The notes under the pieces: model-generated | Database searches by the model: none | What the model was told of the DNA's origin: nothing | Seen by the model: the letters and a program-made list of their open reading frames with translations, nothing else | Position numbers and translations under genes: made by a program | DNA from: an uncultured Chthonomonadaceae bacterium | Lineage (GTDB): Bacteria; Armatimonadota; Chthonomonadetes; Chthonomonadales; Chthonomonadaceae | Direction: 5' to 3' | DNA length: 64,000 nt | NCBI GenBank assembly: GCA_963835065.1 | Contig: CAWIEK010000057.1 | Span: 1 to 64,000, forward strand | Shown: positions 1 to 64,000 of the stretch, piece after piece | How positions within the stretch are numbered: position 1 is the first letter of the stretch | How the letters are laid out: the number at the start of each line of letters is the position of its first letter

Positions 1-38
1 AACCATGATTGGGCATGATTTAGAGGATTAGCATGATT
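1..38. repeat. Partial arm of 9-10 nt-period repeat (ATGATT/AGGATT), related to the AGGATT module of the intergenic palindromes
   Basis: aaccatgatt-gggcatgatt-tagaggatt-agcatgatt; compare 56733-56768. Confidence 0.5.
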
Positions 39-93
39 GAGGAGGCGCGTTTATTACAACCTCCTTCGAGTACCATAACAAGGAGGAACCCTG

Positions 94-372
94 ATGGAGT
101 GGGTACACGAAATCGTCGGCGGAGAAACTTATGAATATCTACCGTTGGGACAGTATGTGGTTCGGGCTGTGGGCGTATGCGGCGGACGGCCCACGTTCAA
201 GTACACGCGCATCGAGGTCGCCGGTACGCTGGACCGGGTCGCGGCGGGGGAGAGTATGGACGCGATTGCAGCCGGGTACGGCGCGCGCGTTCCGCGTGAG
301 GCTGTACAGGAGGCGATAGACATCGCGACACGTCATTTTTTGAACAGCCTGCCGGAACTTCGCGCCGCCTGA
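94..372 (+). CDS. DUF433 family antitoxin-like protein
   Basis: GVCGGRPTFKYTRIEV..GES..IAAGY DUF433 pattern; AGGAGG RBS; directly upstream of a PIN-like gene. Confidence 0.85.
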   Translation: MEWVHEIVGGETYEYLPLGQYVVRAVGVCGGRPTFKYTRIEVAGTLDRVAAGESMDAIAAGYGARVPREAVQEAIDIATRHFLNSLPELRAA

Positions 373-384
373 TGAGGACAACCG

Positions 385-807
385 ATGATCGTGCTGGACG
401 AGCAATTGACAGGGCGCGGTATTGAAGAAGCGATTAAGCGGTGGTATCCGGGCGCAGTACGCTTCATCAACGAACTGCGCCCCGGTACAATCATCAAAGA
501 TGAAGCCATTCCCACGCTGCTCAATCAGGAAGCCGAACCGACCTTCGTTACGATCAATGAAACAGATTTCTGGCGCAAGGTGGCAATCACCACGCGCTTT
601 TGTGTCATCTGTATTGCGTTGCCCGACAATCGCGCAACAGACATTCCTTCACTGCTTCAGCGGCTCCTGCGCCATCCTGATTTCGACACGAAAGCGCGTA
701 GAATGGGGCGCGTTCTACGCTTGACACTCTCAGCCGCCGCTTATTACACCTGTGATGATAAAACCGTCAGACCGGTGGAGAACTGGCAGGCAGATGACAC
801 CGGATGA
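385..807 (+). CDS. PIN-like (DUF5615/VapC45-like) toxin
   Basis: MIVLDEQL start, KDE, FVTINETDF acidic PIN-like motifs; paired with DUF433. Confidence 0.7.
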   Translation: MIVLDEQLTGRGIEEAIKRWYPGAVRFINELRPGTIIKDEAIPTLLNQEAEPTFVTINETDFWRKVAITTRFCVICIALPDNRATDIPSLLQRLLRHPDFDTKARRMGRVLRLTLSAAAYYTCDDKTVRPVENWQADDTG

Positions 808-856
808 TACGACCATCGCGCAAGTGGCTATCAAGTGAAAAGGAGATCGTCTGAGC

Positions 857-2943
857 ATGACTGATAAACCCCGTTCGGCGCAGATCGCGCATGTGTTGTT
901 TCTGGACATTGTGGGCTATTCCCGCGAAACGACGGGGATGCAGAGCCAGATGCTCAGTCGGCTCAATGCCGCCGTGTCCGCTTCCAAAACGTTTGCGGAT
1001 GCGTTTGCCGCCAATGCCGTGCAGCCGATCCCGACGGGCGACGGCATGGCGCTGCTGTTTTACAGCGACGTGATCGCGCCCGCGCAGTGCGCCATTGACG
1101 TGGCGCGGGGTTTGCAGGGCGGTACGACAACCCTGCCCGTCCGCATGGGACTGCACAGCGGACTGGTGCAGCGCCAGATTGACATTACGGGCAAGAAAAC
1201 GTTGTCGGGGAAGGCATCAACACGGCGCAGCGCGTGATGGACGTGGGCGACGCGGGGCATATTCTGCTGTCCATGCAGTACGCCAACTGGCTCCAGCAGT
1301 TCGAGGATTGGGCCGGCCATATTCAGCCGCTCGGTGAAAGCGCGGCCAAGCACGGGCAGATTGTGCATTTGTACAGCCTGTGTTCGGGTGACTTCGGCAG
1401 TGCCGCGCTGCCTTCGCGGATGCAGGCCGCGCCGACTGCCCCTGCCCCTTCCCCGGCTTCCCAATGGGCCACCACGTCCCAATCCCAAACGCAAAAAATC
1501 GCCCTGCTGTACAAGCCCAACCAGCAGCCGGACGAAAAAGTATTGCGCATTTTGGAGGAACGCTTGCGCGAAAGCGGGCATGAGGTGTTTACGGATAATC
1601 AGACCAAAATTACCGCGAATTGGGCGACAACTATTGAAAACCGGATTCGCGCCGCCGATGCCGTGATTGCCATCGTGTCACCCCCCTCCCTGCAAAGCGA
1701 AATGTTGCAATACGAGATCGAAACCGCCCACGACCAGTTGGCGCGGACGACAAAGCCCATCCTGCTGCCCGTGCGTATCGGCAATGACGACGTGCCGGAG
1801 GGGGTGATTGCCACCCTGATTGCGCCCTACGCGCAGTTTACATGGACGGACGAGCAGGACACGCAAAAACTGCTGGCGGAACTGCTGTCGGCCATTGCCG
1901 AACCGCTCAAGCCGCGCCAGGAAGACGTAAAACTGGAACCTGTTGGCGGAGCCGTGCCGCCCGATTCGCCGTTTTATGTGCAGCGGGCCTGCGATCAGGA
2001 GTTCATGCAGGCGCTGCAAAATCAGGAAAGCATTCTGCTGGTCAAGGGCGCGCGGCAGATGGGCAAAACGTCCCTGCTGGCGCAGGGCGCGAAGCAAACC
2101 AAAGAATGGAACCGGCGCGTCGGCATGACCGATTTCCAGAAACTCAACTCGTCGCAAATGGCTTCGGAGGAGAATTTTTATCGCCTGATTGCCGCCACGC
2201 TTGCCCGGCAGTTGAAGTTCAAGTATGATTTTGAGGCCGAGTGGGACGCGATTTTCGGCGCGAACCTGAACATGGAGAACTTTCTGCGCGAACTGCTCGA
2301 CAGCGCGGACGAACCCCTTGTCTGGTACATGGACGAGGTAGACAAACTGTTTCTGGCTCCGTTCGCCAGTGACTTCTTCGGGCTGGTGCGCTCGTGGCAC
2401 AATTCGCGCTCGACGGAACCGGACGGTCCGTGGAACAAACTGACAGTTGTAATCGCGTATGCGACGGAAGCCCATTTGTTCATTCAGGATTTGAACCAAT
2501 CGCCGTTCAACGTCGGGCGGCGCCTGGATCTGGAAGATTTTAACATGCAGCAGACCGTAGACTTGAACGGACGCTACGGCAGTCCGCTGAAAAGTTACAA
2601 TGAAGTGGAAACCCTGCACGGCTTGATTGGCGGGCAGCCGTTTTTGACGCGCCGCGCCCTCGATGCGCTGGCGACCGGCAAAATGGACTTGAACACGCTG
2701 AATGCGCAGGCGGCGCGGGATGACGGCCCGTTTGCCGACCATCTAAAACGGCTTCTGGTGGCGGTAACGCGGCTTCCGGCTGTGGTGGAGTATGCGCGGG
2801 GCCTGCTGTCCGGCAATCCGCGCAGCGATCAAGACTCGTACTACCGGCTGCTGTCGGCGGGCATCATCAAGCAGACGCGGGAAGGCAAAGTGACGTTTCG
2901 CTGCGACCTGTACCAGCGCTATCTCGAACAACACGCGCTATGA
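857..2943 (+). CDS. Class III nucleotide cyclase-TIR-AAA_35 NTPase fusion, split by a 1-nt deletion near 1195
   Basis: VLFLDIVGYS, PTGDG, RMGLHSG in ORF 857. Adding one base at ggcaag^aaaac restores (E)NVVGEGINTAQRVMD into ORF 1234. TIR: EVFTD..ADAVIAIVS..SEMLQYEIE. Walker A GARQMGKT, Walker B WYMDEVD, LNQSPFNVG. Confidence 0.85.
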
Positions 2944-3051
2944 TAAAACAATAAATTAGCGGCAAACAAGCAGGAGAATTCCATCTTCGGCTAGAATATA
3001 AATCGCAAATTCACCATACGAACACCTTTAGCCAGAAATGAGAACGATTGT

Positions 3052-5283
3052 ATGTCCACACAGGAAGTCGCGCTGGAAAATTTGAATCCCGGCGCGAAAC
3101 GGCTCGTGCAGGCCGTGATGCAGGCGGCGGGAGAAACCGCGCCGGGCGCAAACCAATGGCTGACCGCGCTTTTGGAGCGGCATGGGCCGATGGCGGAAAC
3201 CCTCGCCACGTCCCTCGACGCCGCAACGACGCTTACGTATACCCGAACGCAGATTGCCGCAGGGCAGGCGGGGCAGGCGCTCGCCCCAAACGCGCTTGTG
3301 GAGCTGGCGCTGCAAAAAGCGAAAGCGCGGGGCAAAGACATCGCAAGCGAGCGGGACGCCGCCGCCGTGATTTTGGAAGCGGCGGGGTATACGCTCCAGG
3401 CCCCTGCCGATGTTCCCTTATCGCCGCCTGCTCCTGCCACAGCAACGGCGGCGGAAGAAGCCGGTGCTGCGGGAAACGCGCCTTCTGCGTGGAAGCCGAA
3501 AGCGAAGCGTCCCACGCCCACGCTGGCGCGGTTCGGGCGCGATCTCACGCAGGCGGCTTTTGAAGGCAAATTGAGCGCGCTGGTCGGACGGGAAGAAGAA
3601 ACCACGCTTGTCGTGGAAACCCTGTGCCGGCGCACCAAGCGCAATCCCGTTCTGGTCGGGCCGGCGGGCGTGGGCAAAACGGCTATTGTGGAAGGGCTGG
3701 CGCGGCGCATTATTGCCGGGGCCGTTCCCACCCTGCTGCAAAATTCCCGCGTGTTTGCCATTCAGCCCTCGACCTTAATTGCCGGTGCGGGGTACGGCGA
3801 TCTGGAAAAGCGCCTGGAAGCCGTTGTCTCGGAAGCCAGTCAGGACGGGATTCTGCTGTTTATTGACGAAGTGCATGCCATTGTCGGCGCGGGCGGACGG
3901 GCGGGCGCGGACGACATGGCGAGCCTGCTCAAACCCGCGCTGGCGCGCGGCGAAATCGCCTGCATCGCGGCCACTACGGACGACGAGTATCGCCGCTTCA
4001 TCGAAACCGACGCGGCCCTGGAACGGCGCTTTCAGCCCCTGCGCGTTCACGAACTCAGCGGGGCGCAAACGCTGGAAGTGCTTGGCGCGTTGCGCGACGA
4101 GTTTCAGCAGGCGCGGGGCGTTGCCATTTCCCTGGACGCCCTGCACGACATTGTGGCCTTTGCCGAGCGCTATATGCCCAACCGCCATTTTCCCGACAAG
4201 GCCGTAGATTTGCTGGAGCAGGCCGTCGCCCACGCGCTGGCAACCGGCCAAACGGAAGTGACCCGCGCCGACGCGATGCTGGTGGCGAACCGGCTGGTGG
4301 GCATGCCCCTGTCCGGCGAGGGCTGGGAGGACGCGCTGCGCCTGCGGCTGGAAGCGGAAGGCGTTCTGGCTCCCGAAGACACTTCCCTGCTGATAAGCCG
4401 CCTGCAGGTGACGCTGGCCGGTTTCGACATTCACCCCGCCCGTCCCAACGCCCTTGTGCTGCTGACCGGCGAAGCGGCGGCAAGCGGGCAAATGCTGGCG
4501 GGCATCCTCGCGCAAACGCTGTTCGGGAGCGAAGACCGCATCGTCACGCTGGATTTCAGCCGCTACACCGAACCCCACCACGTCAGCATGTTGATCGGTT
4601 CGCCGCCGGGCTATGTCGGCTACAGCGAGCATCTGCCCATCCACGAGGTTGCGCGTATCCCCTGGTGCGCCCTGCTTTGCACCAATCTGGACGCCTGCCA
4701 CCCTGTCGTGCGCGACGTGCTGACCCGCGCCCTGGAAACGGGCTTTCTCACGGACGCGCAGGGCAAGCGCCTGTATCTCAGCGACACCATTACAATTTTG
4801 ACCACGAGCAGCGGCGCGCTCCCGGAGCGCAAAATGGGCATCCGCGTCCACGACAAAGCGGCGCAGGAAAACCATAAGGAAGACGAGCGGGCGGCGGCGA
4901 CGAAGATGTTGGGAGCCGATCTCGCGCGCCTGTGCGATGTTATCAGCAGCCACGCCGGGGGCGCGGAAGCCAACGCGGACAGCGCGCATCGGCGGCAGGA
5001 AGCCCTGCTGACGGAACTCGGCAAGCGCTACGGTCAGCGTGGCATGACGGTGCAATGGAATGACAGCGTGTACGCCTGGCTGGACGCGCGTTCCGGGCGG
5101 GCAAACGCGGACGAGGAGTGGGAGCGGCTGGTGGACAACGATCTCAGCCCCCTGCTGGTGGCGCATCTGGCAAAGCGCAAAAGCACGGAACCGGTTTCCG
5201 TGCTGGTCGAGTACAGGGACAACGCCCTGCAAATCATACCCCGCACAATCACCTCTCACGATGAGGAAGAGCAAAGGAGTTAG
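3052..5283 (+). CDS. ClpA/ClpC-like AAA+ ATPase with degenerate second AAA domain
   Basis: NBD1 intact: [44 protein letters not shown]2 keeps GSPPGYVGY, but Walker A reads GEAAASGQ and Walker B reads LLCTNLD. Confidence 0.85.
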
Positions 5284-5286
5284 TCA

Positions 5287-5733
5287 ATGGAATTTTCAAC
5301 CCCGGCCGTGCAGGCGGCCTACGAGCGCATCGCGCCCATGATGAAAGAATTGTTCGGCGAATTCGTTTCCACCGATCCCAATATTCCCGCCTTCGGGATT
5401 TCGATGGGGTCGGCGTATGCGCAGATCGCCGTGTACGCCTGGGGCGACAACGACGCCACGCTGCGTGCCTGGTCGTGGGTGCTGACGGGCGCGGAAACCA
5501 CGCCGGAACTGATGCGCTACCTGCTGGATACGAACGCCAACATCCGCTTCGGCTCGTTCGGCATGGACGAAGTGGGCGACATCCTTTTCCAGAACACGAT
5601 TCTGGCCGCCACCTGCGACAAGGAGGAACTGCGCGCCACCATCATGGCCGTCGTCTCCACCGCCGACCGCGTAGACGACGAACTGGTCGCCAAATTCGGC
5701 GGACAGCGCGCCATTGACCGCGTTGCCTCGTGA
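5287..5733 (+). CDS. YbjN-like (T3SS chaperone-fold) protein
   Basis: TPELMRYLLDTNANIRFGSFGMDEVGDI..TCDKEEL..ADRVDDELVAKFGG; starts 3 nt after the Clp stop. Confidence 0.8.
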   Translation: MEFSTPAVQAAYERIAPMMKELFGEFVSTDPNIPAFGISMGSAYAQIAVYAWGDNDATLRAWSWVLTGAETTPELMRYLLDTNANIRFGSFGMDEVGDILFQNTILAATCDKEELRATIMAVVSTADRVDDELVAKFGGQRAIDRVAS

Positions 5734-5863
5734 GTTGTCTGGAACCATGACTCGTCTTATGGTACTGCTGCGTGTAACCGGATTATAAAAATCCGGTTAC
5801 GCAGGCCTTCGGCCAATCGTCCTGCGGACGAAAGAACTACTGGCGCATTTACGCCGCAGTGTA

Positions 5864-6109
5864 CTAGCGCAAACGCTGTAACAGGTACATGAGAATAACT
5901 CCCAAAATGAAGATTATGACGTGTAACTCCATACTGGTATGAAGGAGCATGGAAGCGCGTGGAAGACGATGTTCTTTCATACTTTGCCGCACAGCGCGTC
6001 TCCCGAACTTGACGAAATACATGATCAGGCCGACTAATTGCAGGAGAATCGCTGTAATTGTTAGGATGAGTAGTACGCACATGTAGATTATCAGGGTAAT
6101 ATTCTGCAT
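5864..6109 (-). CDS. Small 2-TM hypothetical membrane protein
   Basis: AGAGGA RBS before ATG; two hydrophobic segments; AT-rich. Confidence 0.45.
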   Translation of the reverse strand: MQNITLIIYMCVLLILTITAILLQLVGLIMYFVKFGRRAVRQSMKEHRLPRASMLLHTSMELHVIIFILGVILMYLLQRLR

Positions 6110-6164
6110 GCTATCCTCTTTCTTTTCGTCTACCCGCTCTGCTTTCGGTGGTGTATGGCTTCCA

Positions 6165-6602
6165 CTAATCGCCTCCCACAGACGCTCTTACCAACTGTTC
6201 CTCATGCCTCTCCTCACCTGCTTCTGCGGCTCTCAGCAGCACGGTCTGTTGCGCCTGCACCGGCTCTGAGGAAGCGCGTACCAGACTGTCAGGGGCGGGC
6301 AGGTCGGCGGCGTTAGCTCGAGTGAGGGGAGCGCCGGTTTGAATTTGTTTTGCCGCTATAATGGTTTTCCTTCCAATCTCCCGAAAAACAAAACTGAAAC
6401 TAACCGCCATGAGGAATAAAGCCCATTTTACAAAGGGAGCCAAAGCAGAGTGACGGACGAAAATGATAGAAGTCAAAACACCTATCATTAATACGGCTAT
6501 GAGGTTGAAGACGGCTCCCATTGACCACAAAGAAGCCTTCTTACTCATCAAAGCCGCATACACGCCCTTGCTCACAATGCGCTTGCTCGTTTTTGGCTCC
6601 AT
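6165..6602 (-). CDS. Hypothetical 2-TM protein with LVRAS/LLRAA C-terminal motifs
   Basis: AGGAGG upstream of ATG 6602 (MEPKTSKR); two TM helices; DSLVRASSEP..VLLRAA..EQLVRAS tail. Confidence 0.7.
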   Translation of the reverse strand: MEPKTSKRIVSKGVYAALMSKKASLWSMGAVFNLIAVLMIGVLTSIIFVRHSALAPFVKWALFLMAVSFSFVFREIGRKTIIAAKQIQTGAPLTRANAADLPAPDSLVRASSEPVQAQQTVLLRAAEAGEERHEEQLVRASVGGD

Positions 6603-6802
6603 CCCTGCGCCTCCTGTCTCTGCCCTTGTACTGCTATTCTTTTTCCATTCGCCATCGCTCACCAAACTCCTGCAAATGCCCCGTAATGATTTCACGCGCC
6701 CCAGATACGAATGTAAGCGCCTTTCACGGTAAAGCCAGTAATTGATGCTACGAATAGGTATAGCACAGCGCTTGAACTCCACAAACCTGCCAAACACAAT
6801 TT

Positions 6803-6848
6803 TGCAGCCTCTTTTCTCGCGCTCATGAAGGCGAGGGAAGAGGCTGCA
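6803..6848. terminator. GC-rich stem-loop, possible terminator
   Basis: TGCAGCCTCTTttCTCGC..GCGAGggAAGAGGCTGCA inverted repeat. Confidence 0.4.
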
Positions 6849-6880
6849 TCAAGATGAAGCGGCATCAAGCGGCAGGCGCG

Positions 6881-7116
6881 TCATTGCGACGGTGGTAAAT
6901 GCCGCTGCACTTCCTGCTGCGCGTAATTGGCCTGCACGATCAGGCGGGCAACCGTGTCCAGATGTTTGGGAACCTGTTCCGCATCCCCCAAACTCTCGGC
7001 GAGATACGACGTTTGCAGGTGCATTTCCACCTGCCCCAAAGCGCGTCGGCCTGCTGCTTGCAGGTAAGGTGAGCGTTGACTTCTTGTACGAGGCGTTGTA
7101 TTTGTTGGCTGTCCAT
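6881..7116 (-). CDS. Possible ~78 aa helical hypothetical protein interrupted by a 1-nt indel
   Basis: AAGGAG RBS, MDSQQIQRLVQEVNAHL, continuing in another frame as ..RALGQVEMHLQTSYLAESLGDAEQVPKHL..PPSQ*. Confidence 0.3.
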
Positions 7117-7319
7117 AGCGTTACTCCTTCTTCCACATCCTGTGGTTGTTGATATTTATTGTCGGACGGACAGCGACAAAGCCTTATGCCAATTTCAGCC
7201 AATTGGCCTGCCGAGCATAATAAACCTCGCCGTTTGTTACCCCTCAACCCTCAACCCGAACATTTTCCCTTCCCGCCGTATCCAACGTTTTGACAGCCAA
7301 TGAGCCGACGGAGAAAACC

Positions 7320-7877
7320 ATGATCGGAGCGAAAACCATCAGGCAGGCAGCGCCGGAAGCCTCCCCTATTTCCCTGCAAACCCAATTCGAGCAGGTTTGG
7401 CAGCCGCATCGCCCGCGCGTATGGCGGCTTGTGGCGCGGCTGGCGGGCAGTCCCGATCTGGCCGACGATTTGACGCAGGAAGTGAGCGTCCGCGCTTTTC
7501 AAGCGTTTGCTGATTTTCGCGGGCAGGCGGACGCCTTTACGTGGCTGTACCGCATTGCCGTCAATGTCGTGCTGCGCGACCGCGAAAAGCGCAGACCGAC
7601 GCTTCCTCTGGACGCGCCCGAAGTGGCCTGCTTGCCCGCGCAAACCGCGCACAGCCCGGAACACGCCGCCCTGCGCGCCGAAATGCGCCCGGTTGTCTGG
7701 GCCGCGCTGGATCGCCTGCCGGATGACCTGCGCGCGACCCTGATTTTGCAGGTGTACGAGGGGCTGAAGTACCGCGAAATCGCCGAACTGCTGGACATCC
7801 CCATCGGCACGGTGAAATCGCGCCTGAACAACGCCATGCAGCGTTTAAGAGAGGAGTTGAAAGATTATGCGCTGTAA
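7320..7877 (+). CDS. ECF sigma-70 factor
   Basis: ADDLTQEV, FTWLYRIAVN (region 2); GLKYREIAELLDIPIGTVKSRL (region 4). Confidence 0.95.
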   Translation: MIGAKTIRQAAPEASPISLQTQFEQVWQPHRPRVWRLVARLAGSPDLADDLTQEVSVRAFQAFADFRGQADAFTWLYRIAVNVVLRDREKRRPTLPLDAPEVACLPAQTAHSPEHAALRAEMRPVVWAALDRLPDDLRATLILQVYEGLKYREIAELLDIPIGTVKSRLNNAMQRLREELKDYAL

Positions 7878-9816
7878 CCATGCGGTTCCGCACCTGAAAG
7901 CCTATCTGGATGGCGAAACATCGGGCTGGCACAAGGCGCGCATCCGTCGTCATTTACGCTCCTGCCCTGCGTGTGCCGCGCAGTTGGCGGAATGGCAGAA
8001 ACTTAATACCCTGCTGCTGTCCAACGATCTCGTTTTCGACAATCCAGCTTTCAACACTGTCGTAAACAACGATTTTGCCGCCAACAACAGCGTTCCCGGC
8101 AAACTTGTATCCAATGCTTTTGTTCCCAACGACTGCGTTTCTCATTCTACAGTTTCCATGTCTGCGGTTATTCCTGTTGCTGCCGAACCCCGCCGAAGGA
8201 AAGGACAACCTGCCATGAGTTTCAAATTGCTGACCGGATGTGTCGCCACGAGCGCGGCGGTGCTGGCATTGCTGTTACTACCCAACAAAACGCGGCACAA
8301 CATGAGCATGGCGGCGGAAATCCGTCAGGCGGTTTCCAATGTCAACACGTGGCATTTGAAAGGCTGGAAACTGCAAAACGGCAAGCCCCTTGCGTGGGAA
8401 GTATGGGGGCGGCGAACGCCGTTCTTCTACCGCGAACAGGTGGGGCAGGACGTGATTGTGGATGACGGCAGATCGCGCGTCAGCCTGTTTGCGCCCCTGA
8501 AGCGCAATGGCAGGCCAGACGCATCAGGCATCGCGCTGAAAACTCCCTCCATGCCTGATGCGTCCAATACGCGCTGGTCGTATACGCAAATGGTCGCGCA
8601 GTGGGATAATATCTCTTTGCGCCCCGACGCGCAGACAGCCGAAGACGCGACGTTTGATTTTGCGGCAAGCGGCGTCTTTCTGGGCGGCGGAGACGATACC
8701 ATGGCCGATTTGCTGTACACGGTCAACAGGCAAACGTGGCTGCCCACGCATTATGAAGCGCGATTGGGCAAACCAAACGCCAAACACACCCTTGCCGCGC
8801 TGAACGCCGATTACAACGCGCCGGTTCCCGCCGACGTGACGCAACTGCCGTCCATACCGCCCACTTACAAAGTGTATGACGCCGCCCAATCCGCGCCAAC
8901 CGGCGAAAATACGGTGACGCGAAACGGCATTACGGTGCAGACAATTCCGCTCCTCCTGACTTCGGACGGCCTGATTCTGCTGCGCGTGAAAACATGGCTG
9001 GGCGGCGCGCTAATTGACCGTTACGGCCCGCTGCTGATCGGCGCGAGCGCGGACCGATGGGTCGAAACAGGCGCGATGATCACGCCTGCCAACCGGGACA
9101 ACGCAAAACGGGGGTATACGCAGGTGCAGTGGGAGGCGATCCAAGCCGGCAACCATGACCATACAAGCGCGCTGCTGCTGCTTGCCCCCGCCGATCCCCT
9201 GCCGCCGGACGCGCCGCCCGCCACCGAATTGACGCTGCAATTGGATGTGGCGGCGCAAATGGATACGCGCCTGAGCGGGACGATGGGCATGAGCGATCAG
9301 CAATTGGCGCGGCAAACCATGACGCTGGCGGTGGCTCTGCCCGCGCCGTCCGCGCCCGCCGCGCAAAGCCTGACCGCCTATATTGACCCGGATTGGAAAC
9401 AGCGGACACTAAGTTTTGAAGGGTATGAGAACCTGCCGGCGGCTGTGGACATGGCGCGGAGCGTGTTCTATGGCGATCTGGTGGATTTGCGAAACCCCGA
9501 CCGCCCTCATATGGGAAAATCCGTCGCCTACTCGGAAAAGTTCTTTGTGGAAACTTCCTGTCCCGGCATTGCCGCGCTGTACCACTACCTGACCGCGCAA
9601 AAGTACGTGGCGATGGGCAACAAAACCCGCGCCCGCCAACTGCTGCAAGAAACTCTTGACGACAAGCGCCTGGACGCCCAACTTCAGCCCGCAAACAATC
9701 CTATGCTGGCCGCGCTGCCCGCCCCCACCCGCAAGCAGATGCAGGAGGAAGGGCGCCAGAACCTCAAAAGCAAACGTCAAAGCGCGCAGGAAGCCCTCAA
9801 TACATGGGCCAAGTAG
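7867..9816 (+). CDS. ZAS (zf-HC2) anti-sigma factor with TM helix and large extracytoplasmic domain
   Basis: C..L.AYLDGE..HLRSCPAC motif; TM helix; overlaps the sigma stop. Confidence 0.85.
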   Translation: MRCNHAVPHLKAYLDGETSGWHKARIRRHLRSCPACAAQLAEWQKLNTLLLSNDLVFDNPAFNTVVNNDFAANNSVPGKLVSNAFVPNDCVSHSTVSMSAVIPVAAEPRRRKGQPAMSFKLLTGCVATSAAVLALLLLPNKTRHNMSMAAEIRQAVSNVNTWHLKGWKLQNGKPLAWEVWGRRTPFFYREQVGQDVIVDDGRSRVSLFAPLKRNGRPDASGIALKTPSMPDASNTRWSYTQMVAQWDNISLRPDAQTAEDATFDFAASGVFLGGGDDTMADLLYTVNRQTWLPTHYEARLGKPNAKHTLAALNADYNAPVPADVTQLPSIPPTYKVYDAAQSAPTGENTVTRNGITVQTIPLLLTSDGLILLRVKTWLGGALIDRYGPLLIGASADRWVETGAMITPANRDNAKRGYTQVQWEAIQAGNHDHTSALLLLAPADPLPPDAPPATELTLQLDVAAQMDTRLSGTMGMSDQQLARQTMTLAVALPAPSAPAAQSLTAYIDPDWKQRTLSFEGYENLPAAVDMARSVFYGDLVDLRNPDRPHMGKSVAYSEKFFVETSCPGIAALYHYLTAQKYVAMGNKTRARQLLQETLDDKRLDAQLQPANNPMLAALPAPTRKQMQEEGRQNLKSKRQSAQEALNTWAK

Positions 9817-9891
9817 CCGCATGGAAGCAAAAACACAAAAACGGACAGCGCGCAGGCATTACCTGTGGGCTGGCCGTTTCTTATCGGAAAT

Positions 9892-11175
9892 TCAGTTGGA
9901 CGGAATAATGCGCGCTTCGTAAGGTTCAAGCGTGATGAGTTCCTGTTTTCCGTAGGGAAGTTGAAAACTTGTCGGCGTTTTGCGCACATTCACCAGCACC
10001 GTGAAGGCTTCCCTGTCAAGCTTTCTCGTGAAAGCGATTACATCGTTGTTTCCGAATTCACTCAACTCTCCCCGTTGTAAGGAAGCATGAGCGTTTACAA
10101 GACGGAGCAGCGCGGTAAACCGGTGCATGGTATCCGATCCGGTGTGCCAATCCAACTTGGAGCGCGTGAAAATAGGGATTCTCTCCGGCCAGGCGATTTC
10201 TTCTCCATCATAAACTAAAGGATTGCCTCCGTACAGGACGGCAAGGGCAAAGGCCGCGTATGCGCCTTCCGTTCCTCCATATACGGAAACCGGAGAAGCG
10301 GCTACAGCCTCGTCGTGATTAGTGGCGTAGTGCATCCTCGGCTTACCACCTTCCTTCGCCAGCGCTTCCCGAAGGCGAGAGGCTGGCTTGCCACTTCCAA
10401 TCACCTCTTTCAAAGCGGTGCAGAAATCCCAGGCATACACATAATCGAAGCCGGACTGATAGTGGTCCGGGCGAGTGCCCTCGGCAAGCAGAAGCAGTTT
10501 TTTCGGGGAATGGACGCGCAGGGCGGCAATCAACGGCTGCCAGAAATCACGAGTAATAAAGTCGGCGGCATCGCACCGGAAACCATCAATATCCGCCTTG
10601 TCGAGCCAGAACTCCATACTTCGCGTCATTTCCGCGCGCATGTCTGCGTTCTTGTGATCGAGCTGCGCGACATCCTGCCAGACAGTCCCTGGTGGAATAA
10701 TCACGTTCCCCGCCGCGTCCTGCCGGTACCACTCCTTATGTTGCGTGAGCCATGGATTGTCCCAGGCGGTGTGGTTGGGCACCCAATCGAGGATTACCTT
10801 CAGCCCAAGTCCGCGCGCGCGTTTCACAAAGGATTGCAGATCGGCCAAAGTGCCAAGTTCGGGATTGACGCGGGTGTAATCGGCGACCGAGTAAGGCGAT
10901 CCCATGCCACCGGCGGACCGCACCTGCCCAACGGGGTAGATCGGCATCAGCCATACGACCGTCGCGCCGAGTTTGCGGATTGCAGGCAGTCTTGCCTCCG
11001 CGCCTTTCAAATCGCCGGAATCGGAAATGGCGCGGAAGTTGACCTCGTAGAAGACCTCCTGCGCAACGGCGCGGGCGGCAAGCGGCCACAGAATAAGCGC
11101 CGCCAGCAGCCTGAAAGCCACGAAAGCCCATCGCTTCTTCGGCCTCTTTATCTCCTTGATTTCATCCTCTGCCAT
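9892..11175 (-). CDS. GH13 alpha-amylase family glycoside hydrolase, probably secreted
   Basis: VILDWVPNH, IDGFRCDAA, LLLAE, YATNHDE conserved regions; N-terminal signal-like segment. Confidence 0.93.
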   Translation of the reverse strand: MAEDEIKEIKRPKKRWAFVAFRLLAALILWPLAARAVAQEVFYEVNFRAISDSGDLKGAEARLPAIRKLGATVVWLMPIYPVGQVRSAGGMGSPYSVADYTRVNPELGTLADLQSFVKRARGLGLKVILDWVPNHTAWDNPWLTQHKEWYRQDAAGNVIIPPGTVWQDVAQLDHKNADMRAEMTRSMEFWLDKADIDGFRCDAADFITRDFWQPLIAALRVHSPKKLLLLAEGTRPDHYQSGFDYVYAWDFCTALKEVIGSGKPASRLREALAKEGGKPRMHYATNHDEAVAASPVSVYGGTEGAYAAFALAVLYGGNPLVYDGEEIAWPERIPIFTRSKLDWHTGSDTMHRFTALLRLVNAHASLQRGELSEFGNNDVIAFTRKLDREAFTVLVNVRKTPTSFQLPYGKQELITLEPYEARIIPSN

Positions 11176-11182
11176 TGGCTAT

Positions 11183-13765
11183 TTACCCCTGCTTTTCCGC
11201 TTTGCGCTTGCTTTTGCCGCCTGTGGTGGTTCGCTTGTGTTCGGACGGCAGGGCTTTGGGTTCGGGCGCGTGGCTTTTGCCGTTGCCGCTTCCATTGCCC
11301 ATCAGGGAAGGCTCTGTGGTGACAACGGCGGGCAGCAGGGCAAGGGCGAGAACCTCGTCCATGTGCGTGACCAGATGAAAGCGCATGTCATCGCGCACGC
11401 TGGCCGTCAGGTCTTCCAAATCTTTGTCGTTTTCCGCAGGCAATATCACCTCCAGAATGCCCGCGCGCCGCGCCGCCAGAACCTTTTCCTTGATGCCGCC
11501 AACCGGAAGTACGCGCCCGCGCAGGGTGATTTCGCCCGTCATGGCAAGGTTTTTGCGCACGGGCCGGCGCGTCAGGGCGGAAGCAATCGCCGTTGCCAGC
11601 GTGATGCCCGCCGAAGGGCCATCCTTGGGAACGCCACCGGCGGGGACGTGGACATGCACGTCCACGCGGCGATAGAACTCCTCGTCCACGCCCAATTGAA
11701 GCGCCCGCGAACGGACGAAAGAAAACGCCGTTTGCGCGGATTCTTTCATTACGTCGCCCAATTGCCCGGTCAATTGCACTCGTCCCTCATGGCCTTTGAG
11801 CAGGCTCACTTCAATGGTGATTATGTCGCCGCCTACTTCCGTATACGCAAGGCCGGTTGCGGTTGCGATCTCGTCCTGCTCCTCCATCATGCCGTAGTGG
11901 AAACGCCGCTTGCCCAAAAACTCTTTGATGTCGCCCGCGTCTATTTTCACCTTCACCGTCTGGTCGCCCGCTACCCGCCGCGCCACTTTGCGGCACACGC
12001 TGGCGATTTCGCGCTCCAGATTGCGAACGCCCGCTTCCCGCGTGTACTCGCGGATCAGTTTTTGCAGCGCCCCGTCCGTTAATGTAAGCTGCTCCTCGCT
12101 CAAGCCGTGATCCTTGCGCTGCTTGGGAAACAGGAACTGCCGCGCAATGTTGAGTTTTTCCTCTTCCGTGTACCCCGCGAACGTAATGACCTCCATCCGG
12201 TCTTTCAGCGCGGGCGGAACCGGGTCAAGCAGGTTGGCGGTTGTCACGAACATTACGTCCGACAAATCAAAGGGCGCTTCCAGATAGTGGTCGCTGAAAT
12301 CAGCGTTTTGTTCCGGGTCAAGCGCTTCCAGCAGGGCCGAAGACGGATCGCCCCGGAAATCCATGCCCAATTTGTCAATCTCGTCCAGCATGAAAACGGG
12401 GTTTCTCGCGCCCGCCTGCTTGATGCCCTGAATGATGCGCCCCGGCAATGCGCCAATATATGTGCGCCGATGCCCCCGTATTTCCGCTTCGTCCCGGACG
12501 CCGCCAAGCGACACGCGGATAAACTTGCGCCCCAATGCTTTGGCGATGCTTTTGCCGATGGACGTTTTGCCCACGCCCGGAGGCCCGACGAAACATAAAA
12601 TCGGCCCGCGCGTCGTGCCCGTCAGTTTGCGCACGGCCAGAAATTCGACGATACGCTCCTTGGCTTTTTCCAGCCCGAAATGATCTTCGTTCAGCACGTT
12701 CGCGGCTTCATCAATGTCAATGTCATCGGGCGTGGACACGCTCCAGGGCAGGGAAACGAGCCAATCCAGATACGTGCGTATCACCACGCCTTCGGGCGCG
12801 GCGAACGGCATTTTGTCCAGCCGGTCCACTTCGCGCAGGGCGCGTTCGCGGGCGGCTTCCGGCATTTGGGCGGCTTCGATTTTCTCGCGGTACTCGTCCA
12901 GTTCCCCCGTTTTGTCGTCGCGTTCGCCCAATTCCTGCTGAATGGCTTTCATCTGTTCGCGCAGGATGAACTCGCGCTGCGTATCGCCCATCTCTTTTTC
13001 CACGCGGTCCCGAATGTTCTTTTGAATATCCAGTATCTGCGCTTCTTTTTTCAGGATGACTGACAGTTTTTCCAGCCGTTCGCGCGGGTCGAGCGTTTCC
13101 AGCATGTCCTGCTGCTGCTCCACGCGAATCTGGCGCAAAAACGAGGTAATCACGTCCGCCAAGCGCCCCGGCTCGTCCGTATTGACCACGTTTATCAGGG
13201 CTTCGGGCTGAATGTGCTTGCTGATACCCACGACCTGCTGAAACTGCTGCGACACGCTGCGCATCAGGGCTTCGGTCGCCAAATCCTTTACTTCCGAAGA
13301 CGGCAGGGGTTCCAGTTGGACGCTGAAAAACGGCTCGGTTTGCAGGTACTTGACCACCCGGGCGCGTCCCAGGCCTTCCAGCATCACGCGCACGGTTCCG
13401 TCCGGCACACGCAATACCTGCATGATTTCCGCCACGATGCCGATCTGGTAAATTTCATCGGGTTCGGGGTCTTCGGCGTGGAGTTCCTTTTGCGCTACGA
13501 CGAAAATTTGGCGCTGGTTGGCCGCCGCTTCTTCCAGCCCGCGCACGGATTTTTCGCGCCCGACAAGGAGAGGGAACATCTCGTGCGGAAAATGCACCTG
13601 ATCGCGGATCGGCAGCAGGGGCAGGGTTTCGGGAAACTCGGCCATCTCGTCCTTTGCGGCTTCGGCGGCAAGCAGCGCGCCCAGTTCCTCTTGTGCCAGC
13701 CGCAGGGCTTCTTCGGTAAATTCGGGCGGCGGGACTTCCGTTTTCGGCTTGCGCGGGCGTGCCAT
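11183..13765 (-). CDS. lon: ATP-dependent Lon protease
   Basis: LON N-domain, [16 protein letters not shown] catalytic Ser, GGIKEK. Confidence 0.98.
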
Positions 13766-13780
13766 AATATCACTCCTCCA

Positions 13781-13862
13781 TAGGGTTCTATGGTTTTAGG
13801 GTTTTAGGGTTTCAGGTGTTCGGGTATTCAGGTATTCGGGTGTTCAGGTAGTTGGCGTTCGG
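13781..13862. repeat. Octamer array (TTTTAGGG; GGTRTTCR) upstream of lon
   Basis: ggttttagggttttagggtttcaggtgttcgggtattcaggtattcgggtgttcagg; reverse complement closely matches 61868-61943. Confidence 0.85.
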
Positions 13863-14055
13863 ATTTGCCGCGAATTTGTTGCGGAGTGGCGAGTAAAGAC
13901 CTGTTGAAGACCTTGTTATCGAACAAAGATGAGTCAAAGAAAGAAATTTAAGCGAATGGATTGCAAACATAGGTTAAACTAACTATACGCGCCAACTCCG
14001 AAAAAGGTTGTTGGTAACTGCCAGCCCGTAATCGGCGGCGCGTTTCTTCCATAAT

Positions 14056-14106
14056 TCCGTATTCCTATATTCCTATATTCTGTCTTCTGTCTTCTACACT
14101 TCTGCT
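14056..14106. repeat. C-rich arm (TATTCCTA, TCTTCTG units) abutting the CHASE2 start codon
   Basis: attccgtattcctatattcctatattctgtcttctgtcttctacacttctgct, then ATG at 14108. Confidence 0.7.
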
Positions 14107-14107
14107 T

Positions 14108-15982
14108 ATGAAACCACTCGCGTTCCTTCGCGTTCCGACGCGGCTATCTTTGTTCTGGAAACGACGCCGGGATTTGCTCTTGGGCAGCCTGGTCGTCGCG
14201 CTGGTTGGGTTCCTCACGCCCTGGCTGAACCAACGGGCGGTAGTGAGTCAGGTGGCGTGGGAGGTGTTCGAGCGGTTTTATAAAGCGCGCGATGTCCGTT
14301 CGATTGAGAACCGGGTTGCCGTTATCGCCGTAGACGATGAAGCGTACAGCCATTTCGAAATCAAAGAGCCGCTGTCGCGCAAGTATCTGGCCGGGTTGGT
14401 TTCCACGCTGTGCCAGAACAGCCATCCGCAGGCAATTGGCATTGACGTGCTGCTGGACGCGCCTTCTCCCCCCGGCCACGAATTTGAAGATGATATGCTG
14501 GAAGAAGCCTTACAGCTTGCGCAGGCGCGGCATGTGCCCGTCGTGATTGTCTGCAATCCCGAACCCGCAACGAATGAACCGCCGATTTTCCCTTTGCGCC
14601 GTTTCGCGCAGTGGTGCGATGTGGGCCATGCGCTGCTGCGCAAAGGCGAGGGCAGCGCGGGCGGGGAAGTGCGCGAGGTAGATTGGCTCAAACCGTTTCA
14701 ACAGCAGATTATACCGGCGTTTTCCGCGCAGATTGCGGCGCGTACACAGGGCATCGGCGCGGGCGAAACCGAAGCGTGGGTGCGAAAAACCCTGCGCCCG
14801 CGCCGCGAATTCAGTCCCTACTTGTTCTTCATACCGAACGATGTTATCAAGTTCGCTGACATTCCCGCCGATGAGGTTGTACCGGAAAATTCAGCCGCGC
14901 TGCAAAGTTTTGACAACAAAATCGTTTTAATTGGGGCAACCGCCAAAGCCAGAGGCGACATACTGCAAGCGCCCCTGCGGCTGGAAAAATATCCTGAAGG
15001 CATGCCGGGGGTGTTCGGCCATGCGTTTGCCGTGACCACACTGCTGGGGCCGGGGCTGACGGTTCCTCCCGCCTGGTTCGAGTCGGGGCTGTCCATGCTG
15101 CTCGGCGGCCTGTTCTTGTGGATGCTGTACCGTGTTGGCAGCGCGCGAACCTTTATTTGGTCTGCCTTTGCGCTGTGTCTGCTGGCGGCTGTCACCCTGT
15201 TGCTTTGCTGTTTTACCGGTGTGCTGCTGAACTTTATCCCCTCGCTTGGCGCGATTTTCATTTGTGGTCTTGTCTGGTGGTATCGGCGCAAGCGTTATCT
15301 GAACGCCTGCTACGAATCGTTTCTTACCCGGCCTGTTGTGCGCGGCATCGGGCAGGTGAACGATATAAATGCGTTTCGCTCTACAACCGCGCCCGGCAGC
15401 ATCCTGTTTTGCGATCTTATCGGCTACAGCAAGGCGTGTCGCCACCTGTCGCCCGAAGAAGCGATTCGGCTGGTCAACTACTATCTGTCGCCCGTTGCCG
15501 ACATTGTACAGCAGTATGGCGGCATTCTGGACAAGTATCTGGGCGACGGCTGCTTCGCCTTTTTCGGCGTCGGCACGTATGGCGAAAAGTCGCTTTCCCC
15601 TGCCGCCGCCGCGCTCAACGCCGCCCGCGCCGCGTGGCGTATTCATCAGGAAATGGAAACATTGCGCACTCAGGCGGCAGCCAACAACGTGCCCGAACTG
15701 ACGCTCAGTATCGGTATCCACACGGGGCCGCTGACAGCGGGACTGGTCGGCCCGGAAGGCCGCAAGCAGTTTACTGTCATTGGCGACTCGGTCAACGACG
15801 CCTGCCGCGTGGAAAGCATCGGGCATCAAACCGGCGTGACCCCGCCCTTCACCACCCGTATTCAAGTCTCAGAAGCCGCCGCCCACCTGCTTGCTGGCGT
15901 CGCCGTTCTGGAGTTAAAAAACTATACGCCCACGGAAAAATACTCTGCGCCCATCTTTGAACTGCAAAACCTTGTGGATTGA
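14108..15982 (+). CDS. CHASE2-domain membrane adenylate/guanylate cyclase
   Basis: CHASE2 (VAVIAVDD, IGIDVLL, KIVLIGAT, PGVFGHA), 3 TM; cyclase ILFCDLIGYS, DKYLGDG, FTVIGDSVNDACRVES. Confidence 0.93.
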   Translation: MKPLAFLRVPTRLSLFWKRRRDLLLGSLVVALVGFLTPWLNQRAVVSQVAWEVFERFYKARDVRSIENRVAVIAVDDEAYSHFEIKEPLSRKYLAGLVSTLCQNSHPQAIGIDVLLDAPSPPGHEFEDDMLEEALQLAQARHVPVVIVCNPEPATNEPPIFPLRRFAQWCDVGHALLRKGEGSAGGEVREVDWLKPFQQQIIPAFSAQIAARTQGIGAGETEAWVRKTLRPRREFSPYLFFIPNDVIKFADIPADEVVPENSAALQSFDNKIVLIGATAKARGDILQAPLRLEKYPEGMPGVFGHAFAVTTLLGPGLTVPPAWFESGLSMLLGGLFLWMLYRVGSARTFIWSAFALCLLAAVTLLLCCFTGVLLNFIPSLGAIFICGLVWWYRRKRYLNACYESFLTRPVVRGIGQVNDINAFRSTTAPGSILFCDLIGYSKACRHLSPEEAIRLVNYYLSPVADIVQQYGGILDKYLGDGCFAFFGVGTYGEKSLSPAAAALNAARAAWRIHQEMETLRTQAAANNVPELTLSIGIHTGPLTAGLVGPEGRKQFTVIGDSVNDACRVESIGHQTGVTPPFTTRIQVSEAAAHLLAGVAVLELKNYTPTEKYSAPIFELQNLVD

Positions 15983-16011
15983 CGATTGACGATTTTCGAT
16001 TGCCGATTGGG
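15977..16011. repeat. Unpaired heptamer arm (GATTTTC/GATTGAC) at the CHASE2 stop
   Basis: gattgacgattgacgattttcgattgccgattgg. Confidence 0.75.
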
Positions 16012-16030
16012 GATTATCAGTCAGTGACAA

Positions 16031-17008
16031 TCAAGCAGAAGGTTCCTCTGTTTGATTGTCTTCAACGAGATTTTCGGCGGCAGTGTTTGTCCACGTCAGG
16101 CTTTGGTGATTCCATGCCTGATGGAACGCGACATTGCCTGCCGCCGCAGAAAGTAGTGGCATCAAAAAGGAAATAAGCAGGTTTATAATCGCTTCAAACG
16201 AGGGTGTTTGATCGGCTGGCAGATTGCTTTTGGATACAAACTTCTGCCACTGAGCTTTGTTACTGGCATCCTCATAGTACGCAGGTGTGAGAGCAATGGG
16301 AAGCTGTGAAGGCAATTCCGTTTCCCGGCGCTCGAACGTGGCGGCAACTGCTTCCGCCAACAGCATACCGTCAAAATCAAAATGCGTTGCCAGATACCAA
16401 AGGTCATAAAAGTCCTTCAATCGGCTGTTTGCTAACGCCAATTTCACCATTGCCTGACACTTCTCCGCGACAACTGTTTCGCGTGGATACGTGAGCATCT
16501 TTGCGGCAGGCATGGCAAGCAGGGTAGGCAGTTCGGCTACCTGAGCCGCAGGGGTAATCGCGTCCCCAAAGCCTACATCTACCTGAACCGGTATTGTGAT
16601 CCCACCAAGTTTAGCGGTTAGTTTGATACGAACACCTTCGTATTCTTCTCCTTCCTTAATGATTGCTCCTGTGACTGTTTCGGGCAAGTATTGAAGGCCG
16701 TCGTCTTCAACAGGCTCCTGACAAATCTGTTTAAACACATCTACGATATGAGACGTTTGTGGATTACCGTGACCAAGCAAGTCAAGGTCGCGCGTAGGTC
16801 TGTGTACTTCTCCGGTCCAATGGGCAAATAGGGTCGCTCCTTTAAGAACGAAACCTTGCGTATGAGTTGACAAACTGAGACGATAGAGCAGGCGCTCGTT
16901 GGCATAGCGTGTCAGCACCAACTGAAACTCCTCTTTGCGTTGTTTGCTGATTTGAAGCAGACGCGCACTAACGGATGCTGCCATATTGCGCGGACGTTCT
17001 GTACTCAT
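16031..17008 (-). CDS. abiEii: AbiEii-family nucleotidyltransferase toxin (type IV TA)
   Basis: ERLLYRL, FVLKGAT, RPTRDLDL, QVDVGFGD, TVVAEK, NSRLKDFYD. Confidence 0.93.
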   Translation of the reverse strand: MSTERPRNMAASVSARLLQISKQRKEEFQLVLTRYANERLLYRLSLSTHTQGFVLKGATLFAHWTGEVHRPTRDLDLLGHGNPQTSHIVDVFKQICQEPVEDDGLQYLPETVTGAIIKEGEEYEGVRIKLTAKLGGITIPVQVDVGFGDAITPAAQVAELPTLLAMPAAKMLTYPRETVVAEKCQAMVKLALANSRLKDFYDLWYLATHFDFDGMLLAEAVAATFERRETELPSQLPIALTPAYYEDASNKAQWQKFVSKSNLPADQTPSFEAIINLLISFLMPLLSAAAGNVAFHQAWNHQSLTWTNTAAENLVEDNQTEEPSA

Positions 17009-17607
17009 ACAAGCGCCTCCAGATAGGGTTTCATAACGCTAATGATGTGAACTTTCGCAGCGTACTGCCACAACTCGTCCATTGTGGCTCTTCGTTCGCG
17101 CCAACATTCGCGCAATGCTTCAAGAGCCACTTCCAGCCCGATTTTGTTTCGATAGCGGAAACAGTCGGCTACTGTTTTAGGAACGTTGTACACGCGAACA
17201 ATACCCTCCGGCGCTTGATGTTCTTCAACACCCAACGACAACGCCTCTCCCGAAAACCGAACAATCTTAACAGGCGGGTAGTCAATACGGGGCAGATGCG
17301 ATTTTGGATGTACTGCCATCCAGACTTGATGTGGGCTTTGCGTTCCAAGATTATGAAAGCGCAACGCCGTCAGGAGACACAGAACTCCATTAGGAACTCT
17401 TTTGCATACCTCAGCAAGCGAGTAATTTTCTGAAATTTCCGCATCGGAAAGAATGTAGATGCCACGTCCTGAACGTTGCATCTGCCCGCCCTCATAGAGA
17501 CGTTGAAGATACACAGAGGGGATGTTTAGTTCCCTCAAGTCTCGTGGACGAATCATTCCCTGCTGACGCGCAAGTTGAATTATCTGCTCTGTGCGATCTT
17601 TGCTCAT
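17005..17607 (-). CDS. abiEi: AbiEi-family antitoxin / autorepressor
   Basis: wHTH RSGRGIY, CLLTALRFH, KTVADCFRYRNKIGLEVALEAL; 4-nt overlap with the toxin. Confidence 0.92.
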   Translation of the reverse strand: MSKDRTEQIIQLARQQGMIRPRDLRELNIPSVYLQRLYEGGQMQRSGRGIYILSDAEISENYSLAEVCKRVPNGVLCLLTALRFHNLGTQSPHQVWMAVHPKSHLPRIDYPPVKIVRFSGEALSLGVEEHQAPEGIVRVYNVPKTVADCFRYRNKIGLEVALEALRECWRERRATMDELWQYAAKVHIISVMKPYLEALV

Positions 17608-17674
17608 TGTTCTATAATGTCGTTAGTTAGGTTTGTCTACCGACATTATAGAACAACTCGGCTCTGCTTGTCTA
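17607..17674 (-). promoter_or_regulatory. abiE promoter with a perfect 16-bp inverted-repeat operator
   Basis: TTGTTCTATAATGTCG (17607-17622) N18 CGACATTATAGAACAA (17641-17656); minus strand TAGACA-N18-TATAAT. Confidence 0.8.
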
Positions 17675-18295
17675 GGGAGAGCAGCATTGGTCGTAGCAGG
17701 CGCAAGGCTGGGAGGTGCGCCATGCCCAGCCGCTGTCGCCATAGGACCAGTGCCACCATTCTTCGGGGTAGTTGGAAAATCCGGCGTGTACCATAGCGGC
17801 GAACAGCATTTGACGGTGCAGGGCGGCTTGGGGAGAAAGGTGGGCGTAATCGGCGCGGGTTGCGGCAAGGGTAAACGGCCCCATGTCGGCGCGTTTGCCC
17901 TGCGGCGTGAGCAGGCCGACATCTACGGCTCCACCTGTGGTATGTGGCGGCGGAGCGAGTGTGTCGGATGCGGCCACGTATTTATTGGCGGCATCATGGA
18001 CGTAAGCGCGGGAGCGGAAGGGATGCAGCAGGCGGGACACGCAAAGAGCAATGTGAAACAAACGCGCCTGCTTATCGGGACTGCGGTACGCATCGCCTAC
18101 GCGCAAGCGATAGCCGGGATGATGAATTTCCAGCCATGCCTGCGCATCATTCAGCCGTTGTGCCGCGCCGGAGCGAAGATAGAGGGGGCGCGTACCGACT
18201 TCTACATTGGGGCAAAATTGGCGCAAATCCACCAGCGGTTCGCCACACTCCACAATAGGAACCCGGTCTAAATCGGCTATGGTTTCGGTAGGCAT
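17672..18295 (-). CDS. D-Ala-D-Ala dipeptidase (peptidase M15D, VanX-like)
   Basis: VGDAYRS, PPHTTGGAVDV, NYPEEWWHWSYGD; start taken at MPTETIADL. Confidence 0.9.
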   Translation of the reverse strand: MPTETIADLDRVPIVECGEPLVDLRQFCPNVEVGTRPLYLRSGAAQRLNDAQAWLEIHHPGYRLRVGDAYRSPDKQARLFHIALCVSRLLHPFRSRAYVHDAANKYVAASDTLAPPPHTTGGAVDVGLLTPQGKRADMGPFTLAATRADYAHLSPQAALHRQMLFAAMVHAGFSNYPEEWWHWSYGDSGWAWRTSQPCACYDQCCSP

Positions 18296-18306
18296 GAAAC
18301 CGTTGC

Positions 18307-20196
18307 TCAGTTCTTTTCGTGTTCCGGCTTGAGGACGCGGAAGATGGGAGCGGATGTTTTCAGGGGCATTGCGCCTTCTTTCCAGCCTTTGCGCGGCATC
18401 ACGAAGCAGTGGTCGCGGGGCACGAGCAGTTCTTCCTCGCACCAGCCGTCTGTGATAATCATCACGGGCGCGGAGGCGGGAAAGTCCGGGCGGTTGAGCA
18501 GGTAGTTGATGGCGGGCTGCAAAACGGTTCCGCCCCGGCCCTGCACCGGGAAAATGCCGCGCAGATCGGTAGGACACAGAAAGCCCCGGTCATACGGCGC
18601 GGCGTCGCACAACACCAGGCGGACGGCAGGCACTTCGCGGGCTTCGGCATACGAAGCAATCGCGCCCAACGCCCGGCCCAAAAGTTCCCGGTCCATCGAG
18701 CCGGACGTGTCCAAAACCACGCCGAACGTGCAGGCGTCGCGCCACTCCTGCGGCATATAACGGGCGGGGCGCGGTATGTCGGGCGTGGACGCCTGCCGCC
18801 GAGACGCGCGGGCATACGAGCGCAGGCTTTCGCGCACAATGGGAACGTGCGCGTCCATCCACTGCGCCAATTCTACGTCCCAGGGCACGGGCGGCGTGAA
18901 CAGGGATTTGATTTCTTCAATCAGGCCGGCAGGCATTGTGCCGCGTCCGTAGTGCTGACAGGCCAGCCCCGACGCCATGCACCGCCGGTACACATCGTCC
19001 AGCGTGGACACTTCGCCCCGGTAAATGCGCCGCTCGTCCAGCAGCACGTCGCCCTTTTTGCCGCCGAAACCAACAAGATTTTTGCACTTACGCGGATCGC
19101 GTCCGAGCAGGTCATACACTTCTTCCGCCGACATGCCTTTCAAGCGCGGATCGTACAAGCCGCCGATACGCGGAAACTGCCCGATTCCCATTTCCACCAG
19201 CCAGCCGTTTATTACAAAATCAGCGGATAGATTCCAAAGGTACGGGTCACGGCCCTGCAAGCGGGCATGGTGCAAAAGCGCGACGTGCAGCAGTTCGTGA
19301 ACGTACACGAACAACACTTCCTCCTGCGACAAGCCGCGCCCCGTGTGGAAATAGATTTCGCCCAACCCCGCGTTTACGGCTGCGACGGGAATGTCCATGC
19401 GGTCGCACATCGCGCCATCCGCAATCACCCGGAGTTGCGCGGCAAGCGCCCCTAAAAGCGGCAGTTCGTTCATTACCCAGCGCTTGGCGTTTTCTAATGG
19501 ACGCCACGTTTTATTGCGCTCCGTTTCCGCCACTCCGAGCGTTTCCGCCGCTTCCTCTACCGCTCGTTCCACGCCCATGCGGATGCCTTCCGCCAGCAGC
19601 ATTTCATAATCGCGCCTGTCTCCGCCCCGCTGATACAATTCGCCGATGGAGCGGGATACGGAAGCGCGGGGTTCGCGGCGCACAATGTCCGAACGCCCCG
19701 CGCCCGCATACGTTTTCACATTGGCAAGCGCCCGTTTGTCCTCGGCAAGCAGGTCGTAAATGGCGGTTTCCGTCATGCCGATGAAGGCCGTATCTACGCC
19801 GTAATCGTGCGGCGCGTGTCCCAAACGCAACGCGAGGGCGAGATTGTCTGAAGCGTGTTCGCAGGCCAGCGTCCATAGCAGGGCGTGTTTGCCAATTGGA
19901 GCGTCGCCGTGTCCCAAACCAATATGCAGCAGCAAATGCGCGAGAATAAACGTCCACTCCGCTTCGCCCAACTCCTGCCGCCGATGCGGATTGACCCACA
20001 GCGCGTTGGCAGACGGCGACACGCACCCGATAGACACGTCACTGTCTGACTCGTCACACTCCAGCAAGGTCACGTTTGCCAGAAGCGGCGACAGCACGGA
20101 GCGGTGCAGTTGCGAACACGCGCCCCGTATCTGCAGCCGCGTCCGCGCCAGACGGTCTTCCTTATGCTGTTCTTTTTGTTTGCGTTCCTTGCTCAT
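18307..20196 (-). CDS. DUF2201-type metallopeptidase-like + vWA protein with duplicated N-domain
   Basis: First repeat HLLLHIGLGH, second repeat HELLHVALLHH..WNLSAD; vWA VLDTSGSM, GRGGT, IITDG. Confidence 0.88.
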   Translation of the reverse strand: MSKERKQKEQHKEDRLARTRLQIRGACSQLHRSVLSPLLANVTLLECDESDSDVSIGCVSPSANALWVNPHRRQELGEAEWTFILAHLLLHIGLGHGDAPIGKHALLWTLACEHASDNLALALRLGHAPHDYGVDTAFIGMTETAIYDLLAEDKRALANVKTYAGAGRSDIVRREPRASVSRSIGELYQRGGDRRDYEMLLAEGIRMGVERAVEEAAETLGVAETERNKTWRPLENAKRWVMNELPLLGALAAQLRVIADGAMCDRMDIPVAAVNAGLGEIYFHTGRGLSQEEVLFVYVHELLHVALLHHARLQGRDPYLWNLSADFVINGWLVEMGIGQFPRIGGLYDPRLKGMSAEEVYDLLGRDPRKCKNLVGFGGKKGDVLLDERRIYRGEVSTLDDVYRRCMASGLACQHYGRGTMPAGLIEEIKSLFTPPVPWDVELAQWMDAHVPIVRESLRSYARASRRQASTPDIPRPARYMPQEWRDACTFGVVLDTSGSMDRELLGRALGAIASYAEAREVPAVRLVLCDAAPYDRGFLCPTDLRGIFPVQGRGGTVLQPAINYLLNRPDFPASAPVMIITDGWCEEELLVPRDHCFVMPRKGWKEGAMPLKTSAPIFRVLKPEHEKN

Positions 20197-20318
20197 TTTC
20201 GATTGACGATTTTCGATTTTCGATTTTCGATTGTGGATTTCGGATTGTGGTTCGGCTTCTGTCTTCTGTCCTCTGTCTTCTTTTCTTCTCTTCTTCTTTT
20301 CTTCTTTTCTCTCCCCTG
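20197..20318. repeat. Hybrid repeat spacer; on the coding (minus) strand purine/GACAGAA arm after the stop and AAAATCG arm before the start
   Basis: (gattttc)n-gattgtg-cttctgtcttctgtcctctgtc-(ttttcttc)n fills the whole intergenic gap. Confidence 0.85.
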
Positions 20319-20321
20319 CTC

Positions 20322-21383
20322 TTACTTAACCGCTACGCGCTGTGCCAGGCGGGGCAGGTCGCGTACCACTTCCACGAGGAACCAGGGCGGCAGGTTGCGG
20401 GCGGAATCACCCATTTCTTCGGCTACCATCACCGTCGTCATTTCTACGCTGATGTCGCACAGGTCTACCAGGACGCGCTTGGCCTGCGTGACCATCTGGC
20501 GGTGGGCGGGGCGCACATCGTCGCGTTCCGGCGGCAGGGTTTTGGCGAGTTGGGCGCGAATGGACTGCACAATAAAGTAGAGTACGTCCCGGTCATCAGC
20601 GGCGCGGGGCAAAGCCTGTTCGCCACTCAGGATCTTTTCGATGCGCAATGTGCCCATCAACTGCTTGATGAACGCGCCGAAACTGCGGGCGTGGCTTGCG
20701 CTCAAACAGCCTGATGCCAGCATTTCGATCTCATCCGCGTTGACATCCGAACCGTAGGCAAGCAGGGCGTCGCTTAGAATGTGCCACGAGCGCGGTGTGC
20801 TGAACGTTTCCTCGGTTTTGGGCGGCTGCGCGGCCAGATGGTCGGGCCGAGTCTCGATGTAGCGGATAATCCACTCGTGAACGCCCTGCGCATACGCCCA
20901 ATCCAGCCAGTCGCGGGCAGTCGGCTTTAATTCGACGTGCAGCATCCGGTTCATCAGGGCGGACGACATGGGCTTGACAATCGCCTGATCCTGCGCCCGG
21001 TTACCGGCTCCGACAACAACCGAACCGGGCGGCAAATAATATTCGCCAAGCCGCCGGTCATTAATCAGGCTGTAGAACGCTTTCTGTACCTCGAACGAGC
21101 AGGCGTTGAGTTCGTCCACGAACAGCAGGTACGCATTGTCGCGGGCAATCATGCGGGGCGGGCAGAAAACGGAACGCCCGTCCTCAATGCGCGGTACGCC
21201 GATCAAGTCTTCGGGAGCCAGTTGCGAACCGAGCAGGGAAACGCAGTCCAGCCCAACATCCCGCGCGAACCGCTCGACAAGGGCCGATTTGCCGATCCCC
21301 GGCGGCCCCCAGATAAAGACCGGGCGCGTCATGGCGACATTGAGAAGCAGTTTGTTCAATTGAGGCGGTGTAATTACTTGCAT
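20322..21383 (-). CDS. MoxR-like AAA ATPase (partner of the DUF2201/vWA protein)
   Basis: PVFIWGPPGIGKS, LLFVDELN, VVGAGNR, SALMNR, TPRSW. Confidence 0.93.
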   Translation of the reverse strand: MQVITPPQLNKLLLNVAMTRPVFIWGPPGIGKSALVERFARDVGLDCVSLLGSQLAPEDLIGVPRIEDGRSVFCPPRMIARDNAYLLFVDELNACSFEVQKAFYSLINDRRLGEYYLPPGSVVVGAGNRAQDQAIVKPMSSALMNRMLHVELKPTARDWLDWAYAQGVHEWIIRYIETRPDHLAAQPPKTEETFSTPRSWHILSDALLAYGSDVNADEIEMLASGCLSASHARSFGAFIKQLMGTLRIEKILSGEQALPRAADDRDVLYFIVQSIRAQLAKTLPPERDDVRPAHRQMVTQAKRVLVDLCDISVEMTTVMVAEEMGDSARNLPPWFLVEVVRDLPRLAQRVAVK

Positions 21384-21667
21384 GGTTTCGTATCAAAAGC
21401 GTGTATGAAAAGCGTAAGCGGATGCTGCGTACAGCGCGACATGGGTATTCGCACTCTTTGACGGCAAGCGACGAGAATAAGTTGCATCGTGCCTGTGTCG
21501 TACCGGCATCTTGAATTGCTCAACATCTGTAAACCGAAAGACACTACAAGAAAGAAACCGCAACAATCGTCCTGAATTGCAACGTATCTTAAATTCAAAG
21601 AGGAGTTCAAGCCCCGTTTAACGAATAGGAAAGATGTGTGCTTCAGTCGGTGAAAGGATATTCTGCC

Positions 21668-23176
21668 ATGAAATACGCTTGCGGCCTGTTTGCCGCGCTA
21701 TTGCTGCTCGGCGCGAAGTCGGAATGGAGCGCTTTGTCCGCGCCTGCGCCCGCCAAATCCAACCCTGCCAGAACAACATCGGCTATCAAGCCCTTGGCGT
21801 TTGTCAGCAGGGCGGGTGGGACAAAAACGACGGTGAAAAAGGATGCCGCGCGATATGAGGCGAATTGGGCGTCGCTGGACACCCGGCCCATCCCGCAATG
21901 GTACAAGGACGCCAAGTTCGGTATTTTTATCCATTGGGGCGTGTACTCTGTGCCGTCGTGGGGCAAAAAGGGCACGTATGCCGAATGGTACTGGAACTAC
22001 CTGCACGATCCCAACAACCCCACGCGGCAGTTCCACGACCAAAATTATGGCAAGGATTTCCCCTACGAGAACTTCGCGCCGATGTTTAAGGCCGAACTGT
22101 TCAATCCGCAGCAGTGGGCGGACGTGTTTGCCCGCAGCGGCGCAAAATATGTTGCCCTGACTTCCAAGCACCACGAAGGGTTTTGCCTGTGGCCGAGCAA
22201 AGAATCAACGCGGGATTGGGGGCGGGCGTGGAACAGCGTGGACACCGGCCCGCACCGCGACCTTGCTGGCGATTTGAGCGCAGCCGTCCGCGCCAAGGGC
22301 CTGAAAATGGGCTTTTACTACTCGCTGTACGAGTGGTACAACCCGATTTATAAATCCGACTTTGCCCGCTTCCGGGACGAGCATTTTTTCCCGCAGTTCA
22401 AGGATTTAGTCACGCGCTACAAGCCCTCCATTATCTTTGCGGACGGCGAATGGGAACACACCTCTGCGGAATGGCACACGCCCGAACTGATGGCGTGGCT
22501 TTACAATGACAGCGGGGTTGGCGACGATGTGGTCATCAACGACCGGTGGGGCAACGACACGCGGGGCAAGCACGGCGGGTATTACACGACGGAATACGGC
22601 GGCTTTACCGACTTCAAGGCCGACGCCACCGCGCAGCACAAGTGGGAAGAAAACCGGGGCATCGGAGCCAGCTTCGGCTACAACCGCAACGAGGATTACG
22701 ACAACTACCGCAGTACGCCTGAATTGATACGGCTGCTCATCGGCATGGTCAGCCAGGGCGGAAACCTGCTGCTCGACATCGGCCCGACGGCGGACGGGCG
22801 CATCCCGGTCATTATGCAGGATCGGCTTATCGGCATGGGCGAATGGCTGAAAGTAAACGGCGAAGCGATCTATGGCACGTCGCCAAGTCCGTTCGGCAGC
22901 CAGAAATTCGATTGGGGCGCATGTACCGCCGGTCCGGGCAAAATCTACCTGCACCTGTACAAGCGTCCCGGCGACACGCTCGAACTGCCTGGCCTGCAAA
23001 ACAAGATTACATCTGCCTACTTTCTGGCCGATTCCGCGCGCAAAGCCATTCCGGTTAAAAAGTTGAAAACCGGCATTGCCCTGCACATGCCTGACCACCT
23101 GCCGGACAACGCCGCGTCCGTGCTTGTTCTCAACATAGAAGGCCAGCCCGACATCGTTTCTCAGGCGGCAAAGTAG
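21668..23176 (+). CDS. Alpha-L-fucosidase (GH29), secreted
   Basis: WYKDAKFGIFIHWGVYSVP, AEWY, TSKHHEGF, VVINDRW, GNLLLDIGP. Confidence 0.96.
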   Translation: MKYACGLFAALLLLGAKSEWSALSAPAPAKSNPARTTSAIKPLAFVSRAGGTKTTVKKDAARYEANWASLDTRPIPQWYKDAKFGIFIHWGVYSVPSWGKKGTYAEWYWNYLHDPNNPTRQFHDQNYGKDFPYENFAPMFKAELFNPQQWADVFARSGAKYVALTSKHHEGFCLWPSKESTRDWGRAWNSVDTGPHRDLAGDLSAAVRAKGLKMGFYYSLYEWYNPIYKSDFARFRDEHFFPQFKDLVTRYKPSIIFADGEWEHTSAEWHTPELMAWLYNDSGVGDDVVINDRWGNDTRGKHGGYYTTEYGGFTDFKADATAQHKWEENRGIGASFGYNRNEDYDNYRSTPELIRLLIGMVSQGGNLLLDIGPTADGRIPVIMQDRLIGMGEWLKVNGEAIYGTSPSPFGSQKFDWGACTAGPGKIYLHLYKRPGDTLELPGLQNKITSAYFLADSARKAIPVKKLKTGIALHMPDHLPDNAASVLVLNIEGQPDIVSQAAK

Positions 23177-23204
23177 CGCCAATGCCCATCTTCAGGGAGG
23201 CAAT

Positions 23205-23726
23205 ATGAATCTGTCAGATGAGATTGCCAAATTTCAGGGACTGCGCGACAGCGGAACGCTCACAGATGCCGAGTTCGCGCGGGCAAAAGCCCGTGTTCTC
23301 AACAACGAACAGGCCGCGCCACCCTATTCCGACGCGGCCTCTGAACGCCGCCTGATGCTCATCGAACTGCAAATCAGAATTACGCAGTCGGATCGTGAGT
23401 GGGAATTGGCGCGTGAAGGGTACATGGTTTCGAGCCGCTATGGTACTCGTTATATTCCCAGGCAAGGTGAAAGTGTGCTTGGCGGCGTTACTGTTGTCAT
23501 AATCGGCACATTCTGCTTGTTTATAGCAGTTTCAGCCGGTAAGATGGCCTCTTTTGCGCTTTTTGGCGTTGTTCTTATCGTGGCTGGCATCGCCAGTGGA
23601 ATTCGTAATTTCAGCAGGGCGAGTAAGTACCAGCAAGACGAAGCAGCCTATCAGCAACGTCGCGCGGCACTCGTGGCACAGCAGGAAGAATTGCAGCGAA
23701 GCGCGCGATTTGCGGCAAGTAGTTGA
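23205..23726 (+). CDS. SHOCT-domain 2-TM membrane protein
   Basis: DEIAKFQGLRDSGTLTDAEFARAKARVL SHOCT motif; two TM helices; GGGAGG RBS. Confidence 0.8.
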   Translation: MNLSDEIAKFQGLRDSGTLTDAEFARAKARVLNNEQAAPPYSDAASERRLMLIELQIRITQSDREWELAREGYMVSSRYGTRYIPRQGESVLGGVTVVIIGTFCLFIAVSAGKMASFALFGVVLIVAGIASGIRNFSRASKYQQDEAAYQQRRAALVAQQEELQRSARFAASS

Positions 23727-23806
23727 CGGGTATGCTCACAAGAATGGAAGAAATTAGTTTTACGGCTGATCGCTTTTGGTCAGACAGACAAGGAATACGA
23801 ACGAAT

Positions 23807-24091
23807 ATGCCTCATGCTAGATTTAGCGGCGAAGAAATAGTACGACGCGGTGAAGAATTGTACGCTCAAAACATTAGTTCTAAAGTTGAAACCGAAGAAA
23901 ACATCGGCAAGATTGTTTCGATTGATATTGAGACAGGCGAATATGCCGTAGACTCTGATCCGGTTGTAGCCGGATTGCGCGTACAAGCCAAACATCCTGA
24001 CGCTGCTATCTACGGCAAGCGCATCGGGTATAACGCCGCTTTCGCCCTCGGAGGTACACTAACAAGGACTATGCCTTTACTCAAGGTATAG
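23807..24091 (+). CDS. Small hypothetical protein (DUF5678-like)
   Basis: RRGEELY..GKIVSIDIETGEY..HPDA..RIG pattern. Confidence 0.7.
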   Translation: MPHARFSGEEIVRRGEELYAQNISSKVETEENIGKIVSIDIETGEYAVDSDPVVAGLRVQAKHPDAAIYGKRIGYNAAFALGGTLTRTMPLLKV

Positions 24092-24142
24092 CGCAGTAAT
24101 TATCGAAGATGTTTTTTCTTGAGGAGAATTGAGGAGGACAGG

Positions 24143-24871
24143 ATGCGCTCACGTTTTTCACGCCGCGAATTTACGCAGATTTCCGGGACGGCGCTGCTGA
24201 GTTGGACGCTTGGCAACGCCGAGGCTGCCGCTTACGGGCAGACGCCGCCCGCGCCCCGCCCGCAACCGCGCATGAGCGCCGACGACGCGCTGAAAGAGAT
24301 GATGGACGGCAACGCTCGCTTTGTCAAAGGCGAACTGCGGCATCCCCGCGCCCGCCCCGAAGATTTCAAAGCGGTTGCGGCGGGCCAGAAGCCCATCGCG
24401 GCCCTTATCGGCTGCGCGGATTCGCGCGTTCCGCCGGAAATTCTGTTCGATCAGGGCATTGGCGACCTGTTTGTGATCCGGGTGGCCGGCAATGTCGTCA
24501 ACAGCGCGGGAGCTGTCATTAAAGCCAGCATCGAATTCGCGGTAGAGCAGGTCGGCGTCCCGCTGATCGTAATTCTGGGGCACAGCAAATGCGCGGCGGT
24601 ACGCGCTGCCGTACAGTATCGGCATGACCGGCACAGCCTGCCGGGTTCCATCACCAGTCTGGTTCACATGATCGAGCCGGCGGTCATCAAAGTGGAACAC
24701 GAGACGGGCGACCTGCTGGAAAATTCTATTCGCGCCAATGTTCAGTTGGGCATGGAGCAGTTGCGCAATCTGAAGCCCCTTGTCTCGGAGCATGTCCGGC
24801 TGGGGCATGTCAAGATCGCCGGCGCGGTCTACGATCTGGAAACCGGCAAAGCGAACATGGTGACGGGATGA
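24143..24871 (+). CDS. Beta-class carbonic anhydrase with Tat signal
   Basis: SRREF twin-arginine; GCADSRVPPE, RVAGN, GHSKC zinc ligands. Confidence 0.95.
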   Translation: MRSRFSRREFTQISGTALLSWTLGNAEAAAYGQTPPAPRPQPRMSADDALKEMMDGNARFVKGELRHPRARPEDFKAVAAGQKPIAALIGCADSRVPPEILFDQGIGDLFVIRVAGNVVNSAGAVIKASIEFAVEQVGVPLIVILGHSKCAAVRAAVQYRHDRHSLPGSITSLVHMIEPAVIKVEHETGDLLENSIRANVQLGMEQLRNLKPLVSEHVRLGHVKIAGAVYDLETGKANMVTG

Positions 24872-26037
24872 CAACCGGTTTGAATTCGTATTCGCGCAAG
24901 TGTCTTTGCCTGCGGGCGCTGCTGTCGCTTTTTGTGTTGTGCGGGCTGCTTTGCGCCACGTCGCAAGCGCAGGCGCAGGCTTCCCGCGCCTGGCCTGTGG
25001 CAAAGGCGAATGACTGGCAGCAAAAGCATGGCTGGCTGGTTGGCTGTAATTTCTCCCCTGCCTATGCCATCAACCAACTGGAAATGTGGCAGCCGGAAAC
25101 GTTCGACTTGAAGGCCATCGACCACGAACTGGATTTGGCCGAAGGGTTGGGCTTCAATTCCGTCCGCGTGTTTCTGCATGATCTGCTGTGGCAGCAGGAT
25201 GAGCGCGGCTTCCTGAACCGCATGGACAAATTTCTTGCCGCTGCGGACAAACACCATATCGGCGTGATGTTCGTGCTGCTCGACGCCTGCTGGAACCCGT
25301 TTCCCAAAATCGGAAAGCAGCCCGAACCCCGCCCGCATGTCCATAATTCCGGGTGGGTGCAGTCGCCGGGGCAAACCATTCTCAGCGCTCCCGCCCGCTA
25401 TGAGGAACTCAAGCCCTACATCACGGGCGTCTTGCGCCGATTTCGCAATGACCGGCGCGTACACGCCTGGGACTTGTTCAACGAGCCGGATAACGATACG
25501 GGCGCGGCGTACAAGAACATCGAAATAACAGACAAGCCGCAAAAGGCGCTTGCCCTGCTGCAAAAAGTCGTAGGGTGGGCGCGGGACGTAAAGCCCTCGC
25601 AGCCGCTGACCATTGACGTATGGTACGGCGAATGGGGCGTGGGGGCAAAACTGAACCCGATGCAGAAGTTCTCGCTGGACAACTCCGACGTGATCAGTTT
25701 TCACAGTTACGGCAGCGCGGACGAACTTATAAAGCGCATTGCGGAACTGCGGCATTACAATCGCCCCATTCTTTGCACCGAATACATGGCGCGTCCGCAA
25801 GGCAGCGCGTTCGATCCGCATCTGGCTCTGATGAAAGCGCAGCGCGTGGCCGCTTACAACTGGGGCTTCGTGTCCGGCAAAACGCAAACCATCTATCCCT
25901 GGGACTCGTGGACGCGGACATATACCGAAGAGCCGCCCGTCTGGTTCCACGACATCTTCCGCCCGGACGGCAGCCCCTATCGCCCCGAAGAAGTCACCTA
26001 CATTCGCCGCACAACGGGCAAAGCGGAAACGCCTTGA
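24868..26037 (+). CDS. Secreted GH5-like (clan GH-A) glycoside hydrolase
   Basis: AINQLEMWQ, VRVFLH, WDLFNEP acid/base, ISFHSY, CTEY nucleophile. Confidence 0.9.
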   Translation: MTTGLNSYSRKCLCLRALLSLFVLCGLLCATSQAQAQASRAWPVAKANDWQQKHGWLVGCNFSPAYAINQLEMWQPETFDLKAIDHELDLAEGLGFNSVRVFLHDLLWQQDERGFLNRMDKFLAAADKHHIGVMFVLLDACWNPFPKIGKQPEPRPHVHNSGWVQSPGQTILSAPARYEELKPYITGVLRRFRNDRRVHAWDLFNEPDNDTGAAYKNIEITDKPQKALALLQKVVGWARDVKPSQPLTIDVWYGEWGVGAKLNPMQKFSLDNSDVISFHSYGSADELIKRIAELRHYNRPILCTEYMARPQGSAFDPHLALMKAQRVAAYNWGFVSGKTQTIYPWDSWTRTYTEEPPVWFHDIFRPDGSPYRPEEVTYIRRTTGKAETP

Positions 26038-26048
26038 TCAAGAAAACG

Positions 26049-26582
26049 CTATTCTCCCGCCGTTCCCATTGGCTTGCCGGGAGAAGGGTGTGTTGTCGGC
26101 GTATCAGCGCGGGCGCTGCGGATTAATGCCCCGCCGATGAGAATAAAAATCACGCCGGAAAGCAGAAACGCATAGTCGGCGATGGACAATCCCATTCGCT
26201 CAATGACATGGTGAAGCTGGAGAAGGTGATGGTCAATAAGGCCCTCCACAAGATTGAATATGCCCCACCCCAGTATCATGCCGCCACTCAGGGTACGTCC
26301 TGACCAGGGCACTTCCGGTTTTTGCCCCGCCCGCCACAGCATTGCCAGCCCCAGCATCACCGTCAGCCAGCAAAAGGCATGAAAAATACCGTCCCAAACC
26401 ATGTTGATTTCCACGTTCGCTAACGTGGTTCGTACCACTTTGGCGGACAGCATGTTATGAAGTTGCAAAATCTGATGAAACACAATGCCATCCACAAAGC
26501 CGCCCATGCCGATGCCGAGAAATGTGGCGGCAGCCGTAAGCGGGCGGAAATTCACTTCTGCGTTAATCGTTCCTTCTGGCAA
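26049..26582 (-). CDS. DUF2243 membrane protein
   Basis: GIGMGGFVDGIVFHQILQLHNM, WDGIFH, GWGIFNLVEGLIDHH. Confidence 0.9.
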   Translation of the reverse strand: MPEGTINAEVNFRPLTAAATFLGIGMGGFVDGIVFHQILQLHNMLSAKVVRTTLANVEINMVWDGIFHAFCWLTVMLGLAMLWRAGQKPEVPWSGRTLSGGMILGWGIFNLVEGLIDHHLLQLHHVIERMGLSIADYAFLLSGVIFILIGGALIRSARADTPTTHPSPGKPMGTAGE

Positions 26583-26630
26583 TGCGTTCCTCTTTCAAAA
26601 GTATTCATCGAACATGCGAGTTCATAGTAA

Positions 26631-27779
26631 AAGCGGCTTGCGTAATTGGTGATCTGGCTCCGCGATGCGTGTTGTGTCCCATTTTTTACTCTGTGGCTTG
26701 CCAGACACCATTGTTCCTTGCCCTTATGTACTTTTAAGCAACCAGTTCCATCTGTCCAGTTTGCCGGAAGTTGAGCAACCCGGCAATGACACAGAAGACG
26801 CTTTCATGGTCGTCGAACTTGCCGCGCCACACTTGGGCCATACTCTGCCACTTCTTGAGCCGGGCAAAATGATGCTCCACGTAAATGCGTTGGGTGGAGA
26901 GCATGTAATTATAAGCGCGTTCGAGGATGTTCTGCTCTTGATTGCGCGGCTTTTTGATCGGCTGCTGCACGTCCAGCTCAGGATGCGCGGTGTCCGTGCC
27001 TTCATAGCCTTTGTCCAGACGCACTTTGAGGCCGGAAGGCATCTGCGGCAGAACGCCCGAAGCGCGCAGCACGGTCATGTCGCTAATACAACCGGGCAAG
27101 CCGCCGAAGACATGGAGAATGCTCGTCTTGGTAGCGACAATCTGGGTCTTGACGGTATGGTCTTGCTGTTTGCCACTATACGCCAGTTTGCGCTTGAGTT
27201 TGTCCGTCGGCTGTGGAATGGATTGCTCCGTGGCGTCGAGAAGCACTTCCTTGATCTCGGGATACGCGGCCAAGAGTTCTTCGAGAGTGCCAATGCGCTT
27301 GCGCCGCTTCTGTGTGCCCGCGTGGTCGGCAGAAGGCTGCCCGCTGGGGAGGGGTGACGTGTCGGCAGGTGTGTCGCTTGCCAGATCACGTAGGGGCGCA
27401 TCCCGCAAAGGTGTGGGCAGCACTTCCTGCAAGATCGGCAGCAAGCGCTCGTGCAATTCGCGGCTGATGTTGCTCTCGTCCAAGTCAAAGAGGTAGCCGA
27501 GCAAACTCTGCCCGACGTACAAACGCAGGTACATCAGTCCCATCAGCAGCCGTTCGGGCAACGCGAGGCGAAACGGATGCCCGGAGGTGAGCGCGCCGTG
27601 ACGCTGCGGACGTTGCCGCTTGGCGAGTTCCATGGCTTCATACGCCGGAGCGACTTGGGCGAGGAGCGTGTCGAACTCCGCGACGCACAGACCCGTGAAT
27701 GCCTGAAAGTGGCGCGGCTTGCGCCGTAACTTGGTTAAGGTAAGCATAGGCTGATTTTACCCTATTACGCAAGAGGCTT
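26631..27779 (-). mobile_element. IS5-family (ISL2-like) insertion sequence, 1149 bp
   Basis: TIRs AAGCGGCTTGCGTAAT / ATTACGCAAGAGGCTT (14/16 match); TAA direct repeat at 26628-26630 and 27780-27782. Confidence 0.9.
26734..27747 (-). CDS. DDE transposase (HTH_Tnp_4 + DDE_Tnp_4)
   Basis: FQAFTGL, LLDATEQ, YSGK, DKGYEG, RIYVEHHFARLK. Confidence 0.95.
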   Translation of the reverse strand: MLTLTKLRRKPRHFQAFTGLCVAEFDTLLAQVAPAYEAMELAKRQRPQRHGALTSGHPFRLALPERLLMGLMYLRLYVGQSLLGYLFDLDESNISRELHERLLPILQEVLPTPLRDAPLRDLASDTPADTSPLPSGQPSADHAGTQKRRKRIGTLEELLAAYPEIKEVLLDATEQSIPQPTDKLKRKLAYSGKQQDHTVKTQIVATKTSILHVFGGLPGCISDMTVLRASGVLPQMPSGLKVRLDKGYEGTDTAHPELDVQQPIKKPRNQEQNILERAYNYMLSTQRIYVEHHFARLKKWQSMAQVWRGKFDDHESVFCVIAGLLNFRQTGQMELVA

Positions 27780-27800
27780 TAAGTTGACAAGGAGTTAGGG

Positions 27801-28049
27801 TTAATCAAGAATGACGGGAAACGAGGAGCGCTTTCGCGTCGGGAGGCCATAGTACAGCAAGGCTCCAATCAGCAGGCAGACGGGAAATGGCGCGAGGACG
27901 AGGAACAGATTGACGCCGAAATGTCGGTTGAAAACGCCTTCGCGCACCAGTTTGCCGCTTGCCGTATCGCAAAGCGGGCAGGCAAGCGCGGGCGCTGCTG
28001 AAAGGCCCAAGCAAAGCAAAAAAGAAGTAAGCCGCCAGAGCAGGCGCAT
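27801..28049 (-). CDS. Small exported/membrane protein with CxxC
   Basis: AGGAGG RBS; signal peptide ending ALA then CPLC; C-terminal TM. Confidence 0.75.
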   Translation of the reverse strand: MRLLWRLTSFLLCLGLSAAPALACPLCDTASGKLVREGVFNRHFGVNLFLVLAPFPVCLLIGALLYYGLPTRKRSSFPVILD

Positions 28050-28172
28050 TGTTTCCTCCTGAATGGGCATATTCTAGGGTTACGCGCAACAAATGTTAAT
28101 CGTTCGGAAGGAGTTTCCCCCTATCGGTGTTAATACTAACTTAATGATTTTAACATTAGAAGGAGGAGCGAC

Positions 28173-29791
28173 ATGAAGGATAAGACGGCTAAGACGGAAA
28201 CGCGCCCCGCGAAAAGGAAAGGAAGCGGCAAGGCGCAGGAGAACGGCGCGAAACATAATACCATTCACATACCTGACGCGCAGGAGACTGGCGCAAACAA
28301 CAACGCGACTACAATGAAATCCGGCAATACAATGCCATCCGCCAATACTGCGGAAACTGCGAATATCGTGGAAACCCCAAACGTGTCTGCGCCCGAAACC
28401 GCGTCCCCGCCTGTCGTTTCCTGCGCGGAAAATGGCGTTTGGAGGGAGCGCCGGAGTTCCTGCCCTGTCCTGACCCGAACTCCGCAGAAGCGTTTACACT
28501 CGCCCTGGCGGATGTCGCCACGCCGCGCCCCAATGCCAACAAGAACGTCCTGACGTTTCATGCCGTCGGCTGTTCCGCCAACTTTGAAGAGCATACCGCA
28601 CAGCAGGCTGTCGCCGCCGCCATGACCACGCAGTTGACCGACCCGACAAGCGGCCATATCAACACGCCTGCCGTGCCTGCCTCGTTTCTCTATCTGCTGG
28701 GCGATGTGGTATATAAGCCAACCGAGCAGATGAAGTACGATCAGGGCAACATGTACCACGAGCAGTTTTATACGCCGTTTTCCGCGTACAACCGCCCGAT
28801 TTTCGCCATTGCGGGCAACCACGACGGCAAAATCCATTTCAAGGACGGCAACCCGGCAAACCAGAGCGCCGCGAATGTGGACAATCCGAAAACCGCGCTG
28901 ACCCATTTCTTCAAGAACTTTTGCAGTTACGGCATTGCGCGGGGCAGCAAATCCCCGGACAACGCTGTGGACAACCGCCCCGCCATGATTCAGCCCTATA
29001 TCTACTGGCGGCTGGAAACCGAGCAGGCCAGCATCGTCGGGCTTTACACCAATGTGGCGAACGGGGGAATTCTGGACGATCCGACAAGTACGCTCAGTTT
29101 AGACGATCCGAATTATGAGCAGCGCGCCCCGCAGTATCGCTGGCTCGTCCGTCAGTTGAAAGACATTCGGGCGCGAAACGACGCCCGCCAGAAGCAGGGA
29201 CAGGAGCCAAAAGCGGTTCTGCTGACCGTACACTATCCGCCATACTCCTACACGGCGAATTTTGGAGTGCGGGGCGATCCGAAACTGGCAAACGTCGTGA
29301 ATCCAGGCAACGCGACCCCGCCGCCCCATGCCGACAACGCCGCGCCCTTGGCGAACGTGCTGGAAAAAGCGTTCGATTCCGCCAAACAATGGCCGGACGT
29401 TCTCCTGTCGGCGCATGTCCATTCCTATCAGCGCCTGACGTACCGATATGCGCTCAAGGACGGCAGCCGGGCAATGCCCTGTTTGATTGTGGGGGGTGGC
29501 GGGCATACTATCGAAGGCATGGGAACGCCGTGTAATCAGCCCGAAGGAGCGGAAGAAGTGCGCTGGACGCCCGCGCATAAAGACCCCGCCGCCATTCCAA
29601 TGCAGCCGCCACCCGGCCTGACGATACGCGGGCATCTGACGCTGGAAGATTACAACGACGCCAAGTTTGGCTTCCTGCGCGTAACCATTGCGGGGCGCAA
29701 ACTTACGGGCGAGTATTTCACCGCCTACACCGGCCCGCTAAAATGCGTAGACCACTTCACCCTCGACCTGAACTCCCACCAGATTACCTAA
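28173..29791 (+). CDS. Calcineurin-like metallophosphoesterase; probable 1-nt indel near 28430 joins a low-complexity N-terminus
   Basis: YLLGDVVY, AIAGNHDG, VHYPPYS, LSAHVHSYQR, FGFLRV; strong AGGAGG RBS only at 28173. Confidence 0.8.
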
Positions 29792-29802
29792 AGCCTACAT
29801 TG

Positions 29803-29848
29803 CCCCTCAACCCCTAACCCCTTCTCCCAAAAAGCGTGGGAGAAGGGA
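29803..29848. repeat. REP-like hairpin (CCCCTCAACCCC leader, CCCTTCTCCC..GGGAGAAGGG stem)
   Basis: Related element in the opposite orientation at 58161-58212. Confidence 0.65.
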
Positions 29849-29855
29849 AACCAGA

Positions 29856-29929
29856 TCAATCTTGCAGCAGCCTGCTGCAAGATTGACGCCACCCAGACAT
29901 CTAATTGTGCAACAGCCTGTTGCACAATT
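29856..29929. repeat. Two tandem palindromes with a CAG-C-CTG core
   Basis: TCAATCTTGCAGCAG-C-CTGCTGCAAGATTGA and AATTGTGCAACAG-C-CTGTTGCACAATT, 45 nt apart. Confidence 0.85.
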
Positions 29930-29962
29930 GAGGCGATGAAGGATTTAGTTTCTCACTGTTTA

Positions 29963-30575
29963 TCAGGGTTTGAGCAGGAAGCCGTCAATGCCGACGTAGT
30001 AGCCGTTGGAACGCGCATCCTTGCCCGTGATTTCCAGTTCGATTTCGTTTGCGCCGGTTCGGAGGGTGACGCGGCCAAGCGACAAGGGACCAGAAGTTTT
30101 TACGCCGGGGGAATAGCCGTCGAAGTCGCGCAGGGTTCTGCCGTTGACGCGGATGCGGTACTGCCCGTAATCCGTCGCCTGCGTGAAATAGCCGACCAGT
30201 TCATACTCCTTGGTTTCGGGCGCGTTCAGTTTCAACGTCAGTTTCGCGCCCGGTGTCTTAGGCGTCCAGAATAAATGCGCGTCGCCGCTCCATTCGTCCG
30301 GCTGATCGCCTACGTCCTGAGCGGCAACCGCGCCTTCCGTCGCTTTCGCGCTTGCAACCAAACTTTCGCCTTCGATGATGCCGGGAAACTCGCTGCCCGT
30401 GCCCCGTATGGACGCCTGCTCTTCGCCGTCCACGTAAATGTACTCATCCCCTTCCAGAAAGCCAAGCCCGTGCCCCTTCATGCGCTGCATTTCCAACAGC
30501 GTGCCGACGTACTGCCTCCTGCCGGTCGTTTCCAGAACGGGAACCGGCTTGCCTTTTTCCGCGCGTGACCGCCGG
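29963..30575 (-). pseudogene. DUF2961 (GH172-like) gene remnant, 5'-truncated with an internal deletion
   Basis: QYVGT..FLEGDEYIYVDGE..GTGSE jumps directly to a C-terminal beta domain (IEGESL..WSG..DYG..VGID); no start or RBS. Confidence 0.65.
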
Positions 30576-30733
30576 AACTACTTGGTAAACTATTTTACTG
30601 CAAGCGTTGAAAATTCCCGGCAGGGCAAAACAAGCGCTCTGCGGACGCGATACTGTTATCTGAATGGTGCGTCCGCAGGACGCTTGCACTTTTGTGCCGG
30701 GGATTTTCAATACCCGGGTATTTGGAACAGGCT

Positions 30734-31678
30734 TTAATTCGCTCTGCGCTTTTGGCGGCGGGCCAGCAGGAACGTGGACATGCCTGCCGCCACAAACAGG
30801 CACATGCTGCCCGGTTCGGGAACGGCGGTCACGGTGATTCGGCCTACCGGCAGTAACGTGTTCCACGCGAAGGCGCTGAGGAAGCCGCCATTCAAACCCT
30901 GAATACCAGGGTGCAGCGTAATCACGCCGTTTTCGGCGGTATGGCCGCTGGGGATGCTGTTCCAGAAAACAAGGTCGGTTTGCGCTTCAGTATTGACTTC
31001 CGTGCCCGCGTCGTAAGCGTAAATGTCGAACGTTTCAGAGCCGCCCGGCAAATTGAACAGGTTGATGCTGTCCAGGCCGGAAAAGCCGTCGTTGGTGCGA
31101 ACCAGCATAAACTCGCCGGACAATAGTGGGTGCGCGGCATCGGTGGCGATGTCGAACGAAACGCTGGTCTGCGAGGGAACCCAGTTCATAATCGGGAACG
31201 GGGGCGTGAAATTCGCGGGCGCATCCCCGTTGTGGTTGTGCCACTGATTGGACGGATTGGCATTGGGGTTGGCAACTTCGCGGACGGACAACACGCTGCC
31301 GTCGCCGCCGTTACTTGCCAGGTGCGAGTTCAGATTGCCGACAAGGTACGTCGGGTTGCCGAAGTTGCCGGGCTGCTTGGTCAATCCGTTTTCCGCAACG
31401 GACTGCGTCCCGGTAGACGCCGCCTGCCCCAGTCGCCACATGGTAAAGTTGCTGTCGTGGGTGGCAAAAACCGGCTGTGTGAAAACCTGCGAAGAAAAAT
31501 CGTTTTTCGCCCGGTACATGGGGGCTTTGGGCGGGTTGATGGTATCCGTCGCGTCGAAGTTGATGGTGGGCGTGAGATTGGTAAGCGTGACTTCAAAGGT
31601 TGAGAGTTGAGCGTTGGCGGGCTTTATGAACATTCCCAGCGCCATTGCGATCAATGGCGCGACAGCGCGTAGTCGCAT
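30734..31678 (-). CDS. Spondin_N-domain PEP-CTERM protein
   Basis: FEVTLTNLT, ATHD, MLVRTNDGF, YDAGTEVN; VPEPGS + TM + RRQKRR. Confidence 0.9.
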   Translation of the reverse strand: MRLRAVAPLIAMALGMFIKPANAQLSTFEVTLTNLTPTINFDATDTINPPKAPMYRAKNDFSSQVFTQPVFATHDSNFTMWRLGQAASTGTQSVAENGLTKQPGNFGNPTYLVGNLNSHLASNGGDGSVLSVREVANPNANPSNQWHNHNGDAPANFTPPFPIMNWVPSQTSVSFDIATDAAHPLLSGEFMLVRTNDGFSGLDSINLFNLPGGSETFDIYAYDAGTEVNTEAQTDLVFWNSIPSGHTAENGVITLHPGIQGLNGGFLSAFAWNTLLPVGRITVTAVPEPGSMCLFVAAGMSTFLLARRQKRRAN

Positions 31679-31854
31679 ATCGTGATTCTCCTGTGATCTT
31701 GTCCTGCGATTTCAGGTACAGGGCAGTTTCAATGCCCAAAGCCAGAGCGCCGGTTCGCGCTCTGGCAGTGTAAAGAAACGGCTTCCCGATGGCGCAAGGC
31801 CAACATTGCGCAGGTCACCCCCCGCTAAAACGGGAAGCCATTCGTTACGGGTTC

Positions 31855-33186
31855 TTACTCGCTGGCGTCGCCGCCCAGATTGACGGTGACGATGCCCTGC
31901 GGACGCGCCGCTTTCGGCACGGGCAGGGTGATGGGCGAGCTGTTTACTTCCACCAGCCGACCCTTGTTTCCGATTGCCAGCACGTGCAGGACGTTGCCCT
32001 TGCCGATTGTCGTGTCTGTCGTGATACGCTGATCCAGCACGTACAGGTATTTGTTGGTGGATTCCAGCGCCAGCCGGAAGGCTCCGGCAGGTCCGGCGAA
32101 CTTGTTGCCCGGATCGGTAATCGGCGTCAGGGACAGGTGGAACACTTCGGTGGGATTGAGCGGATCGTCCAGGTTGTAGGTGGACACGCTGTTGTCGAAA
32201 GCGTCCGTCACGTACAGCCAGTTCGCAGTCGGGTCCACAATGGACCAGCAGGGCGCAGCGCCGGAGTTCTGGATGGCGCGCAGGAAGGTCAGCTCGCCCT
32301 TATCGTCGTACACGTACACGCCGATCTGATCGTAGGTGACGAAGTTGACGTACAGCACCGGGAACGTTGGGTGGATGGCGGCATTAAGCGGCAGATTGCC
32401 CGCGTCCGGCAGGAACGCATTGGTTGGCGGGGTGTAGACGGGCAGCTTGCGGGGCGAACCCGGCGCGGCCACCAGCTTGCCGTTGTTCTTTATTTTGAAG
32501 GCATCCAGCGCGCCGCCGAATAACTGTGTGCCGAACAGCAGGGAGCCATCCGGCGAAGGGAGGGCAATCGTGGGCGAGGAGCCTGCGGCGATTTCCACCG
32601 TCGAACCCGCAAGCGGCGAAATCGCGCCGTTGTTGGCGACTTTGAAGACCGTATAATTGGGCTTCACGGTTGTCGCGCGGCCCGGGTCGCCGCTCTTGTT
32701 TACGACATACAGGTAGCCGTTCACGAGCGCCAGGCTGACGGGATTGTTGCCGCCACACGCGAAGGGAGAACCCGGCACTTTCGTCAGACTGCCGTCGGTG
32801 TCAATGCGGAACACGGCAATGGTATCGCTGCCGGGATTGACGCAGTACAGGAACTTCTTGTCCGCGCTGACAATCAGGTCGCGGTCGGCGTCGTTGGGGC
32901 CGATAATCTGGCCGGGGTTGCCGACGCCGGTTCCGCCGGTGAGATAGGACGCGAGCGGGGTCAGGCTGCCATCGTTTTCGCGGTGATAGGCCAGAATCTC
33001 GTTCTTGTTGGCGTTAGGGTTGTTGGTACAAACGTAAACGATGACGTTGGGTTTGGCGGCATAGGCGGGCCTGGCGGAAAAGGCTGCCGATACCATCACG
33101 GCGAACAGGGTCACGAGGGTAAACAGAAACCGATTTGCGCATACGCGCCCTCCAGCGCGACTTGCGACGTTGCAATGCTGCTGCAT
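31855..33186 (-). CDS. Secreted lactonase-family beta-propeller protein
   Basis: Repeated DGSLT..GSP, LYVVN and SPDG blades; signal peptide. Confidence 0.85.
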   Translation of the reverse strand: MQQHCNVASRAGGRVCANRFLFTLVTLFAVMVSAAFSARPAYAAKPNVIVYVCTNNPNANKNEILAYHRENDGSLTPLASYLTGGTGVGNPGQIIGPNDADRDLIVSADKKFLYCVNPGSDTIAVFRIDTDGSLTKVPGSPFACGGNNPVSLALVNGYLYVVNKSGDPGRATTVKPNYTVFKVANNGAISPLAGSTVEIAAGSSPTIALPSPDGSLLFGTQLFGGALDAFKIKNNGKLVAAPGSPRKLPVYTPPTNAFLPDAGNLPLNAAIHPTFPVLYVNFVTYDQIGVYVYDDKGELTFLRAIQNSGAAPCWSIVDPTANWLYVTDAFDNSVSTYNLDDPLNPTEVFHLSLTPITDPGNKFAGPAGAFRLALESTNKYLYVLDQRITTDTTIGKGNVLHVLAIGNKGRLVEVNSSPITLPVPKAARPQGIVTVNLGGDASE

Positions 33187-33202
33187 GTTTTGATCCTTCC
33201 TT

Positions 33203-33286
33203 GAGTGACTCTTGCGGAGACACTCTCCTGGAGTAACTTTCTTGAAGTAACTTTCTTGAAGTAACTCTCCTGGCGTATTTCTCTTC
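33203..33286. repeat. Six degenerate 14-bp direct repeats in the leader of the propeller gene
   Basis: gagtgactcttgcg/gagacactctcctg/gagtaactttcttg/aagtaactttcttg/aagtaactctcctg/gcgtatttctcttc. Confidence 0.8.
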
Positions 33287-33456
33287 CCGGCGTCAGCGCC
33301 GAAAAGTGGTCTGTAGAACCGCGTCAGACGGCGGTTCTTTTTTAACGGCCCTGCCCAACTTCGCGCAGGCTGTCAAATTGGCGCGGCGTCAAAGCGCCGC
33401 GATACGAACAGGGCTGTCGAACGCGGAATGACAGGGTCCTGCTCGAAAACTGAAGA

Positions 33457-34305
33457 TTAACGAACCTGTCTGCGGCGGCGAGCGAGCAAACCCATCCCGA
33501 ACGCGCCCAGGCCGGCAAACAGGGCGCAGGCGGAGGGTTCCGGGACGGCTGCGCCCCTGCTGCGCGCGACGAAATTCTCAAACAAGATCGCGTTGTTCTT
33601 GTTGCCCGCATACGTCGCGGGCGGAACAAGCAGGTTCGTGAACAGCACGTCTGTGGCAATCAGGACGCTTCCGGCTCCCGGCCCCAACGCCTCCGGCTCG
33701 ATTTCTCCGAGTTCGGCGATTTTGTGGTTGGCTCCGAGGATCGTGGTGTGGCTGCCCGGAGTCAGGGTTTCCGCTTCCGTAGACGCGAACCGGACGCCGA
33801 AATCAAGCGCGCCGAACGGCCCCTGCGTTGCCAGCCCCGAACCCTTGATTTTGCCTGATTTTGCCCTTTGCGCCCCACCCGAAGGATTGCCGATCTTGCC
33901 GCCGTCCAGCGCCTTCACCAGTTTGTTCGCGCCGAGAAAGGAAAGCGTATCCGAAGTGATAATCAGGCTGTTGCCGGACAGCACGAAATTACGTAGCGCG
34001 CTTACTTCGGCGTTGGAAAGCGAGTCGGCTTCCGCCACAATGAAAACATCAATGCCGCTCAGGGAGGCCGTATTCGCCTTCTTAATATCCGGCGCAAACG
34101 TCACGGTTTCCGGCATCAGCCCCGCCGACCCAAAATTAGCCGGGTTTGCAAGGTCAGCGCGAATGTTGGAGTAGGCGCTGCCGGAAAAGGGGCGCGGCGT
34201 ACGCGAAGCATCAAAAGAGCCGAAAACAATCTGCGCTTGCGCACAGGAGGAAACAATCCCTGTGAGAAGGATGCCAAGTGACCATCCATAAAAGCGAATC
34301 CGCAT
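33457..34305 (-). CDS. PEP-CTERM protein of unknown function
   Basis: AGGAGG RBS, signal peptide, AVPEPS + TM + RRRR. Confidence 0.88.
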   Translation of the reverse strand: MRIRFYGWSLGILLTGIVSSCAQAQIVFGSFDASRTPRPFSGSAYSNIRADLANPANFGSAGLMPETVTFAPDIKKANTASLSGIDVFIVAEADSLSNAEVSALRNFVLSGNSLIITSDTLSFLGANKLVKALDGGKIGNPSGGAQRAKSGKIKGSGLATQGPFGALDFGVRFASTEAETLTPGSHTTILGANHKIAELGEIEPEALGPGAGSVLIATDVLFTNLLVPPATYAGNKNNAILFENFVARSRGAAVPEPSACALFAGLGAFGMGLLARRRRQVR

Positions 34306-34375
34306 TGAGACACTCCTCCTGCGATAAGAACATAGATGTGTAATGGAAAGTTCACATCTATTCAGATATTTATAT

Positions 34376-34392
34376 TGCAAGATTCATGCCAA
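34376..34392 (-). promoter_or_regulatory. Sigma-54 (-24/-12) promoter
   Basis: Minus strand TTGGCATGAATCTTGCA = GG-N10-GC, ~70 nt upstream of the PEP-CTERM start; AT-rich region beyond. Confidence 0.75.
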
Positions 34393-34610
34393 AACGCGCA
34401 TTTTTACCTGTCTAACCTGATTAAATTAGATTTAACGGGTTAAAATTACTCTTTAAGCGTAAATTATAGTATTCTTATCAGGTAGGTTTTTATAAGCGCC
34501 TGCCCGTTCTATAGGCTGAAATCACGAGAACAACGCTGTTGTCAGAAATCAGCCCTGCAAAAAAGATCAGGCAAAAAGGATCAGGCAAACTCGCTGAACG
34601 CTGCCTGCTT

Positions 34611-35024
34611 TCAGGAACGGTAGCGGCGTTCGGCTTCCTGTATGGGCATGTCGTTGATGCTGGCGTCCCGGCGCTGCATCAAGCCGTTTTCGGCAAATTC
34701 CCAATGCTCGTTGCCATGCGAACGATACCATTGCCCGGCAGCGTCGTGCCACTCGTACTCGAACCGCACCGAAATGCGGTTTCCTGTGAAGCACCACAGT
34801 TCTTTTTTCAGGCGATAATCCAGTTCCTTCGCCCATTTGCGGCGCAGAAAGGCTTTGATCGCTTCGCGCCCCTGAAAAAACTCGTCACGGTTGCGCCAAT
34901 GGCTGTCTTCGGTGTAAGCAAGGGCGACGCGCTCCGGGTCGCGCGTATTCCAGGCGTCTTCGGCGGCCTGCACTTTGGCGCGCGCCGTTTCCGCGGTGAA
35001 AGGTGGATAAATGATAGTAGACAT
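34611..35024 (-). CDS. DUF1348 (NTF2/SnoaL-like) protein
   Basis: [40 protein letters not shown]. Confidence 0.93.
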
Positions 35025-35121
35025 AGCGAATTTTGTCGAGTGAATGGGTCAAGAGCGTCGGGAAGCGGGCCAAAAACGCAGTCCGCTTCCTTTTCGCGTT
35101 GTTGGCGTTGAAGCGAACCTC

Positions 35122-35676
35122 TTATGCCGCTTGTGAATGGGTCAGGACTTGCACTTTCGGGAAGTCAATGTCGGTCTGCGCGGCGGTGTTGAAGTAGTTG
35201 GTGAAGATGTTCAGAGCGACATTGGCAATGATTTCGCCGACCTCGCCTTCCGTAAAGCCCGCCGCGCGTACCTGGGCGACATCGGCTTCCGACACCGCGC
35301 CGTGCCGGGAAATCAGGGTATGGGCAAACTGTAAAGCGGCCTGCGACTTTGGATCGGCGGCATTGCCCTGACGGCTGGCAAGAATACTTTCGTCATCCAG
35401 CTTTGCCATCTTGCCCAGCGCGGTGTGCGCGGAAAGGCAATAATTGCAGCCGTTCTGTTCGGCAACGGCCAGAGCGAGCTGCGCCCGCAACGCGGCGCTT
35501 AACGTGCCTTTGGCAAGCGCGCCGCTGAAACTCAGATAGCCTTCCAGCACGGCGGGAGATTGGGCCATAGTGCGCATCATGTTGGGGGTGATGCCGAGTT
35601 TGCCCTGCACAGCATCGAGCAGGTCTTTGGCCGTGCCCTGGGCCTGTGTGGGATCAAGGGCAGTCAAACGAGACAT
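35122..35676 (-). CDS. Carboxymuconolactone decarboxylase / AhpD-like protein
   Basis: PNMMRTMAQSP, NGCNYCLSAH, FTNYFN..IDFP. Confidence 0.92.
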   Translation of the reverse strand: MSRLTALDPTQAQGTAKDLLDAVQGKLGITPNMMRTMAQSPAVLEGYLSFSGALAKGTLSAALRAQLALAVAEQNGCNYCLSAHTALGKMAKLDDESILASRQGNAADPKSQAALQFAHTLISRHGAVSEADVAQVRAAGFTEGEVGEIIANVALNIFTNYFNTAAQTDIDFPKVQVLTHSQAA

Positions 35677-35714
35677 AGGATAGCTCCTTTGCTAAAAGAG
35701 AAGAGTGCAGCAAA

Positions 35715-35800
35715 CTAACTGCTCATACAGTATAATACAAGTTAGGCGGATTTACTGTTAAATTTGTCACTAACCGCAAAATTATTTTTTCAAAGGTTAG
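35715..35800. promoter_or_regulatory. Two CTAAC-N21-GTTAG palindromic sites in a divergent promoter
   Basis: 35715-35745 and 35770-35800 have identical half-sites and spacing. Confidence 0.65.
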
Positions 35801-35902
35801 ATTGAGCCGGAATAACGGAATAACAAAATTCAGGAAATCGGAAGTCGAACTCAGGAAAGTGGCAGACAAGATCAGGAAAGCAGGAAAGCAGGGGTTTATA
35901 CA

Positions 35903-36511
35903 GTGCAAGCAGGGACGATCCCGTTTTTGTTTTTGGGAAATGTGTTGTGCCTCGATTTTATCAACACGGAAATCATCGCAAAGGGGCAGCGGGTCAGTCT
36001 TATCAACGACTTTGCGGACTTGCGCAACTGGCTTGTTGCGGTGGGCGCGATAAGCGAAATGGAATTTGTGGCTGCGGAAGCCGCCTGGAACGGGGAGGAA
36101 AAGGAAGCCGCGCTGCGGGAGGCGTTGTCCTTCCGCGCGCTGCTGCGGCGCATGGCCGAGCAGGTAACGCAGGGCGCAGGCGTTTCCGAAGATATTCTCG
36201 ACGCCATAAACGAGCGCCTGACGGAAAGCAGAGGCCACGCCGGGCTGGTTAAAACCGAACAGGGTTACATTAAAACCTACCATTTCGCGTGGAAAACAAG
36301 CCTGTCGCTGTTAGCGCCCGTCGCGGCGTCCGCCGCCGACTTGCTTGCCGGGGGAGATTTGTCGTATCTGCGCAAATGCGAGAACCCGGCCTGCATCCTG
36401 TATTTTTATGATGTTTCCAAAAATCACAAGCGGCGCTGGTGCAGCATGAGCATTTGCGGCAACCGATTTAAGGTTGCCGCCCACTACAAACGGCAGCGCG
36501 AACAATGCTGA
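35903..36511 (+). CDS. ABATE / CGNR zinc-finger regulator
   Basis: LCLDFINT; CENPACILYFYDVSKNHKRRWCSMSICGNR. Confidence 0.93.
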   Translation: MQAGTIPFLFLGNVLCLDFINTEIIAKGQRVSLINDFADLRNWLVAVGAISEMEFVAAEAAWNGEEKEAALREALSFRALLRRMAEQVTQGAGVSEDILDAINERLTESRGHAGLVKTEQGYIKTYHFAWKTSLSLLAPVAASAADLLAGGDLSYLRKCENPACILYFYDVSKNHKRRWCSMSICGNRFKVAAHYKRQREQC

Positions 36512-36554
36512 CCTGACATAGTTCTCAGCCCTCACCCCTCGTCTATGACTGGCA

Positions 36555-37153
36555 TTATTCCCGCGCCCCATGATGGTCTACGGGTACGAACTGCTTTTCC
36601 GCCATGATGCGCTTGACGCGCTCGTAGGAGATGGGCATGTAGTGGTGGCAGTCCACGCCCACGTCAAACGAAAGGCTGTTCGGATCGTCGGGCAAGGAAC
36701 AGTGACTATGCCCGTACAAATGCCATGCGCCGTGATGCGACTTGTTCCAAACCCGGAAAGCGTAGTGGCACAGAACGATGCGCCGCTTGCAATCCGGCGC
36801 GTCCTCGTCGTCCACTTTCAATTCGTAGTAGTCTTTGATCCACTCGAAAGCGTCTTTCATGGACTCGGCGGTTTTGTCATGGTTGCCGCGTATCAGGCAG
36901 ATGCGCCCGTTCAAACGGCGGCGGATCGCAATCGCCTGCGGCGTCGGCAGCATGAAAATATCTCCGAGATGATACACCACGTCCTTTTGGCCCACAACCG
37001 CGTTCCAGTTTTCGATCAGCGCCTCGTTCATCTCAGTCACATCTGCAAACGGACGCTCAGAAAAATTTGATTATGTTGGCGTGGCCGAAAGTGGCTGTCC
37101 GAAGTGAACCAGATTTGGGAACTGGGCTTCGGACAGGTATTACCTTGATTCAT
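36555..37153 (-). CDS. Calcineurin-like phosphoesterase, +1 indel near 37089
   Basis: IWFTSDSHF|GHANII restored by removing one base; VYHLGD, IRGNHD, LCHY, LYGHSH; AAAGGAGA RBS. Confidence 0.85.
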
Positions 37154-37259
37154 TGGATTGAATCTCCTTTCACATTAGATTCTGCTGGATTTCTTCACGC
37201 CTGCGCCCGTTTGCTTTCTCTGTCTGCTGTAAAGACGATGGCGGGGTACAGACAATTTC

Positions 37260-38153
37260 TTATCGTTTCAGACTACGCGAAAAGTAAACTACAAAGCGCC
37301 GGAAGTTGCTGACAAACGATTTTCTTACCGGCTGCGTATTCGCGCCGTTCCCGCGGACCTGCTTCTTCTGGAAACGCCTGTATTCCAGCGCGCGCGTCAG
37401 CCAATCTTCAATAAGCGCTTCATCAGGGCGTAAAGCCAGCGCAGCGGCAAGCGCGGAAACCGCTTCACTTGAACGCTCATCCCAATCAAGGGACAACCCC
37501 AGCATAAAGTGACATCCTGCGCAGGATGGATCAAGCCGCGCGGCTTCACGGTAGGCCATTGCGCTCTGGAGGCTATCGCCGGATTGCTCCAGTACACAGC
37601 CCAAATGATAATAGGCATTGGCTTCATTGGGATCGAAAGAAATTGCTTTCCTGAATGCCTCGGCTGCGTTTTTGAAATCGCCTTGTTCTTCAAAGCACCG
37701 CGCAAGGTAGTAGTACGCGAAGTGATTGGAGGGCTTCAAGTCTATTGCGGCACGACAAGCGGCGGCGGCTTCAACAAAATTGCCTTGCTGAAACAGCGCA
37801 TACCCCAGATTGCCATAAATTTCAGAGTTGTTGGAAGCATTCGGATCAAGTTGAAGCGCTGTCAACAGTTCTGCGCGCGCTTCCGGGAACAAGCCCTGTT
37901 CCAGCAAAATCATGCCGGAATAATGGTGGGGGAGAGCGAGATGCGGATTTATGGAAGTGGCTTTGCGGCACATTTCCAGCGCGTCCTGTACGTTTTCCTG
38001 CTTGTTCAGCGCATACGCGAGGGTGCAATAGGGCTGTGCCAAACCGGGGTTGAGAGTCAGCAGCGCGTGAAATTGTTCAGCCGCGCCGCTCCAGTCATGC
38101 TGCTGAAGCAGTATAAGTCCCTGATTGTACATTGCCAGTTCGCGCGCATCCAT
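37260..38153 (-). CDS. TPR repeat protein
   Basis: About seven TPR units (YGNLG..A..AI.L.P, AYYHLG). Confidence 0.88.
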   Translation of the reverse strand: MDARELAMYNQGLILLQQHDWSGAAEQFHALLTLNPGLAQPYCTLAYALNKQENVQDALEMCRKATSINPHLALPHHYSGMILLEQGLFPEARAELLTALQLDPNASNNSEIYGNLGYALFQQGNFVEAAAACRAAIDLKPSNHFAYYYLARCFEEQGDFKNAAEAFRKAISFDPNEANAYYHLGCVLEQSGDSLQSAMAYREAARLDPSCAGCHFMLGLSLDWDERSSEAVSALAAALALRPDEALIEDWLTRALEYRRFQKKQVRGNGANTQPVRKSFVSNFRRFVVYFSRSLKR

Positions 38154-38341
38154 AGCGGTTTACCCCATTTAATCTCGAATGAAGTGTCTGACTTTTATTG
38201 CAGCATGTTACTCCGGTTTCAAACACGGCGCAGACGCGCCGACGTCAAATACAGTGACAGCAGTCTTGTCAGGGCAGGCAGGCTGTGTTATACTAACGCG
38301 GCAAGCAAAATAAAGTTACCACAAATCGGGAGGCGAGAACA

Positions 38342-38866
38342 ATGGCGGAAACGGTGATTAGCAGCGAAGAGATTTACAAGGGTAGGATCGTGCATCTGCA
38401 CGTGGATACGGTGCGGCTGGAAAACGGCAACGAAGCCAAGCGGGAAATCGTTTCGCACGGCGGCGCAGTCTGCATCGTGCCGGTCATGGAAGATGGAACG
38501 GTTCTGCTGGTGAAGCAGTTCCGGCTGGCGACCGGCAAAGTGCTGCTGGAAATCCCCGCCGGAACGCTGGAAAAGGACGAAGACCCCGATGCCTGCGCCC
38601 TGCGCGAACTGGAAGAAGAGACCGGCTACAAAGCCGCCCATCTGCGCCCGCTCTTCACCACCTACCTGGCTCCCGGCTACTCCACAGAACTCATTCACGC
38701 TTACCTGGCAACCGGCCTGACCAAAACCCAAACCCACTTCGACGAGGGCGAAGACCTGGAACTGGTTCCCATGCCCCTCGAAGAAGCCGAGCAGCGCGTC
38801 CTCGCCGGCGAACTCCAGGACGCCAAAACCATCGCGGCCCTCCTCGTCGCAAGAAGAGTAATGTAA
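38342..38866 (+). CDS. nudF: NUDIX hydrolase, ADP-ribose pyrophosphatase-like
   Basis: REIVSHGGAV, KQFR, EIPAG..E..CALRELEEETG, DAKT. Confidence 0.9.
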   Translation: MAETVISSEEIYKGRIVHLHVDTVRLENGNEAKREIVSHGGAVCIVPVMEDGTVLLVKQFRLATGKVLLEIPAGTLEKDEDPDACALRELEEETGYKAAHLRPLFTTYLAPGYSTELIHAYLATGLTKTQTHFDEGEDLELVPMPLEEAEQRVLAGELQDAKTIAALLVARRVM

Positions 38867-39222
38867 CCACCCGCTGCGCTAGAGACACAGAGAAACAGAG
38901 GTTTCACAGAGGAAGAAAAGAAGAAAAGGAGAAGAGGAGAGAGGAAACCGCGAAACACACGAAATAAACGAAAAAAGAAGAAAAGAAAGAAGACAAAGCA
39001 AAAAGTTCGAAGAATGTTCCAAAACCGTTCGGCTTTTCTGCTTCCTTTAGCAATCCGGTTTAATCCTTGTAATCCTGTTAATCCTGTCTATTTCCTCTTC
39101 GCCTTTTTTTTCGTCTTGGTTCGTGTGTTTCGCGGTTCCCATCTCTCCTCTTCTCCTTTTCTCCTTTTCTTCTTTTCTCTGTGAAACCTCTGTGTCTCTG
39201 TGTCTCTAGCGCAGCGGGTGGT
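38866..39222. repeat. Nested modular palindrome P1 (~357 bp)
   Basis: ACCACCCGCTGCGCTAGAGACACAGAG..purine tract..AACCGCGAAACACACGAA mirrored at the right end; unpaired AATCCTGT module inside. Confidence 0.92.
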
Positions 39223-39230
39223 GAATTCTC

Positions 39231-39950
39231 CTACCGCGTGTGCAGGCCGCACTCCAGTTTGACGGAATTGGACCAGCGGCCCGCGCGCTCGTCTTCGCCC
39301 GTCTGAACGGCGCGGGTGCAATGGCGGCAGCCGATGCTTGGGAAGCCCTGATCGTGGAGCGGGTTGTAGGGAACCTCGTTGATGCGGATGTACGCCCACA
39401 CGTCGCGCTTGGTCCAGTTGGCAAGCGGGTTTACCTTGACGAGATTGAACTTTTTGTCCCATTCGATGATGTCGGCCTGCGCGCGGTCGGGAGTCTGGTC
39501 CCGGCGAATGGCGGAAATCCAGGCATCGTAACCCACAAGGGCGTTCTTGAGCGGCTCGATTTTGCGGATGCGGCAGCACTCGTCCGGCTGTGTGCCATAA
39601 ATCGGGCCACCCAACCGGCGTTCCATCTCTTCTACGGACTCGCGCGCTCGGACGTACTCTACGGTGATGCCGTACTGTTCGCGGATGCGCTCGCGCAATG
39701 CCAGCGTTTCCTGAAACTGGTAGCCGGTTTCCAGATTGAAAATGCGCGCGTCCCGCCCGCCGGGGATTTCCGACAGCATTGCCAGCAGGACGCATCCTTC
39801 CGCGCCGAAGGCGGTTGCCATCGTCAGCGAAGCGCCATAGGTCTGTACCGCCCACCGCAAAATCTCTTCGGGCGACTTGTCTTCAAACGTCAGGCTGAGA
39901 GCGTGAAGCTCTTCGGCGGAGTAGTGGGGTATGGTTGTTTGCGCGGCCAT
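39231..39950 (-). CDS. cysH: APS/PAPS reductase
   Basis: TAFG, LETGYQF, CCRIRK, SIGCRHCT (Fe-S type), ECGLH. Confidence 0.95.
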   Translation of the reverse strand: MAAQTTIPHYSAEELHALSLTFEDKSPEEILRWAVQTYGASLTMATAFGAEGCVLLAMLSEIPGGRDARIFNLETGYQFQETLALRERIREQYGITVEYVRARESVEEMERRLGGPIYGTQPDECCRIRKIEPLKNALVGYDAWISAIRRDQTPDRAQADIIEWDKKFNLVKVNPLANWTKRDVWAYIRINEVPYNPLHDQGFPSIGCRHCTRAVQTGEDERAGRWSNSVKLECGLHTR

Positions 39951-39983
39951 GCGTGACTTCCTGACCTCCCGCGGCAACGGGAA

Positions 39984-40035
39984 ATAAACTTGACTAATCT
40001 GATAAGATTATAGTACAATTGGCGCGGTTTGTCAA
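39984..40035. promoter_or_regulatory. Overlapping divergent sigma-70 promoters of cysH/cysC with an imperfect palindrome
   Basis: Minus TTGACA(40035-30)-N17-TATAAT(40012-07); plus TTGACT(39990)-N18-TACAAT; TAATCTGATAAGATTA dyad between them. Confidence 0.75.
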
Positions 40036-40076
40036 GACATTTTGCAGGGCAGGAACCAAAAGCGGGAGCCGAAAGT

Positions 40077-40625
40077 ATGGGGGCGCACAAGGGATTTATT
40101 TTGTGGTTTACCGGCATGTCCGGCGCGGGCAAGTCCACGCTTGCCGAACATCTGACGCAGGAATTTACTCAGCGCGGCTATAAAGCAGAGCTGCTGGACG
40201 GCGACGAGGTTCGCGCCCATTTGTCCAAAGGGCTGAGTTTTTCCAAAGAAGACCGCGATACCAATGTTCGCCGCATCGGGTGGGTGGCGCGGGTTCTGGC
40301 GCGGAACGGCGTGATTGCCGTGACCGCCGCGATTTCGCCCTACGCGGACATTCGCAACGAGATACGGGCGGAAACCGAAAAGGAAGGCCGCGCCGCGTTT
40401 GTGGAAGTGTTCGCCCATGCCCCTCTCGAAGCCCTCGTTGAGCGCGATGTAAAAGGGCTGTACAAGAAAGCGCTGGCAGGCGAAATAGCAAATTTTACGG
40501 GCGTGTCCGACCCCTACGAAGCCCCGCAAACCCCCGACGTCGTAGCCCGCACCAGTCAGGAAACGGTTCAGGAGTCGGCGGATCACATTCTCAAGTATTT
40601 GTCTGACGAAGGCTTGATTGGGTAA
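40077..40625 (+). CDS. cysC: Adenylyl-sulfate kinase
   Basis: [36 protein letters not shown]. Confidence 0.96.
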
Positions 40626-40937
40626 CGCGACCTGCCCCTGATCTACCCTCGGTATTTTAGACCGATGGAAATGTTAGTCTCCGCCTGGTTGCGAGTGGCG
40701 AACAGTTCTCAAATAAACGCGCCGCGTCACAAACAGCCGCCTGTCTCGTTCCCAAATAGCGAAGCAGGCGGCTGTCCCTCCGCCAACAAGCAGCATCCGG
40801 CCTGTGCCACAACCTTCTCACGCTCCGGTTTTGGATAGAGAAACATGCCTCAATAGCTGTTAGAAAAAGAGGTGGGAGAAGTTGCTGTCGCCTGAACGCG
40901 CCTTGACCCGAAGCGGTTTGTGCCGTATACTGACGGC

Positions 40938-42397
40938 ATGACCGACAACGCCCAACCCAACCCCGAACACGACGCCGAACAAACCGCGCGGCGAACCTTG
41001 GAACGCCTGCGCGACGCCACGCGGCACAGTCCGTATGAGAACAAGCTGTATCTTGTCGGCGGGCTGCTGCGGGATCGCGCGCTTGGCTTGCCCCCCGGCA
41101 GCGACCTTGACCTTGTGCTGGAGGGTGACGCCGTTGCCCTCGCGCATTTTCTTTATGGGTGCCGATTGTCGCGCCATTTTCCCGTCACCTATCCCCGGTT
41201 TGGAACGGCCATGCTCCACGTTGGGGTTTCCGACGACTTGGACGCGCCCGAAACCGCCGTAGAACTGGTATCCGCCCGCATGGAAAGCTACCAGTCCGAC
41301 TCGCGCAAGCCCGACGTGCGGCAGGGCAGTTTGCGCGACGATGTGTTCCGCCGCGATTTCACCATCAATACGCTGCTGGAAAACCTGCATACGGGCGAAA
41401 CGCTCGACCTGACCGGAACGCGCCCTGACCGATTTGCAGGCGGGTATCCTGCGCACCCCGCTGGAACCCCATGTCACGTTTTTCGACGATCCCCTGCGGA
41501 TGCTGCGCGCGGTTCGGTTCGCGGCCCGCTTCGGGTTTGAAATCGAAGCCGGAACCTGGCAGGCGATTTGTGAGGAATCCGAGCGCCTGCGCCCGCCGCA
41601 GATCGCGCATGAGCGCATCCGCGAGGAGTTCGTGAAGATCGCCAAACTGCCCGGCCCAAAATTTCGGCGCGGCATGGAACTGCTGCGCGCGTCCGGCCTG
41701 CTGGAAAAGTTTCTTGCGCCCATGCTGTCGATGATCGGCTGCGAACAAGGCCACTGGCATCCGTATGACGTGTGGACGCATACCCTTGTCGCGCTGGAAC
41801 ATCTGCCCGATACCGCCCGCCTCGAAATCCGGCTTGGCCTGCTCTGGCACGACTATGGGCAAGCCCCAAACGCAAACCCGAACCAATGACGCCAAAGGCA
41901 TCCGCTTTCCCGGACACCCGCAGGCCGGGGCTGAACTCGCCCGCGCCCTGATGAACCATCTCAAATTTTCCAGTGACGAAATCCGAGACGTGACCGCGCT
42001 GATTGCCAAACACATGCGCCTGGGCGAATACCGCCCCGACTGGACGGACGCGAGCGTCAAGCGCCTGATACGCGACTGCGGCTTTTATCTTGACGATTTG
42101 TTTATTTTAACCCGCTGCGACCAGGCCGCCGTCAACATTCCCGCCGAACAAGCCACTGATCTGGCCGCCCTCCGCGCCCGCATTGACGCACTCAACGCCG
42201 TCTCGAACGTAATGCAGATAGACAGCCCGCTCGACGGCAATGAAATCATGCAGGCGCTCGGTGTCGGACCCGGCCCGCACCTGCGCGACGCCAAAGCCTT
42301 TCTGACGGATGAAGTCATCGAAGGCCGCCTGCCGGAAGGCGACAAGGAAACTGCGCGTACCCTGCTGCAAAACTGGTGGCGCCAAAGACAAGGGTAA
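40938..42397 (+). CDS. cca: CCA-adding tRNA nucleotidyltransferase with HD domain; indels near 41417 and 41858
   Basis: LVGGLLRD, DLDL, RRDFTIN, DDPLRMLRA, ERIREEF, HD(Y)GKP spread over three frames. Confidence 0.88.
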
Positions 42398-42408
42398 CGG
42401 CAAAACCC

Positions 42409-42707
42409 TTCACCACAGAGGCACAGAGGCACAGAGGGGTCACAGAGGAAAACAAGGAGAGATAGAAACCGCGAAACACACGAACTAAACGAAAAAAGGA
42501 CAAAAAGAACAGAAGAACATATAGAAAAGTATCCAAAACCTGTAGAGTAACTGATTCCCTTTGCTCCCTTTGCCTCTTTGCGGTTCTTTTTGTTTTTCTT
42601 TTTTCGTTTAGTTCGTGTGTTTCGCGGTTCCCTCTCCTTGTCTCCTCTTCTTCTCTTCTTTTCTTCCCCTCTGTAACCCCTCTATGTCTCTGTGTCTCTG
42701 TGGTGAA
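42409..42707. repeat. Nested modular palindrome P2
   Basis: TTCACCACAGAGGCACAGAG..AACCGCGAAACACACGAAC mirrored; unpaired CTTTGC module. Confidence 0.92.
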
Positions 42708-42741
42708 AGCGCATTTTGTATTGGTTCTGAATGGGGGCGTA

Positions 42742-43873
42742 ATGGTCAGTTTAATACTCGGCGTTGTGCTGCTGGCAACGATTTTGTGGGATACGTTTGA
42801 AACCATTGTGCTGCCCCGCACGGTGACGCGCAAGTGGCGCTTTACCGTGCTGTTCTTTCGCGGTTTCTGGCTTGTATGGCAGCAGATGATTAAGCGGGTG
42901 CGCAAGAGCAATCGGCGGGAAGCGCTGTTGAGCGCGTTCGGGCCGCTGTCGCTGCTGATGCTGCTGGTCGTGTGGGCGCTGTCGCTGATCTTTGCGTTTA
43001 CCTTAATCCACTACGGCCTGGGGTCGCACACTGTGTCGCCCATACACCAACCGGGGTTTCAAGACGGACTTGTACCTGAGCGGCGTCACGTTTTTCACGC
43101 TGGGCTATGGCGACGTGGTTCCCGACGGCACGTTCGGGCGGGCGCTTGCCGTGTTTGAGGCGGGGACGGGGTTGGGCTTTCTGGCCGTTGTCATTGGATA
43201 TCTTCCCGTGATTTACCAGTCGTTTTCGCGGCGGGAAGCGGGCATTTCGCTGATGGACGCCCGCGCCGGTTCGCCCCCCACGCCTTCGGAAATGCTGCGC
43301 CGCCATGCCGAAGCCGGATGTATGACGATGCTCGTGGATCAACTGCACGAGTGGGAAAATTGGGCGGCGGATATGATGGAAAGCACACTTTCCTATCCCG
43401 TTCTGGCGTTTTACCGCTCACAGCATGACCGGGAATCGTGGCTGTCAAGTTTAATAACCATGCTGGATACGTGCGCCCTGATTCGCGTCTGCCTGGACAG
43501 CGCGGACAATGTGGAAGCCGACTGGCACAAGCCTTTGATGTGGCAGGCGCAACTCACGTTTGCGATGGCGCGTCACGCGGTGGTAGATATTGCCCTGATT
43601 ATGAAATGCCCGCCCACCTATTGCCCGGAGGACCGCCTGCCTGTGGAAGACCTGCGTAAAATCAAAGACATGCTGCGCCAGCACAATGTTTCCCTGTGCG
43701 CGTCCGGGGATGAAGACGCGCAATTGCGAAAAATGCGGAGTGAGTACGAACCTTACGTATACGCGCTTGGCGAACGCCTGCTGCTCACGCTTCCCACCTG
43801 GCTGCCGCCCGCAGACGGCAAGGGCGACAACTGGCAGCGCAGCGCCTGGGACCACGCCGATCATTTTGCCTGA
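42742..43873 (+). CDS. Potassium-channel family protein (Ion_trans_2), +1 indel near 43058
   Basis: FETIVLPR; YLSGVTFFTLGYGD selectivity filter; SYPVLAFYRSQH. Confidence 0.85.
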
Positions 43874-44014
43874 GTTCTTCCTTTGCGCTGTTTTTCTTTT
43901 GCTCTATCCAATTCTTCCTTCTAATTTTCTCTGCATATCCGTTGTGATGCAGGTATCTGCCTGGGCAAAAGGGAAATAAGAAGCGAGTGGAAGAACACAC
44001 AAAAGGAGTCAATC

Positions 44015-44767
44015 ATGGTACACCTTCCCATTGGACTGCAACTGTATTCGGTGCGCGACGACGCGCAAAAAGATTTGGCGTATGTGCTGAAAGAAGTGGC
44101 GCGGATGGGCTACGCGGGCGTGGAGTTCGCGGGCTACTACGGCCACAGCGCAAGCGAAATCCGCACAATGCTCGACGACCTGAACTTGAAATGCTGCGGG
44201 ACGCATACCGGCCTCAATACGCTGCTGGGCGATGAACTGCAAAAAACCATTGAGTTCAATCACACGCTCGGCAACATCTATCTGATTGTGCCCGGCCTGC
44301 CCAGAGAGCGCACGGCCTCCAAAGCCGCCTGGCTGGAAACAGCGCATATCATGAATGAAATCAGCGACAAGGTGGCTCCGCACGGTATGAAGACCGGCTA
44401 CCACAACCATCACACCGAGTTCCACGACATGAGCGGCGAACTGCCCTGGGACATTTTCTTCGGCAACACCAAGCCGGAAGTCGTGATGCAGTTCGACACG
44501 GGCAACGCCATGCACGGGGGCGCGGAAGCCGGCCCGTTCCTGCGCCGCTACCCGCACCGCGCTCTGACCGTGCATCTCAAAGAATACTCCGCCTCCAACG
44601 AGCAGGCACTGATCGGCGAAGGCGACGTAAAGTGGGATGAAATCTTCAACCTGTGCGAAACCATTGCCGGTACGAAATGGTACATCGTGGAACAGGAAAG
44701 CTACGCCTACCCGCCCTTAGAGTGCGCGGAAAAATGCCTGCAAAACCTGCGCAGCATGGGCAAGTAG
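44015..44767 (+). CDS. Sugar phosphate isomerase/epimerase (TIM barrel, IolE/XylA-like)
   Basis: IGLQLYSVR, GYAGVEFAG, YHNH, FDTGN, HLKE, IVEQE. Confidence 0.93.
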   Translation: MVHLPIGLQLYSVRDDAQKDLAYVLKEVARMGYAGVEFAGYYGHSASEIRTMLDDLNLKCCGTHTGLNTLLGDELQKTIEFNHTLGNIYLIVPGLPRERTASKAAWLETAHIMNEISDKVAPHGMKTGYHNHHTEFHDMSGELPWDIFFGNTKPEVVMQFDTGNAMHGGAEAGPFLRRYPHRALTVHLKEYSASNEQALIGEGDVKWDEIFNLCETIAGTKWYIVEQESYAYPPLECAEKCLQNLRSMGK

Positions 44768-44778
44768 GCGAAATACGT

Positions 44779-45089
44779 TTTCACCACAGAGGCACAGAGA
44801 CACAGAGGGGTCACAGAGGGGAAGAAAAGAAGAGAGAGAAGAAGAGAAGAAAAGGAGATGGGGAACCGCGAAATACGCAAACCAAGACGAAAAAAGAAAA
44901 ACAAAAAGAACTGCAAAGAGGCAAAGGTGGCAAAGAGAAGTAGCGACTTTGCAGAGTTTTGCTTGTTCCTGGTTTTCCTCATGTCTTTTTGTTCTTTTTC
45001 GTTTATTTCGTGTGTTTCGCGGTTTCTATCTCTCCTCCTTTTCTTCTTTCTCTGTGAAACCTCTGTGTCTCTGTGCCTCTGTGGTGAAA
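44779..45089. repeat. Nested modular palindrome P3 (inverted copy of the P2 layout)
   Basis: Same modules; unpaired GCAAAG module on the left arm. Confidence 0.92.
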
Positions 45090-45111
45090 GAATTTCAGGA
45101 GACAACAGCGT

Positions 45112-45861
45112 ATGCCCCGGTTTGTTGGAGCCGCCGATATTCACTCGCATCCCCTGCCCGGTATTGACGATGGCGCGGGTACGCTGCAAGACAGCGTGGC
45201 GATGGCCTGCCTTGCCGCGCGGTATGGCACGAGTTTGATGGTCGCCACGCCGCACCGCTGGTATGGCGGGCGCGAAAACACGCCGGAATTATTGCTGCGC
45301 CTCACGCATGAAGTGAACGAGGCGCTGAAGGCCATTCCCTGCGGGCGCTTTATTCAAATTATTGCCGGGCAGGAAGTGCCCCTGCGTCCCGAAACCGCTG
45401 AAGAACTGAAACACCGTCGGCTGCTCACATTCGGGGATGCGGGCAAATACGCGCTTGTGGAACCCCCGTTCGATCACCTGCCCGACTGGACGGTAACGGC
45501 GCTTGCCGACATTCTGGAAATGGGAGTCACGCCCATATTCGCGCACCCGGAGCGCAACGCCGACGTGCAGCGCGACCCCACCGTTCTGCGTGAAATCGTC
45601 CGGCTTGGCGCGTATGTGCAGCTGACGGCTATGAGCGTGGAAGGCGTCAACGGCGAACGCGCCCAACGCGCTGCCTTCTGGATTCTGGACAACCATCTGG
45701 CGACTGTGATCGCGTCCGACTGCCATTCCCCCACGCGCTGGCGTCCGCCCACCATGCGTGGCGCGTACCACGTCCTGTGCCAAAAGTACAACGAACCCCT
45801 CGCCCGCAAACTCTGCATCACCAACCCCACCGCCCTCGCCTTAAGCAAGCCCCTCCCATGA
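45112..45861 (+). CDS. PHP-family tyrosine-protein phosphatase (CpsB/YwqE-like)
   Basis: DIHSH..PGIDDG, VATPH, GQE, AHPERN, IASDCH. Confidence 0.93.
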   Translation: MPRFVGAADIHSHPLPGIDDGAGTLQDSVAMACLAARYGTSLMVATPHRWYGGRENTPELLLRLTHEVNEALKAIPCGRFIQIIAGQEVPLRPETAEELKHRRLLTFGDAGKYALVEPPFDHLPDWTVTALADILEMGVTPIFAHPERNADVQRDPTVLREIVRLGAYVQLTAMSVEGVNGERAQRAAFWILDNHLATVIASDCHSPTRWRPPTMRGAYHVLCQKYNEPLARKLCITNPTALALSKPLP

Positions 45862-45867
45862 AGGCAT

Positions 45868-45977
45868 CGGTGTTCAGGTATTCGGTGTTCAGGTATTCGG
45901 ATTGCCGCTTTTCGATTTTCGATTGCCCTTCCTCTGTCTCCTCTTCTCCTTTTCTCCTTTTCTTCTCTTCTTCCCCT
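45868..45977. repeat. Hybrid repeat tract (GGTRTTC, GATTTTC, pyrimidine module)
   Basis: cggtgttcaggtattcggtgttcaggtattcgg..ttttcgattttcgattg..ctcttctccttttctcc. Confidence 0.8.
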
Positions 45978-45990
45978 CGGCAAATATGCC

Positions 45991-46018
45991 TGAGACTCGC
46001 CGCTCCGGTTGCCGATAA
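45991..46018 (+). promoter_or_regulatory. Possible sigma-28 (FliA) promoter
   Basis: Exact GCCGATAA -10 at 46011-46018 upstream of flgB; weak -35. Confidence 0.45.
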
Positions 46019-46149
46019 TCGGAGAGAAGGCCATTCACAGCAACATATCTACTCCCGCTCGCGCTTGTACCCGGCTCTTCCAATGCGAACTCCCAACGCA
46101 TTGTCCCAATGCCTAATGCCTAGTGCTAATGCCTAACCCGGAGCCGGCC

Positions 46150-46536
46150 ATGTTCGACAAACTTTTCGGCGGCGATGTCTTCGTTGCCAGTACGCGCGCC
46201 CTTGACGCCTACGCCCTGCGCCATCAGACCATTTCCAACAACCTCGCCAACATCAACACGCCTGGCTACAAGCGGCAGGAAGTGCATTTTGAGGATCAGC
46301 TTGCGGGCGCATTGGCGGCCCGCAATGCCCCCGCTGCTGGCGCGTTAAATTCGGTTTCACAGGTCGCGCCCACCGTCGCCACGATTGGCAGCACGTCCCT
46401 GCGCGCCGACGGCAACAATGTAGACATGGAATCCGAAAACATTGATCTCGCCGTCAACACCCTGCGCTTTGAAACCCTGTCGCAGCAAGTCGGCGGCTAT
46501 TTCAGCGGCTTGAAGTCAGTAATCAATTCAAAGTAG
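46150..46536 (+). CDS. flgB: Flagellar basal-body rod protein FlgB
   Basis: ISNNLANINTPGYKR, RADGNNVDMESE. Confidence 0.95.
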   Translation: MFDKLFGGDVFVASTRALDAYALRHQTISNNLANINTPGYKRQEVHFEDQLAGALAARNAPAAGALNSVSQVAPTVATIGSTSLRADGNNVDMESENIDLAVNTLRFETLSQQVGGYFSGLKSVINSK

Positions 46537-46658
46537 TCAGTAGCGAGTAGTCAGTAGTCAGTAGACAATGTTTGTTCTCTGATAGCTTTGTATGTCAACA
46601 CAATCTTAGAGTAGAAGGGCATTTCTACTGACTACTGACTACTCGCTACTGACTACTT
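46531..46658. repeat. Perfect 35-bp inverted repeat of GTAGTCA heptamers
   Basis: 46531-46565 is the exact reverse complement of 46624-46658. Confidence 0.95.
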
Positions 46659-46670
46659 ATGGAGTATTCC

Positions 46671-47114
46671 ATGCCTCTCGGTTCTTCCATGCACATCAGC
46701 GCGTCGGGTTTGACGGCGGAACGCCTGCGCCTGGATGTCATCAGCAACAATATCGCCAACGTCAACACGCCCAACTTTCGGCGGCAGGAAGTGACCTTCG
46801 CGTCCCGCGCCGGGGGTGGCAGCAGTTTCGCTTCCCAACTGGCGGCTGCGCGCGCAGGCAGCCTGTCCGGGGAGGGAGCGGGCGAGGGCGTACAGGTGTC
46901 CGCCATACGCCCGGATATGGACCGCCCGTTCAAAGTAGTTCACGATCCCTCCAATCCCGCCGCCGACAAGGACGGCAACGTCAACATGCCTAATGTCGAA
47001 CCCATCATCGAAATGGTAGACATGATGGCCGCCACCCGCGCCTACGAAGGCGGCGTCTCCGCCATCACCGCCGCTAAACAAATGCAGCAACGCGCGCTCG
47101 ATATAGGGAAATAG
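46671..47114 (+). CDS. flgC: Flagellar basal-body rod protein FlgC
   Basis: ISASGLTAERLRLDVISNNIAN, DPSNPAAD..MPNV..EMVDM..RAYE; GGAG RBS. Confidence 0.96.
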   Translation: MPLGSSMHISASGLTAERLRLDVISNNIANVNTPNFRRQEVTFASRAGGGSSFASQLAAARAGSLSGEGAGEGVQVSAIRPDMDRPFKVVHDPSNPAADKDGNVNMPNVEPIIEMVDMMAATRAYEGGVSAITAAKQMQQRALDIGK

Positions 47115-47216
47115 GCATCAGGCATTAGGCATCAGGCATTAGGAAAATTCTTCATACGCCAAATTTTCCTTCTAACGCCTTGCTCCTAATGCCTAATGCC
47201 TAATGCCTGATGCCTA
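47112..47216. repeat. 33-bp inverted repeat of TAGGCAT heptamers
   Basis: 47112-47144 vs 47184-47216, 32/33 match. Confidence 0.95.
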
Positions 47217-47220
47217 AACC

Positions 47221-47574
47221 ATGAACATTACCGCCATAACCCCAATTACAACCATTCTCGCGCCGGAACGGAGTTTGAAATCCGACCCGGTTCCCGAAGC
47301 GATTTCGTCCGCGCCCGGCGCGTCGTTCCCGATGGAAGCCGGCAGCGCGCCGACCAAATCGTTTGGCGCAATGCTTTCGGACGCCATTGCCGGAGTGAAT
47401 CAGGCGCAGGTACACGCCGGCGATATGACCGCGCGCTTTGCGGCGGGCGAACCGATGGACGTGCATCAGGTCATGATCGCCTCCCAGGAAGCCAGCGTCG
47501 CCCTGAGCCTCGCCCTGCAAGTCCGCAACAAACTCGTGGACGGTTATACTGAAATCATGCATGTGAATGTTTAG
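47221..47574 (+). CDS. fliE: Flagellar hook-basal body protein FliE
   Basis: SFGAML..VN..DVHQVMIA..QVRNKLVDGYTEIM. Confidence 0.95.
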   Translation: MNITAITPITTILAPERSLKSDPVPEAISSAPGASFPMEAGSAPTKSFGAMLSDAIAGVNQAQVHAGDMTARFAAGEPMDVHQVMIASQEASVALSLALQVRNKLVDGYTEIMHVNV

Positions 47575-47577
47575 GAG

Positions 47578-47699
47578 GTAGTCAGTAGTCAGTAGTCAGT
47601 AGCCAGTAGAAATGCCTCTCTCCTCACAGATGCGCGGCGCAGAAACATCTTACAGGAAACGGTTCCTCTACTGACTACTGACTACTGACTACTGACTAC
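47578..47699. repeat. 33-bp inverted repeat of GTAGTCA heptamers
   Basis: 47578-47610 vs 47667-47699, 32/33 match. Confidence 0.95.
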
Positions 47700-47719
47700 T
47701 TCCCCAAGGAGACTCGACG

Positions 47720-49448
47720 TTGCTAGACCGCGCACGAGAGTGGTGGGAAAAACTGGGGCGTGCCAACCAACTGGCCCTGGTGCTGACGACGGTGGGCGTA
47801 TTGATCGCGCTCATCGGCTTTGTCACCTGGGCGGGTACGCCGGACTATGTGCCCCTGTTTTCCAATTTGTCGGCGCAGGATGCCAACGCCATTGCCGAAA
47901 AGCTGAAGGAATCCAACGTGCCTTCCAAGCTGGCGCAGAGCGGCGCGACCATTGAAGTGCCCGCGCAGTTTGCCGATGAGCAGCGCATAAAGATGGTGGC
48001 GGCGGGACTGCCCGCCGCGTCCGCCAATGCCACGACGGGAATGAGCGACGCGCTGACGGGCCAGCACATGGGCGATACGTCGGCGATTGAAGACCTGCGG
48101 ATTCGCTCCGCGAAGGAAAACCAGGTCAGCAAAAGCCTGATGATGATGGACCCCATCGCCAACGCGGTGGTGCAGTCCGCCGCTTCCGACAATAATCCGC
48201 TGATGTTGAGCAATCACGAAACGTCGGCAGCCGTGCTTGTCACCACCAAGCCGGGACATTCGCTGACGGATGAAAACGTGCATGCCATTGTGCGGCTCAC
48301 GCAGATGTCGTTTACCGGATTACAGGAAAAGAACATCAGCGTGACTGATTCGCAGGGCAACGTGCTTTGGGATGGCAACCATGCGGGCGGCGTAGGCGGC
48401 GGTGAGGGCATAGATAAAGCGCGGCGCAAGCTGGAAACTGAGAAGCGCGCGGAAATTCAGAACGCCCTCAATATCGTCTTTGGCGCGCACAACAGCATTG
48501 CCACCGTCAGCATCGAACTGAATTCCGATAGGCGGCAGGAGCACCGCGTGGAAGTGCTGCCCGGCGCGGTCACGATGAAGGAAAACAATGAAACGCATCT
48601 GGAAGGCGCAGGCAAAATAACCAGCACGACGGCTGCGGGCGCGACGGCCAACGTCGGCGGGCCGCCTCCCGCCAATCCCGCGCCGGGCGGCGGGCCGGGA
48701 GTTCCCGGCTATGCGTCGGCGGCGGTACAGCGAGCCTAAAGGCATTTTCAACGAATCAAAGTCGATCACGACTTCGGAACCCGGCAAGACGGAAATCACC
48801 ACGGAAAGCGGGCCGGGCAAGATCGAGAAAATGAGCGTCAGTGTGCTTGTAGACACCAACAAGTACAAAGACCCCGCTGTGCTGGCCGACATCAAAGCTA
48901 AGATCAAGGAAATGGTTGCCGTCAGCATCGGTATCTCCCCCACCGAAGCCGCCAATGGCCGCATGGTATCGGTTGTAGATATGCCGTTCGACCATACGCA
49001 GGAGATGCAGGATCAGGCGGCGGGCGAGCAAGCGCGCCGCGCCGACATGCTCAAACAGCTTGCCGGCCTGCTGATTCCCTTCCTGATTATGGGCATGGCG
49101 CTGTTCCTGCTGGCCCGCGCCCTGCGCAGGTCCAACCCGGCTGCGTTCGCCAAAAATTCCCTCCTGCCCGCCGGGGCCGGCGGGGGCATGGGAGCCTTGC
49201 CGCCGGGTTCGTCCCTGATGCTGGATGGGAACAGCCTGCCGATGCCCGGCCAGATGGTGGGCAGCGCGGACATGATTGATGGCGAAGACGGCCCGCTCGC
49301 GCTCTCCCATGGCAGCAGCGCGCCCAAGAGCTTTGAAGTGATCGAAGAAACATTCGACGCCAACCTGGAAAGCATCCTGCACCTGACCCGCGCCAAGCCG
49401 GACATGGTCGCCATGCTGCTGAAGAGTTGGCTGAGTGAGGAACAGTGA
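47720..49448 (+). CDS. fliF: Flagellar M-ring protein FliF (divergent), indel near 48725
   Basis: TM + YVPLFSNLSAQDANAI, NISVTDSQG; second frame IEKMSVSVLV, TM, PDMVAMLLKSWL; lies between fliE and fliG. Confidence 0.88.
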
Positions 49449-49450
49449 GG

Positions 49451-49566
49451 AAGTTGATAGTTGATAGTTGATAGTGGTCGGCGGGAAGGCGCTTTCCTTA
49501 GCCGCGTAATACGAGGAGGCATGGTTGAACAAGCCTTCTGAACTATCAACTATCAACTATCAACTT
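49451..49566. repeat. Perfect 25-bp inverted repeat of GTTGATA heptamers
   Basis: 49451-49475 vs 49542-49566. Confidence 0.95.
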
Positions 49567-49582
49567 TTCCGAAGGAGATGCC

Positions 49583-50608
49583 GTGAGACCCAGTCCCGCT
49601 ACGCAATTGAACAGTCGGCAGAAAGCGGCCATTTTGTTGGTCGCGCTTGGCCCGGAAGCATCGGCCAAGATATACAAGCACCTGCGCGAGGATGAAATCG
49701 AGAACATGACGCTGGAAGTGGCGCGCATGGGGAAGATCGCCCCGGAAGCGCGGCGGCAGGTTGTGCATGATTTCCATGAAATGTGCATCGCGCAGGAAGT
49801 AATTTCCGAGGGCGGCATAGATCAGGCGCGTAAGGCGCTGGAAGCCGCGTTCGGGGCGGAAAGAGCCAACGAAGTCGTGAACCGCGTCACGCAGGCGCTG
49901 CAAGTGCTGCCGTTCGACTTTATCAAAAAGACCGACCCGACGCAATTACTGTCCTTTATTCAGGACGAACACCCGCAAACGATTGCTTTGATTCTGGCGC
50001 ATCTGGATTCCAAGCAAGCGGCTGCCGTTGTGTCCGGGCTGCCACAGGAACTGCGGGCGGAAGTGGCGCGGCGCATCGCCATCATGGACAGAACTCCCCC
50101 GGAAGTGATCCGCGAAATCGAGCGGGTTTTGGAGCGCAAACTGTCGGGCGCAGTCGTGACGCAGGCGTTTACCGCTGCCGGCGGCGTGAAGGCGCTGGTG
50201 GAAGTGCTGAATTATGTAGACCGCACAACGGAAAAGACTATTCTGGAAAACCTGTCGGAAACCAGTCCCGAACTGGCCGACGAAGTGAAAAAACTGATGT
50301 TCGTGTTCGAGGACATCACGCTTCTGGACGACGGCTCCATTCAGAAGGTGCTGCGCGAAGTGGACAGCAAGGAACTGGGCCTGGCCTTGAAGGGCGTGGG
50401 CGAGGAAGTGCAGTCGCGCATCTTCAAGAACATGAGCGAACGGGCGGCCACCATGCTCAAGGAAGATATGGAGTTTATGGGGCCGGTTCGCCTGCGCAAT
50501 GTCGAAGAAGCGCAGCAGCGCATTGTCGGCGTAATCCGGCGTCTGGAAGAAAACGGCGAGATCGTCGTCGCGCGCGGCGGTGGCGGCGGCGATGAGATCA
50601 TTATCTGA
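49583..50608 (+). CDS. fliG: Flagellar motor switch protein FliG
   Basis: QKAAILL, EHPQTIALIL, MFVFED, NMSERAA. Confidence 0.98.
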   Translation: MRPSPATQLNSRQKAAILLVALGPEASAKIYKHLREDEIENMTLEVARMGKIAPEARRQVVHDFHEMCIAQEVISEGGIDQARKALEAAFGAERANEVVNRVTQALQVLPFDFIKKTDPTQLLSFIQDEHPQTIALILAHLDSKQAAAVVSGLPQELRAEVARRIAIMDRTPPEVIREIERVLERKLSGAVVTQAFTAAGGVKALVEVLNYVDRTTEKTILENLSETSPELADEVKKLMFVFEDITLLDDGSIQKVLREVDSKELGLALKGVGEEVQSRIFKNMSERAATMLKEDMEFMGPVRLRNVEEAQQRIVGVIRRLEENGEIVVARGGGGGDEIII

Positions 50609-50767
50609 TTTTCGATTTTTGATTGCCGATTTTCGATTGATGCCTCATTGCCACTCGATTCGCGTGAGTACAACTTGAAAGTGTCCCATTTGGAGAAGCA
50701 GGAACAGTGCAGAAAATTCACAATCCACAAGCGGCAATCGAAAATCGAAAATCGAAAATCGAAAATC
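50607..50767. repeat. 33-bp inverted repeat of GATTTTC heptamers
   Basis: 50607-50639 vs 50735-50767, 30/33 match. Confidence 0.93.
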
Positions 50768-50772
50768 CCTTT

Positions 50773-51615
50773 GTGCCTTTAAGCGAGACCTGTCTGCCGC
50801 GTGTCGGGCAGGAAAACGCGACCGTTGAGCCGGTGAGTTGGTTTCGAACGCTTGCGCCCGAACTGCCCGGACTGGTCGCGCCTGCCGTCGCGTTGCCTCT
50901 GCCGGTGCAGCGCAATGGCGCGGTTCCCACGTTTGCGGCGTTTCGGGACATGGGCGAGATCGAGCGCGAGGAGCGGGAACGGCGCATGATGGGTACGCCG
51001 GAACCGCCCGAAATCGTGCAGATGCGCTATGAAGCGGAACAAACGGCGCAGGAACTTGTCGGGCATGCGTACATGCAGGCGCAGGCGATTGAGGATGAGG
51101 CGCGGCGGCAAGGCTATGCAGCAGGTTTCGCGGAGGGCGCGGCGGCAGGGCGCGCGGAAGCGGAACAGATCGCGCAACGGCAGGCTGAAGTGGATAAAGC
51201 CATCTGGCATGAAGACATTGCCGCGTTTATCGCGCATGTCGAGACCGAGCGGCAATTGGCCTGGAACGCGCTGGAACCACAGATTATCAGCATGGTTTTT
51301 GAACTGGCAAAGCACGTTATCAAGCAGGAAGTGGAAGTCAGCCGGGATGTGGCTTTGTCGGTAGTGCGTAACGCCCTGCGCCGGGTCGTGGAGGGGGGAA
51401 GCCTGCGTATCCGCGTCAACACCGAAGATTTGCAGACCATACGCGGCAGCCGCGAGGAACTGCTCACATTAGTAGACAACATCCGCCACGTCGAAATCAT
51501 CGAAGACCGGCGCGTAGGCGTGGGCGGCTGCATCGTGGAAACCGACGCCGGCAGCATTGACGCCCGCCTCGAAACCCAACTCGCCGAAGCCGCCAGCCTC
51601 CTCGAATTGAATTGA
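50773..51615 (+). CDS. fliH: Flagellar assembly protein FliH (start uncertain)
   Basis: GYAAGFAEG AxxxG repeats, IRVN, GGCIVETDAGSIDAR. Confidence 0.9.
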   Translation: MPLSETCLPRVGQENATVEPVSWFRTLAPELPGLVAPAVALPLPVQRNGAVPTFAAFRDMGEIEREERERRMMGTPEPPEIVQMRYEAEQTAQELVGHAYMQAQAIEDEARRQGYAAGFAEGAAAGRAEAEQIAQRQAEVDKAIWHEDIAAFIAHVETERQLAWNALEPQIISMVFELAKHVIKQEVEVSRDVALSVVRNALRRVVEGGSLRIRVNTEDLQTIRGSREELLTLVDNIRHVEIIEDRRVGVGGCIVETDAGSIDARLETQLAEAASLLELN

Positions 51616-51721
51616 CCTTATGGAAGCATCATGCAAAAACGACCTGGCCGCGCTGATACGCGCCGCCGAGAACCCTATGGGAACTCGGCGGCGCGTTCTA
51701 TTCCGTACCATGATCGGCGCA

Positions 51722-52483
51722 TTATTTGCGGCGGCGCAGGGCAAGCGCCGCAAGCCCGACAGCGCCCAACAAAGCCAGTGACGAGGGTTCGGGAACGGTT
51801 GACGTGGGGCAAATCGCTACGGTGTTCGAGTCCAGCGTCACCGCGCCATTTCGCGCCAGTATACCGCCGTCAAGGACCGTGGCTCCCGTATTCAGGGTGA
51901 TGCTTGTCAGGGCAAGGATGTGCCCCGTGAACGCCGTGCCCGTGCCAAGCGTCGCCGAACTTCCGACCTGCCAGAACACGTCGCAATCGTCCGCGCTGTT
52001 GATGACGCGAACTGAAGAGCCACTGGCCGTAATGAGAGTGCTGCCGATTTGAAAGTCAAAACGGGCGTTCGGGTCGCCGAGCGTGTTGAGGGTAAGGGTT
52101 CCGGTCAGGAAAGCCGACGTATCAAAATGATAGACGCCCGGCAGCAGCGTCTTTCCTCCCAAATCCTGACCGGTAAAGTTTTGGCCGAACGGCTCGTTGG
52201 CTAACACATTATAAGCGGTCGTAACGTCGGATTGCGCCTGCATCGCGACCATATCGCCCGCGTGGATAGTTCCATTGGTCACGATGCCGGGCGGAAAGCC
52301 CGTAATCGCGTTCCCCGGCCAGACTCCCAAATTCCCTGAAAGCGTGGTCACGTTTGCGTTCGTGACTGTGGAACCACCCAGAACCGCAAAACTTTCGGCG
52401 GTGCCGAGAAACTGAGCGCGGGCTTGAGTGTGCAGCCCAAGAACAAGCAAAGTGGTTACTGCAGTTCCCAACCTATGTTTCAT
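51722..52483 (-). CDS. Ice-binding (DUF3494) PEP-CTERM protein
   Basis: LGTAESFAVLGGSTVTN, DLGG..PGVY, VFWQVGSSATLG, GAVTLD; VPEPSS + TM + RRRK. Confidence 0.92.
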   Translation of the reverse strand: MKHRLGTAVTTLLVLGLHTQARAQFLGTAESFAVLGGSTVTNANVTTLSGNLGVWPGNAITGFPPGIVTNGTIHAGDMVAMQAQSDVTTAYNVLANEPFGQNFTGQDLGGKTLLPGVYHFDTSAFLTGTLTLNTLGDPNARFDFQIGSTLITASGSSVRVINSADDCDVFWQVGSSATLGTGTAFTGHILALTSITLNTGATVLDGGILARNGAVTLDSNTVAICPTSTVPEPSSLALLGAVGLAALALRRRK

Positions 52484-52732
52484 CCCAAGCCTCCTGTCAA
52501 GCAACCCTGTCAAGCGTAGATACCCGTTGTGCTTCTTCTCAACGCCGAGAAAGCCCGAAGAGATGTTGTTGGTTTCCACAATAGTACACATATCTTCCCG
52601 TTTTTACCAATTAAAATGTACCTTATTTCATAGACAAAATTACCTATTTCTATCTTCCCCACACTATTTACTCCGTATTTTACCTGCTTATTTGTATGAA
52701 TTGGCCTTGCCTATTCCCGACTGCCATTGCCT

Positions 52733-52796
52733 GCGCCGAAAAATGCCAAATCATGTATAATATAGGTAGCAGTCTTGCGGATTCATCGTCTTACAA
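52733..52796 (+). promoter_or_regulatory. Promoter block (contains TATAAT), duplicated at 54895-54958
   Basis: 58/64 identity between the two copies. Confidence 0.75.
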
Positions 52797-52851
52797 TAAA
52801 CCGGAGTGGCGAGGAAGCGACGCGGCTGCGGGAAGCACAGGGAAAACTACC

Positions 52852-53517
52852 ATGTCGGTGTTCCTGATACTGATGATTGCCGGATTGTTTGGAATGGCGC
52901 TGCTGGCGATACCCGCGCTCGGGCATCACGGGCATGGGGGCGCGGGTCTGCACGGCCACGCGCTGCCCCACGCAACCCACGCCGCTATCGGACACGCGCA
53001 TGGAACCGGCACAACACTGCCGGCAAACGCGCAGCATGGCGCTCCGCCTGCCGCGCACAATCCCGGCGGCAAATCGGAAGCCGTTGCTAATGCGGCGGGC
53101 GCGGCCCGGTTCATCCCAACGCCGCGCATCGTGTTCAGCATTATCGCCGCGTATGGCGCGTTCGGCTATGCGGGCGTGGCGGCGTTCCACTTAGCGCCCG
53201 CCCTTGTCGCTGTTCTTGCCCTCGTTCCCGCCGTGCTGATGGAGCGCCTTGCCCTGACGCCGCTTTGGAACCTGCTGCTCGGCTTTCAGGGCGAACCCTG
53301 TACGCCCGTTACGCACTTAGTCATGGCCGAAGCCGAAGCCGTGACTCCGTTCCGCAACGGTAAAGGCATCGTGCGCGTCACGCATGACGGGCGCGACGTG
53401 CAGTTCAGCGCGCAACTGACGGGTGAACACGCCAATATGCCCATTCGCGTCGGCGACAAATTGCGGATTGAAGAAGTGGAAGCGGACGGCGAGCGCGTCA
53501 AAGTTTCTGTAGGATAG
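52852..53517 (+). CDS. NfeD-like membrane protein (His-rich loop, C-terminal OB fold)
   Basis: TM, HHGHG tract, AFGYAG TMs, AVTPF..GKGIV..VGDKLRI; upstream of a flotillin. Confidence 0.75.
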   Translation: MSVFLILMIAGLFGMALLAIPALGHHGHGGAGLHGHALPHATHAAIGHAHGTGTTLPANAQHGAPPAAHNPGGKSEAVANAAGAARFIPTPRIVFSIIAAYGAFGYAGVAAFHLAPALVAVLALVPAVLMERLALTPLWNLLLGFQGEPCTPVTHLVMAEAEAVTPFRNGKGIVRVTHDGRDVQFSAQLTGEHANMPIRVGDKLRIEEVEADGERVKVSVG

Positions 53518-53519
53518 TG

Positions 53520-53562
53520 AACCGCGAAACACACGAAATAAACGAAAAGAAGACAAAAAAGG
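53520..53562. repeat. Lone left arm (AACCGCGAAACACACGAAATAAACGAAA) of the palindrome family
   Basis: Identical to the module in P1. Confidence 0.85.
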
Positions 53563-53739
53563 CAGATAACAACCTGTAAATCAAAGCCGTTGCGGAACGT
53601 TTTATTGCTTCCACGACGGCTTGCTGTCTGAGTAGGCAAAGCAGTATATTGCCGCGCCGATGGCGAATACGTTGTGGAGATTAATTTCGCTTGGATAGAT
53701 ACACTCCCGGCAATTTGCTGCGGGGTGAAAAGGAGAATT

Positions 53740-54861
53740 ATGGCCGGCAAGAAGAACGAACTGACGCGGCGCGAACTTGTGCGAACTGCCGGGTATGGCA
53801 TGGCAGCTGCGGCGCTGGCGCTGCCCGAAATGGCGTTGGGACAGGAAGCGGGCAAGCCTATCGGCGTGGCTCTGGTCGGCGGCGCGCACATCCACACGCC
53901 GCAGTACGTCCGCGCCCTCAAAACGCGCAAGGGCGTGACGGTCAAGAGCGCGTGGGATCACGATCCTGCCCGCGCGCAAAAGCGGGCGCAGGAGTTAGGA
54001 TGCAAACCCGCCGCAGACCTCAAAGAAATCTGGAACGACCCCGACATTGCCGCAGTGGTGATTTGCTCGGAAACCAACCGCCACCACGATCTGGTCATGG
54101 CGGCGGCGCAGGCCAAAAAACACATGTTCGTGGAAAAGCCGCTGGGCATTACGGCCAAAGAAAGTTTTGCGATGGCCGAAGCCATTGAACGCGCGGGCCT
54201 GCTGTTTACGACGGGCTACTTCATGCGCTGCGCTCGCGAACATTTGTTCCTCAAGGAGCAGGTCGAAAAAGGCAGTTTCGGCAAAATCACGCGGGTTCGC
54301 GGCTCCAACTGCCACAACGGCGCATTGGGCGGCTGGTTCGACGGCGAGTACCGCTGGATGGCCGACCCCAAAATCGCGGGCGTGGGCGCCTTTGGCGACC
54401 TGGGCACACATGCGCTCGACATTCTGATGTGGATGCTTGGCCCGGTTGCCACCATCACAGCGGACATCAAGGGCGTTATCAACCGCTATCCCGGCTGTGA
54501 CGAGAGCGGCGAAGCGCTGCTTAAATTTGAAAGCGGCGTGACGGGCACGCTTGCGGCGGGATGGGTGGATACGGACAACCCTGTCACGTTCGAGATTAGC
54601 GGCACGGAAGGCCATGCCGCGATTGTGCAGGGGTTGCTGTATTTCCAGAGCGGCAAGGTTGCCAAAGCGGATGGGCGCGAACCCTGGGGAACGCTGCCGC
54701 CCGCCACGCCCCCGCCCATCACGCAGTTCCTCGACGCGCTGGAAGGCAAGCCGCATGAGCATCTCGTCAAGCCCCATGAAGCAGCTATGCGCGTCGCCGT
54801 CATGGAGGCCGCGTACAAGGGAGCCAAAGCGCAAACGTGGGCCAAAGTGACGCAGGCGTAA
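53740..54861 (+). CDS. Gfo/Idh/MocA oxidoreductase with Tat signal
   Basis: TRRELV, HMFVEKPL, GAFGDLGTH. Confidence 0.93.
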   Translation: MAGKKNELTRRELVRTAGYGMAAAALALPEMALGQEAGKPIGVALVGGAHIHTPQYVRALKTRKGVTVKSAWDHDPARAQKRAQELGCKPAADLKEIWNDPDIAAVVICSETNRHHDLVMAAAQAKKHMFVEKPLGITAKESFAMAEAIERAGLLFTTGYFMRCAREHLFLKEQVEKGSFGKITRVRGSNCHNGALGGWFDGEYRWMADPKIAGVGAFGDLGTHALDILMWMLGPVATITADIKGVINRYPGCDESGEALLKFESGVTGTLAAGWVDTDNPVTFEISGTEGHAAIVQGLLYFQSGKVAKADGREPWGTLPPATPPPITQFLDALEGKPHEHLVKPHEAAMRVAVMEAAYKGAKAQTWAKVTQA

Positions 54862-54894
54862 ATCAACCCCGCCTGTTCCCGCTCGCCCCTGTCC

Positions 54895-55032
54895 GCGCCG
54901 AAAAATGCTAAATCATGTATAATACAGGTAGCGGCCTTACGGATTCTTCGTCTTACAACACGCAAGCGTGGCGGTGACAAACTGCGGGTTGAGGAAGCGG
55001 GCTGCGAGCGCGTCAGAGTTTCTGTGGGTTGA
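54895..55032 (+). pseudogene. Deleted duplicate of the NfeD-like gene (promoter + last ~19 codons)
   Basis: Promoter copy fused to GDKLRVEEAGCERVRVSVG* (intact gene ends GDKLRIEEVEADGERVKVSVG*). Confidence 0.8.
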
Positions 55033-55033
55033 T

Positions 55034-55184
55034 TTCACCACCAATACGCGAAGAACACCAAGAGAGGCAAAGGAACGAAATTTAAGTTCGATGTGGACTT
55101 GTCTCGTTCCATGCTGTAGGGTGCAGTTTTCTTCTTTGATTTCTCTTCTTTTTTGCTTGGTGTTCTTCGTGTCTTGGTGGTGAA
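55034..55184. repeat. Palindrome P5 with CACCACCAAGACACGAAGAACACCAAG-type arms
   Basis: ttcaccaccaatacgcgaagaacaccaag..cttggtgttcttcgtgtcttggtggtgaa. Confidence 0.85.
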
Positions 55185-55218
55185 TACTCTGTGTTGATGA
55201 GTTTCGTGGAGGTGCGCA

Positions 55219-56640
55219 ATGGAACTGATTGTTGTGTTGGGCGCGATATTCGCCCTGTTTGTGTTTACCATAGCGATGGTCACGGCGTTTCTGCGCAGCG
55301 TTCCCGCCGGGCAGATTCTGCTGGTGAAAGGCTGGAGCGGGGCCGGCCTGCATATTTTTCGCGGGCCGACCAAAGCGTTCGTCGTGCCCGTGTTCAACGA
55401 AGTGCGCTCCATACCCGCGCAGGCGATCAATGTAGACATTGAAATCACCGACCAGACGGCGGATGTGGACGCCAACGGCAGGCCCGCGCCCGTCAAAGTC
55501 ACGGTTCGGGCGTCGGCCATCGTCAGCGTGGGCGAAAGCGACGCGATGGTCAATACGGCGGCGAACAAGTTCTTTTCCAAGCCGCCCGGAGATCAGCTTT
55601 CCACGCTGACGGACGTGCTATCGTCTGCGGGACGCCGCGCCATCAACCTGCTTAAGCACGATCAGTTGTTTAACGCCCGCCCCGCGCAGGCCATTGCCCC
55701 GACCGGCAGCGCCCTTGTTGTGCCGCCGGTAGACGCGCTCACCGTCGCGCGCCCCGGCACGGATTTGACGGTGCGCGACGATGACGAACTGGCCGTGATT
55801 ATCAAGGATGCGTGTTCGCGCGAACTGCTGGATTTGGGATTGTCGTTCAACAGTCTGAACATCAAGGCGGTTTTGAGCGAAGTGGCCGAAGCGCGACGCC
55901 GCGAGTCCGCCGCCCGCGCCAAAGCCAGCGCGGATGTGGTGCAGGCGCAGGAAGAACAACGCGCCCGTATCGCGCAATTGGAAGCGCAGCAAAAAGTCAA
56001 CGATCAGGAACGCGCCCTGAACATGCAGATCGCCTCCAACGGCGCGTCCATTGCCCGCGCTGAAGCCGAAAAGCAGGCCGCCTTCCGCGAACAGCGCTCG
56101 GCGGAACTGGCGGCAACCCAGATCACGCAGGCCAACGCGGACGCGCAGCAAAACGTGATTCAGCAGGAAGCGGAAGGCAAAGCGCAGGCCGCGCGCATAC
56201 TCGCCATTGCCGAAGCGGAAGCCGCTGCGATTCGCATGAAAGCCGAAGCGCTGTCGCAAGTCGGCGGCGCGTACCTTGATCTGCGGCGTCTGGAAATGGC
56301 CCCGGCCCTGACCCGCGAAGTCGCCAACGCCCTTGCCAACGGGCAATTTGTCAACTTCGGCACATCAGGTGATGGCGGTCACAGTGCCGCCGCGTCCGGT
56401 TCCGATGACGTGATGCGCGTGGTGCAAACCCTGATGGCCGCGCAGGTCGTCACGGGCGGCAACGGCATGAACGGCAACAATAACAACGGCGGTAACGGCA
56501 ACGGCAACGGTAACGGTGTACGGCGCGAAATGCTTCCCGCCATCCCCGTAACCACCACAATGGATGTCGAAGCGCCCATTGTGACCCGCCCGACGGTGGC
56601 GCAAAACCCGCCGCCGCGCCCACCGCAAACACGCAGATAA
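55219..56640 (+). CDS. Flotillin/SPFH-family membrane protein
   Basis: N-terminal TM, FVVPVF, AEA-rich coiled coil, Asn/Gly tail. Confidence 0.85.
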   Translation: MELIVVLGAIFALFVFTIAMVTAFLRSVPAGQILLVKGWSGAGLHIFRGPTKAFVVPVFNEVRSIPAQAINVDIEITDQTADVDANGRPAPVKVTVRASAIVSVGESDAMVNTAANKFFSKPPGDQLSTLTDVLSSAGRRAINLLKHDQLFNARPAQAIAPTGSALVVPPVDALTVARPGTDLTVRDDDELAVIIKDACSRELLDLGLSFNSLNIKAVLSEVAEARRRESAARAKASADVVQAQEEQRARIAQLEAQQKVNDQERALNMQIASNGASIARAEAEKQAAFREQRSAELAATQITQANADAQQNVIQQEAEGKAQAARILAIAEAEAAAIRMKAEALSQVGGAYLDLRRLEMAPALTREVANALANGQFVNFGTSGDGGHSAAASGSDDVMRVVQTLMAAQVVTGGNGMNGNNNNGGNGNGNGNGVRREMLPAIPVTTTMDVEAPIVTRPTVAQNPPPRPPQTRR

Positions 56641-56922
56641 AGGAAGAAAAGGAGAAAAGAAGAAAAGGAGAAAAGGAGAGGGAAACCGCGAAAAACGCGA
56701 AACAAACAAAAACAGAACAATTAAAGAAATAGACAGGATTAATGGGATTAGAAGGATTAAACAGGATTATGAACCGAGAAGAGAAGCCTGTTTGTTCTAA
56801 ATATGCGGCGGCAACTGCAAATTTGCCCCTGTTCTTTTCGTATTTTTTCGTTTATTTCGTGTGTTTCGCGGTTCCCCATCTCCTTTTCTCCTTTTCTTCT
56901 TTTCTTCTCTCTTCTTCTCTCC
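56641..56922. repeat. Nested modular palindrome P6
   Basis: Purine tract + AACCGCGAAA mirrored; unpaired (ACAGGATTA)n module. Confidence 0.9.
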
Positions 56923-56936
56923 ATAGTTGAGATACG

Positions 56937-58041
56937 ATGATGAAGTCTTTGATTGGGTTGACAACTGAGGAATTGGGAGTGGCGGCGCAGGACGCGGGAC
57001 AGGCCGCGTACCGGGGCAAGCAGATCGCCACTTGGATTTACAAGCGCGGGGCGGAGTCGCTGGACGCCATGAGCGATTTGCCGCGCGAGTTTCGGGCGCG
57101 TCTGGCGGATACCTATAAGGTTGGCCTGCCCGATGTGGCGCATAAAGAAGTATCGGCGGACGAAACGGTCAAGTATCTGATGCGGCAATCCGACGGTTTG
57201 ACAATTGAAAGCGTGTTTTTGCCCTACCCGGAGCGTGTTTCGGTTTGCCTGTCCACGCAGATCGGCTGTGCCGCCGGGTGTACATTTTGCGCCACCGCGC
57301 AGGGCGGATTGGCGCGGAATTTGATCAACCGGCGAAATCGTCGGGCAGTTTTTGCGGATGCAGAAGGAAAGCGAGCGGCGTATTTCCCATGCCGTGTATA
57401 TGGGCATGGGGGAGCCGTTGTGGAACTACGACAACGTAATCAAGAGTTTGAAAGTGCTTGGTCAGGAAGTGGGCGTGTCGCTGCGGAACCTGACGATCAG
57501 CACGGTTGGCGTGGTTCCCGGCATCCGCGCCTTGGCGCAGGAAAGTTTGCCGATTACCTTAGCCCTATCGCTTCACGCGCCCAACGATGACCTGCGCGCG
57601 CAATTGATTCCGACTGCCCGCAAGTGGAAACTGGACGAGATTTTGGACGCCTGCGGCGAGTACGCACGCAACACGGGGCGTAACCTGACCTTTGAATACC
57701 TGCTCATCGGCGGCGTCAACGACAGGCCGGAACACGCGAGGGAACTGGCAAGCCTGCTGAAAGCCAAAAAACTGCCGGGCAACGTCAACTTGATCCCGTT
57801 CAACTATGTCGAAACCACGCAGGGCTTTCAGCGTCCGACAATAGAAAGCGTAACGCGCTTCCGGCAGGAATTGGAACGCGCCGGACGTATCGCCACGCAG
57901 CGCATGACGCGCGGCCACGCCATCGCCGCCGCCTGCGGCCAATTGCGCCGCAATGTAGAAAAGAACGCCGCACCGAATGACGCGCAGACGTTTATCCCGC
58001 TCCGAGTAATTGAGAACTCTTTGTCGCTGACACCGGGCTGA
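56937..58041 (+). CDS. rlmN: 23S rRNA m2A2503 methyltransferase, +1 indel near 57325
   Basis: CLSTQIGCAAGCTFC, MGMGEP, ISTVG, SLHA, FEY, NLIPFN, AACGQL. Confidence 0.93.
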
Positions 58042-58160
58042 TGGGCTTCCTTACCGGGCGTCCACTTATGGACACGGCCCCTCTCCTGGCCGCGCAACGC
58101 GCTAGGATATGTTGATTACTCGTATGTCGCACTACTCGCCAGAGCATCTAACGTTACGTA

Positions 58161-58212
58161 CTCCCCTCTCCTAGCGAGGAACGAGCGCCCAGGAGAGGGG
58201 CCGGGGGTGAGG
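58161..58212. repeat. REP-like hairpin (CCCCTCTCC..GGAGAGGGG..GGGGTGAGG)
   Basis: Related to 29803-29848; its GAGG end supplies the RBS of the next gene. Confidence 0.65.
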
Positions 58213-58213
58213 T

Positions 58214-59005
58214 ATGTCGCTCACGCTGGAATTGCCGCCGGAAGTGGAAACGCGCCTTGTGGAAGAAGCCGCGCGGCGTGGCCTGCCTGTCTCCGAAATT
58301 GTGTCTTTGCTGGTGCAGGGGTATTTTTGGCCTGCCGAGTCGTCTCTGATAACAGAGTGGTATCGTCAGGAAAGCAGGCGCGGTTTGTTCGCAATACGGC
58401 AGAAACAGGCCGAGATTGAACAGCGAGAGCGCCTGGTTGAAGCGCTGACAAAGCAAAAGAATATAGAATCACAAATCGCGCATGAAGAACGCGCTATTAT
58501 TCGCTGTGAACGTGAAGCGGTTCTCGCGGCGCAGAAGGAAGAACGCGCGGACGCGCTGAAAGCCTATCAGACAAAAGTGCTGCATGAACAACGGCGCAAC
58601 GAACTCAAACTGAACCTACCGGACGCCGCAGCCATCACGGAAAAATTGAGCGCGGAACTTCGAGACCGGGGCACAAACGTATTGAGCAATGTGGTTGAGC
58701 AAACGCGCATGAGACTTCAGCGCAATCGCGCCGACATTTTGCTCGGTAAGCCTGCTTGTCAGCATATTGTAGAGTATGAATTGGAAGCCCGAATCCGCAA
58801 GTATGCTTCTGAAGCCGTATGGAACGCGCAGTATGCGGAGTGGATTGCGGCGCATGGGGATACCGTTCCCGACGAAGCGCCGTCTGAAATTGAAGTGATG
58901 CAGCAGGTCGGGGAACAAAACCAGCAGCTTTTGAACAAGCAGATTCAGCGCCTTGAAGAACTGCTGAACGCGGCAAAGCCCTCGGAACAGGAACCATCCG
59001 AATAG
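58214..59005 (+). CDS. Hypothetical protein with an RHH/antitoxin-like N-terminus and coiled coil
   Basis: MSLTLELPPEVETRL..AARRG start. Confidence 0.65.
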   Translation: MSLTLELPPEVETRLVEEAARRGLPVSEIVSLLVQGYFWPAESSLITEWYRQESRRGLFAIRQKQAEIEQRERLVEALTKQKNIESQIAHEERAIIRCEREAVLAAQKEERADALKAYQTKVLHEQRRNELKLNLPDAAAITEKLSAELRDRGTNVLSNVVEQTRMRLQRNRADILLGKPACQHIVEYELEARIRKYASEAVWNAQYAEWIAAHGDTVPDEAPSEIEVMQQVGEQNQQLLNKQIQRLEELLNAAKPSEQEPSE

Positions 59006-59028
59006 AAGTTTTCACACACAAACGCATA

Positions 59029-59668
59029 GTGGCTGGCCTTGCCTTGAGTTTGCTTTGCCTGAGCGGGTGCGGCAAACACACAAAAGGACAGGTTCCGAAC
59101 GCGCAGGGCAACGCGGACGCGGCGAAGCAGAATGGAACCAGCAAGGCAGAAGAAGCGAAAGCAACAGAACTGCCGGGAGCCGTGCGCGGAACCGGCTGGC
59201 ACATCCCCTGGTACGCGCCCGATCCCAAACATCCCGATAGGCCGCAACAGCGCATATTGGTCGCGGACGCGAAAGCAGGCGCGATGGACAGCGACAATGA
59301 TGTTGCCACCGCGCGCTTGCAGGATGTGCAGGCCACGCTGTACCACGACGGCAAGCCGTCCGCAACCCTGACCGCGCCGCATGTCACCACGAATGAGCAT
59401 GACCGCGTGATTGTGGCTACGGGCGGCGTGACGATTCATTCGCTTATCAGTCCGCCCAGCAAGCGCGCGCATTCTGCCGTTCCTCCCAATTCGACGGTGA
59501 CTGCGGATAAAATGGTATGGGACTCTGCATACGACGAAAGTAGTCTGCACCGGCCATGCCCGACTTGTCAGCAAGCAGCCCGGTTCGTCCGCCCTTGAAA
59601 GTTACTCGGAAAAGATCATCTATGACACGGAAACCGGCGATGTGGATTTCCGCTACAACACGCGCTGA
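59029..59668 (+). CDS. lptC: LptC-like periplasmic lipoprotein, indel near 59530
   Basis: Lipobox LSGC; LTAP, VATGGV, TADKMVWD, continuing KVVCTGHA in the next frame; first gene of the lpt block. Confidence 0.6.
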
Positions 59669-59676
59669 CGCTGAAA

Positions 59677-59706
59677 AGTTGATAGTTTGTAGTTGATAGT
59701 TGATAG
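59677..59706. repeat. Unpaired GTTGATA heptamer arm
   Basis: agttgatagtttgtagttgatagttgatag, just after the stop codon. Confidence 0.8.
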
Positions 59707-59795
59707 GAATACAGGCACAGCGAACTTGCCGCGCTTTTTCGCTTAGTGGCTTAAAAAGTCTTGTTTTGTCGTTTCGCGCCCCGGAAAGTAATTTT

Positions 59796-61811
59796 ATGAG
59801 ATCGCTTGCTTTGCAACGTTATAGCGCCGCTTTGCTGCTCACGGCTTTGTGCGCCTGCCCGCCCTACGCCGCGCCACAGGGCAATGCCAGTCAGCCCGCG
59901 CCTGTCAACGCCACCGGCAAGCCCCAAAAGCCATCCAAGCCCGCGCCGAAAACGTCTGCCGCAGAGTCAGTGCAGGGCTTGAAAATCGGGGAAGATGTTG
60001 CCATTACTCACATGCGCGGAATGCACATCGGGCAGAAAGAAGGCGAGGTTATCTTTGCAGGCCCGGATGTTCATCTGGAAAGCGTCAACAAAGCAAAGGG
60101 TACGCATATTGATGTGATTGCCAATCACGCCATCGGAGTCAGACGCCCCAACCACCACGATACGGCAGACCTGACCGGCAATGTGCGCTACACGATCACG
60201 GAGAAAACGCCAGATGGTACGCGCATCGTGCAGGGAACGGCGCAGCGCGCTTACTATACGGAAGCGAACAAGGGACTGCAGCTGCTCGGCGGCGTCAACG
60301 CTACGCTGACCGACCCCCTCCACTTTGACGGCCCGGCAACCCTGCGCGTCGCCACCCTGAACATGCCGGAGGAAGGGCACATTGAACTGACGGGCGATCC
60401 GAGTACAACGGATGCGCGCTTTACGCCCCACATTCCCACCCCCGCCGAAGCAGCCAAGCCGAAAAAGCCTGCCGAAAACGCGACTGCCGCCAATCTGAAA
60501 ACCAAGCGCAAAGCAATTCCGGCTGTCGGCACGGTGCATGTCACCGGCTTCCGCACGGGGCATGTCAACCAGAATCAAGACGCGGCTTTTGAAGGCCCGC
60601 TTGTCACGGTTGAAACCAACAACGCGCAGACCAAAGCGCAAAACACGTTCAAAGCGCCGCGTATTACGGCGGGTTTGGAAAAACTCAAGCGAAGCATCAA
60701 CGCGCAGGGCGGCATTCAGTTCGACAGCCGCGCTGTGGACGCCCAACACAACCCGCAGCGTTTGGAAGGAACCGCAGCAACGGCTTCCTGGAACGAAGAA
60801 AACGCCACATTGGAGGTGGACGGCAATATCATCGCCACACTGACCAATCCCGTTGCCCTGCTGGAACCCGCCACGCTGACCGCCGGACATCTCACCGCCA
60901 CATTAAGCGACACCCCTCGCTACGTCGTCACCGGGACACCCGAACGCACCCGCTTTGCCTTTGCTCCACGTCCGGCAGCAAAGAAGGGAAAAGGGAAAAG
61001 GGAAAAGGGAAAAGAAGCCGTCGCCGCGAATCCGCAAACTGTGCCTGTAACGCCCAATACGCCGAACAATAGCGCAACGCCCGCTCCTGCTACTGCGCCC
61101 GACAAGCCCACAGCGCAGGGAACAATAACTCAGGGAACAGGGAACAGGGAACAGGGAACAGAGGGGAAGAGGGAAGAGTCGCCAGAATTAGAGCCACCCG
61201 ACCTTGACCAATCCGGCCCAACACCCAACACCCAACACCCAACACCCACTTCCCTGTTCGCCTTCGGCAACATCGTTGTATCGGGGTTTCAGACGGCGAC
61301 CTATGAACCGGGCAGTACGATTACGGTGGCGGGACCGAAGGTGCATTTCACGTCCACAAATGGCAAGACAAAAGACTTTGCCGAGATGTTCGCGCCCAAT
61401 CTATCCGCCGAGTTCGACGACGATAACAATATTGTGTCTACCAAAGCGTCCGGCGGCGTGACCTACAAGTTCGAGCAGCCCATCAAAGGGCGCAAGGAAA
61501 CGCGGTGGATGGAGGGCGATGGGCGCAATGTGGTGTTCACCAACACAGAAGATTCCCGCATGGTGCAAGTGGAAGGGATCAGCCGTTTGGACTACTACAA
61601 CATCATCGCGTTTCCCGATGTGCTACACAGCCGCTATCTCAACAAAGACGGTCAGATAACTTACAATCTGGCAAACGGGGATTTCGATGATAAAAGCCCG
61701 TCAACGCAGGTCAACGTTAATTTTTCCTTGTACGCGCCGCCGCCCAAGCCCGCTCTGCCTGCGAACGCGAAGAAGTCTAATGGAAAGCGCAAGGAAGGCA
61801 TTAGGCATTAG
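59796..61811 (+). CDS. Large exported LptA/OstA-like beta-jellyroll protein
   Basis: Repeated LTGNV / LLGGV / AQGGI / ASGGV beta units; lies between lptC and lptB. Confidence 0.65.
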   Translation: MRSLALQRYSAALLLTALCACPPYAAPQGNASQPAPVNATGKPQKPSKPAPKTSAAESVQGLKIGEDVAITHMRGMHIGQKEGEVIFAGPDVHLESVNKAKGTHIDVIANHAIGVRRPNHHDTADLTGNVRYTITEKTPDGTRIVQGTAQRAYYTEANKGLQLLGGVNATLTDPLHFDGPATLRVATLNMPEEGHIELTGDPSTTDARFTPHIPTPAEAAKPKKPAENATAANLKTKRKAIPAVGTVHVTGFRTGHVNQNQDAAFEGPLVTVETNNAQTKAQNTFKAPRITAGLEKLKRSINAQGGIQFDSRAVDAQHNPQRLEGTAATASWNEENATLEVDGNIIATLTNPVALLEPATLTAGHLTATLSDTPRYVVTGTPERTRFAFAPRPAAKKGKGKREKGKEAVAANPQTVPVTPNTPNNSATPAPATAPDKPTAQGTITQGTGNREQGTEGKREESPELEPPDLDQSGPTPNTQHPTPTSLFAFGNIVVSGFQTATYEPGSTITVAGPKVHFTSTNGKTKDFAEMFAPNLSAEFDDDNNIVSTKASGGVTYKFEQPIKGRKETRWMEGDGRNVVFTNTEDSRMVQVEGISRLDYYNIIAFPDVLHSRYLNKDGQITYNLANGDFDDKSPSTQVNVNFSLYAPPPKPALPANAKKSNGKRKEGIRH

Positions 61812-61943
61812 ATATTAGATGTTAGATATTAGGCAGAAGATAGAAGGCAGAAGGCAGAAGGCAGAAGCCCAATACCTAACACCCGAATACCTGAACACCT
61901 GAACACCCTAAAACCTTAGAATAAAACCCTAAAACCCTAACCC
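61796..61943. repeat. Hybrid spacer: TTAGGCA/TTAGATA and GGCAGAA arms, then ACCTGAAC/AACCCTAA arms
   Basis: The entire intergenic gap is made of short tandem units. Confidence 0.9.
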
Positions 61944-61947
61944 AACC

Positions 61948-62850
61948 ATGCCTGAACAACTGCTGGAAATCACGGCTAAAAACCTTATCAAGAAATATCG
62001 CGGCAGGCCCGTCGTCAATGGCATCAGCATTGATGTGCATCAGGGTGAAATTGTCGGGCTGCTTGGGCCGAACGGCGCGGGCAAAACCACGACATTCTTA
62101 ATGGTTGTCGGACTCGTCAAGCCGCACCGGGGGCAGGTGCTGCTGGACGGGCAGGATATTACGCGCCGGCCCATGTACAAGCGCGCCCGCGCCGGTATCA
62201 GCTATCTGCCACAGGAAGCCTCGGTTTTTCGCAATTTGTCGGTGCAGGAAAACATTCATCTTGTGCTGCAAATGCAGCGACTGTCGCGCAAGCAGCGGGC
62301 CGAACGCGCCGATCAATTGATGGAGCAACTGCACGTCGAGAACCTGCGGCATCAGGTGGCGCGGACGCTTTCGGGCGGGCAGCGTCGGCGCGTCGAGATT
62401 GCGCGTTCGCTTGCCGCCAACCCGAAATTCATTCTGCTGGACGAGCCGTTTACGGGCGTAGACCCCAAAGCCATTGAGGACATCGAAGACATTATCGTCA
62501 GCCTGACCCGTTCCGCAGAGCGTATCGGTATCCTGATTACCGACCACAACGTCGAAGCCATGCTGCGCATCACCCAACGCGCCTACATCGTCGCGGACGG
62601 CCAGATTCGCGTTGCCGGCAAATCCAGTGAACTGATGTACGACCCGGAAGCCCGCGCCGCGTATTTCGGCGAACGCTTCGGCCAGCCCCGCGACTCCGCC
62701 CATGAACAAGCGGAACGCGAAGCCCGCCTCGCGGCGGAAGCCGATCTGCAAGCCCGCCTCGCGGCGGAAGCCGAACTCCGCCGCGCCAGTGGCGAGTGGG
62801 AGATGGAAGAGGAAAAAGGGAAAAGGGAAAAGGGAAAAGCAGAAGAATAG
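61948..62850 (+). CDS. lptB: LPS export ABC ATPase
   Basis: GPNGAGKT, YLPQEASVF, LSGGQRRRVEIAR, LLDEPF, ITDHNV. Confidence 0.96.
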   Translation: MPEQLLEITAKNLIKKYRGRPVVNGISIDVHQGEIVGLLGPNGAGKTTTFLMVVGLVKPHRGQVLLDGQDITRRPMYKRARAGISYLPQEASVFRNLSVQENIHLVLQMQRLSRKQRAERADQLMEQLHVENLRHQVARTLSGGQRRRVEIARSLAANPKFILLDEPFTGVDPKAIEDIEDIIVSLTRSAERIGILITDHNVEAMLRITQRAYIVADGQIRVAGKSSELMYDPEARAAYFGERFGQPRDSAHEQAEREARLAAEADLQARLAAEAELRRASGEWEMEEEKGKREKGKAEE

Positions 62851-62938
62851 GATGCGCAGCGCAACACTTTGAATGTTGTCGTAGGCGAAGGGTTTAGCCC
62901 GTTGCCTAAGCTAAACTTTTCCCTTTTCCCTTTTCCCT
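62817..62938. repeat. Perfect 23-bp inverted repeat of GGGAAAA heptamers spanning the lptB stop
   Basis: 62817-62839 vs 62916-62938. Confidence 0.9.
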
Positions 62939-62955
62939 CTCCAAAGGATACAAGC

Positions 62956-64000
62956 ATGAAATTAATAGATAAGGCCGTGCTGAAAGACCTGATTGGGCCG
63001 TTCATTAACGGCATGTTTATGTTCATCCTGCTTGTGTTTACCGCAGGGTTTTTGTTTCAGGCCACGACGCTGCTGGTGCAGGGCGTTCCCCTGCTCACGG
63101 TGATGAAGTTTATTTTGTATGTGCTGCCAAGCATTGTCACGCAGACGTTTCCGATGGCGATGCTGCTGGCGGCTCTGATGGGGTTCGGGCGGCTGTCCTC
63201 GGATCGGGAAGCGGTTGCTATTTTCGCCGCCGGAATTTCGTTTCCGCGCATGGCGCGGGCGGTGTTGTTGATGGGCGTCGTGGTGAGCGTCGTGGCGTTT
63301 ATGTGGAACGAGTATGTTGTGCCGCCCGCGAGTTCGGCTGCCGTGAAACTGCGAAGCGAAGCCGCGTCGAAGTTAGCCCAATCAGAAAAACAACTGTCGT
63401 TTCCGCTCATGTCTGCCGACAACAAGACTATTGAGCGCTTTATCAAGATAGATCACGGGTATGATGCGCGTACCAACACCATCAAGGGACTCACGCTGAT
63501 TCAATACAGCAAAGACCCGGCACACGCGGGCGAAGTGGAAGTGGAAGTGCATTGCGACCATGCCATTGTCAACGGCCAAAAAGGGCTGGACTGGAAATAC
63601 TACGACGGCTATGTCACCGTTCACGAATGGGACAAGAAGACAGGCCGGCTTGAAAGCGTTCAGCCCCTCAATTTCGATGTGCTGCAAGCCCTGCCCAAAG
63701 GCGCGAGCATGGGCAAGTCGTTCAGCGAGATTATGAACGCGCAGCGCGTGGACTCGGATACGCGCAGTTTCCGCGAACTGCGCGACGAAATCCGCTCCGA
63801 TTACAAAAAACAGCATTTGTCCGAAGCGCGTGGCAAGGAAGTGGATTTATACGGTAAAATTGCTCTGCCGCTTGCCAGTATCATCTTCGGGATTGTGGGC
63901 GCGGCGTTGGGCATCAGTACGCAGCGCGGAGCCAGTCGCACTGTCGGTTTTGGCATGGCATTGTTTATTGTGTTCGTGTATTGGGTCTTTTATCGCGCCA
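62956..64000 (+). CDS. LptF/LptG family permease, runs off the window end
   Basis: MKLIDKAVLKDLIGPF..LPSIVTQTFPMAMLLAALMGFGRLSSDREA..AAGIS; absent from the ORF track because there is no stop. Confidence 0.92.
   Translation, partial: MKLIDKAVLKDLIGPFINGMFMFILLVFTAGFLFQATTLLVQGVPLLTVMKFILYVLPSIVTQTFPMAMLLAALMGFGRLSSDREAVAIFAAGISFPRMARAVLLMGVVVSVVAFMWNEYVVPPASSAAVKLRSEAASKLAQSEKQLSFPLMSADNKTIERFIKIDHGYDARTNTIKGLTLIQYSKDPAHAGEVEVEVHCDHAIVNGQKGLDWKYYDGYVTVHEWDKKTGRLESVQPLNFDVLQALPKGASMGKSFSEIMNAQRVDSDTRSFRELRDEIRSDYKKQHLSEARGKEVDLYGKIALPLASIIFGIVGAALGISTQRGASRTVGFGMALFIVFVYWVFYRA

Follow-up and report, generated by a model that had tools for sequence, protein, structure and literature searches.

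The three co-oriented genes near the start of the analysed contig (C57; the window is its first 64,000 nucleotides) are two separate units that lie side by side, each with its own conserved partner (probability about 0.92). One is a gene fusing class III cyclase, TIR, and AAA_35 NTPase domains, which likely supplies the effector in a predicted two-gene STAND-type immune switch; the other is a Clp ATPase followed by a YbjN/TY-Chap1 gene. The overall span, shared orientation, and 108-nt gap before the Clp gene given by the initial annotation were reproduced, and are summarized with the other features in Table 1.

Table 1. Features of the locus, in positions of the window.
Feature	Position	Strand	Remark
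Dispersed palindromic intergenic repeat, one arm	1-78		95% match to sister contig, C58:1968-2045
DUF433 protein, likely antitoxin	94-372	+	Pfam E 3e-9; absent from C58
Possible PIN-like toxin	385-807	+	ESM Atlas leads; absent from C58
Gene 1, cyclase-TIR-AAA_35	857-2943	+	First of three co-oriented genes
Class III cyclase domain	857-1431	+	Family profile vs solved cyclases; split at ~1194
Cyclase metal Asp (two)	905-907, 1040-1042	+	Invariant in 18/18 homologues
Cyclase catalytic Asn, Arg	1219-1221, 1231-1233	+	Invariant in 18/18 homologues
TIR domain	1492-1896	+	TIR_2 E 1e-16 (Pfam)
TIR putative catalytic Glu (YEIE)	1714-1716	+	Kept in 17/18 homologues
AAA_35 STAND-type NTPase, 'a' type	1948-2943	+	Pfam E 1e-76; no repeats
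AAA_35 Walker A	2047-2070	+	NTPase Walker A/B invariant among homologues
Gene 2, Clp	3052-5283	+	108 nt after gene 1
Divergent Clp N-domain	3052-3405	+	hhalign to ClpC N-repeat E 4e-4, probability 37%
N-domain Met47 of ERHxxM motif	3190-3192	+	ERHxxM and ERD motifs track YbjN presence
Clp ring 1 (D1), intact AAA+	3514-4305	+	Walker A 3658-3681; no middle domain after
Clp ring 2 (D2), motif-dead AAA+	4306-5283	+	Motif counts among 44 members
D2 degenerate Walker A, degenerate Walker B	4459-4494, 4672-4695	+	Alignment with ClpC
D2 pore loop GYVG	4609-4623	+	Retained
D2 ClpP-loop position, MGI in this copy	4834-4842	+	GF in 34/44 members
Gene 3, YbjN/TY-Chap1	5287-5733	+	3 nt after Clp gene

Neighbourhood conservation had been set beforehand as the refuting test of the claim that the three genes form one conserved module; when it was run with profile searches, the homologues did not co-occur. 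Cyclase/TIR/AAA_35 genes were found at 0/46 Clp loci among the matches listed (37 of them with at least 2 kb of upstream sequence), and Clp/YbjN genes at none of 20 genome and 80 metagenome AAA_35 loci; these cross-occurrences of 0/46 and 0/100 rule out the three-gene module as a conserved system. In a genome of the same genus (G001), Clp-YbjN is located at C2:4.21 Mb and the AAA_35 pairs elsewhere, and in a synteny comparison the flanks of the locus do not map nearby. Three further genomes (G038, G040, and G255) have Clp-YbjN and no AAA_35 match. Between C57 and its sister contig C58, dS is 0.12-0.16 in TIR/AAA_35 and 0.02-0.03 in Clp. The source genome contains 21 AAA_35 matches, and chance adjacency is therefore easy; a contig end together with an expanded gene family can mimic an operon. 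These observations make it very improbable that Clp and YbjN remodel the cyclase-TIR-NTPase as a single defence or signalling system, even though the genes are co-oriented across a short gap whose plus strand carries no terminator-like site (the promoter/terminator scan of the locus was at chance level), 4/25 Clp loci outside Armatimonadota have type III CRISPR genes nearby, and the adjacency is kept in C58 and spanned by one contig of run X3, though these are near-identical strains. The broader proposal of such a system with a dedicated remodeller and adaptor survives as two separate pieces, a TIR/cyclase effector of STAND type and a probable adaptor role of YbjN for Clp, and loses the linkage between them.

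A single absent base near position 1194 breaks the frame of gene 1. The repair of this indel in the initial annotation is supported: C58, with 98.2% identity over 857-5733, has a base there and its frame reads through, and contigs of three of the four read sets also have one. In C58 a different extra base occurs close to the start codon of gene 1 and is lacking in contigs of two of the four runs; several paralogues and one of the two clpP genes of this assembly are split as well. Because of these observations an assembly error is the probable cause of the frameshift; that the strain truly carries a pseudogene, to which the base missing from C57 would point, is improbable in the light of the same data.

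Upstream of gene 1, the proposed DUF433/PIN toxin-antitoxin pair was upheld for DUF433 by Pfam. The PIN-like gene had no match in the Pfam scan, and its assignment is weakly suggested by Atlas leads (0.85-0.90) pointing to clusters that contain DUF5615 or PIN_10. The two genes are strain-variable and lie outside both units. C58 has the full inverted repeat, with 45-nt inverted arms, between the WD40 partner gene described below and the cyclase gene; the repeat-arm pattern gave 16 matches genome-wide versus 0 for the reversed control.

Judged by its residues, gene 1 keeps the catalytic equipment of a class III cyclase and a TIR NADase, and both activities are predicted. The Pfam scan gave no match to the cyclase domain of this copy; two full paralogues pass Guanylate_cyc, and the family profile matches class III cyclases of solved structure, with a best E of 7e-11. 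The canonical base-selecting pair of class III cyclases is Lys/Asp or Glu/Cys; these residues are absent here, where the positions read Ile and Asn, and in an alignment LipJ likewise lacks the Lys. At two positions that are usually Trp and Ser in NADase TIRs, the TIR domain reads Met and Leu; its dN/dS is 0.02-0.09. The model of the AAA_35 domain (pLDDT 87) has an AAA+ core with a helical/winged-helix extension, and its fold matches RPP1, SSO1545, PAB2304, Avs3/4, and Orc/Cdc6. Pfam found no C-terminal repeats in gene 1, and no cNMP-binding domain in gene 1, its paralogues, or 13 'a' and 12 'b' AAA_35 relatives. The initial reading of this protein, as a cyclase, a TIR domain with a putative catalytic Glu, and an intact NTPase with neither sensor repeats nor a visible cNMP-binding domain, therefore held throughout.

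The sensor repeats that gene 1 lacks are carried by an upstream partner gene, which the contig end cuts off. A second AAA_35 gene, with WD40/TPR repeats ('b' type), pairs with the 'a' type in 14/20 genome and 64/80 metagenome loci, and is co-oriented in 60 of these 64; it was not seen in 6/20 genome loci, four of which are contig-limited. In C58 the WD40 part of the partner is directly upstream, and the corresponding position falls beyond the end of C57. C58 begins with a linker of partner type before the WD40 part; in contig C48 an AAA_35 'b' gene runs off the contig end, in an order that fits the start of C58, so that a join is possible, and a sequence comparison of the contig ends found no overlap. 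The WD40 part of C58 is thinly covered in four runs. The 'a' genes have variable N-terminal modules including kinase, CHAT, BTAD, and trypsin, and the C-terminal repeats of the pair are WD40, TPR, NHL, or PEGA. Walker A is retained in 80/83 'a' and 54/59 'b' AAA_35 domains and Walker B in all; sensor and effector would be split over two apparently active STAND proteins. The PADLOC check suggested earlier was run and returned weak partial matches on unit 1 (E about 1e-5), with no system called; PADLOC 2.0 gave no system matching paired AAA_35 and no Pycsar match, and no open-access paper was relevant to AAA_35 by title. We consider it rather probable that unit 1 is immune; the weak PADLOC matches, the Met and Leu of the TIR domain, the BTAD regulators on some 'a' genes, and the loci lacking a 'b' partner count against this. 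The pair puts cyclase and TIR on one chain, a defence candidate without a PADLOC 2.0 counterpart.

The Clp loci form a set of 46 among the matches listed. In one Clp search, 31/80 loci belonged to the subfamily, 6 of which were removed as duplicates of earlier loci; of the other 49, the 12 inspected looked like housekeeping Clps. As its motifs indicate, the protein described initially as a half-degenerate Clp ATPase is indeed one of a subfamily with an intact ring 1 and a Walker-dead ring 2. Among the matches listed, D1 retains Walker A in 44/44 members, the Walker B DE in 44/44, and LxRRF in 41/44; D2 has GK[TS] in 0/44 and DE in 0/44, the Arg finger is lost in 44/44, the pore-loop Y[VI]G is present in 42/44, and the GF loop is present in 34/44 and absent in 10/44. 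In the best 142 representatives covering D2, GK[TS] is missing in 133. ESM Atlas searches with D2 matched ordinary ClpB-D2 clusters only. The D2 dN/dS of 0.10-0.27 indicates purifying selection. The D1 pore loop has no aromatic residue in most members and is mostly aliphatic. The N-domain had no match in the Pfam scan and is predicted to be helical with high pLDDT. D2 is usually the stronger motor. Engineered Walker B mutants have served to study how the two rings of class I Clp ATPases share the work, and the subfamily described here represents a natural ring-2 knockout under selection. ClpP genes are present in the source genome, and the odds that the Clp feeds ClpP are about even. The ΦGF motif of S. 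aureus ClpC is reported to be required for ClpP binding (PMC12521514); the MGI of this copy at that position counts against ClpP docking. For ClpE, partial degradation of casein and CtsR is reported to remain with a mutated Walker B2, and pore loop 1 uses Ile (PMC13125188).

Gene 3 was confirmed as YbjN-like, with the TY-Chap1 (E 2e-16; 60.1 versus a cut-off of 27 bits) and YbjN (E 1e-11; 45.3 versus 22 bits) profiles above the Pfam cut-offs. YbjN is directly downstream of Clp in 25/41 assessable loci among the matches listed, in eight phyla, after exclusion of L027, L035, L070, L078, and L092, whose contigs end before the downstream gene; in the other 16/41 no YbjN adjoins Clp, which persists without it. 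The pair spans no fewer than eight phyla, and one carrier is an archaeon. In 300 Armatimonadota genomes, close YbjN orthologues are beside Clp in 4/4 cases. Three proteins (P0174, P0186, and P0237) have YbjN fused to Clp, on its C-terminus and not its N-domain; P0186 is without ERHxxM. Among the matches listed, Met47 is present in 24/24 Clps with a close YbjN neighbour versus 0/20 without, a split that reflects few events (2-3 changes forced at strong support in a quick tree); L071 fits it though nested among YbjN-bearing Anaerolineaceae. YbjN is likely the adaptor of this Clp: we infer binding with good confidence, and give its occurrence through the N-domain an even chance. No open-access paper was found by title or abstract start that links YbjN/TY-Chap with Clp. 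To our knowledge, the YbjN family has solved structures and no agreed function, and an AAA+ partner that is conserved, and in some proteins fused, offers a way to probe an adaptor role directly. More tentatively, YbjN/TY-Chap1 may be a new class of Clp adaptor. Its partner across these phyla would be a natural one-motor Clp driven by ring 1, with D2 retained by selection for gripping substrate and docking ClpP.

Taken as a whole, the explanation that combines a STAND-switch effector half with a one-motor Clp and its YbjN adaptor seems probable to us. In unit 1, the repeats of the upstream AAA_35-WD40 protein would detect a ligand from an invader, and this protein and cyclase-TIR-AAA_35 would then form a joint ring that depends on ATP. 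The resulting clustering would turn on NAD+ cleavage by TIR and let the cyclases dimerise to make a cyclic nucleotide, its base unspecified; TIR would be activated by assembly and not by cNMP binding. In unit 2, a YbjN dimer would dock on the Clp N-domain and deliver a client that is only loosely folded. Pulling would be powered by ATP hydrolysis in ring 1, whereas ring 2 would grip passively and, in most members, also dock ClpP. The outcome would be an unfoldase or protease partner of low power, serving a narrow range of clients.

Each half of this explanation has an alternative. The AAA_35 pair might be an ordinary signal-transduction switch with cNMP output, in which TIR is a scaffold and nothing is immune: kinases and BTAD regulators also occupy the 'a' slot, 'b' genes have a hydrophobic helix ahead of the repeats and sometimes PEGA domains, and PADLOC matched no system. 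We find this doubtful, as the TIR Glu is kept in 17/18 homologues, the lineage expansion comes with variable repeats, and bioRxiv 10.64898/2026.08.12.744502 assigns cyclase-STAND NTPase fusions to a clade predicted to be immune, to which unit 1 may belong. The Clp, for its part, might be an ATP-gated scaffold, holdase, or ClpP sink, with D1 governing assembly, the dead D2 holding clients or occupying ClpP, and YbjN serving as co-chaperone or client and not as an adaptor. The loss of all three D2 motifs in every member listed and the mostly aliphatic D1 pore loop fit such a role, as does the report that ClpE single-ring mutants were all strongly impaired (PMC13125188); the invariant D1 catalytic motifs and the retained Tyr of the D2 pore loop, as would be expected of a channel that chains still thread, argue against it, and we regard it as unlikely.

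Like ClpC, ClpA, and ClpE with their adaptors MecA or ClpS, unit 2 combines an N-domain and two AAA+ rings with a small partner, and this Clp likewise has the GYVG pore loop, with a further loop placed where ClpP would dock. Its best Foldseek matches are ClpC (E 1e-49 to 1e-40). It differs from ClpA, ClpC, and ClpE in that no member has Walker A/B or the Arg finger in ring 2, from ClpC, ClpB, and ClpE in having no middle domain (a gap in the alignment with ClpC P0033), and in a YbjN-fold partner unlike MecA or ClpS. NCBIfam scores are far below the cut-offs for ClpA (335 versus 993 bits), ClpB (370 versus 1232), and TssH (378 versus 885); identity with ClpV/TssH (TIGR03345) was rejected on the last of these, and no T6SS genes were recognised among those flanking ORFs that were scanned. 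By passing the Pfam cut-offs, gene 3 joins the TY-chaperones (TY-Chap1 PF22551; the YbjN proteins AmyR, DR1245, and Tll0839; class I T3SS chaperones), with a weak match to Tll0839 (2plg, E 0.002). Proteins of this type are reported to be dimeric, with T3SS chaperones releasing clients via a separate ATPase (PMC5398634). TY-Chap1 has been described in ADP-ribosyl-glycohydrolase systems (PMC9503650), whereas in this subfamily its coupling or fusion is to a Clp ATPase.

Unit 1 shares fold matches and the effector-NTPase-repeat logic with STAND immune proteins (TIR-NLR RPP1, Avs3/4, and bNACHT); it differs from them in having effector and sensor on two genes. AAA_35 'a' and 'b' may correspond to the Nostoc families Npun2340/2341 of Leipe 2004. 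Npun2340/2341 are named as the MNS clade in PMC8195603, and at two of ten places with Npun2340 entries in its supplements the unit 1 architecture is absent. The same source describes two-gene STAND operons, nSTAND2, in which one NTPase is inactive and fused to GT4 or HEPN; in the AAA_35 pair, Walker motifs are intact in both genes. The survey of bioRxiv 10.64898/2026.08.12.744502, where the Pucsar/Pycsar TIRs are CNBD-TIR, may include cyclase-TIR-STAND architectures like unit 1. As in Pycsar and Pucsar, unit 1 brings a class III cyclase (Asp/Asp/Asn/Arg) together with TIR; it differs from them in having no cNMP-binding domain and in carrying cyclase and TIR fused to a STAND NTPase, not on separate genes.

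The initial annotation's three genes were found as described by gene calls and domain profiles at the beginning of contig C57 in the 8.0-Mb assembly, as was the indel in gene 1, where a single base missing near 1194 splits the gene. The copy of 857-5733 on sister contig C58 (98.2% identity) has no frameshift near 1194, and the base also occurs in contigs from three of four read sets. C58 itself has a private extra base near the start of gene 1, absent from two of four read sets, and further genes are split elsewhere in the assembly; the split is therefore likely an assembly error. Since C58 duplicates the C57 start at strain level with other inserts, the assembly carries two haplotypes here. 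C58 has a WD40 gene in place of the upstream DUF433 pair. In C57 this pair sits between the first arm of a palindromic element and the cyclase gene; the arm of this element matches at 16 places genome-wide, and some of these form facing pairs about 100 nt apart. A gene 1 paralogue on contig C60 has a DUF433 fragment downstream.

Coordinates of the genes and neighboring elements in the window, on C58, and in fetched loci (L numbers)
Sequence	Coordinates	Feature	Remarks
Window	1-31000	Duplicated in C58 at strain level	89-98% identity in blocks; inserts differ
Window	1-78	Palindromic intergenic element	Dispersed
C58	1959-2113	Palindromic intergenic element	Dispersed
Window	857-2943	Gene 1, cyclase-TIR-AAA_35 (unit 1)	
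Window	3052-5283	Clp (unit 2)	
Window	5287-5733	YbjN (unit 2)	
Window	5774-5867; 6165-6635	Two more multi-copy elements	Many matches genome-wide
Window	14108-21383	CHASE2-cyclase; AbiEi/AbiEii type IV toxin-antitoxin pair; MoxR + DUF2201 pair	
L006	6468-7847	Cyclase of gene 1 type fused to FGE-sulfatase-like domain	No TIR or NTPase
L084	7965-9722	Clp member (Desulfuromonadales/Geobacter)	No N-domain, no YbjN
L093	7902-9713	Clp member (Desulfuromonadales/Geobacter)	No N-domain, no YbjN; between type III CRISPR (RAMP, Card1) and Tubulin_2 gene
L093	3011-3385	Stand-alone N-domain-like ORF	Opposite strand to Clp

Judged by the loci fetched, the single three-gene module that had been proposed is not real. 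We collected 46 Clp loci, 21 from Armatimonadota and 25 from other groups (the latter among the matches listed); 37 include at least 2 kb of upstream sequence. Profile searches found no cyclase, TIR, or AAA_35 in any of them, and neither Clp nor YbjN in the 20 best-scoring fetched cyclase-TIR-AAA_35 genome loci or in the best 80 of at least 414 confirmed metagenome loci. The three genes as one system were rejected, as none of these 46 Clp or 100 AAA_35 loci combine them. In 300 other Armatimonadota genomes, the Clp D2 (second AAA+ ring) profile matched 20 and the cyclase-TIR part 48; only G001 and G038 matched both. The AAA_35 pairs of G001 are distant from Clp, and three genomes with Clp-YbjN (G038, G040, and G255) have no AAA_35 match; the genome that holds the window has 21 matches. 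Comparing C57 with C58 gave a dS of 0.12-0.16 for TIR/AAA_35, against 0.02-0.03 for Clp. The lack of cross-occurrence in the fetched loci, the AAA_35-free Clp-YbjN genomes, and the differing dS indicate, at the level of sequence comparison, that the adjacency is local to this lineage.

The AAA_35 family, which we take to be the MNS clade, or Npun2340/2341 family, comprises two gene types. In type 'a', which includes gene 1, the N-terminal modules vary (cyclase, TIR, kinase, CHAT, BTAD, or trypsin) and there are no repeats, in agreement with the initial reading of gene 1; type 'b' ends in WD40, TPR, NHL, or PEGA. A 'b' gene is present in 14 of 20 genome loci and in 64 of the best 80 metagenome loci (of at least 414 confirmed), co-oriented with 'a' in 60 of the 64; three more of these 80 have a cut WD40 gene directly upstream. 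In Armatimonadota, 'b' lies upstream of 'a' in 11/14. C58 opens with the linker that 'b' proteins carry ahead of WD40; this places the partner just beyond the first base of the window. Contig C48 ends in a 'b' gene cut at the point matching the C58 start, and the two contigs may join there; their sequences fit in order, and no overlap of the ends was found.

The NTPase judged intact in gene 1 belongs to a type keeping Walker A in 80/83 domains (54/59 in 'b'), with Walker B kept in both types. In an alignment of 18 proteins, the cyclase has its Asp, Asp, Asn, and Arg conserved and lacks the canonical base-selecting residues, and the putative catalytic TIR Glu, already recognized from the sequence, is retained in 17. 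A structure model of the C58 protein (pLDDT 87, pTM 0.52) matched RPP1, archaeal SSO1545/PAB2304, Avs3/4, and Orc/Cdc6 in a fold search. We infer that the sensor STAND ('b') and effector STAND ('a') would assemble together, and that this assembly would turn on TIR and cyclase.

As to novelty, the Clp-YbjN pair is more novel than unit 1. Neither a dead-D2 Clp with YbjN nor a tested AAA_35 pair was found by searches of the open literature, a scope outside which subscription papers and preprint supplements fall. The description of the Clp as half-degenerate held across 44 non-redundant subfamily members: the first ring, D1, keeps Walker A and Walker B in 44/44 and LxRRF in 41/44, and D2 has GK[TS] and DE in 0/44 and no Arg finger. 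The D2 pore loop Y[VI]G is kept in 42/44, and GF occupies the ClpP-loop position in 34/44. Three pairwise comparisons gave a D2 dN/dS of 0.10-0.27. Among the best 150 representatives (50% clustering), 133 of 142 D2-covering proteins are without GK[TS]. NCBIfam cut-offs were missed by a wide margin. Sister Clps (P0027-P0032, about 744 aa) have no middle domain; of two aligned, D2 is intact in P0029 and partly degenerate in P0027, and such proteins may possibly represent steps toward the dead-D2 form. Among subfamily members, P0168 has a beta-propeller replacing the N-domain and P0245 has two D1-type domains. Further proteins (P0215, P0239, P0247, P0254, P0256, and P0264) carry two or three tandem ClpB-D2-type domains, most of them with signal-peptide-like N-termini.

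Five Clp loci end before the downstream gene; among the remaining 41, YbjN lies directly downstream in 25 (23 close, 2 divergent) and is missing there in 16. The pair occurs in Armatimonadota and, among the matches listed, in Chloroflexota, Planctomycetota, Sysuimicrobiota, Eisenbacteria, Krumholzibacteriota, Actinomycetota, and Hadarchaeota. All four close YbjN orthologues in 300 Armatimonadota genomes lie beside Clp (two weaker matches are outside this count). Three proteins fuse a C-terminal YbjN domain to Clp; both of the two looked up are singletons. Met47 of the N-domain is present in 24/24 members with a close YbjN neighbor versus 0/20 others, an association inflated by kinship, since a quick tree requires 5-7 changes and forces 2-3; Glu42, Arg43, Glu100, and Arg101 show a similar trend. 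In two related genomes (L025 and L032), a YbjN-less Clp lies tail-to-tail with a Pup-ligase cluster including proteasome-like ORFs. Type III CRISPR genes are near 4 of the 25 non-Armatimonadota Clp loci among the matches listed; other loci have apparently housekeeping genes as neighbors, so that a part in defence is no more than a possibility for unit 2. Clp-YbjN adjoins type III CRISPR genes in L075 (an archaeon), L082, and L088; in L088, YbjN flanks Clp on both sides.

YbjN is described, in the available text, as a dimer of T3SS-chaperone fold (PMC5398634). Such a dimer would dock on the Clp N-domain and hand over clients, D1 would be the pulling ring, and D2 would provide grip and a ClpP dock. 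A single motor is favored by ClpE, for which the accessible portion of one study reports that a Walker B2 mutant still partly degrades casein and CtsR and that pore loop 1 contains Ile; the same portion speaks against it, with strong impairment in all single-ring mutants (PMC13125188). The adaptor and ClpP-dock reading is weakened by MGI in the window copy, the 16/41 loci without YbjN, and the C-terminal position of the fusions.

The nearest structure to the Clp model (pLDDT 86) is ClpC; however, alignment with ClpC shows no middle domain in the window Clp. S. aureus ClpC, according to the accessible text, requires a ΦGF motif to bind ClpP (PMC12521514), whereas the window Clp has MGI at that position. 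Judged by domain content, unit 1 is not Pycsar, since Pycsar has a cNMP-binding domain and gene 1, as first noted, has none. The available part of the Pucsar preprint assigns STAND-fused cyclases to a predicted immune clade (bioRxiv 10.64898/2026.08.12.744502); general background came from accessible parts of PMC7159879 and the bNACHT preprint. Kaur 2021, in the accessible portion, uses the term 'MNS clade (Npun2340/2341 family)' and treats nSTAND2 as a separate two-gene system (PMC8195603). One NTPase of nSTAND2 is inactive, whereas the AAA_35 pair keeps Walker motifs in both types.

Follow-up and report, generated by a model that had tools for sequence, protein, structure and literature searches.

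Long nested palindromes at gene ends of a Chthonomonadaceae genome are likely a little-studied kind of selfish DNA

What are the long palindromes that stand directly behind genes in this genome, and how did they come to be there? In the window (the whole 64,000-nucleotide stretch of DNA that was analysed), an earlier note made from the letters alone had described five nested palindromes and two half elements, assembled from interchangeable modules. All five palindromes are real and lie where they had been placed:

38866..39222, no strand assigned: P1, compound palindrome A'-B-C ... D-C-B-A'
42409..42707, no strand assigned: P2, A-C ... E-C-B-A, of the C-E core family, with the left B much shortened
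44779..45089, no strand assigned: P3, A-B-C-E ... C-B-A, of the C-E core family, in the opposite orientation to P2
55034..55184, no strand assigned: P5, simple F...F palindrome, of a dispersed F family with a common loop
56641..56922, no strand assigned: P6, B-C-D ... C-B, of the C-D core family, directly behind the stop codon of a flotillin-like gene
53520..53547, forward strand: single C arm, 2 nt past the stop of a relocated nfeD-like gene
1..38, forward strand: single left arm of a AACCATGATT-type module, at the very start of the contig

All elements of the family in the window lie between protein-coding genes and none in rRNA. The palindromes start 0 to 11 nt behind a stop codon, in line with the ~15 nt noted before; the stop ahead of P5 comes from the remnant of a deleted gene. 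P1 lies where a Nudix gene and a cysH-like gene converge, between their stops; its first base overlaps a TAA stop, and both of its arms carry A', which is module A with a 10-nt insert. The half element at 1..38 is not of module D; it belongs to the AACCATGATT type, and arms like it flank GxxExxY genes at two loci of relatives (L117 and L121).

Could such structures arise by chance or from faulty assembly? We rejected both explanations on the basis of the fold z-scores against shuffled sequences (−22.0 for P1 and −13.3 for P3), the C-module pattern (9 occurrences in the window and 0 in 100 shuffles), orthologous shells in the sister genome G002, and the presence of the arms in contigs from independent DNA sequencing runs. 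The contigs of those runs break at compound elements.

Copies are also plentiful outside this region. The genome of the window, which is 92% complete, holds 189 two-armed copies of the family, 101 of them compound. All two-armed clusters number 997, of which 672 have an identical outer module, and ~2% of the genome lies in arm clusters. Each arm begins AACC or CACC and is an array of three to five short units that always face inward; the units are 8 to 10 nt long in the class of modules A to F. Neighboring arms of different modules face each other in 321 cases and stand back to back in 18. Layers nest up to four deep in a near-fixed order, with A outside C (70:0), C outside D (39:0), and 430 of 458 stacked pairs obeying the majority order. 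The fixed order proposed earlier thus nearly holds but is not strict genome-wide, since it is broken by E and G (C outside E 25:7, C outside G 11:23) and by one G002 element with A inside C. The innermost module had likewise been described as unpaired. Among the 61 copies with C on both arms, the same innermost module was never found on both sides, but it is not always alone, as 13 of the 61 have inner modules on both sides or a differing one opposite (D with I or G). Matched innermost modules are missing because cores descend from a few asymmetric masters: core families with common unique sequence comprise 25 C-D, 21 C-E, and 13 D/I/G combinations of 62. Compounds of the form C...C account for 18 of the 101, and copies with C outermost fall into three classes. 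A search of the genome contigs for A followed by C returned at least 104 loci, mostly chance matches; among those listed, 6 had two or more module matches, different modules were stacked at 4 of the 6, and no GxxExxY gene lay within 600 nt of any of the 6.

The window also contains a sister class of palindromes with heptamer units, at flagellar genes:

46531..46658, no strand assigned: heptamer palindrome, CAGTAGT unit, flgB-flgC junction
47112..47216, no strand assigned: heptamer palindrome, AGGCATT unit, flgC-fliE junction
47574..47703, no strand assigned: heptamer palindrome, CAGTAGT unit, fliE-fliF junction
49451..49566, no strand assigned: heptamer palindrome, GATAGTT unit, before fliG
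50607..50767, no strand assigned: heptamer palindrome, CGATTTT unit, behind fliG

The CAGTAGT unit also encloses a four-helix-bundle gene (L004). At the flgB-flgC junction, G002 and G023 hold other units, and G001 is empty. The flgC-fliE junction was the most polymorphic site examined: it is empty in G002, and the contigs of runs X2 and X3 have 98 nt of other sequence there and those of X5 have 147. This class includes 130 in-frame inserts in unrelated proteins. Cyanobacterial STRR repeats are a related comparison to heptamer repeats.

How do these elements spread? Cores, single arms, and whole elements are exchanged between sites. An identical 138-nt stretch spanning a C-E core occurs in a G shell and in an A shell, at unrelated loci with unrelated flanks. 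The GxxExxY gene L001 lies between arms A' and F, its orthologue in G002 (L108) lies between F and F, and the swap starts at the shared terminus. The earlier description of the palindromes as nonautonomous elements is supported by hundreds of dispersed copies, common nonrepetitive cores, empty orthologous junctions in a sister species, and gene-bearing forms with the same arms. The proposal that they insert into one another stands insofar as the C core moves between shells, but the majority of compounds trace back to a handful of preassembled masters and single arms change hands as well, something that nested insertion alone leaves unexplained.

One potential explanation is that these are ordinary MITE-like elements moved whole by a transposase, with younger copies inserted in the center of older ones and asymmetric central deletions removing one inner arm. 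The two arms of one element indeed agree far beyond chance (A/A' type in 74 of 76 versus 38 when shuffled; insert variant in 26 of 40 versus 12.9), and families with common loops multiply as units. Of 22 A shells that lack a complete C core, 16 retain an AACC or GGTT stub (A, G, and F shells together, 35 of 64 versus 20.5 expected), and a degenerate duplication of 5 to 9 nt, none of them clear, is readable at ~3 of 24 empty/filled pairs (~82% identity). However, the ends are ragged (0 to 20 nt from the stop, with several terminal variants), one arm alone was replaced at L001, and the outer arms are unmatched in 97 of the 130 in-frame inserts. No transposase was recognized among 50 open reading frames between facing arms, in a list judged by eye, and the two full-length Y1 transposase genes carry unrelated hairpins. 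We regard whole-element transposition as unlikely.

We then compared the same junctions in related genomes. At the P1 site, G002 has A'-D...B-A' and G001 has C-I...I-C; at P2 and P3, G002 keeps an A shell, which holds a stub of the C end at the first site and a decayed C stub at the second. The P5 junction holds an F shell in G002 as well, an F palindrome follows the end of the nfeD-like gene there, and the P6 site reads C-(D)...C in G002, and in G001 D and I are enclosed there by another outer module. Over 2.58 Mb of G002, to which 199 of the 997 two-armed elements could be mapped, most mapped sites hold a different module and 24 are empty. Loops are orthologous when the arms match (ranks 0, 0, 1, and 3 of 27) and not when the arms differ (3 of 24 top-ranked; median rank, 13), and we therefore rejected the possibility that arms are rewritten in place around an inherited loop. 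Near-identical haplotypes can also hold different elements at one junction. Two pairs swap whole elements between identical flanks of 240/173 nt and 124/40 nt, and the final codons of the upstream gene differ by synonymous changes; such swaps are explained equally well by old allelic polymorphism plus ordinary recombination and by directed copying. In ~300 kb of near-identical haplotypes, we found no clean empty/filled pair, and most of the 79 arm clusters were unchanged. One haplotype pair has promoter-like loop motifs in common under different arms.

The synonymous changes inside swapped blocks favor a further alternative, in which the arms are host-tolerated or domesticated protein-binding sites that spread long ago, and mosaics and swaps reflect passive host recombination between dispersed copies and lineages. 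The arms stay near-identical while loops diverge, A shells are common to G002 at 12 of 17 mapped sites, and orthologous G arms in three genomes (L002, L125, and L114) have changed their unit in both arms together; the NTS repeats of the Ssn nuclease offer a precedent in the available part of PMC11893778. This alternative is distinctly improbable in our view, given that the C module has a scattered distribution (5 of 41 genomes, in 3 genera), that heptamer repertoires differ sharply between sister species, that in-frame inserts occur in so many unrelated proteins, and that the 138-nt core found unchanged at two unrelated loci is of recent date.

Do the palindromes instead act as RNA? Long RNA hairpins at operon junctions, kept for processing or termination in the manner of 23S rRNA intervening sequences, would account for their very stable predicted folds and for their placement right behind stops: arms crowd stop codons (81 of 136 versus 16 expected), and convergent-gene junctions, which make up ~14% of junctions, are enriched (52 of 152). 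A four-helix-bundle gene of the intervening-sequence type lies inside module B arms. Where elements interrupt coding sequence, 33 of 130 have matching outer arms, as against 686 of 867 in intergenic positions; the hairpin therefore probably matters at the RNA level. A retained RNA role is nevertheless highly improbable. G-U pairs show no excess among arm mismatches on the transcribed strand (233 versus 208, P = 0.25) or in the heptamer class (273 versus 285), many stacks have arms that are unable to pair, and junctions in sister genomes are empty or hold unrelated elements. Rfam 15 gave 0 matches in the window at the gathering score. The RNA hairpins offered by the earlier note find no support from sequence.

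If not a transposase, which protein accompanies the arms? The earlier statement that similar arms flank GxxExxY genes, with none in the window, proved right on both counts: the genome has three such genes, all elsewhere and all between family arms (A'...F, G...G, and E...E), a link that for the gene and its arms draws on 25 loci of one order. In relatives, namely G001 and G006, D and C arms also surround GxxExxY genes. The single GxxExxY gene of G006 lies between C arms in a genome with 93 C copies, yet G012, with 56 C copies, has its one gene between other arms. The partner proteins match TIGR04256 at 140 to 146 bits against a cutoff of 35, and also PF13366 (PDDEXK_3), and D75, E85, and K87 are invariant in 23 GxxExxY sequences. 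The predicted structure has a PD-(D/E)XK fold, with weak and generic matches (best Foldseek E value, 1.1e-3; best Z, 7.7), and the profile found one weak unrelated match among sequences of solved structures. Ten proteins whose arm units end in AG, including all three from this genome, form one branch (95/92) in a tree of 23 related sequences in which arm labels were assigned by hand and kin share labels.

The four-helix-bundle genes (L004 to L006) lie between arms of module B and of two heptamer units and not of A or C to F; one of the three (L006) is between B arms. We know of no catalytic activity for this protein, and because its class is nevertheless the more abundant, the GxxExxY protein may not be the mobilizer. 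RAYT as partner is not supported: of four Y1 transposase matches, two are the full-length genes with unrelated hairpins, and the two weak ones have module arms on one side only, 380 to 500 nt off. Nor are the cores internally deleted GxxExxY genes, as tblastn detected no gene remnant in them (best E value, 0.017).

The reading that we prefer, and hold to be somewhat more probable than not, is that the palindromes belong to a family of cassettes with repeat arms and lack the gene that other members carry, which encodes a small predicted GxxExxY nuclease (for module B, a four-helix-bundle protein). They would be selfish DNA, likely spread by nuclease-initiated break-and-copy repair and not by classical cut-and-paste. 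The nuclease would recognize its cognate arm type and nick or cut near the arm end or at a look-alike host sequence. Each broken end would then prime by pairing over a few bases with an arm in some other copy, whichever it may be (at the AACC/CACC terminus, a purine tract, or a stop-codon context), and be extended inward by copying, and the two newly made strands would meet and join at the center. A copy drawn from one donor would be faithful, one drawn from two donors would be a mosaic whose inner arms do not match, and the outer-to-inner order would persist as long as copying stayed in register. The inner modules C, D, and I, for which we found no cognate gene in this genome at 92% completeness, may ride in the shells A, G, and F, which have one, and central deletions would later shorten many copies. 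Copies with C outermost exist in this genome although no C-type gene was found in it, which counts against a nuclease partnership.

A bolder version, which we entertain as a tentative possibility, makes the arm and not the element the moving unit of a distinct selfish DNA. Tiny PD-(D/E)XK nucleases, with every clade specialized for a single repeat unit, would open DNA at gene ends, and both ends would be repaired by copying inward-facing arrays from any donor, without a transposase. If so, the same process would give rise to palindromes nested in order like Russian dolls, displace elements already present at a junction, and place in-frame inserts in over 100 proteins, and its enzymes would form a new set of small sequence-specific nucleases.

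Are such elements already known? The literature searched (main texts, mostly outside subscription journals) yielded no description of them; repeats of this kind could appear in the supplements of PMC11893778 and PMC3733652. On comparison, they are probably best read as like REPIN/RAYT or Ssn/NTS in logic and as members of neither. In the available parts of PMC3116915 and PMC3733652, REPINs are gene-less extragenic inverted doublets in hundreds of copies; their repeats also flank the one or few partner genes, and singlets are remnants. The inverted doublet is the commonest unit here too. PMC3733652, as far as available, also reports hybrid dimers and REPs inserted in other palindromes. However, REPs are described there as small hairpins with GTAG or CGTC tails, whereas our arms, which begin AACC or CACC, are tandem arrays of 7- to 10-nt units; the RAYT partner is an HUH Y1 transposase, in contrast to a PD-(D/E)XK or four-helix-bundle protein; and our elements nest up to four layers in near-fixed order. 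Ssn/NTS systems share an IS-like layout: cognate inverted repeats enclose the gene of a small single-domain nuclease and occur in hundreds of gene-less copies (PMC11893778, in part). They differ in that Ssn is a GIY-YIG enzyme with 20- to 50-nt hairpin repeats, defined by site-specific cleavage of single-stranded DNA, whereas our partner is a predicted PD-(D/E)XK protein, known from its sequence and predicted fold, with unit arrays of several nesting, swapping families.

Like prokaryotic MITEs and Rickettsia palindromic elements in the part of PMC10969869 available, ours are short, noncoding, dispersed in many copies, and bounded by terminal inverted repeats, with in-frame protein insertions in the heptamer class. 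The 24 empty/filled pairs gave no constant target duplication or sharp ends, and no cognate transposase was recognized between facing arms. Unlike MITEs, our elements exchange arms singly, and many copies have unmatched arms. The heptamer repeats of Xanthomonas and Nostoc are read as quadruplex forming and not tied to mobile elements in the accessible text of PMC4692102, which names no partner gene or nesting, whereas our modules have 8- to 10-nt units. Open reading frame-bearing 23S rRNA intervening sequences resemble our elements in having a four-helix-bundle gene between inverted arms (module B, L006). They are defined by excision from RNA, whereas ours are known as DNA, lie outside rRNA, and have another protein as the main partner of A and C to F.

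PDDEXK_3, the partner family, is listed as of unknown function in the available part of PMC3424549. The arms give the GxxExxY proteins a concrete candidate substrate, clade by clade, and make their function directly testable. Ordered nesting, single-arm swaps, and replacement at the same junction constrain how repeats without a transposase spread in bacteria, a question still open for REPINs and heptamer repeats. The family could also yield small nucleases programmable by family, as Ssn did.

The five palindromes that the earlier note had reported in the window were recovered at the same positions, and further palindromes lie at flagellar-operon junctions.

38866-39222, palindrome P1
42409-42707, palindrome P2
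44779-45089, palindrome P3
55034-55184, palindrome P5
56641-56922, palindrome P6
Five flagellar-operon junctions, palindromes of similar design with arms of the heptamer class (a sister class)

Arm alignments of P1 to P6 revealed that the outer modules (arm types made of short-unit arrays, lettered A to I) pair almost perfectly and that pairing stops within module C. Fold z scores were -22.0 for P1 and -13.3 for P3, and the module C pattern matched 9 times in the window versus 0 in 100 shuffles. Elements start 0 to 11 nt behind a stop codon, as had been proposed, and an Rfam search of the window returned no match. The half element at positions 1-38, which had been assigned to the family, represents another module and lies where the contig begins. 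Stacks of two to three left arms plus two to three differing right arms, wholly unpaired, occupy window junctions at 61796-61947, 13781-14095, 20195-20310, and 45860-46136. Frameshifts, probably long-read errors, split window genes at 40920-42397, 42700-43873, 47720-49448, and 56937-58041, which from their translations we take to be tRNA nucleotidyltransferase-like, ion-channel-like, fliF-like, and rlmN-like.

How widespread is this family? Hand-made patterns for 29 modules, run on the Chthonomonadaceae assembly (G000; 8.0 Mb, 92% complete), gave 3,921 arm matches, among which loose patterns admit some chance singles (A, 198; C, 226; G, 126; B, 120; F, 99; E, 92; D, 83). These form 2,165 arm clusters, with 997 two-armed, A/C-I type modules in 189, and 101 compound (stacked modules); copies are dispersed genome-wide. 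About 300 kb of the assembly is duplicated at 92-99.7% identity (e.g., contig end C57:857-29944, on the window's contig, versus C58); these stretches are probably strain haplotypes.

Gene positions came from a simple in-house gene caller, and start codons are therefore less reliable than stops. Arms abut gene boundaries with their outer ends and almost never with their inner ones. Where co-directional spacers leave 100 to 600 nt of room, 81 of 136 elements begin at most 20 nt from a stop codon (15.7 expected), a bias that may stem from targeting or from survival. Convergent genes flank 52 of 152 A/C-I elements, and divergent genes flank 7 (all junctions, ∼14% each). The stop codon falls within the terminal motif in 23/114 A arms and 28/53 G arms. 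Pairs of empty and filled sites have short host-unit matches at the junction, and ∼3 of 24 such sites carry a possible decayed duplication of 5 to 9 nt, at 18% divergence.

The fixed outer-to-inner order A-B-C-(D/E) proposed earlier was largely borne out. Outer-to-inner counts were 32:0 for A/B, 70:0 for A/C, 21:0 for A/D, 28:0 for A/E, 31:1 for B/C, 39:0 for C/D, and 12:0 for C/I; however, C/E (25:7) and C/G (11:23) break the order. Counting every module, the majority order holds for 430 of 458 stacked pairs, and neighboring arms of differing modules are facing in 321 cases and back to back in 18. The innermost module had been described as unpaired. Indeed, of the 61 elements in which both arms carry C, none repeats the same inner module on its two sides, and in 47 a single inner module stands on one side alone; yet 13 depart from this pattern, with D plus a far-side I or G, or a lone G-I arm, and 1 has none. 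The lack of repetition is explained by the descent of cores (the enclosed parts) from few families: among 62 extracted cores, 25 belong to a C-D family and 21 to a C-E family, the rest being D/I/G combinations. Each core family shares non-repetitive sequence, and no nuclease gene remnant was found in the 62. Within an element, the left and right arms match in their outer features (A or A', that is, A with an insert, 74/76 versus 38 shuffled; insert variant, 26/40 versus 12.9 shuffled), and agreement weakens toward the interior. The A' insert is a 10- to 12-nt mini-hairpin with several variants, equally placed in both arms of about half of the A elements (e.g., window 38871-38880).

All three GxxExxY genes of G000 lie between such arms (L001, A'...F; L002, G...G; L003, E...E, with a further E palindrome), in agreement with the earlier note. 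Its three four-helix-bundle genes lie between B arms (one) or heptamer arms (two). Because the arms of compound palindromes elsewhere enclose genes of two classes, compounds join arms from two gene classes. GxxExxY genes are present in 19 of 41 genomes of relatives; among the 25 loci listed, most have repeat arms, with D at L115, C at L111, and H at L131. The C pattern occurs in only 5 of the 41 genomes. G006 has 93 C copies and one GxxExxY gene, between C arms, but G012 is a counterexample, with 56 C copies and a GxxExxY gene between other arms. In a tree of 23 proteins from related genomes, with arm labels assigned by hand, the 10 with arm units ending in AG form one branch (support, 95/92), which includes all three G000 proteins. 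The C, D, and I arms were assigned to other branches, and no cognate gene for them was found in the 92% complete assembly. PMC3424549 gives PDDEXK_3 as a family of unknown function. The AlphaFold model of the GxxExxY protein (pLDDT, 93.9) weakly resembles Cas4, Holliday-junction resolvases, and other PD-(D/E)XK nucleases (best E, 1.1e-3; Z, 7.7), and D75, E85, and K87 are invariant; the protein is presumably a nuclease.

We then asked whether parts are exchanged. A G shell (C12:2386) and an A shell (C29:40397), a shell being the outer module pair, share an identical 138-nt stretch that comprises the greater part of a C-E core; the flanks are unrelated. The L001 arms, A'...F, are F...F in the orthologue of the sister species G002, and the change starts at the terminus common to A' and F. 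Behind a relocated nfeD-like gene in the window stands a C arm; at this gene end, G002 carries an F palindrome. This gene and its promoter moved upstream of an oxidoreductase gene (52719-53517), leaving a deleted remnant (54886-55033) before a flotillin-like gene; the breakpoint at the 3' end of the nfeD-like gene matches the position of an arm terminus. G002 DNA is ∼82% identical to G000, and the comparison covered 2.58 of 7.5 Mb and mapped 199 of 997 elements. Orthologous junctions hold the following.

P1 in G002, A'-D...B-A'
P2 and P3 in G002, A shells with C stubs (leftovers of the C end)
P6 in G002, C-(D)...C
G001 (another relative), other modules again

Elements with A outermost keep A at 12 of 17 G002 sites, heptamer sites mostly hold another unit, and 24 mapped sites are empty. 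Among 28 simple pairs with measurable loops, matching arms go with orthologous loops (ranks 0, 0, 1, and 3) and differing arms with non-orthologous ones (3/24 top-ranked). Loop orthology is thus lost where arms differ, and therefore whole elements were replaced or inserted independently.

The near-identical duplicated stretches hold 79 arm clusters, most of them unchanged. One haplotype pair has a four-helix-bundle cassette on one side and a gene-less element of another unit on the other (240/173 identical flanking nt), and a second pair has B arms versus heptamer arms (124/40). The cassette swap also takes in three synonymous changes within the final codons of the gene upstream, which makes the donor an allele of that locus; old polymorphism accounts for this no less than directed copying does. 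As a mechanism for the elements, we consider passive recombination among domesticated sites improbable. At the flgC-fliE junction, contigs of the independent runs X2 and X3 have 98 nt of other sequence and those of X5 have 147 nt, the left break always being at 47104. Unrelated insertions found in one haplotype only are 129 nt with inverted ends (C28 versus C1:4329), 93 nt with a 10-nt direct repeat (C55 versus C47:33570), and 968 nt (C8 versus C20:26123). A presumably dnaE-like gene (G000:C23:30056, named from its translation) and its copies in C8 and C23 carry a hairpin insert at one loop, with three arm types in three near-copies; a frameshift in one copy may be a sequencing error.

Arm mismatches showed no G-U excess on the transcribed strand (233 versus 208), nor did the heptamer class (273 versus 285), and we hold an RNA role of the elements to be very unlikely. 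Called genes contain 130 two-armed in-frame inserts, only 2 with A/C-I modules. Outer arms are unmatched in 97 of these 130 versus 181 of 867 between genes, a contrast that suggests selection against hairpins in coding RNA and a spread that does not depend on a hairpin. Heptamer inserts are always read in the same frames (e.g., window 60981-61249). Among paralogues that we take to be DUF1553-like, six carry differing modules at an equal position and two lack an insert. The 79 simple copies of a CAGTAGT class have near-identical arms of ∼4-5 units and an ∼55-nt loop with a degenerate shared consensus. The Avd-like ring is pentameric, and such arms may fit it.

What could move these parts? Under nuclease-initiated break-and-copy repair, which we somewhat favor, the nuclease would make its break directly at, or close to, an arm end or a look-alike, each broken end would be primed on a donor arm via a few matching bases, and copying would proceed inward until the ends join mid-element. 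Such a route would explain why arms face inward, why the order stays in register, why inner arms lack a match, how cores and single arms are swapped, and why ends are ragged. In a rival route, whole elements would transpose, nest by insertion, and lose central parts by deletion; this is consistent with the AACC or GGTT stub kept in 16 of the 22 A shells that lack a core, and we consider it a less probable, though not negligible, explanation.

The family assignment itself we regard as firm, with good confidence. The logic is like that of REPIN/RAYT (PMC3116915, PMC3733652), but here there is no GTAG/CGTC tail and no Y1 partner. Two full-length Y1 transposase genes, L298 (C42:76532) and L299 (C51:103107), are flanked by their own hairpins, a separate REPIN-like system; at C20:4275, one haplotype has a gene-less hairpin of that kind and the other lacks it. 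Ssn/NTS (PMC11893778) is also alike in logic, but the partner here is not GIY-YIG. PMC4692102 reports a stop-codon bias for Xanthomonas/Nostoc heptamer repeats, which our heptamer class shares. The elements here have no rRNA location. Stacked modules also occur in a few distant genomes (4 among the 104 loci listed), and the literature searched held no description of the arms, partner genes, or nesting. The elements are real, mobile in an evolutionary sense, and undescribed in that literature. What G000 newly provides is a nesting in which arms of two gene classes combine in an ordered way, together with direct sequence evidence for the exchange of cores, single arms, and whole elements.

Follow-up and report, generated by a model that had tools for sequence, protein, structure and literature searches.

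The five inverted repeats at consecutive junctions of the flagellar operon in this uncultured Chthonomonadaceae bacterium are interpreted as gene-less members of a genome-wide class of repeat-armed cassettes, which includes the intervening sequences (IVS) of rRNA genes and is likely copied or exchanged as DNA and kept where tolerated. From sequence comparison, this reading is given a probability of roughly 0.6. The inserts probably represent an undescribed kind of mobile DNA and not signals tuned to the flagellar operon, whose hairpins are probably passengers.

Inverted repeats of the flagellar operon

The window is the whole stretch of 64,000 nucleotides that was analysed, and its flagellar genes, all on the forward strand, were named using NCBIfam. 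FlgB (46150..46536, TIGR01396), FlgC (46671..47114, TIGR01395), FliE (47221..47574, TIGR00205), FliF (47720..49448) and FliG (49583..50608, TIGR00207) score above the cut-offs, and the FliH-like product (50773..51615) matches below the cut-off only. A frameshift near 48,720 splits fliF into two frames (47720-48739 and 48711-49448); the gene is a single frame in the relatives G002 (572 aa) and G001 (575 aa).

All five inverted repeats proposed by the initial annotation for the flgB-fliH junctions are present, with arm and loop coordinates recomputed here, and the heptamer build ascribed to them is found in all ten arms as period-7 arrays. The flgB/flgC element (46531-46658) belongs to the GTAGTCA family and has 35-nt arms (46531-46565 and 46624-46658, 100% match) around a 58-nt interior in the family's forward orientation, with the flgB stop codon (TAG, 46534-46536) inside the left arm. 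The flgC/fliE element (47112-47216) is of the TAGGCAT family, with 33-nt arms (47112-47144 and 47184-47216, 97%), the left of which starts with the flgC stop codon, and a 39-nt interior. The fliE/fliF element (47574-47703) is a second GTAGTCA member, with arms of 33-37 nt (47574-47610 and 47667-47703, 95%) and a 56-nt interior in reverse orientation. The fliF/fliG element (49451-49566, GTTGATA family) has 25-nt arms (49451-49475 and 49542-49566, 100%) and a 66-nt interior, and the fliG/fliH element (50607-50767, GATTTTC family) has 33-nt arms (50607-50639 and 50735-50767, 91%), the left one overlapping the fliG stop, and a 95-nt interior. None of the five contains an ORF. The loops had been called unrelated, which does not apply to the flgB/flgC and fliE/fliF loops, as these are of one family in opposite orientations. 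Likewise, the GTAGCGA unit noted at flgB/flgC is indeed mirrored in both arms, but it is a family subtype mirrored in 4 of 69 elements and not a private mutation.

Three contigs (1.93 Mb) hold 295 inverted repeats scoring at least 18 and their shuffled versions hold 1, so the repeats are not due to chance. None of the six terminator-like sites in 45800-51800 (short GC stem, 3-8-nt loop, T run) falls inside the five elements, and Rfam gave no match at the gathering score, with 3 sub-threshold miRNA-hairpin matches only. Further arms lie nearby. An unpaired right-type TAGGCAT arm sits just upstream of flgB (46108..46136), preceded by a composite tract of unmatched arms, two left-type and one right-type, located 3' of the upstream gene's stop (45867..45971). 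A composite tract with the same arm alphabet runs in frame on the forward strand within a 703-aa ORF (60984..61248), and an intergenic composite (61796..61947) combines three left-type and two right-type arms that have no partners among themselves.

Genome-wide distribution of periodic-arm elements

A genome-wide scan found a total of 570 periodic-arm elements, and the flagellar operon is not special among them. In each, four to five 7-8-nt units make up a G-rich 5' arm, and an interior separates this arm from its inverted copy; the arm unit defines the family. The claim that architecture rather than sequence is conserved is valid between families and fails within the GTAGTCA family, whose arms are 97% identical to the unit (132 arms). 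The arms are polar: the reverse forms of the 30 commonest units are never seen as left arms, G exceeds C in 541 of 570 left arms, and left arms precede right arms in 157/157 mixed in-gene tracts, 109 of them unmatched, and in 732/743 intergenic tracts. Avoidance of Rho, which the genome encodes, would be a candidate reason for the G-rich side coming first. The median is 4.4 unit copies for both period 7 (848 arms, 31 nt) and period 8 (145 arms, 35 nt); period-9 arms hold 2.9 copies only. Deviations from the unit are mirrored between paired arms 127 times, where 1-3 would be expected under independent arms, and many arms have no partner.

Arms occupy 435 of 4066 co-oriented gene junctions (11%), and the upstream gene ends in TAG before 158 of 281 elements, compared with 26% genome-wide. 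The suggestion that the elements target gene boundaries is too narrow, as arms also lie in rRNA and in frame inside 236 called genes, some of which look like valS, leuS and ribonucleotide reductase genes by their motifs. The orientation of in-gene arms tracks stop codons and peptide type, and evidence of selection against in-gene pairing is mixed (significant in two of six families). Two loci only are in viral contigs.

The GTAGTCA family comprises 69 elements, with four units in 49 left and 56 right arms and five GTAG cores in 109/147 arms. Its interiors (49-66 nt, about 57) are decayed, with 59-70% per-base identity to an oriented consensus, and their substitutions show no adenine bias. Interiors under the GAAGTGA arm subtype are more alike (0.65 vs 0.51, p 0.0025, n=7), an excess absent in three of the four arm subtypes, and no near-identical young copies were found among the family's interiors except a probable assembly duplicate. 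Derivation of this interior from cargo was considered and rejected, as the interior profile fails on 17 cassette interiors (best E 1.8) and on the interior of the 23S copy.

Inserts without an ORF interrupt both 23S genes, with GTAGTCA and CAGGGAA arms, and one 16S gene contains a TAGGCAT insert, so that rRNA hairpins hold members of two of the four families found in the flagellar operon. One 23S hairpin has GTAGTCA arms in G000, TAGGGAG in G001, TAGGGAT in G002 and a short loop in G005.

Cargo genes inside the arms

Larger members of the class carry either a four-helix-bundle (PF05635/S23p) gene or a GxxExxY nuclease gene. The first of these had been named as candidate cargo, and all three PF05635 genes of the genome are bracketed by the same arm units, one of them by GTAGTCA; a decayed fourth sits in TAGGCAT arms. 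One short element (C28:18359) is an internal-deletion remnant of a gene-filled element; it holds the last ~24 codons of a PF05635 gene, which match a G021 protein with the same arm unit (62% over 21 aa, E 2.7e-6). Such a remnant occurs in only 1 of 534 short interiors. No transposase was recognised by eye among the ORFs inside long-loop arms, and a profile search covered the Y1 family.

Inverted repeats bracket 14/18 PF05635 loci of the family, 63/77 homologous loci from other phyla and 21/28 GxxExxY loci, compared with 2/150 ordinary small genes. The arm motif AGT[CT]A accompanies 37 of 62 homologues of the C8 protein, a set rich in related Bacteroidota, and none of 11 other-clade cassettes, which indicates that the motif follows the protein, although its strict form is absent in two other same-clade proteins of the family. 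Clade labels are loose because only 1 of 15 inner branches in the tree of 18 family cargo proteins has strong support, and co-inheritance of gene and arms would explain the sharing without binding.

Orthologous junctions in related genomes

The initial annotation had also raised the possibility of empty cassette footprints, which is supported by relatives whose orthologous junctions hold nothing, another family or a gene, and by the arms that PF05635 genes and the remnant share. The flgC/fliE junction is 5 nt long in G002, ~30 nt without arms in G001 and 98 other nt in the X1 and X3 run contigs. The fliE/fliF junction has a GTAGTCA unit in G001 as well and an 8-mer unit in G002, fliF/fliG has other units in both, and fliG/fliH has a GAGAGTG unit in G002 and no arms in G001. 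G001 (97% complete) contains elements and no PF05635 match. Of the PF05635 sites of G002, two could be matched in G000, where each has another occupant. In the search of close strains for empty alleles, the X1, X2, X3 and X5 contigs mostly break at arms, with one replacement seen.

Among 90 orthologous junctions compared with G002, 16 are filled in both genomes, 9 and 7 in one only and 58 in neither (p 1e-6); the arm unit is the same in 2 of the 16. Shared occupancy may reflect which junctions accept an insert at all. It is also what would be expected if nothing moved, with old arrays staying in place and apparent turnover coming from units renewed and changed by slippage, by template switches from one arm to the other and by gene conversion, for which some 3,000 arrays are available. 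This explanation would account for the sites occupied in both G000 and G002, which occur between and inside genes, for the flgB/flgC interior of G002, which ends like the one here under a different arm unit, for family interiors found under other arm units, and for the mirrored deviations and the absence of target-site duplications. It is nevertheless unlikely, as it leaves unexplained the oriented interior shared by 69 unrelated sites, the clean empty junctions, the gene-filled and empty states of one site, the tight unit count and the recurrence of the same gene-plus-arms unit across phyla.

RNA stems at the junctions

In flagellar mRNA the arms are predicted to form stems of 25-35 bp, probably cleavable by RNase III. 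A role as host-selected RNA signals, with junction stems kept for RNase III processing or for the stability or translation of each cistron, is rather improbable. Stems of 25-37 bp at the flagellar junctions, an RNase III gene in the genome and the in vitro cutting of a heptamer-containing 28-bp IVS stem by RNase III (PMC4990558, in part) are consistent with such a role. So are the scarcity of elements between divergent genes (32 vs 72 expected), the refilling of identical junctions in relatives, the enrichment of SD-like words 5' of downstream genes (143/230 vs 1034/2895 others, from crude start calls) and the run of five consecutive filled junctions, for which chance predicts 0.06 occurrences.

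The idea that the stems were selected for mRNA processing or stoichiometry was not upheld by the pairing data. There is no G-U excess in the stems (101 G-U vs 128 A-C), and across 299 junction copies the median sense-minus-antisense folding difference is -0.3 kcal/mol, and the sense strand gives the better fold in 157 (p 0.33), evidence against mRNA stems having been tuned. A G-U positive control on terminator-like hairpins failed (26 hairpins, 5 G-U vs 5 A-C), and rRNA-resident copies were used instead. In contrast to the junction copies, these show a clear strand bias: the transcribed strand folds better in 5/5 (cut-outs that include native helix bases), and arm to arm the difference is -8 to -25 kcal/mol (4/4). 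As near-perfect arms leave little room for bias, the folding and G-U test is not final. GTAGTCA interiors lie in both orientations relative to transcription (30 sense to 25 antisense among confidently oriented tandem-junction copies), the arm sequence is conserved beyond pairing, many arms are partnerless, and empty junctions of 5-30 nt without a stem occur in same-genus genomes. RNase III-cuttable stems would be a tolerated by-product and not the reason for the arms' presence.

Candidate mechanism

Within the cassette interpretation, a tentative mechanism held at below even odds is an undescribed transposase-free mobile class, in which the arms are read by the cassettes' own pentameric four-helix-bundle protein or by the GxxExxY nuclease, and cassettes home into and overwrite earlier ones at gene junctions, protein linkers and rRNA hairpins. 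The main interpretation itself proposes that the arms are kept because the cargo protein binds them, that a PF05635 pentamer would fit the four to five units per arm, and that this protein acts in trans with a nuclease or host enzyme. It further proposes that new elements land preferentially in or over old ones, giving same-site turnover and composite unmatched tracts, and that selection spares those in rRNA hairpin tips, in protein linkers and in gaps between stop codon and RBS.

No transposase, integrase or reverse transcriptase (RT) linked to the arms was found. RAYT/Y1 proteins were rejected as the mover, since the flanks of the four PF01797 matches hold other repeats and not these families, and so were the two RTs of the genome, which lie away from arms and cargo genes, one beside a cas1-like sequence (by eye). 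Among 562 elements, no target-site duplication was found for k>=3: candidate duplications number 314 at k=2 (290+/-10 expected) and 111 at k=3 (101+/-8) and are at chance level at k>=4. Old insertions could have lost theirs. A TA-duplication model, hinted at by flgC/fliE, fails genome-wide.

Very unlikely is RNA-templated insertion, by which hairpin RNA bound by an Avd-like cargo protein would be reverse-transcribed onto DNA breaks, with two-end priming on different templates producing the unmatched left-right composites. The C8 protein is weakly bAvd-like (E 6e-5, below the cut-off), and the S23-like Avd, a pentamer, works together with a reverse transcriptase on RNA (10.1101/2023.10.23.563531, in part); the lack of target-site duplication, the fixed left-before-right order and the unmatched in-gene tracts would also fit. 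Against this, neither RT adjoins arms or cargo genes, interior substitutions are not adenine-biased, the GTAGTCA family has few unmatched tracts and a single true orphan arm, which lacks a partial interior, and the left-right order arises equally from nested DNA insertion and deletion. An assembly artefact is a negligible prospect even with the frameshifts (fliF; cca and rlmN appear split) and the lack of a single run contig spanning the whole stretch, as independent genomes carry such elements at the same junctions and run contigs extend from fliE through its left GTAGTCA arm (X3, 47278-47609) and from fliG through its left arm (X1, 50390-50639).

The origin and function of rRNA IVS and their S23p protein have been called unclear (PMC4990558, in part), and for intergenic heptamer repeats no evident mechanism of spread was given (PMC4679880, in part). 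Here the two form one population, with the same arm units in rRNA, junctions, genes and PF05635 flanks, and the class accounts for one source of the low-complexity inserts by which protein annotation is misled. If the transposase-free mechanism is true, 23S rRNA IVS, bacterial heptamer repeats and inserts such as REQGTGN and SSFILHP would have a single origin, and PF05635 would gain its first function.

Comparison with known systems

No description of such cassettes outside rRNA was found in a literature search with coverage largely outside subscription journals. The Correia/NEMIS, ERIC, RUP and YPAL MITEs are non-coding, intergenic and co-transcribed elements of 100-200 bp with terminal inverted repeats, sometimes fused in frame to genes, and NEMIS stems are proposed RNase III substrates (PMC2229807, in part). 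Elements here are similarly under 200 bp, non-coding and high in copy number, with terminal inverted repeats. They differ in having no detected TSD or TA ends, arms made of tandem arrays, interiors far more diverged than the arms, and a gene-filled form in which no transposase was recognised by eye.

REPINs and their RAYTs also combine inverted conserved ends with a less conserved spacer in hundreds of copies and several families per genome, and the TAG stop codon of the preceding gene often lies in a GTAG-tagged REP (PMC3116915, PMC3733652, both in part). The inverted doublet with a variable spacer is found here as well, whereas each arm is a tandem heptamer array and not a short palindrome, and the Y1 transposase genes of this genome are flanked by their own, different repeats.

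Intergenic TAACTGA heptamer arrays are known from Beggiatoaceae, Cyanobacteria and Bacteroidetes; as here, two to six heptamers end just 5' of starts or overlap stops, with a patchy distribution across phyla (PMC4679880, in part). In that study 169 sets are direct and 1 is an inverted repeat, translational control is the proposed role, and the words "helix bundle" and "intervening sequence" are absent from the text. The arrays of this genome, in contrast, are paired left and right and comprise dozens of units.

The 23S rRNA IVS, with or without an S23p/PF05635 ORF, are found in Coxiella burnetii, Leptospira and Salmonella, and share with the present elements terminal inverted repeats with a stem of ~28-35 bp, heptamers at the 5' side, four-helix-bundle cargo, a patchy distribution and replacement of a small rRNA loop (PMC4990558, in part). 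The terminal repeats of the flagellar elements form a stem of ~25-35 bp, and the optional S23p/PF05635 ORF inside the stem is seen in larger members with the same arms, the five flagellar elements being ORF-less. Cutting by RNase III was shown for the 23S IVS (PMC4990558, in part) and is predicted for the flagellar elements, which lie between protein genes and not in an rRNA hairpin. While the 23S IVS are known from rRNA helices, hundreds of copies are present here at protein-gene junctions and inside ORFs, with many arm families replacing one another.

Inverted repeats of the flagellar operon

The five inverted repeats reported by the initial annotation at the flgB/flgC, flgC/fliE, fliE/fliF, fliF/fliG and fliG/fliH junctions (46531–50767) were recovered with the same arms, identities and loop lengths. 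Every one of the ten arms is a period-7 array, the predicted hairpin energies lie between -53 and -81 kcal/mol, and the surrounding genes are flgB, flgC, fliE, fliF, fliG and a FliH-like gene. The two copies built from GTAGTCA units both belong to the family named after that unit and have opposite orientations. Five is the longest run of consecutive filled junctions in the genome (G000), although the split fliF makes the script score it as three; since such a run is expected by chance 0.06 times, the flagellar operon is a hot spot. We read the flagellar hairpins as mobile cassettes of the rRNA intervening sequence (IVS) type, with a probability of about 0.6.

By eye, arms are present at four of the five junctions in the relatives G002 and G003, at four and part of the fifth in G023, at two in G001 and G015, and at none in most of the other 15 loci. 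The flgB/flgC junction is 6 nt in G001 and contains an 8-mer-armed element in G002. The flgC/fliE junction is 5 nt in G002 and contains 98 other letters in one contig that is about 95% identical to G000 in genes.

The fliF gene is frameshifted at 48711–48739, is a single frame in G001 and G002, and lacks four letters at 48724–48731 in contigs of three runs; the frameshift is probably an assembly error and possibly a real break. The genes for the CCA-adding enzyme (41434–42397) and an RlmN-like protein (56937–58041) each occupy two frames, which suggests indel errors of assembly. In the usual flagellar gene order fliI follows fliH; here an ice-binding-like PEP-CTERM protein is encoded immediately after fliH (51722–52591, reverse strand) and fliI does not adjoin.

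Genome-wide distribution

Contig C57, which contains the window, belongs to an 8.0 Mb genome that is 92% complete. Strong inverted repeats number 295 in 1.93 Mb and one after shuffling, so repeats of this strength are not due to chance. The whole genome contains 2,667 period-7 arrays and 1,210 strong inverted repeats, of which 716 have periodic arms and 570 have loops of 20–200 nt. The arrays had been proposed to sit at gene boundaries, and the genome-wide scan upheld this for most of the 570, which lie between genes, but not for the 23 found inside genes. The remainder are placed between co-oriented (439), convergent (68) or divergent genes (32, against 72 expected) or at contig edges (8). 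These placements come from a simple purpose-made gene caller, reliable for stop codons and less so for starts. The left arm starts most commonly at the upstream stop codon, two bases in, and this stop is TAG for 158/281 elements compared to 26% overall. The 5' arm always carries one version of the unit, usually the G-rich one. Elements occupy about 11% of co-oriented junctions.

The window also contains nested larger elements with 8–9-mer arms of the CACAGAGG, AAAGGAGA and ACCAAG types (38881–39207, 42409–42707, 44779–45089, 55034–55184 and 56639–56921), a class that brackets GxxExxY genes elsewhere. An lptB-like ORF exceeds the length of its family model by about 60 aa, and its final codons are supplied by the left arm of an element at 62805–62938; this junction has no gap in G002. 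Near-duplicate regions (C27:5810 and C29:8164; C43 and C69) probably reflect strain mixture in the assembly.

Gene-filled elements

Four-helix-bundle genes had been put forward as cargo, and this held: all three PF05635 genes of G000, on contigs C8, C25 and C33, lie within such arms at gene junctions, the C8 copy within GTAGTCA arms. A fourth, decayed PF05635 gene is within TAGGCAT arms. Of the three GxxExxY genes, the script put two within inverted repeats; visual inspection shows unmatched arms at the third. Across the taxonomic family, inverted repeats bracket 14 of 18 PF05635 loci (two further loci, unmatched by the query, were left out) and 21 of 28 GxxExxY loci, with periodic arms, mostly 8–10-mers, in 15 of the 28. 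In other phyla, 63 C8-protein homologues are bracketed by periodic arms, out of the 77 (from 80) with enough flank, versus 2/150 ordinary small genes of G000. The arm unit contains AGT[CT]A for 37/62 of these homologues versus 0/11 other-clade cassettes and 0/2 same-clade family members. Among 534 short interiors, one retains a cargo remnant, the last ~24 codons of a PF05635 gene. Genes at C70:4867–5649 and C50:144714–146101, presumably nucleotidyltransferase-like by their motif, represent a further cargo type inside repeat arms. The C8 protein matches PDB 2GSC, described as a homopentamer in PMC4990558.

Copies within rRNA and protein-coding genes

The two 23S genes (C49:338082–341304 and C51:114802–118025; 3,223–3,224 nt) each have three ORF-less inserts: one with GTAGTCA arms in the hairpin at Rfam model position 1218, which we take to be helix 45 in E. 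coli numbering, one with CAGGGAA arms near position 1895, and a decayed one at position 312. The 16S insert (C51:120793–120932) has TAGGCAT arms. Site 1218 contains other heptamer arms in G001 and G002 and a short loop in G005; the site near 1895 has a short loop in G002, G005 and G014 and another insert in G001. The rRNA of G000 is predicted to be fragmented.

In-frame tracts number 277 within 236 called genes; genes contain no families that, like GTAGTCA, have stops in every frame. In each of the 157 mixed in-gene tracts the left-type arms come first and the right-type arms after them; 109 of the 157 are unmatched, versus 130/732 between genes. In G001 and G002 homologues (29 alignments, some of paralogues), the position of an in-gene tract usually has a different tract or none. 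Seven G000 paralogues have in-frame tracts at one position just after a PELLDxLA motif (C2:19552, C16:38384, C50:138519, C53:147582, C53:198855, C53:535218 and C65:1748), an apparent shared hot spot.

Families and turnover

Most arms of the 69 GTAGTCA elements consist of four units plus GTAG. Their interiors (49–66 nt) have an oriented, imperfectly palindromic consensus, and the elements lie sense to transcription in 30 cases and antisense in 25. Median units per arm are 4.4 for periods 7 and 8 alike and 2.9 for period 9. Mirrored arm variants number 127, versus 1–3 expected under independent mutation, and are mostly shared subtypes; interior sequence is shared within one arm subtype (p 0.0025) and not within three others. 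TAGGCAT and GTTGATA interiors are heterogeneous.

The comparison with G002 covered 600 kb in 30 stretches and 135 orthologous junctions, from which 45 with gaps of at least 400 nt were dropped. The remaining 90 junctions are filled in both genomes (16), only in G000 (9), only in G002 (7) or in neither (58); on visual inspection, several of those filled in a single genome are degenerate elements. The G001 comparison (200 kb, 26 of 33 junctions) gave 2, 9, 0 and 15, respectively. Two G002 PF05635 sites could be matched: in G000, one is a gene-less 9-mer element and the other a toxin–antitoxin stretch behind a TAGGCAT arm. The arm unit is common to G000 and G002 at just two of the 16 doubly filled junctions. 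In the GTAGTCA family, identity to the unit is 97% in the arms, and the interiors are about 51% identical to each other. Renewal of the arrays in place, without mobility, is an unlikely explanation.

RNA folding

That the stems are RNA signals selected by the host is rather improbable. The rRNA-resident copies fold better on the transcribed strand by 12–32 kcal/mol (5/5) and, arm to arm, by 8–25 kcal/mol (4/4), with a difference of just 1.3 kcal/mol for the 16S copy. No strand preference was detected in 299 junction copies (median -0.3, p 0.33), nor a consistent one in the five flagellar copies, where the sense strand folds better at flgB/flgC and fliF/fliG and the antisense at the other three. 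Arm mismatches are not enriched for G-U pairs on the mRNA strand (101 G-U vs 128 A-C; second count, 136 vs 168). Selection on RNA structure can therefore be seen in 23S rRNA but not in mRNA, and the proposal that pairing in mRNA maintains the stems was not borne out. The flagellar stems are predicted to form in the transcript all the same. G000 encodes RNase III, an enzyme that cleaves a 28-bp, heptamer-containing IVS stem of Coxiella (PMC4990558). Cutting of the flagellar stems is plausible.

Mechanism and comparison with known systems

The elements have a modular anatomy, are associated with cargo, replace one another at the same sites and reside in rRNA and inside genes. As mobile cassettes, they would be copied as DNA, their arms may be recognised by the cargo protein, and insertion would prefer old sites. 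Insertion by a reverse transcriptase (RT) is highly improbable, no RT linked to the arms having been found in G000. An RT at C49:679208–683817 adjoins genes that we take to be cas1-like and CRISPR-accessory-like, and a 476-aa RT with an N-terminal extension (C50:52482–53912) lies downstream of a 646-aa ORF. Y1 (IS200/RAYT-like) transposase genes at C42:76378–76995 and C51:102871–103595 have their own flanking 54–75-nt non-periodic inverted repeats, and palindromes related to these are found at intergenic positions in both G001 and G002.

The elements work like MITEs (PMC2229807), but the target-site duplication test failed here, with none detected among 562 elements of G000. They also work like REPINs (PMC3733652, PMC3116915), but the REP-palindrome and RAYT tests failed, and no transposase linked to the arms was found in G000 by a profile search for the Y1 family and by eye among ORFs inside long-loop arms. 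They are built like rRNA IVSs (PMC4990558), whereas the five flagellar copies are not in rRNA. Heptamer arrays (PMC4679880) and Avd (10.1101/2023.10.23.563531) offer further comparison. No description of this cassette class outside rRNA was found in the literature searched; G000 adds a unit-count rule, rRNA copies of the same families, a control for strand folding and the extent of the in-frame composites.
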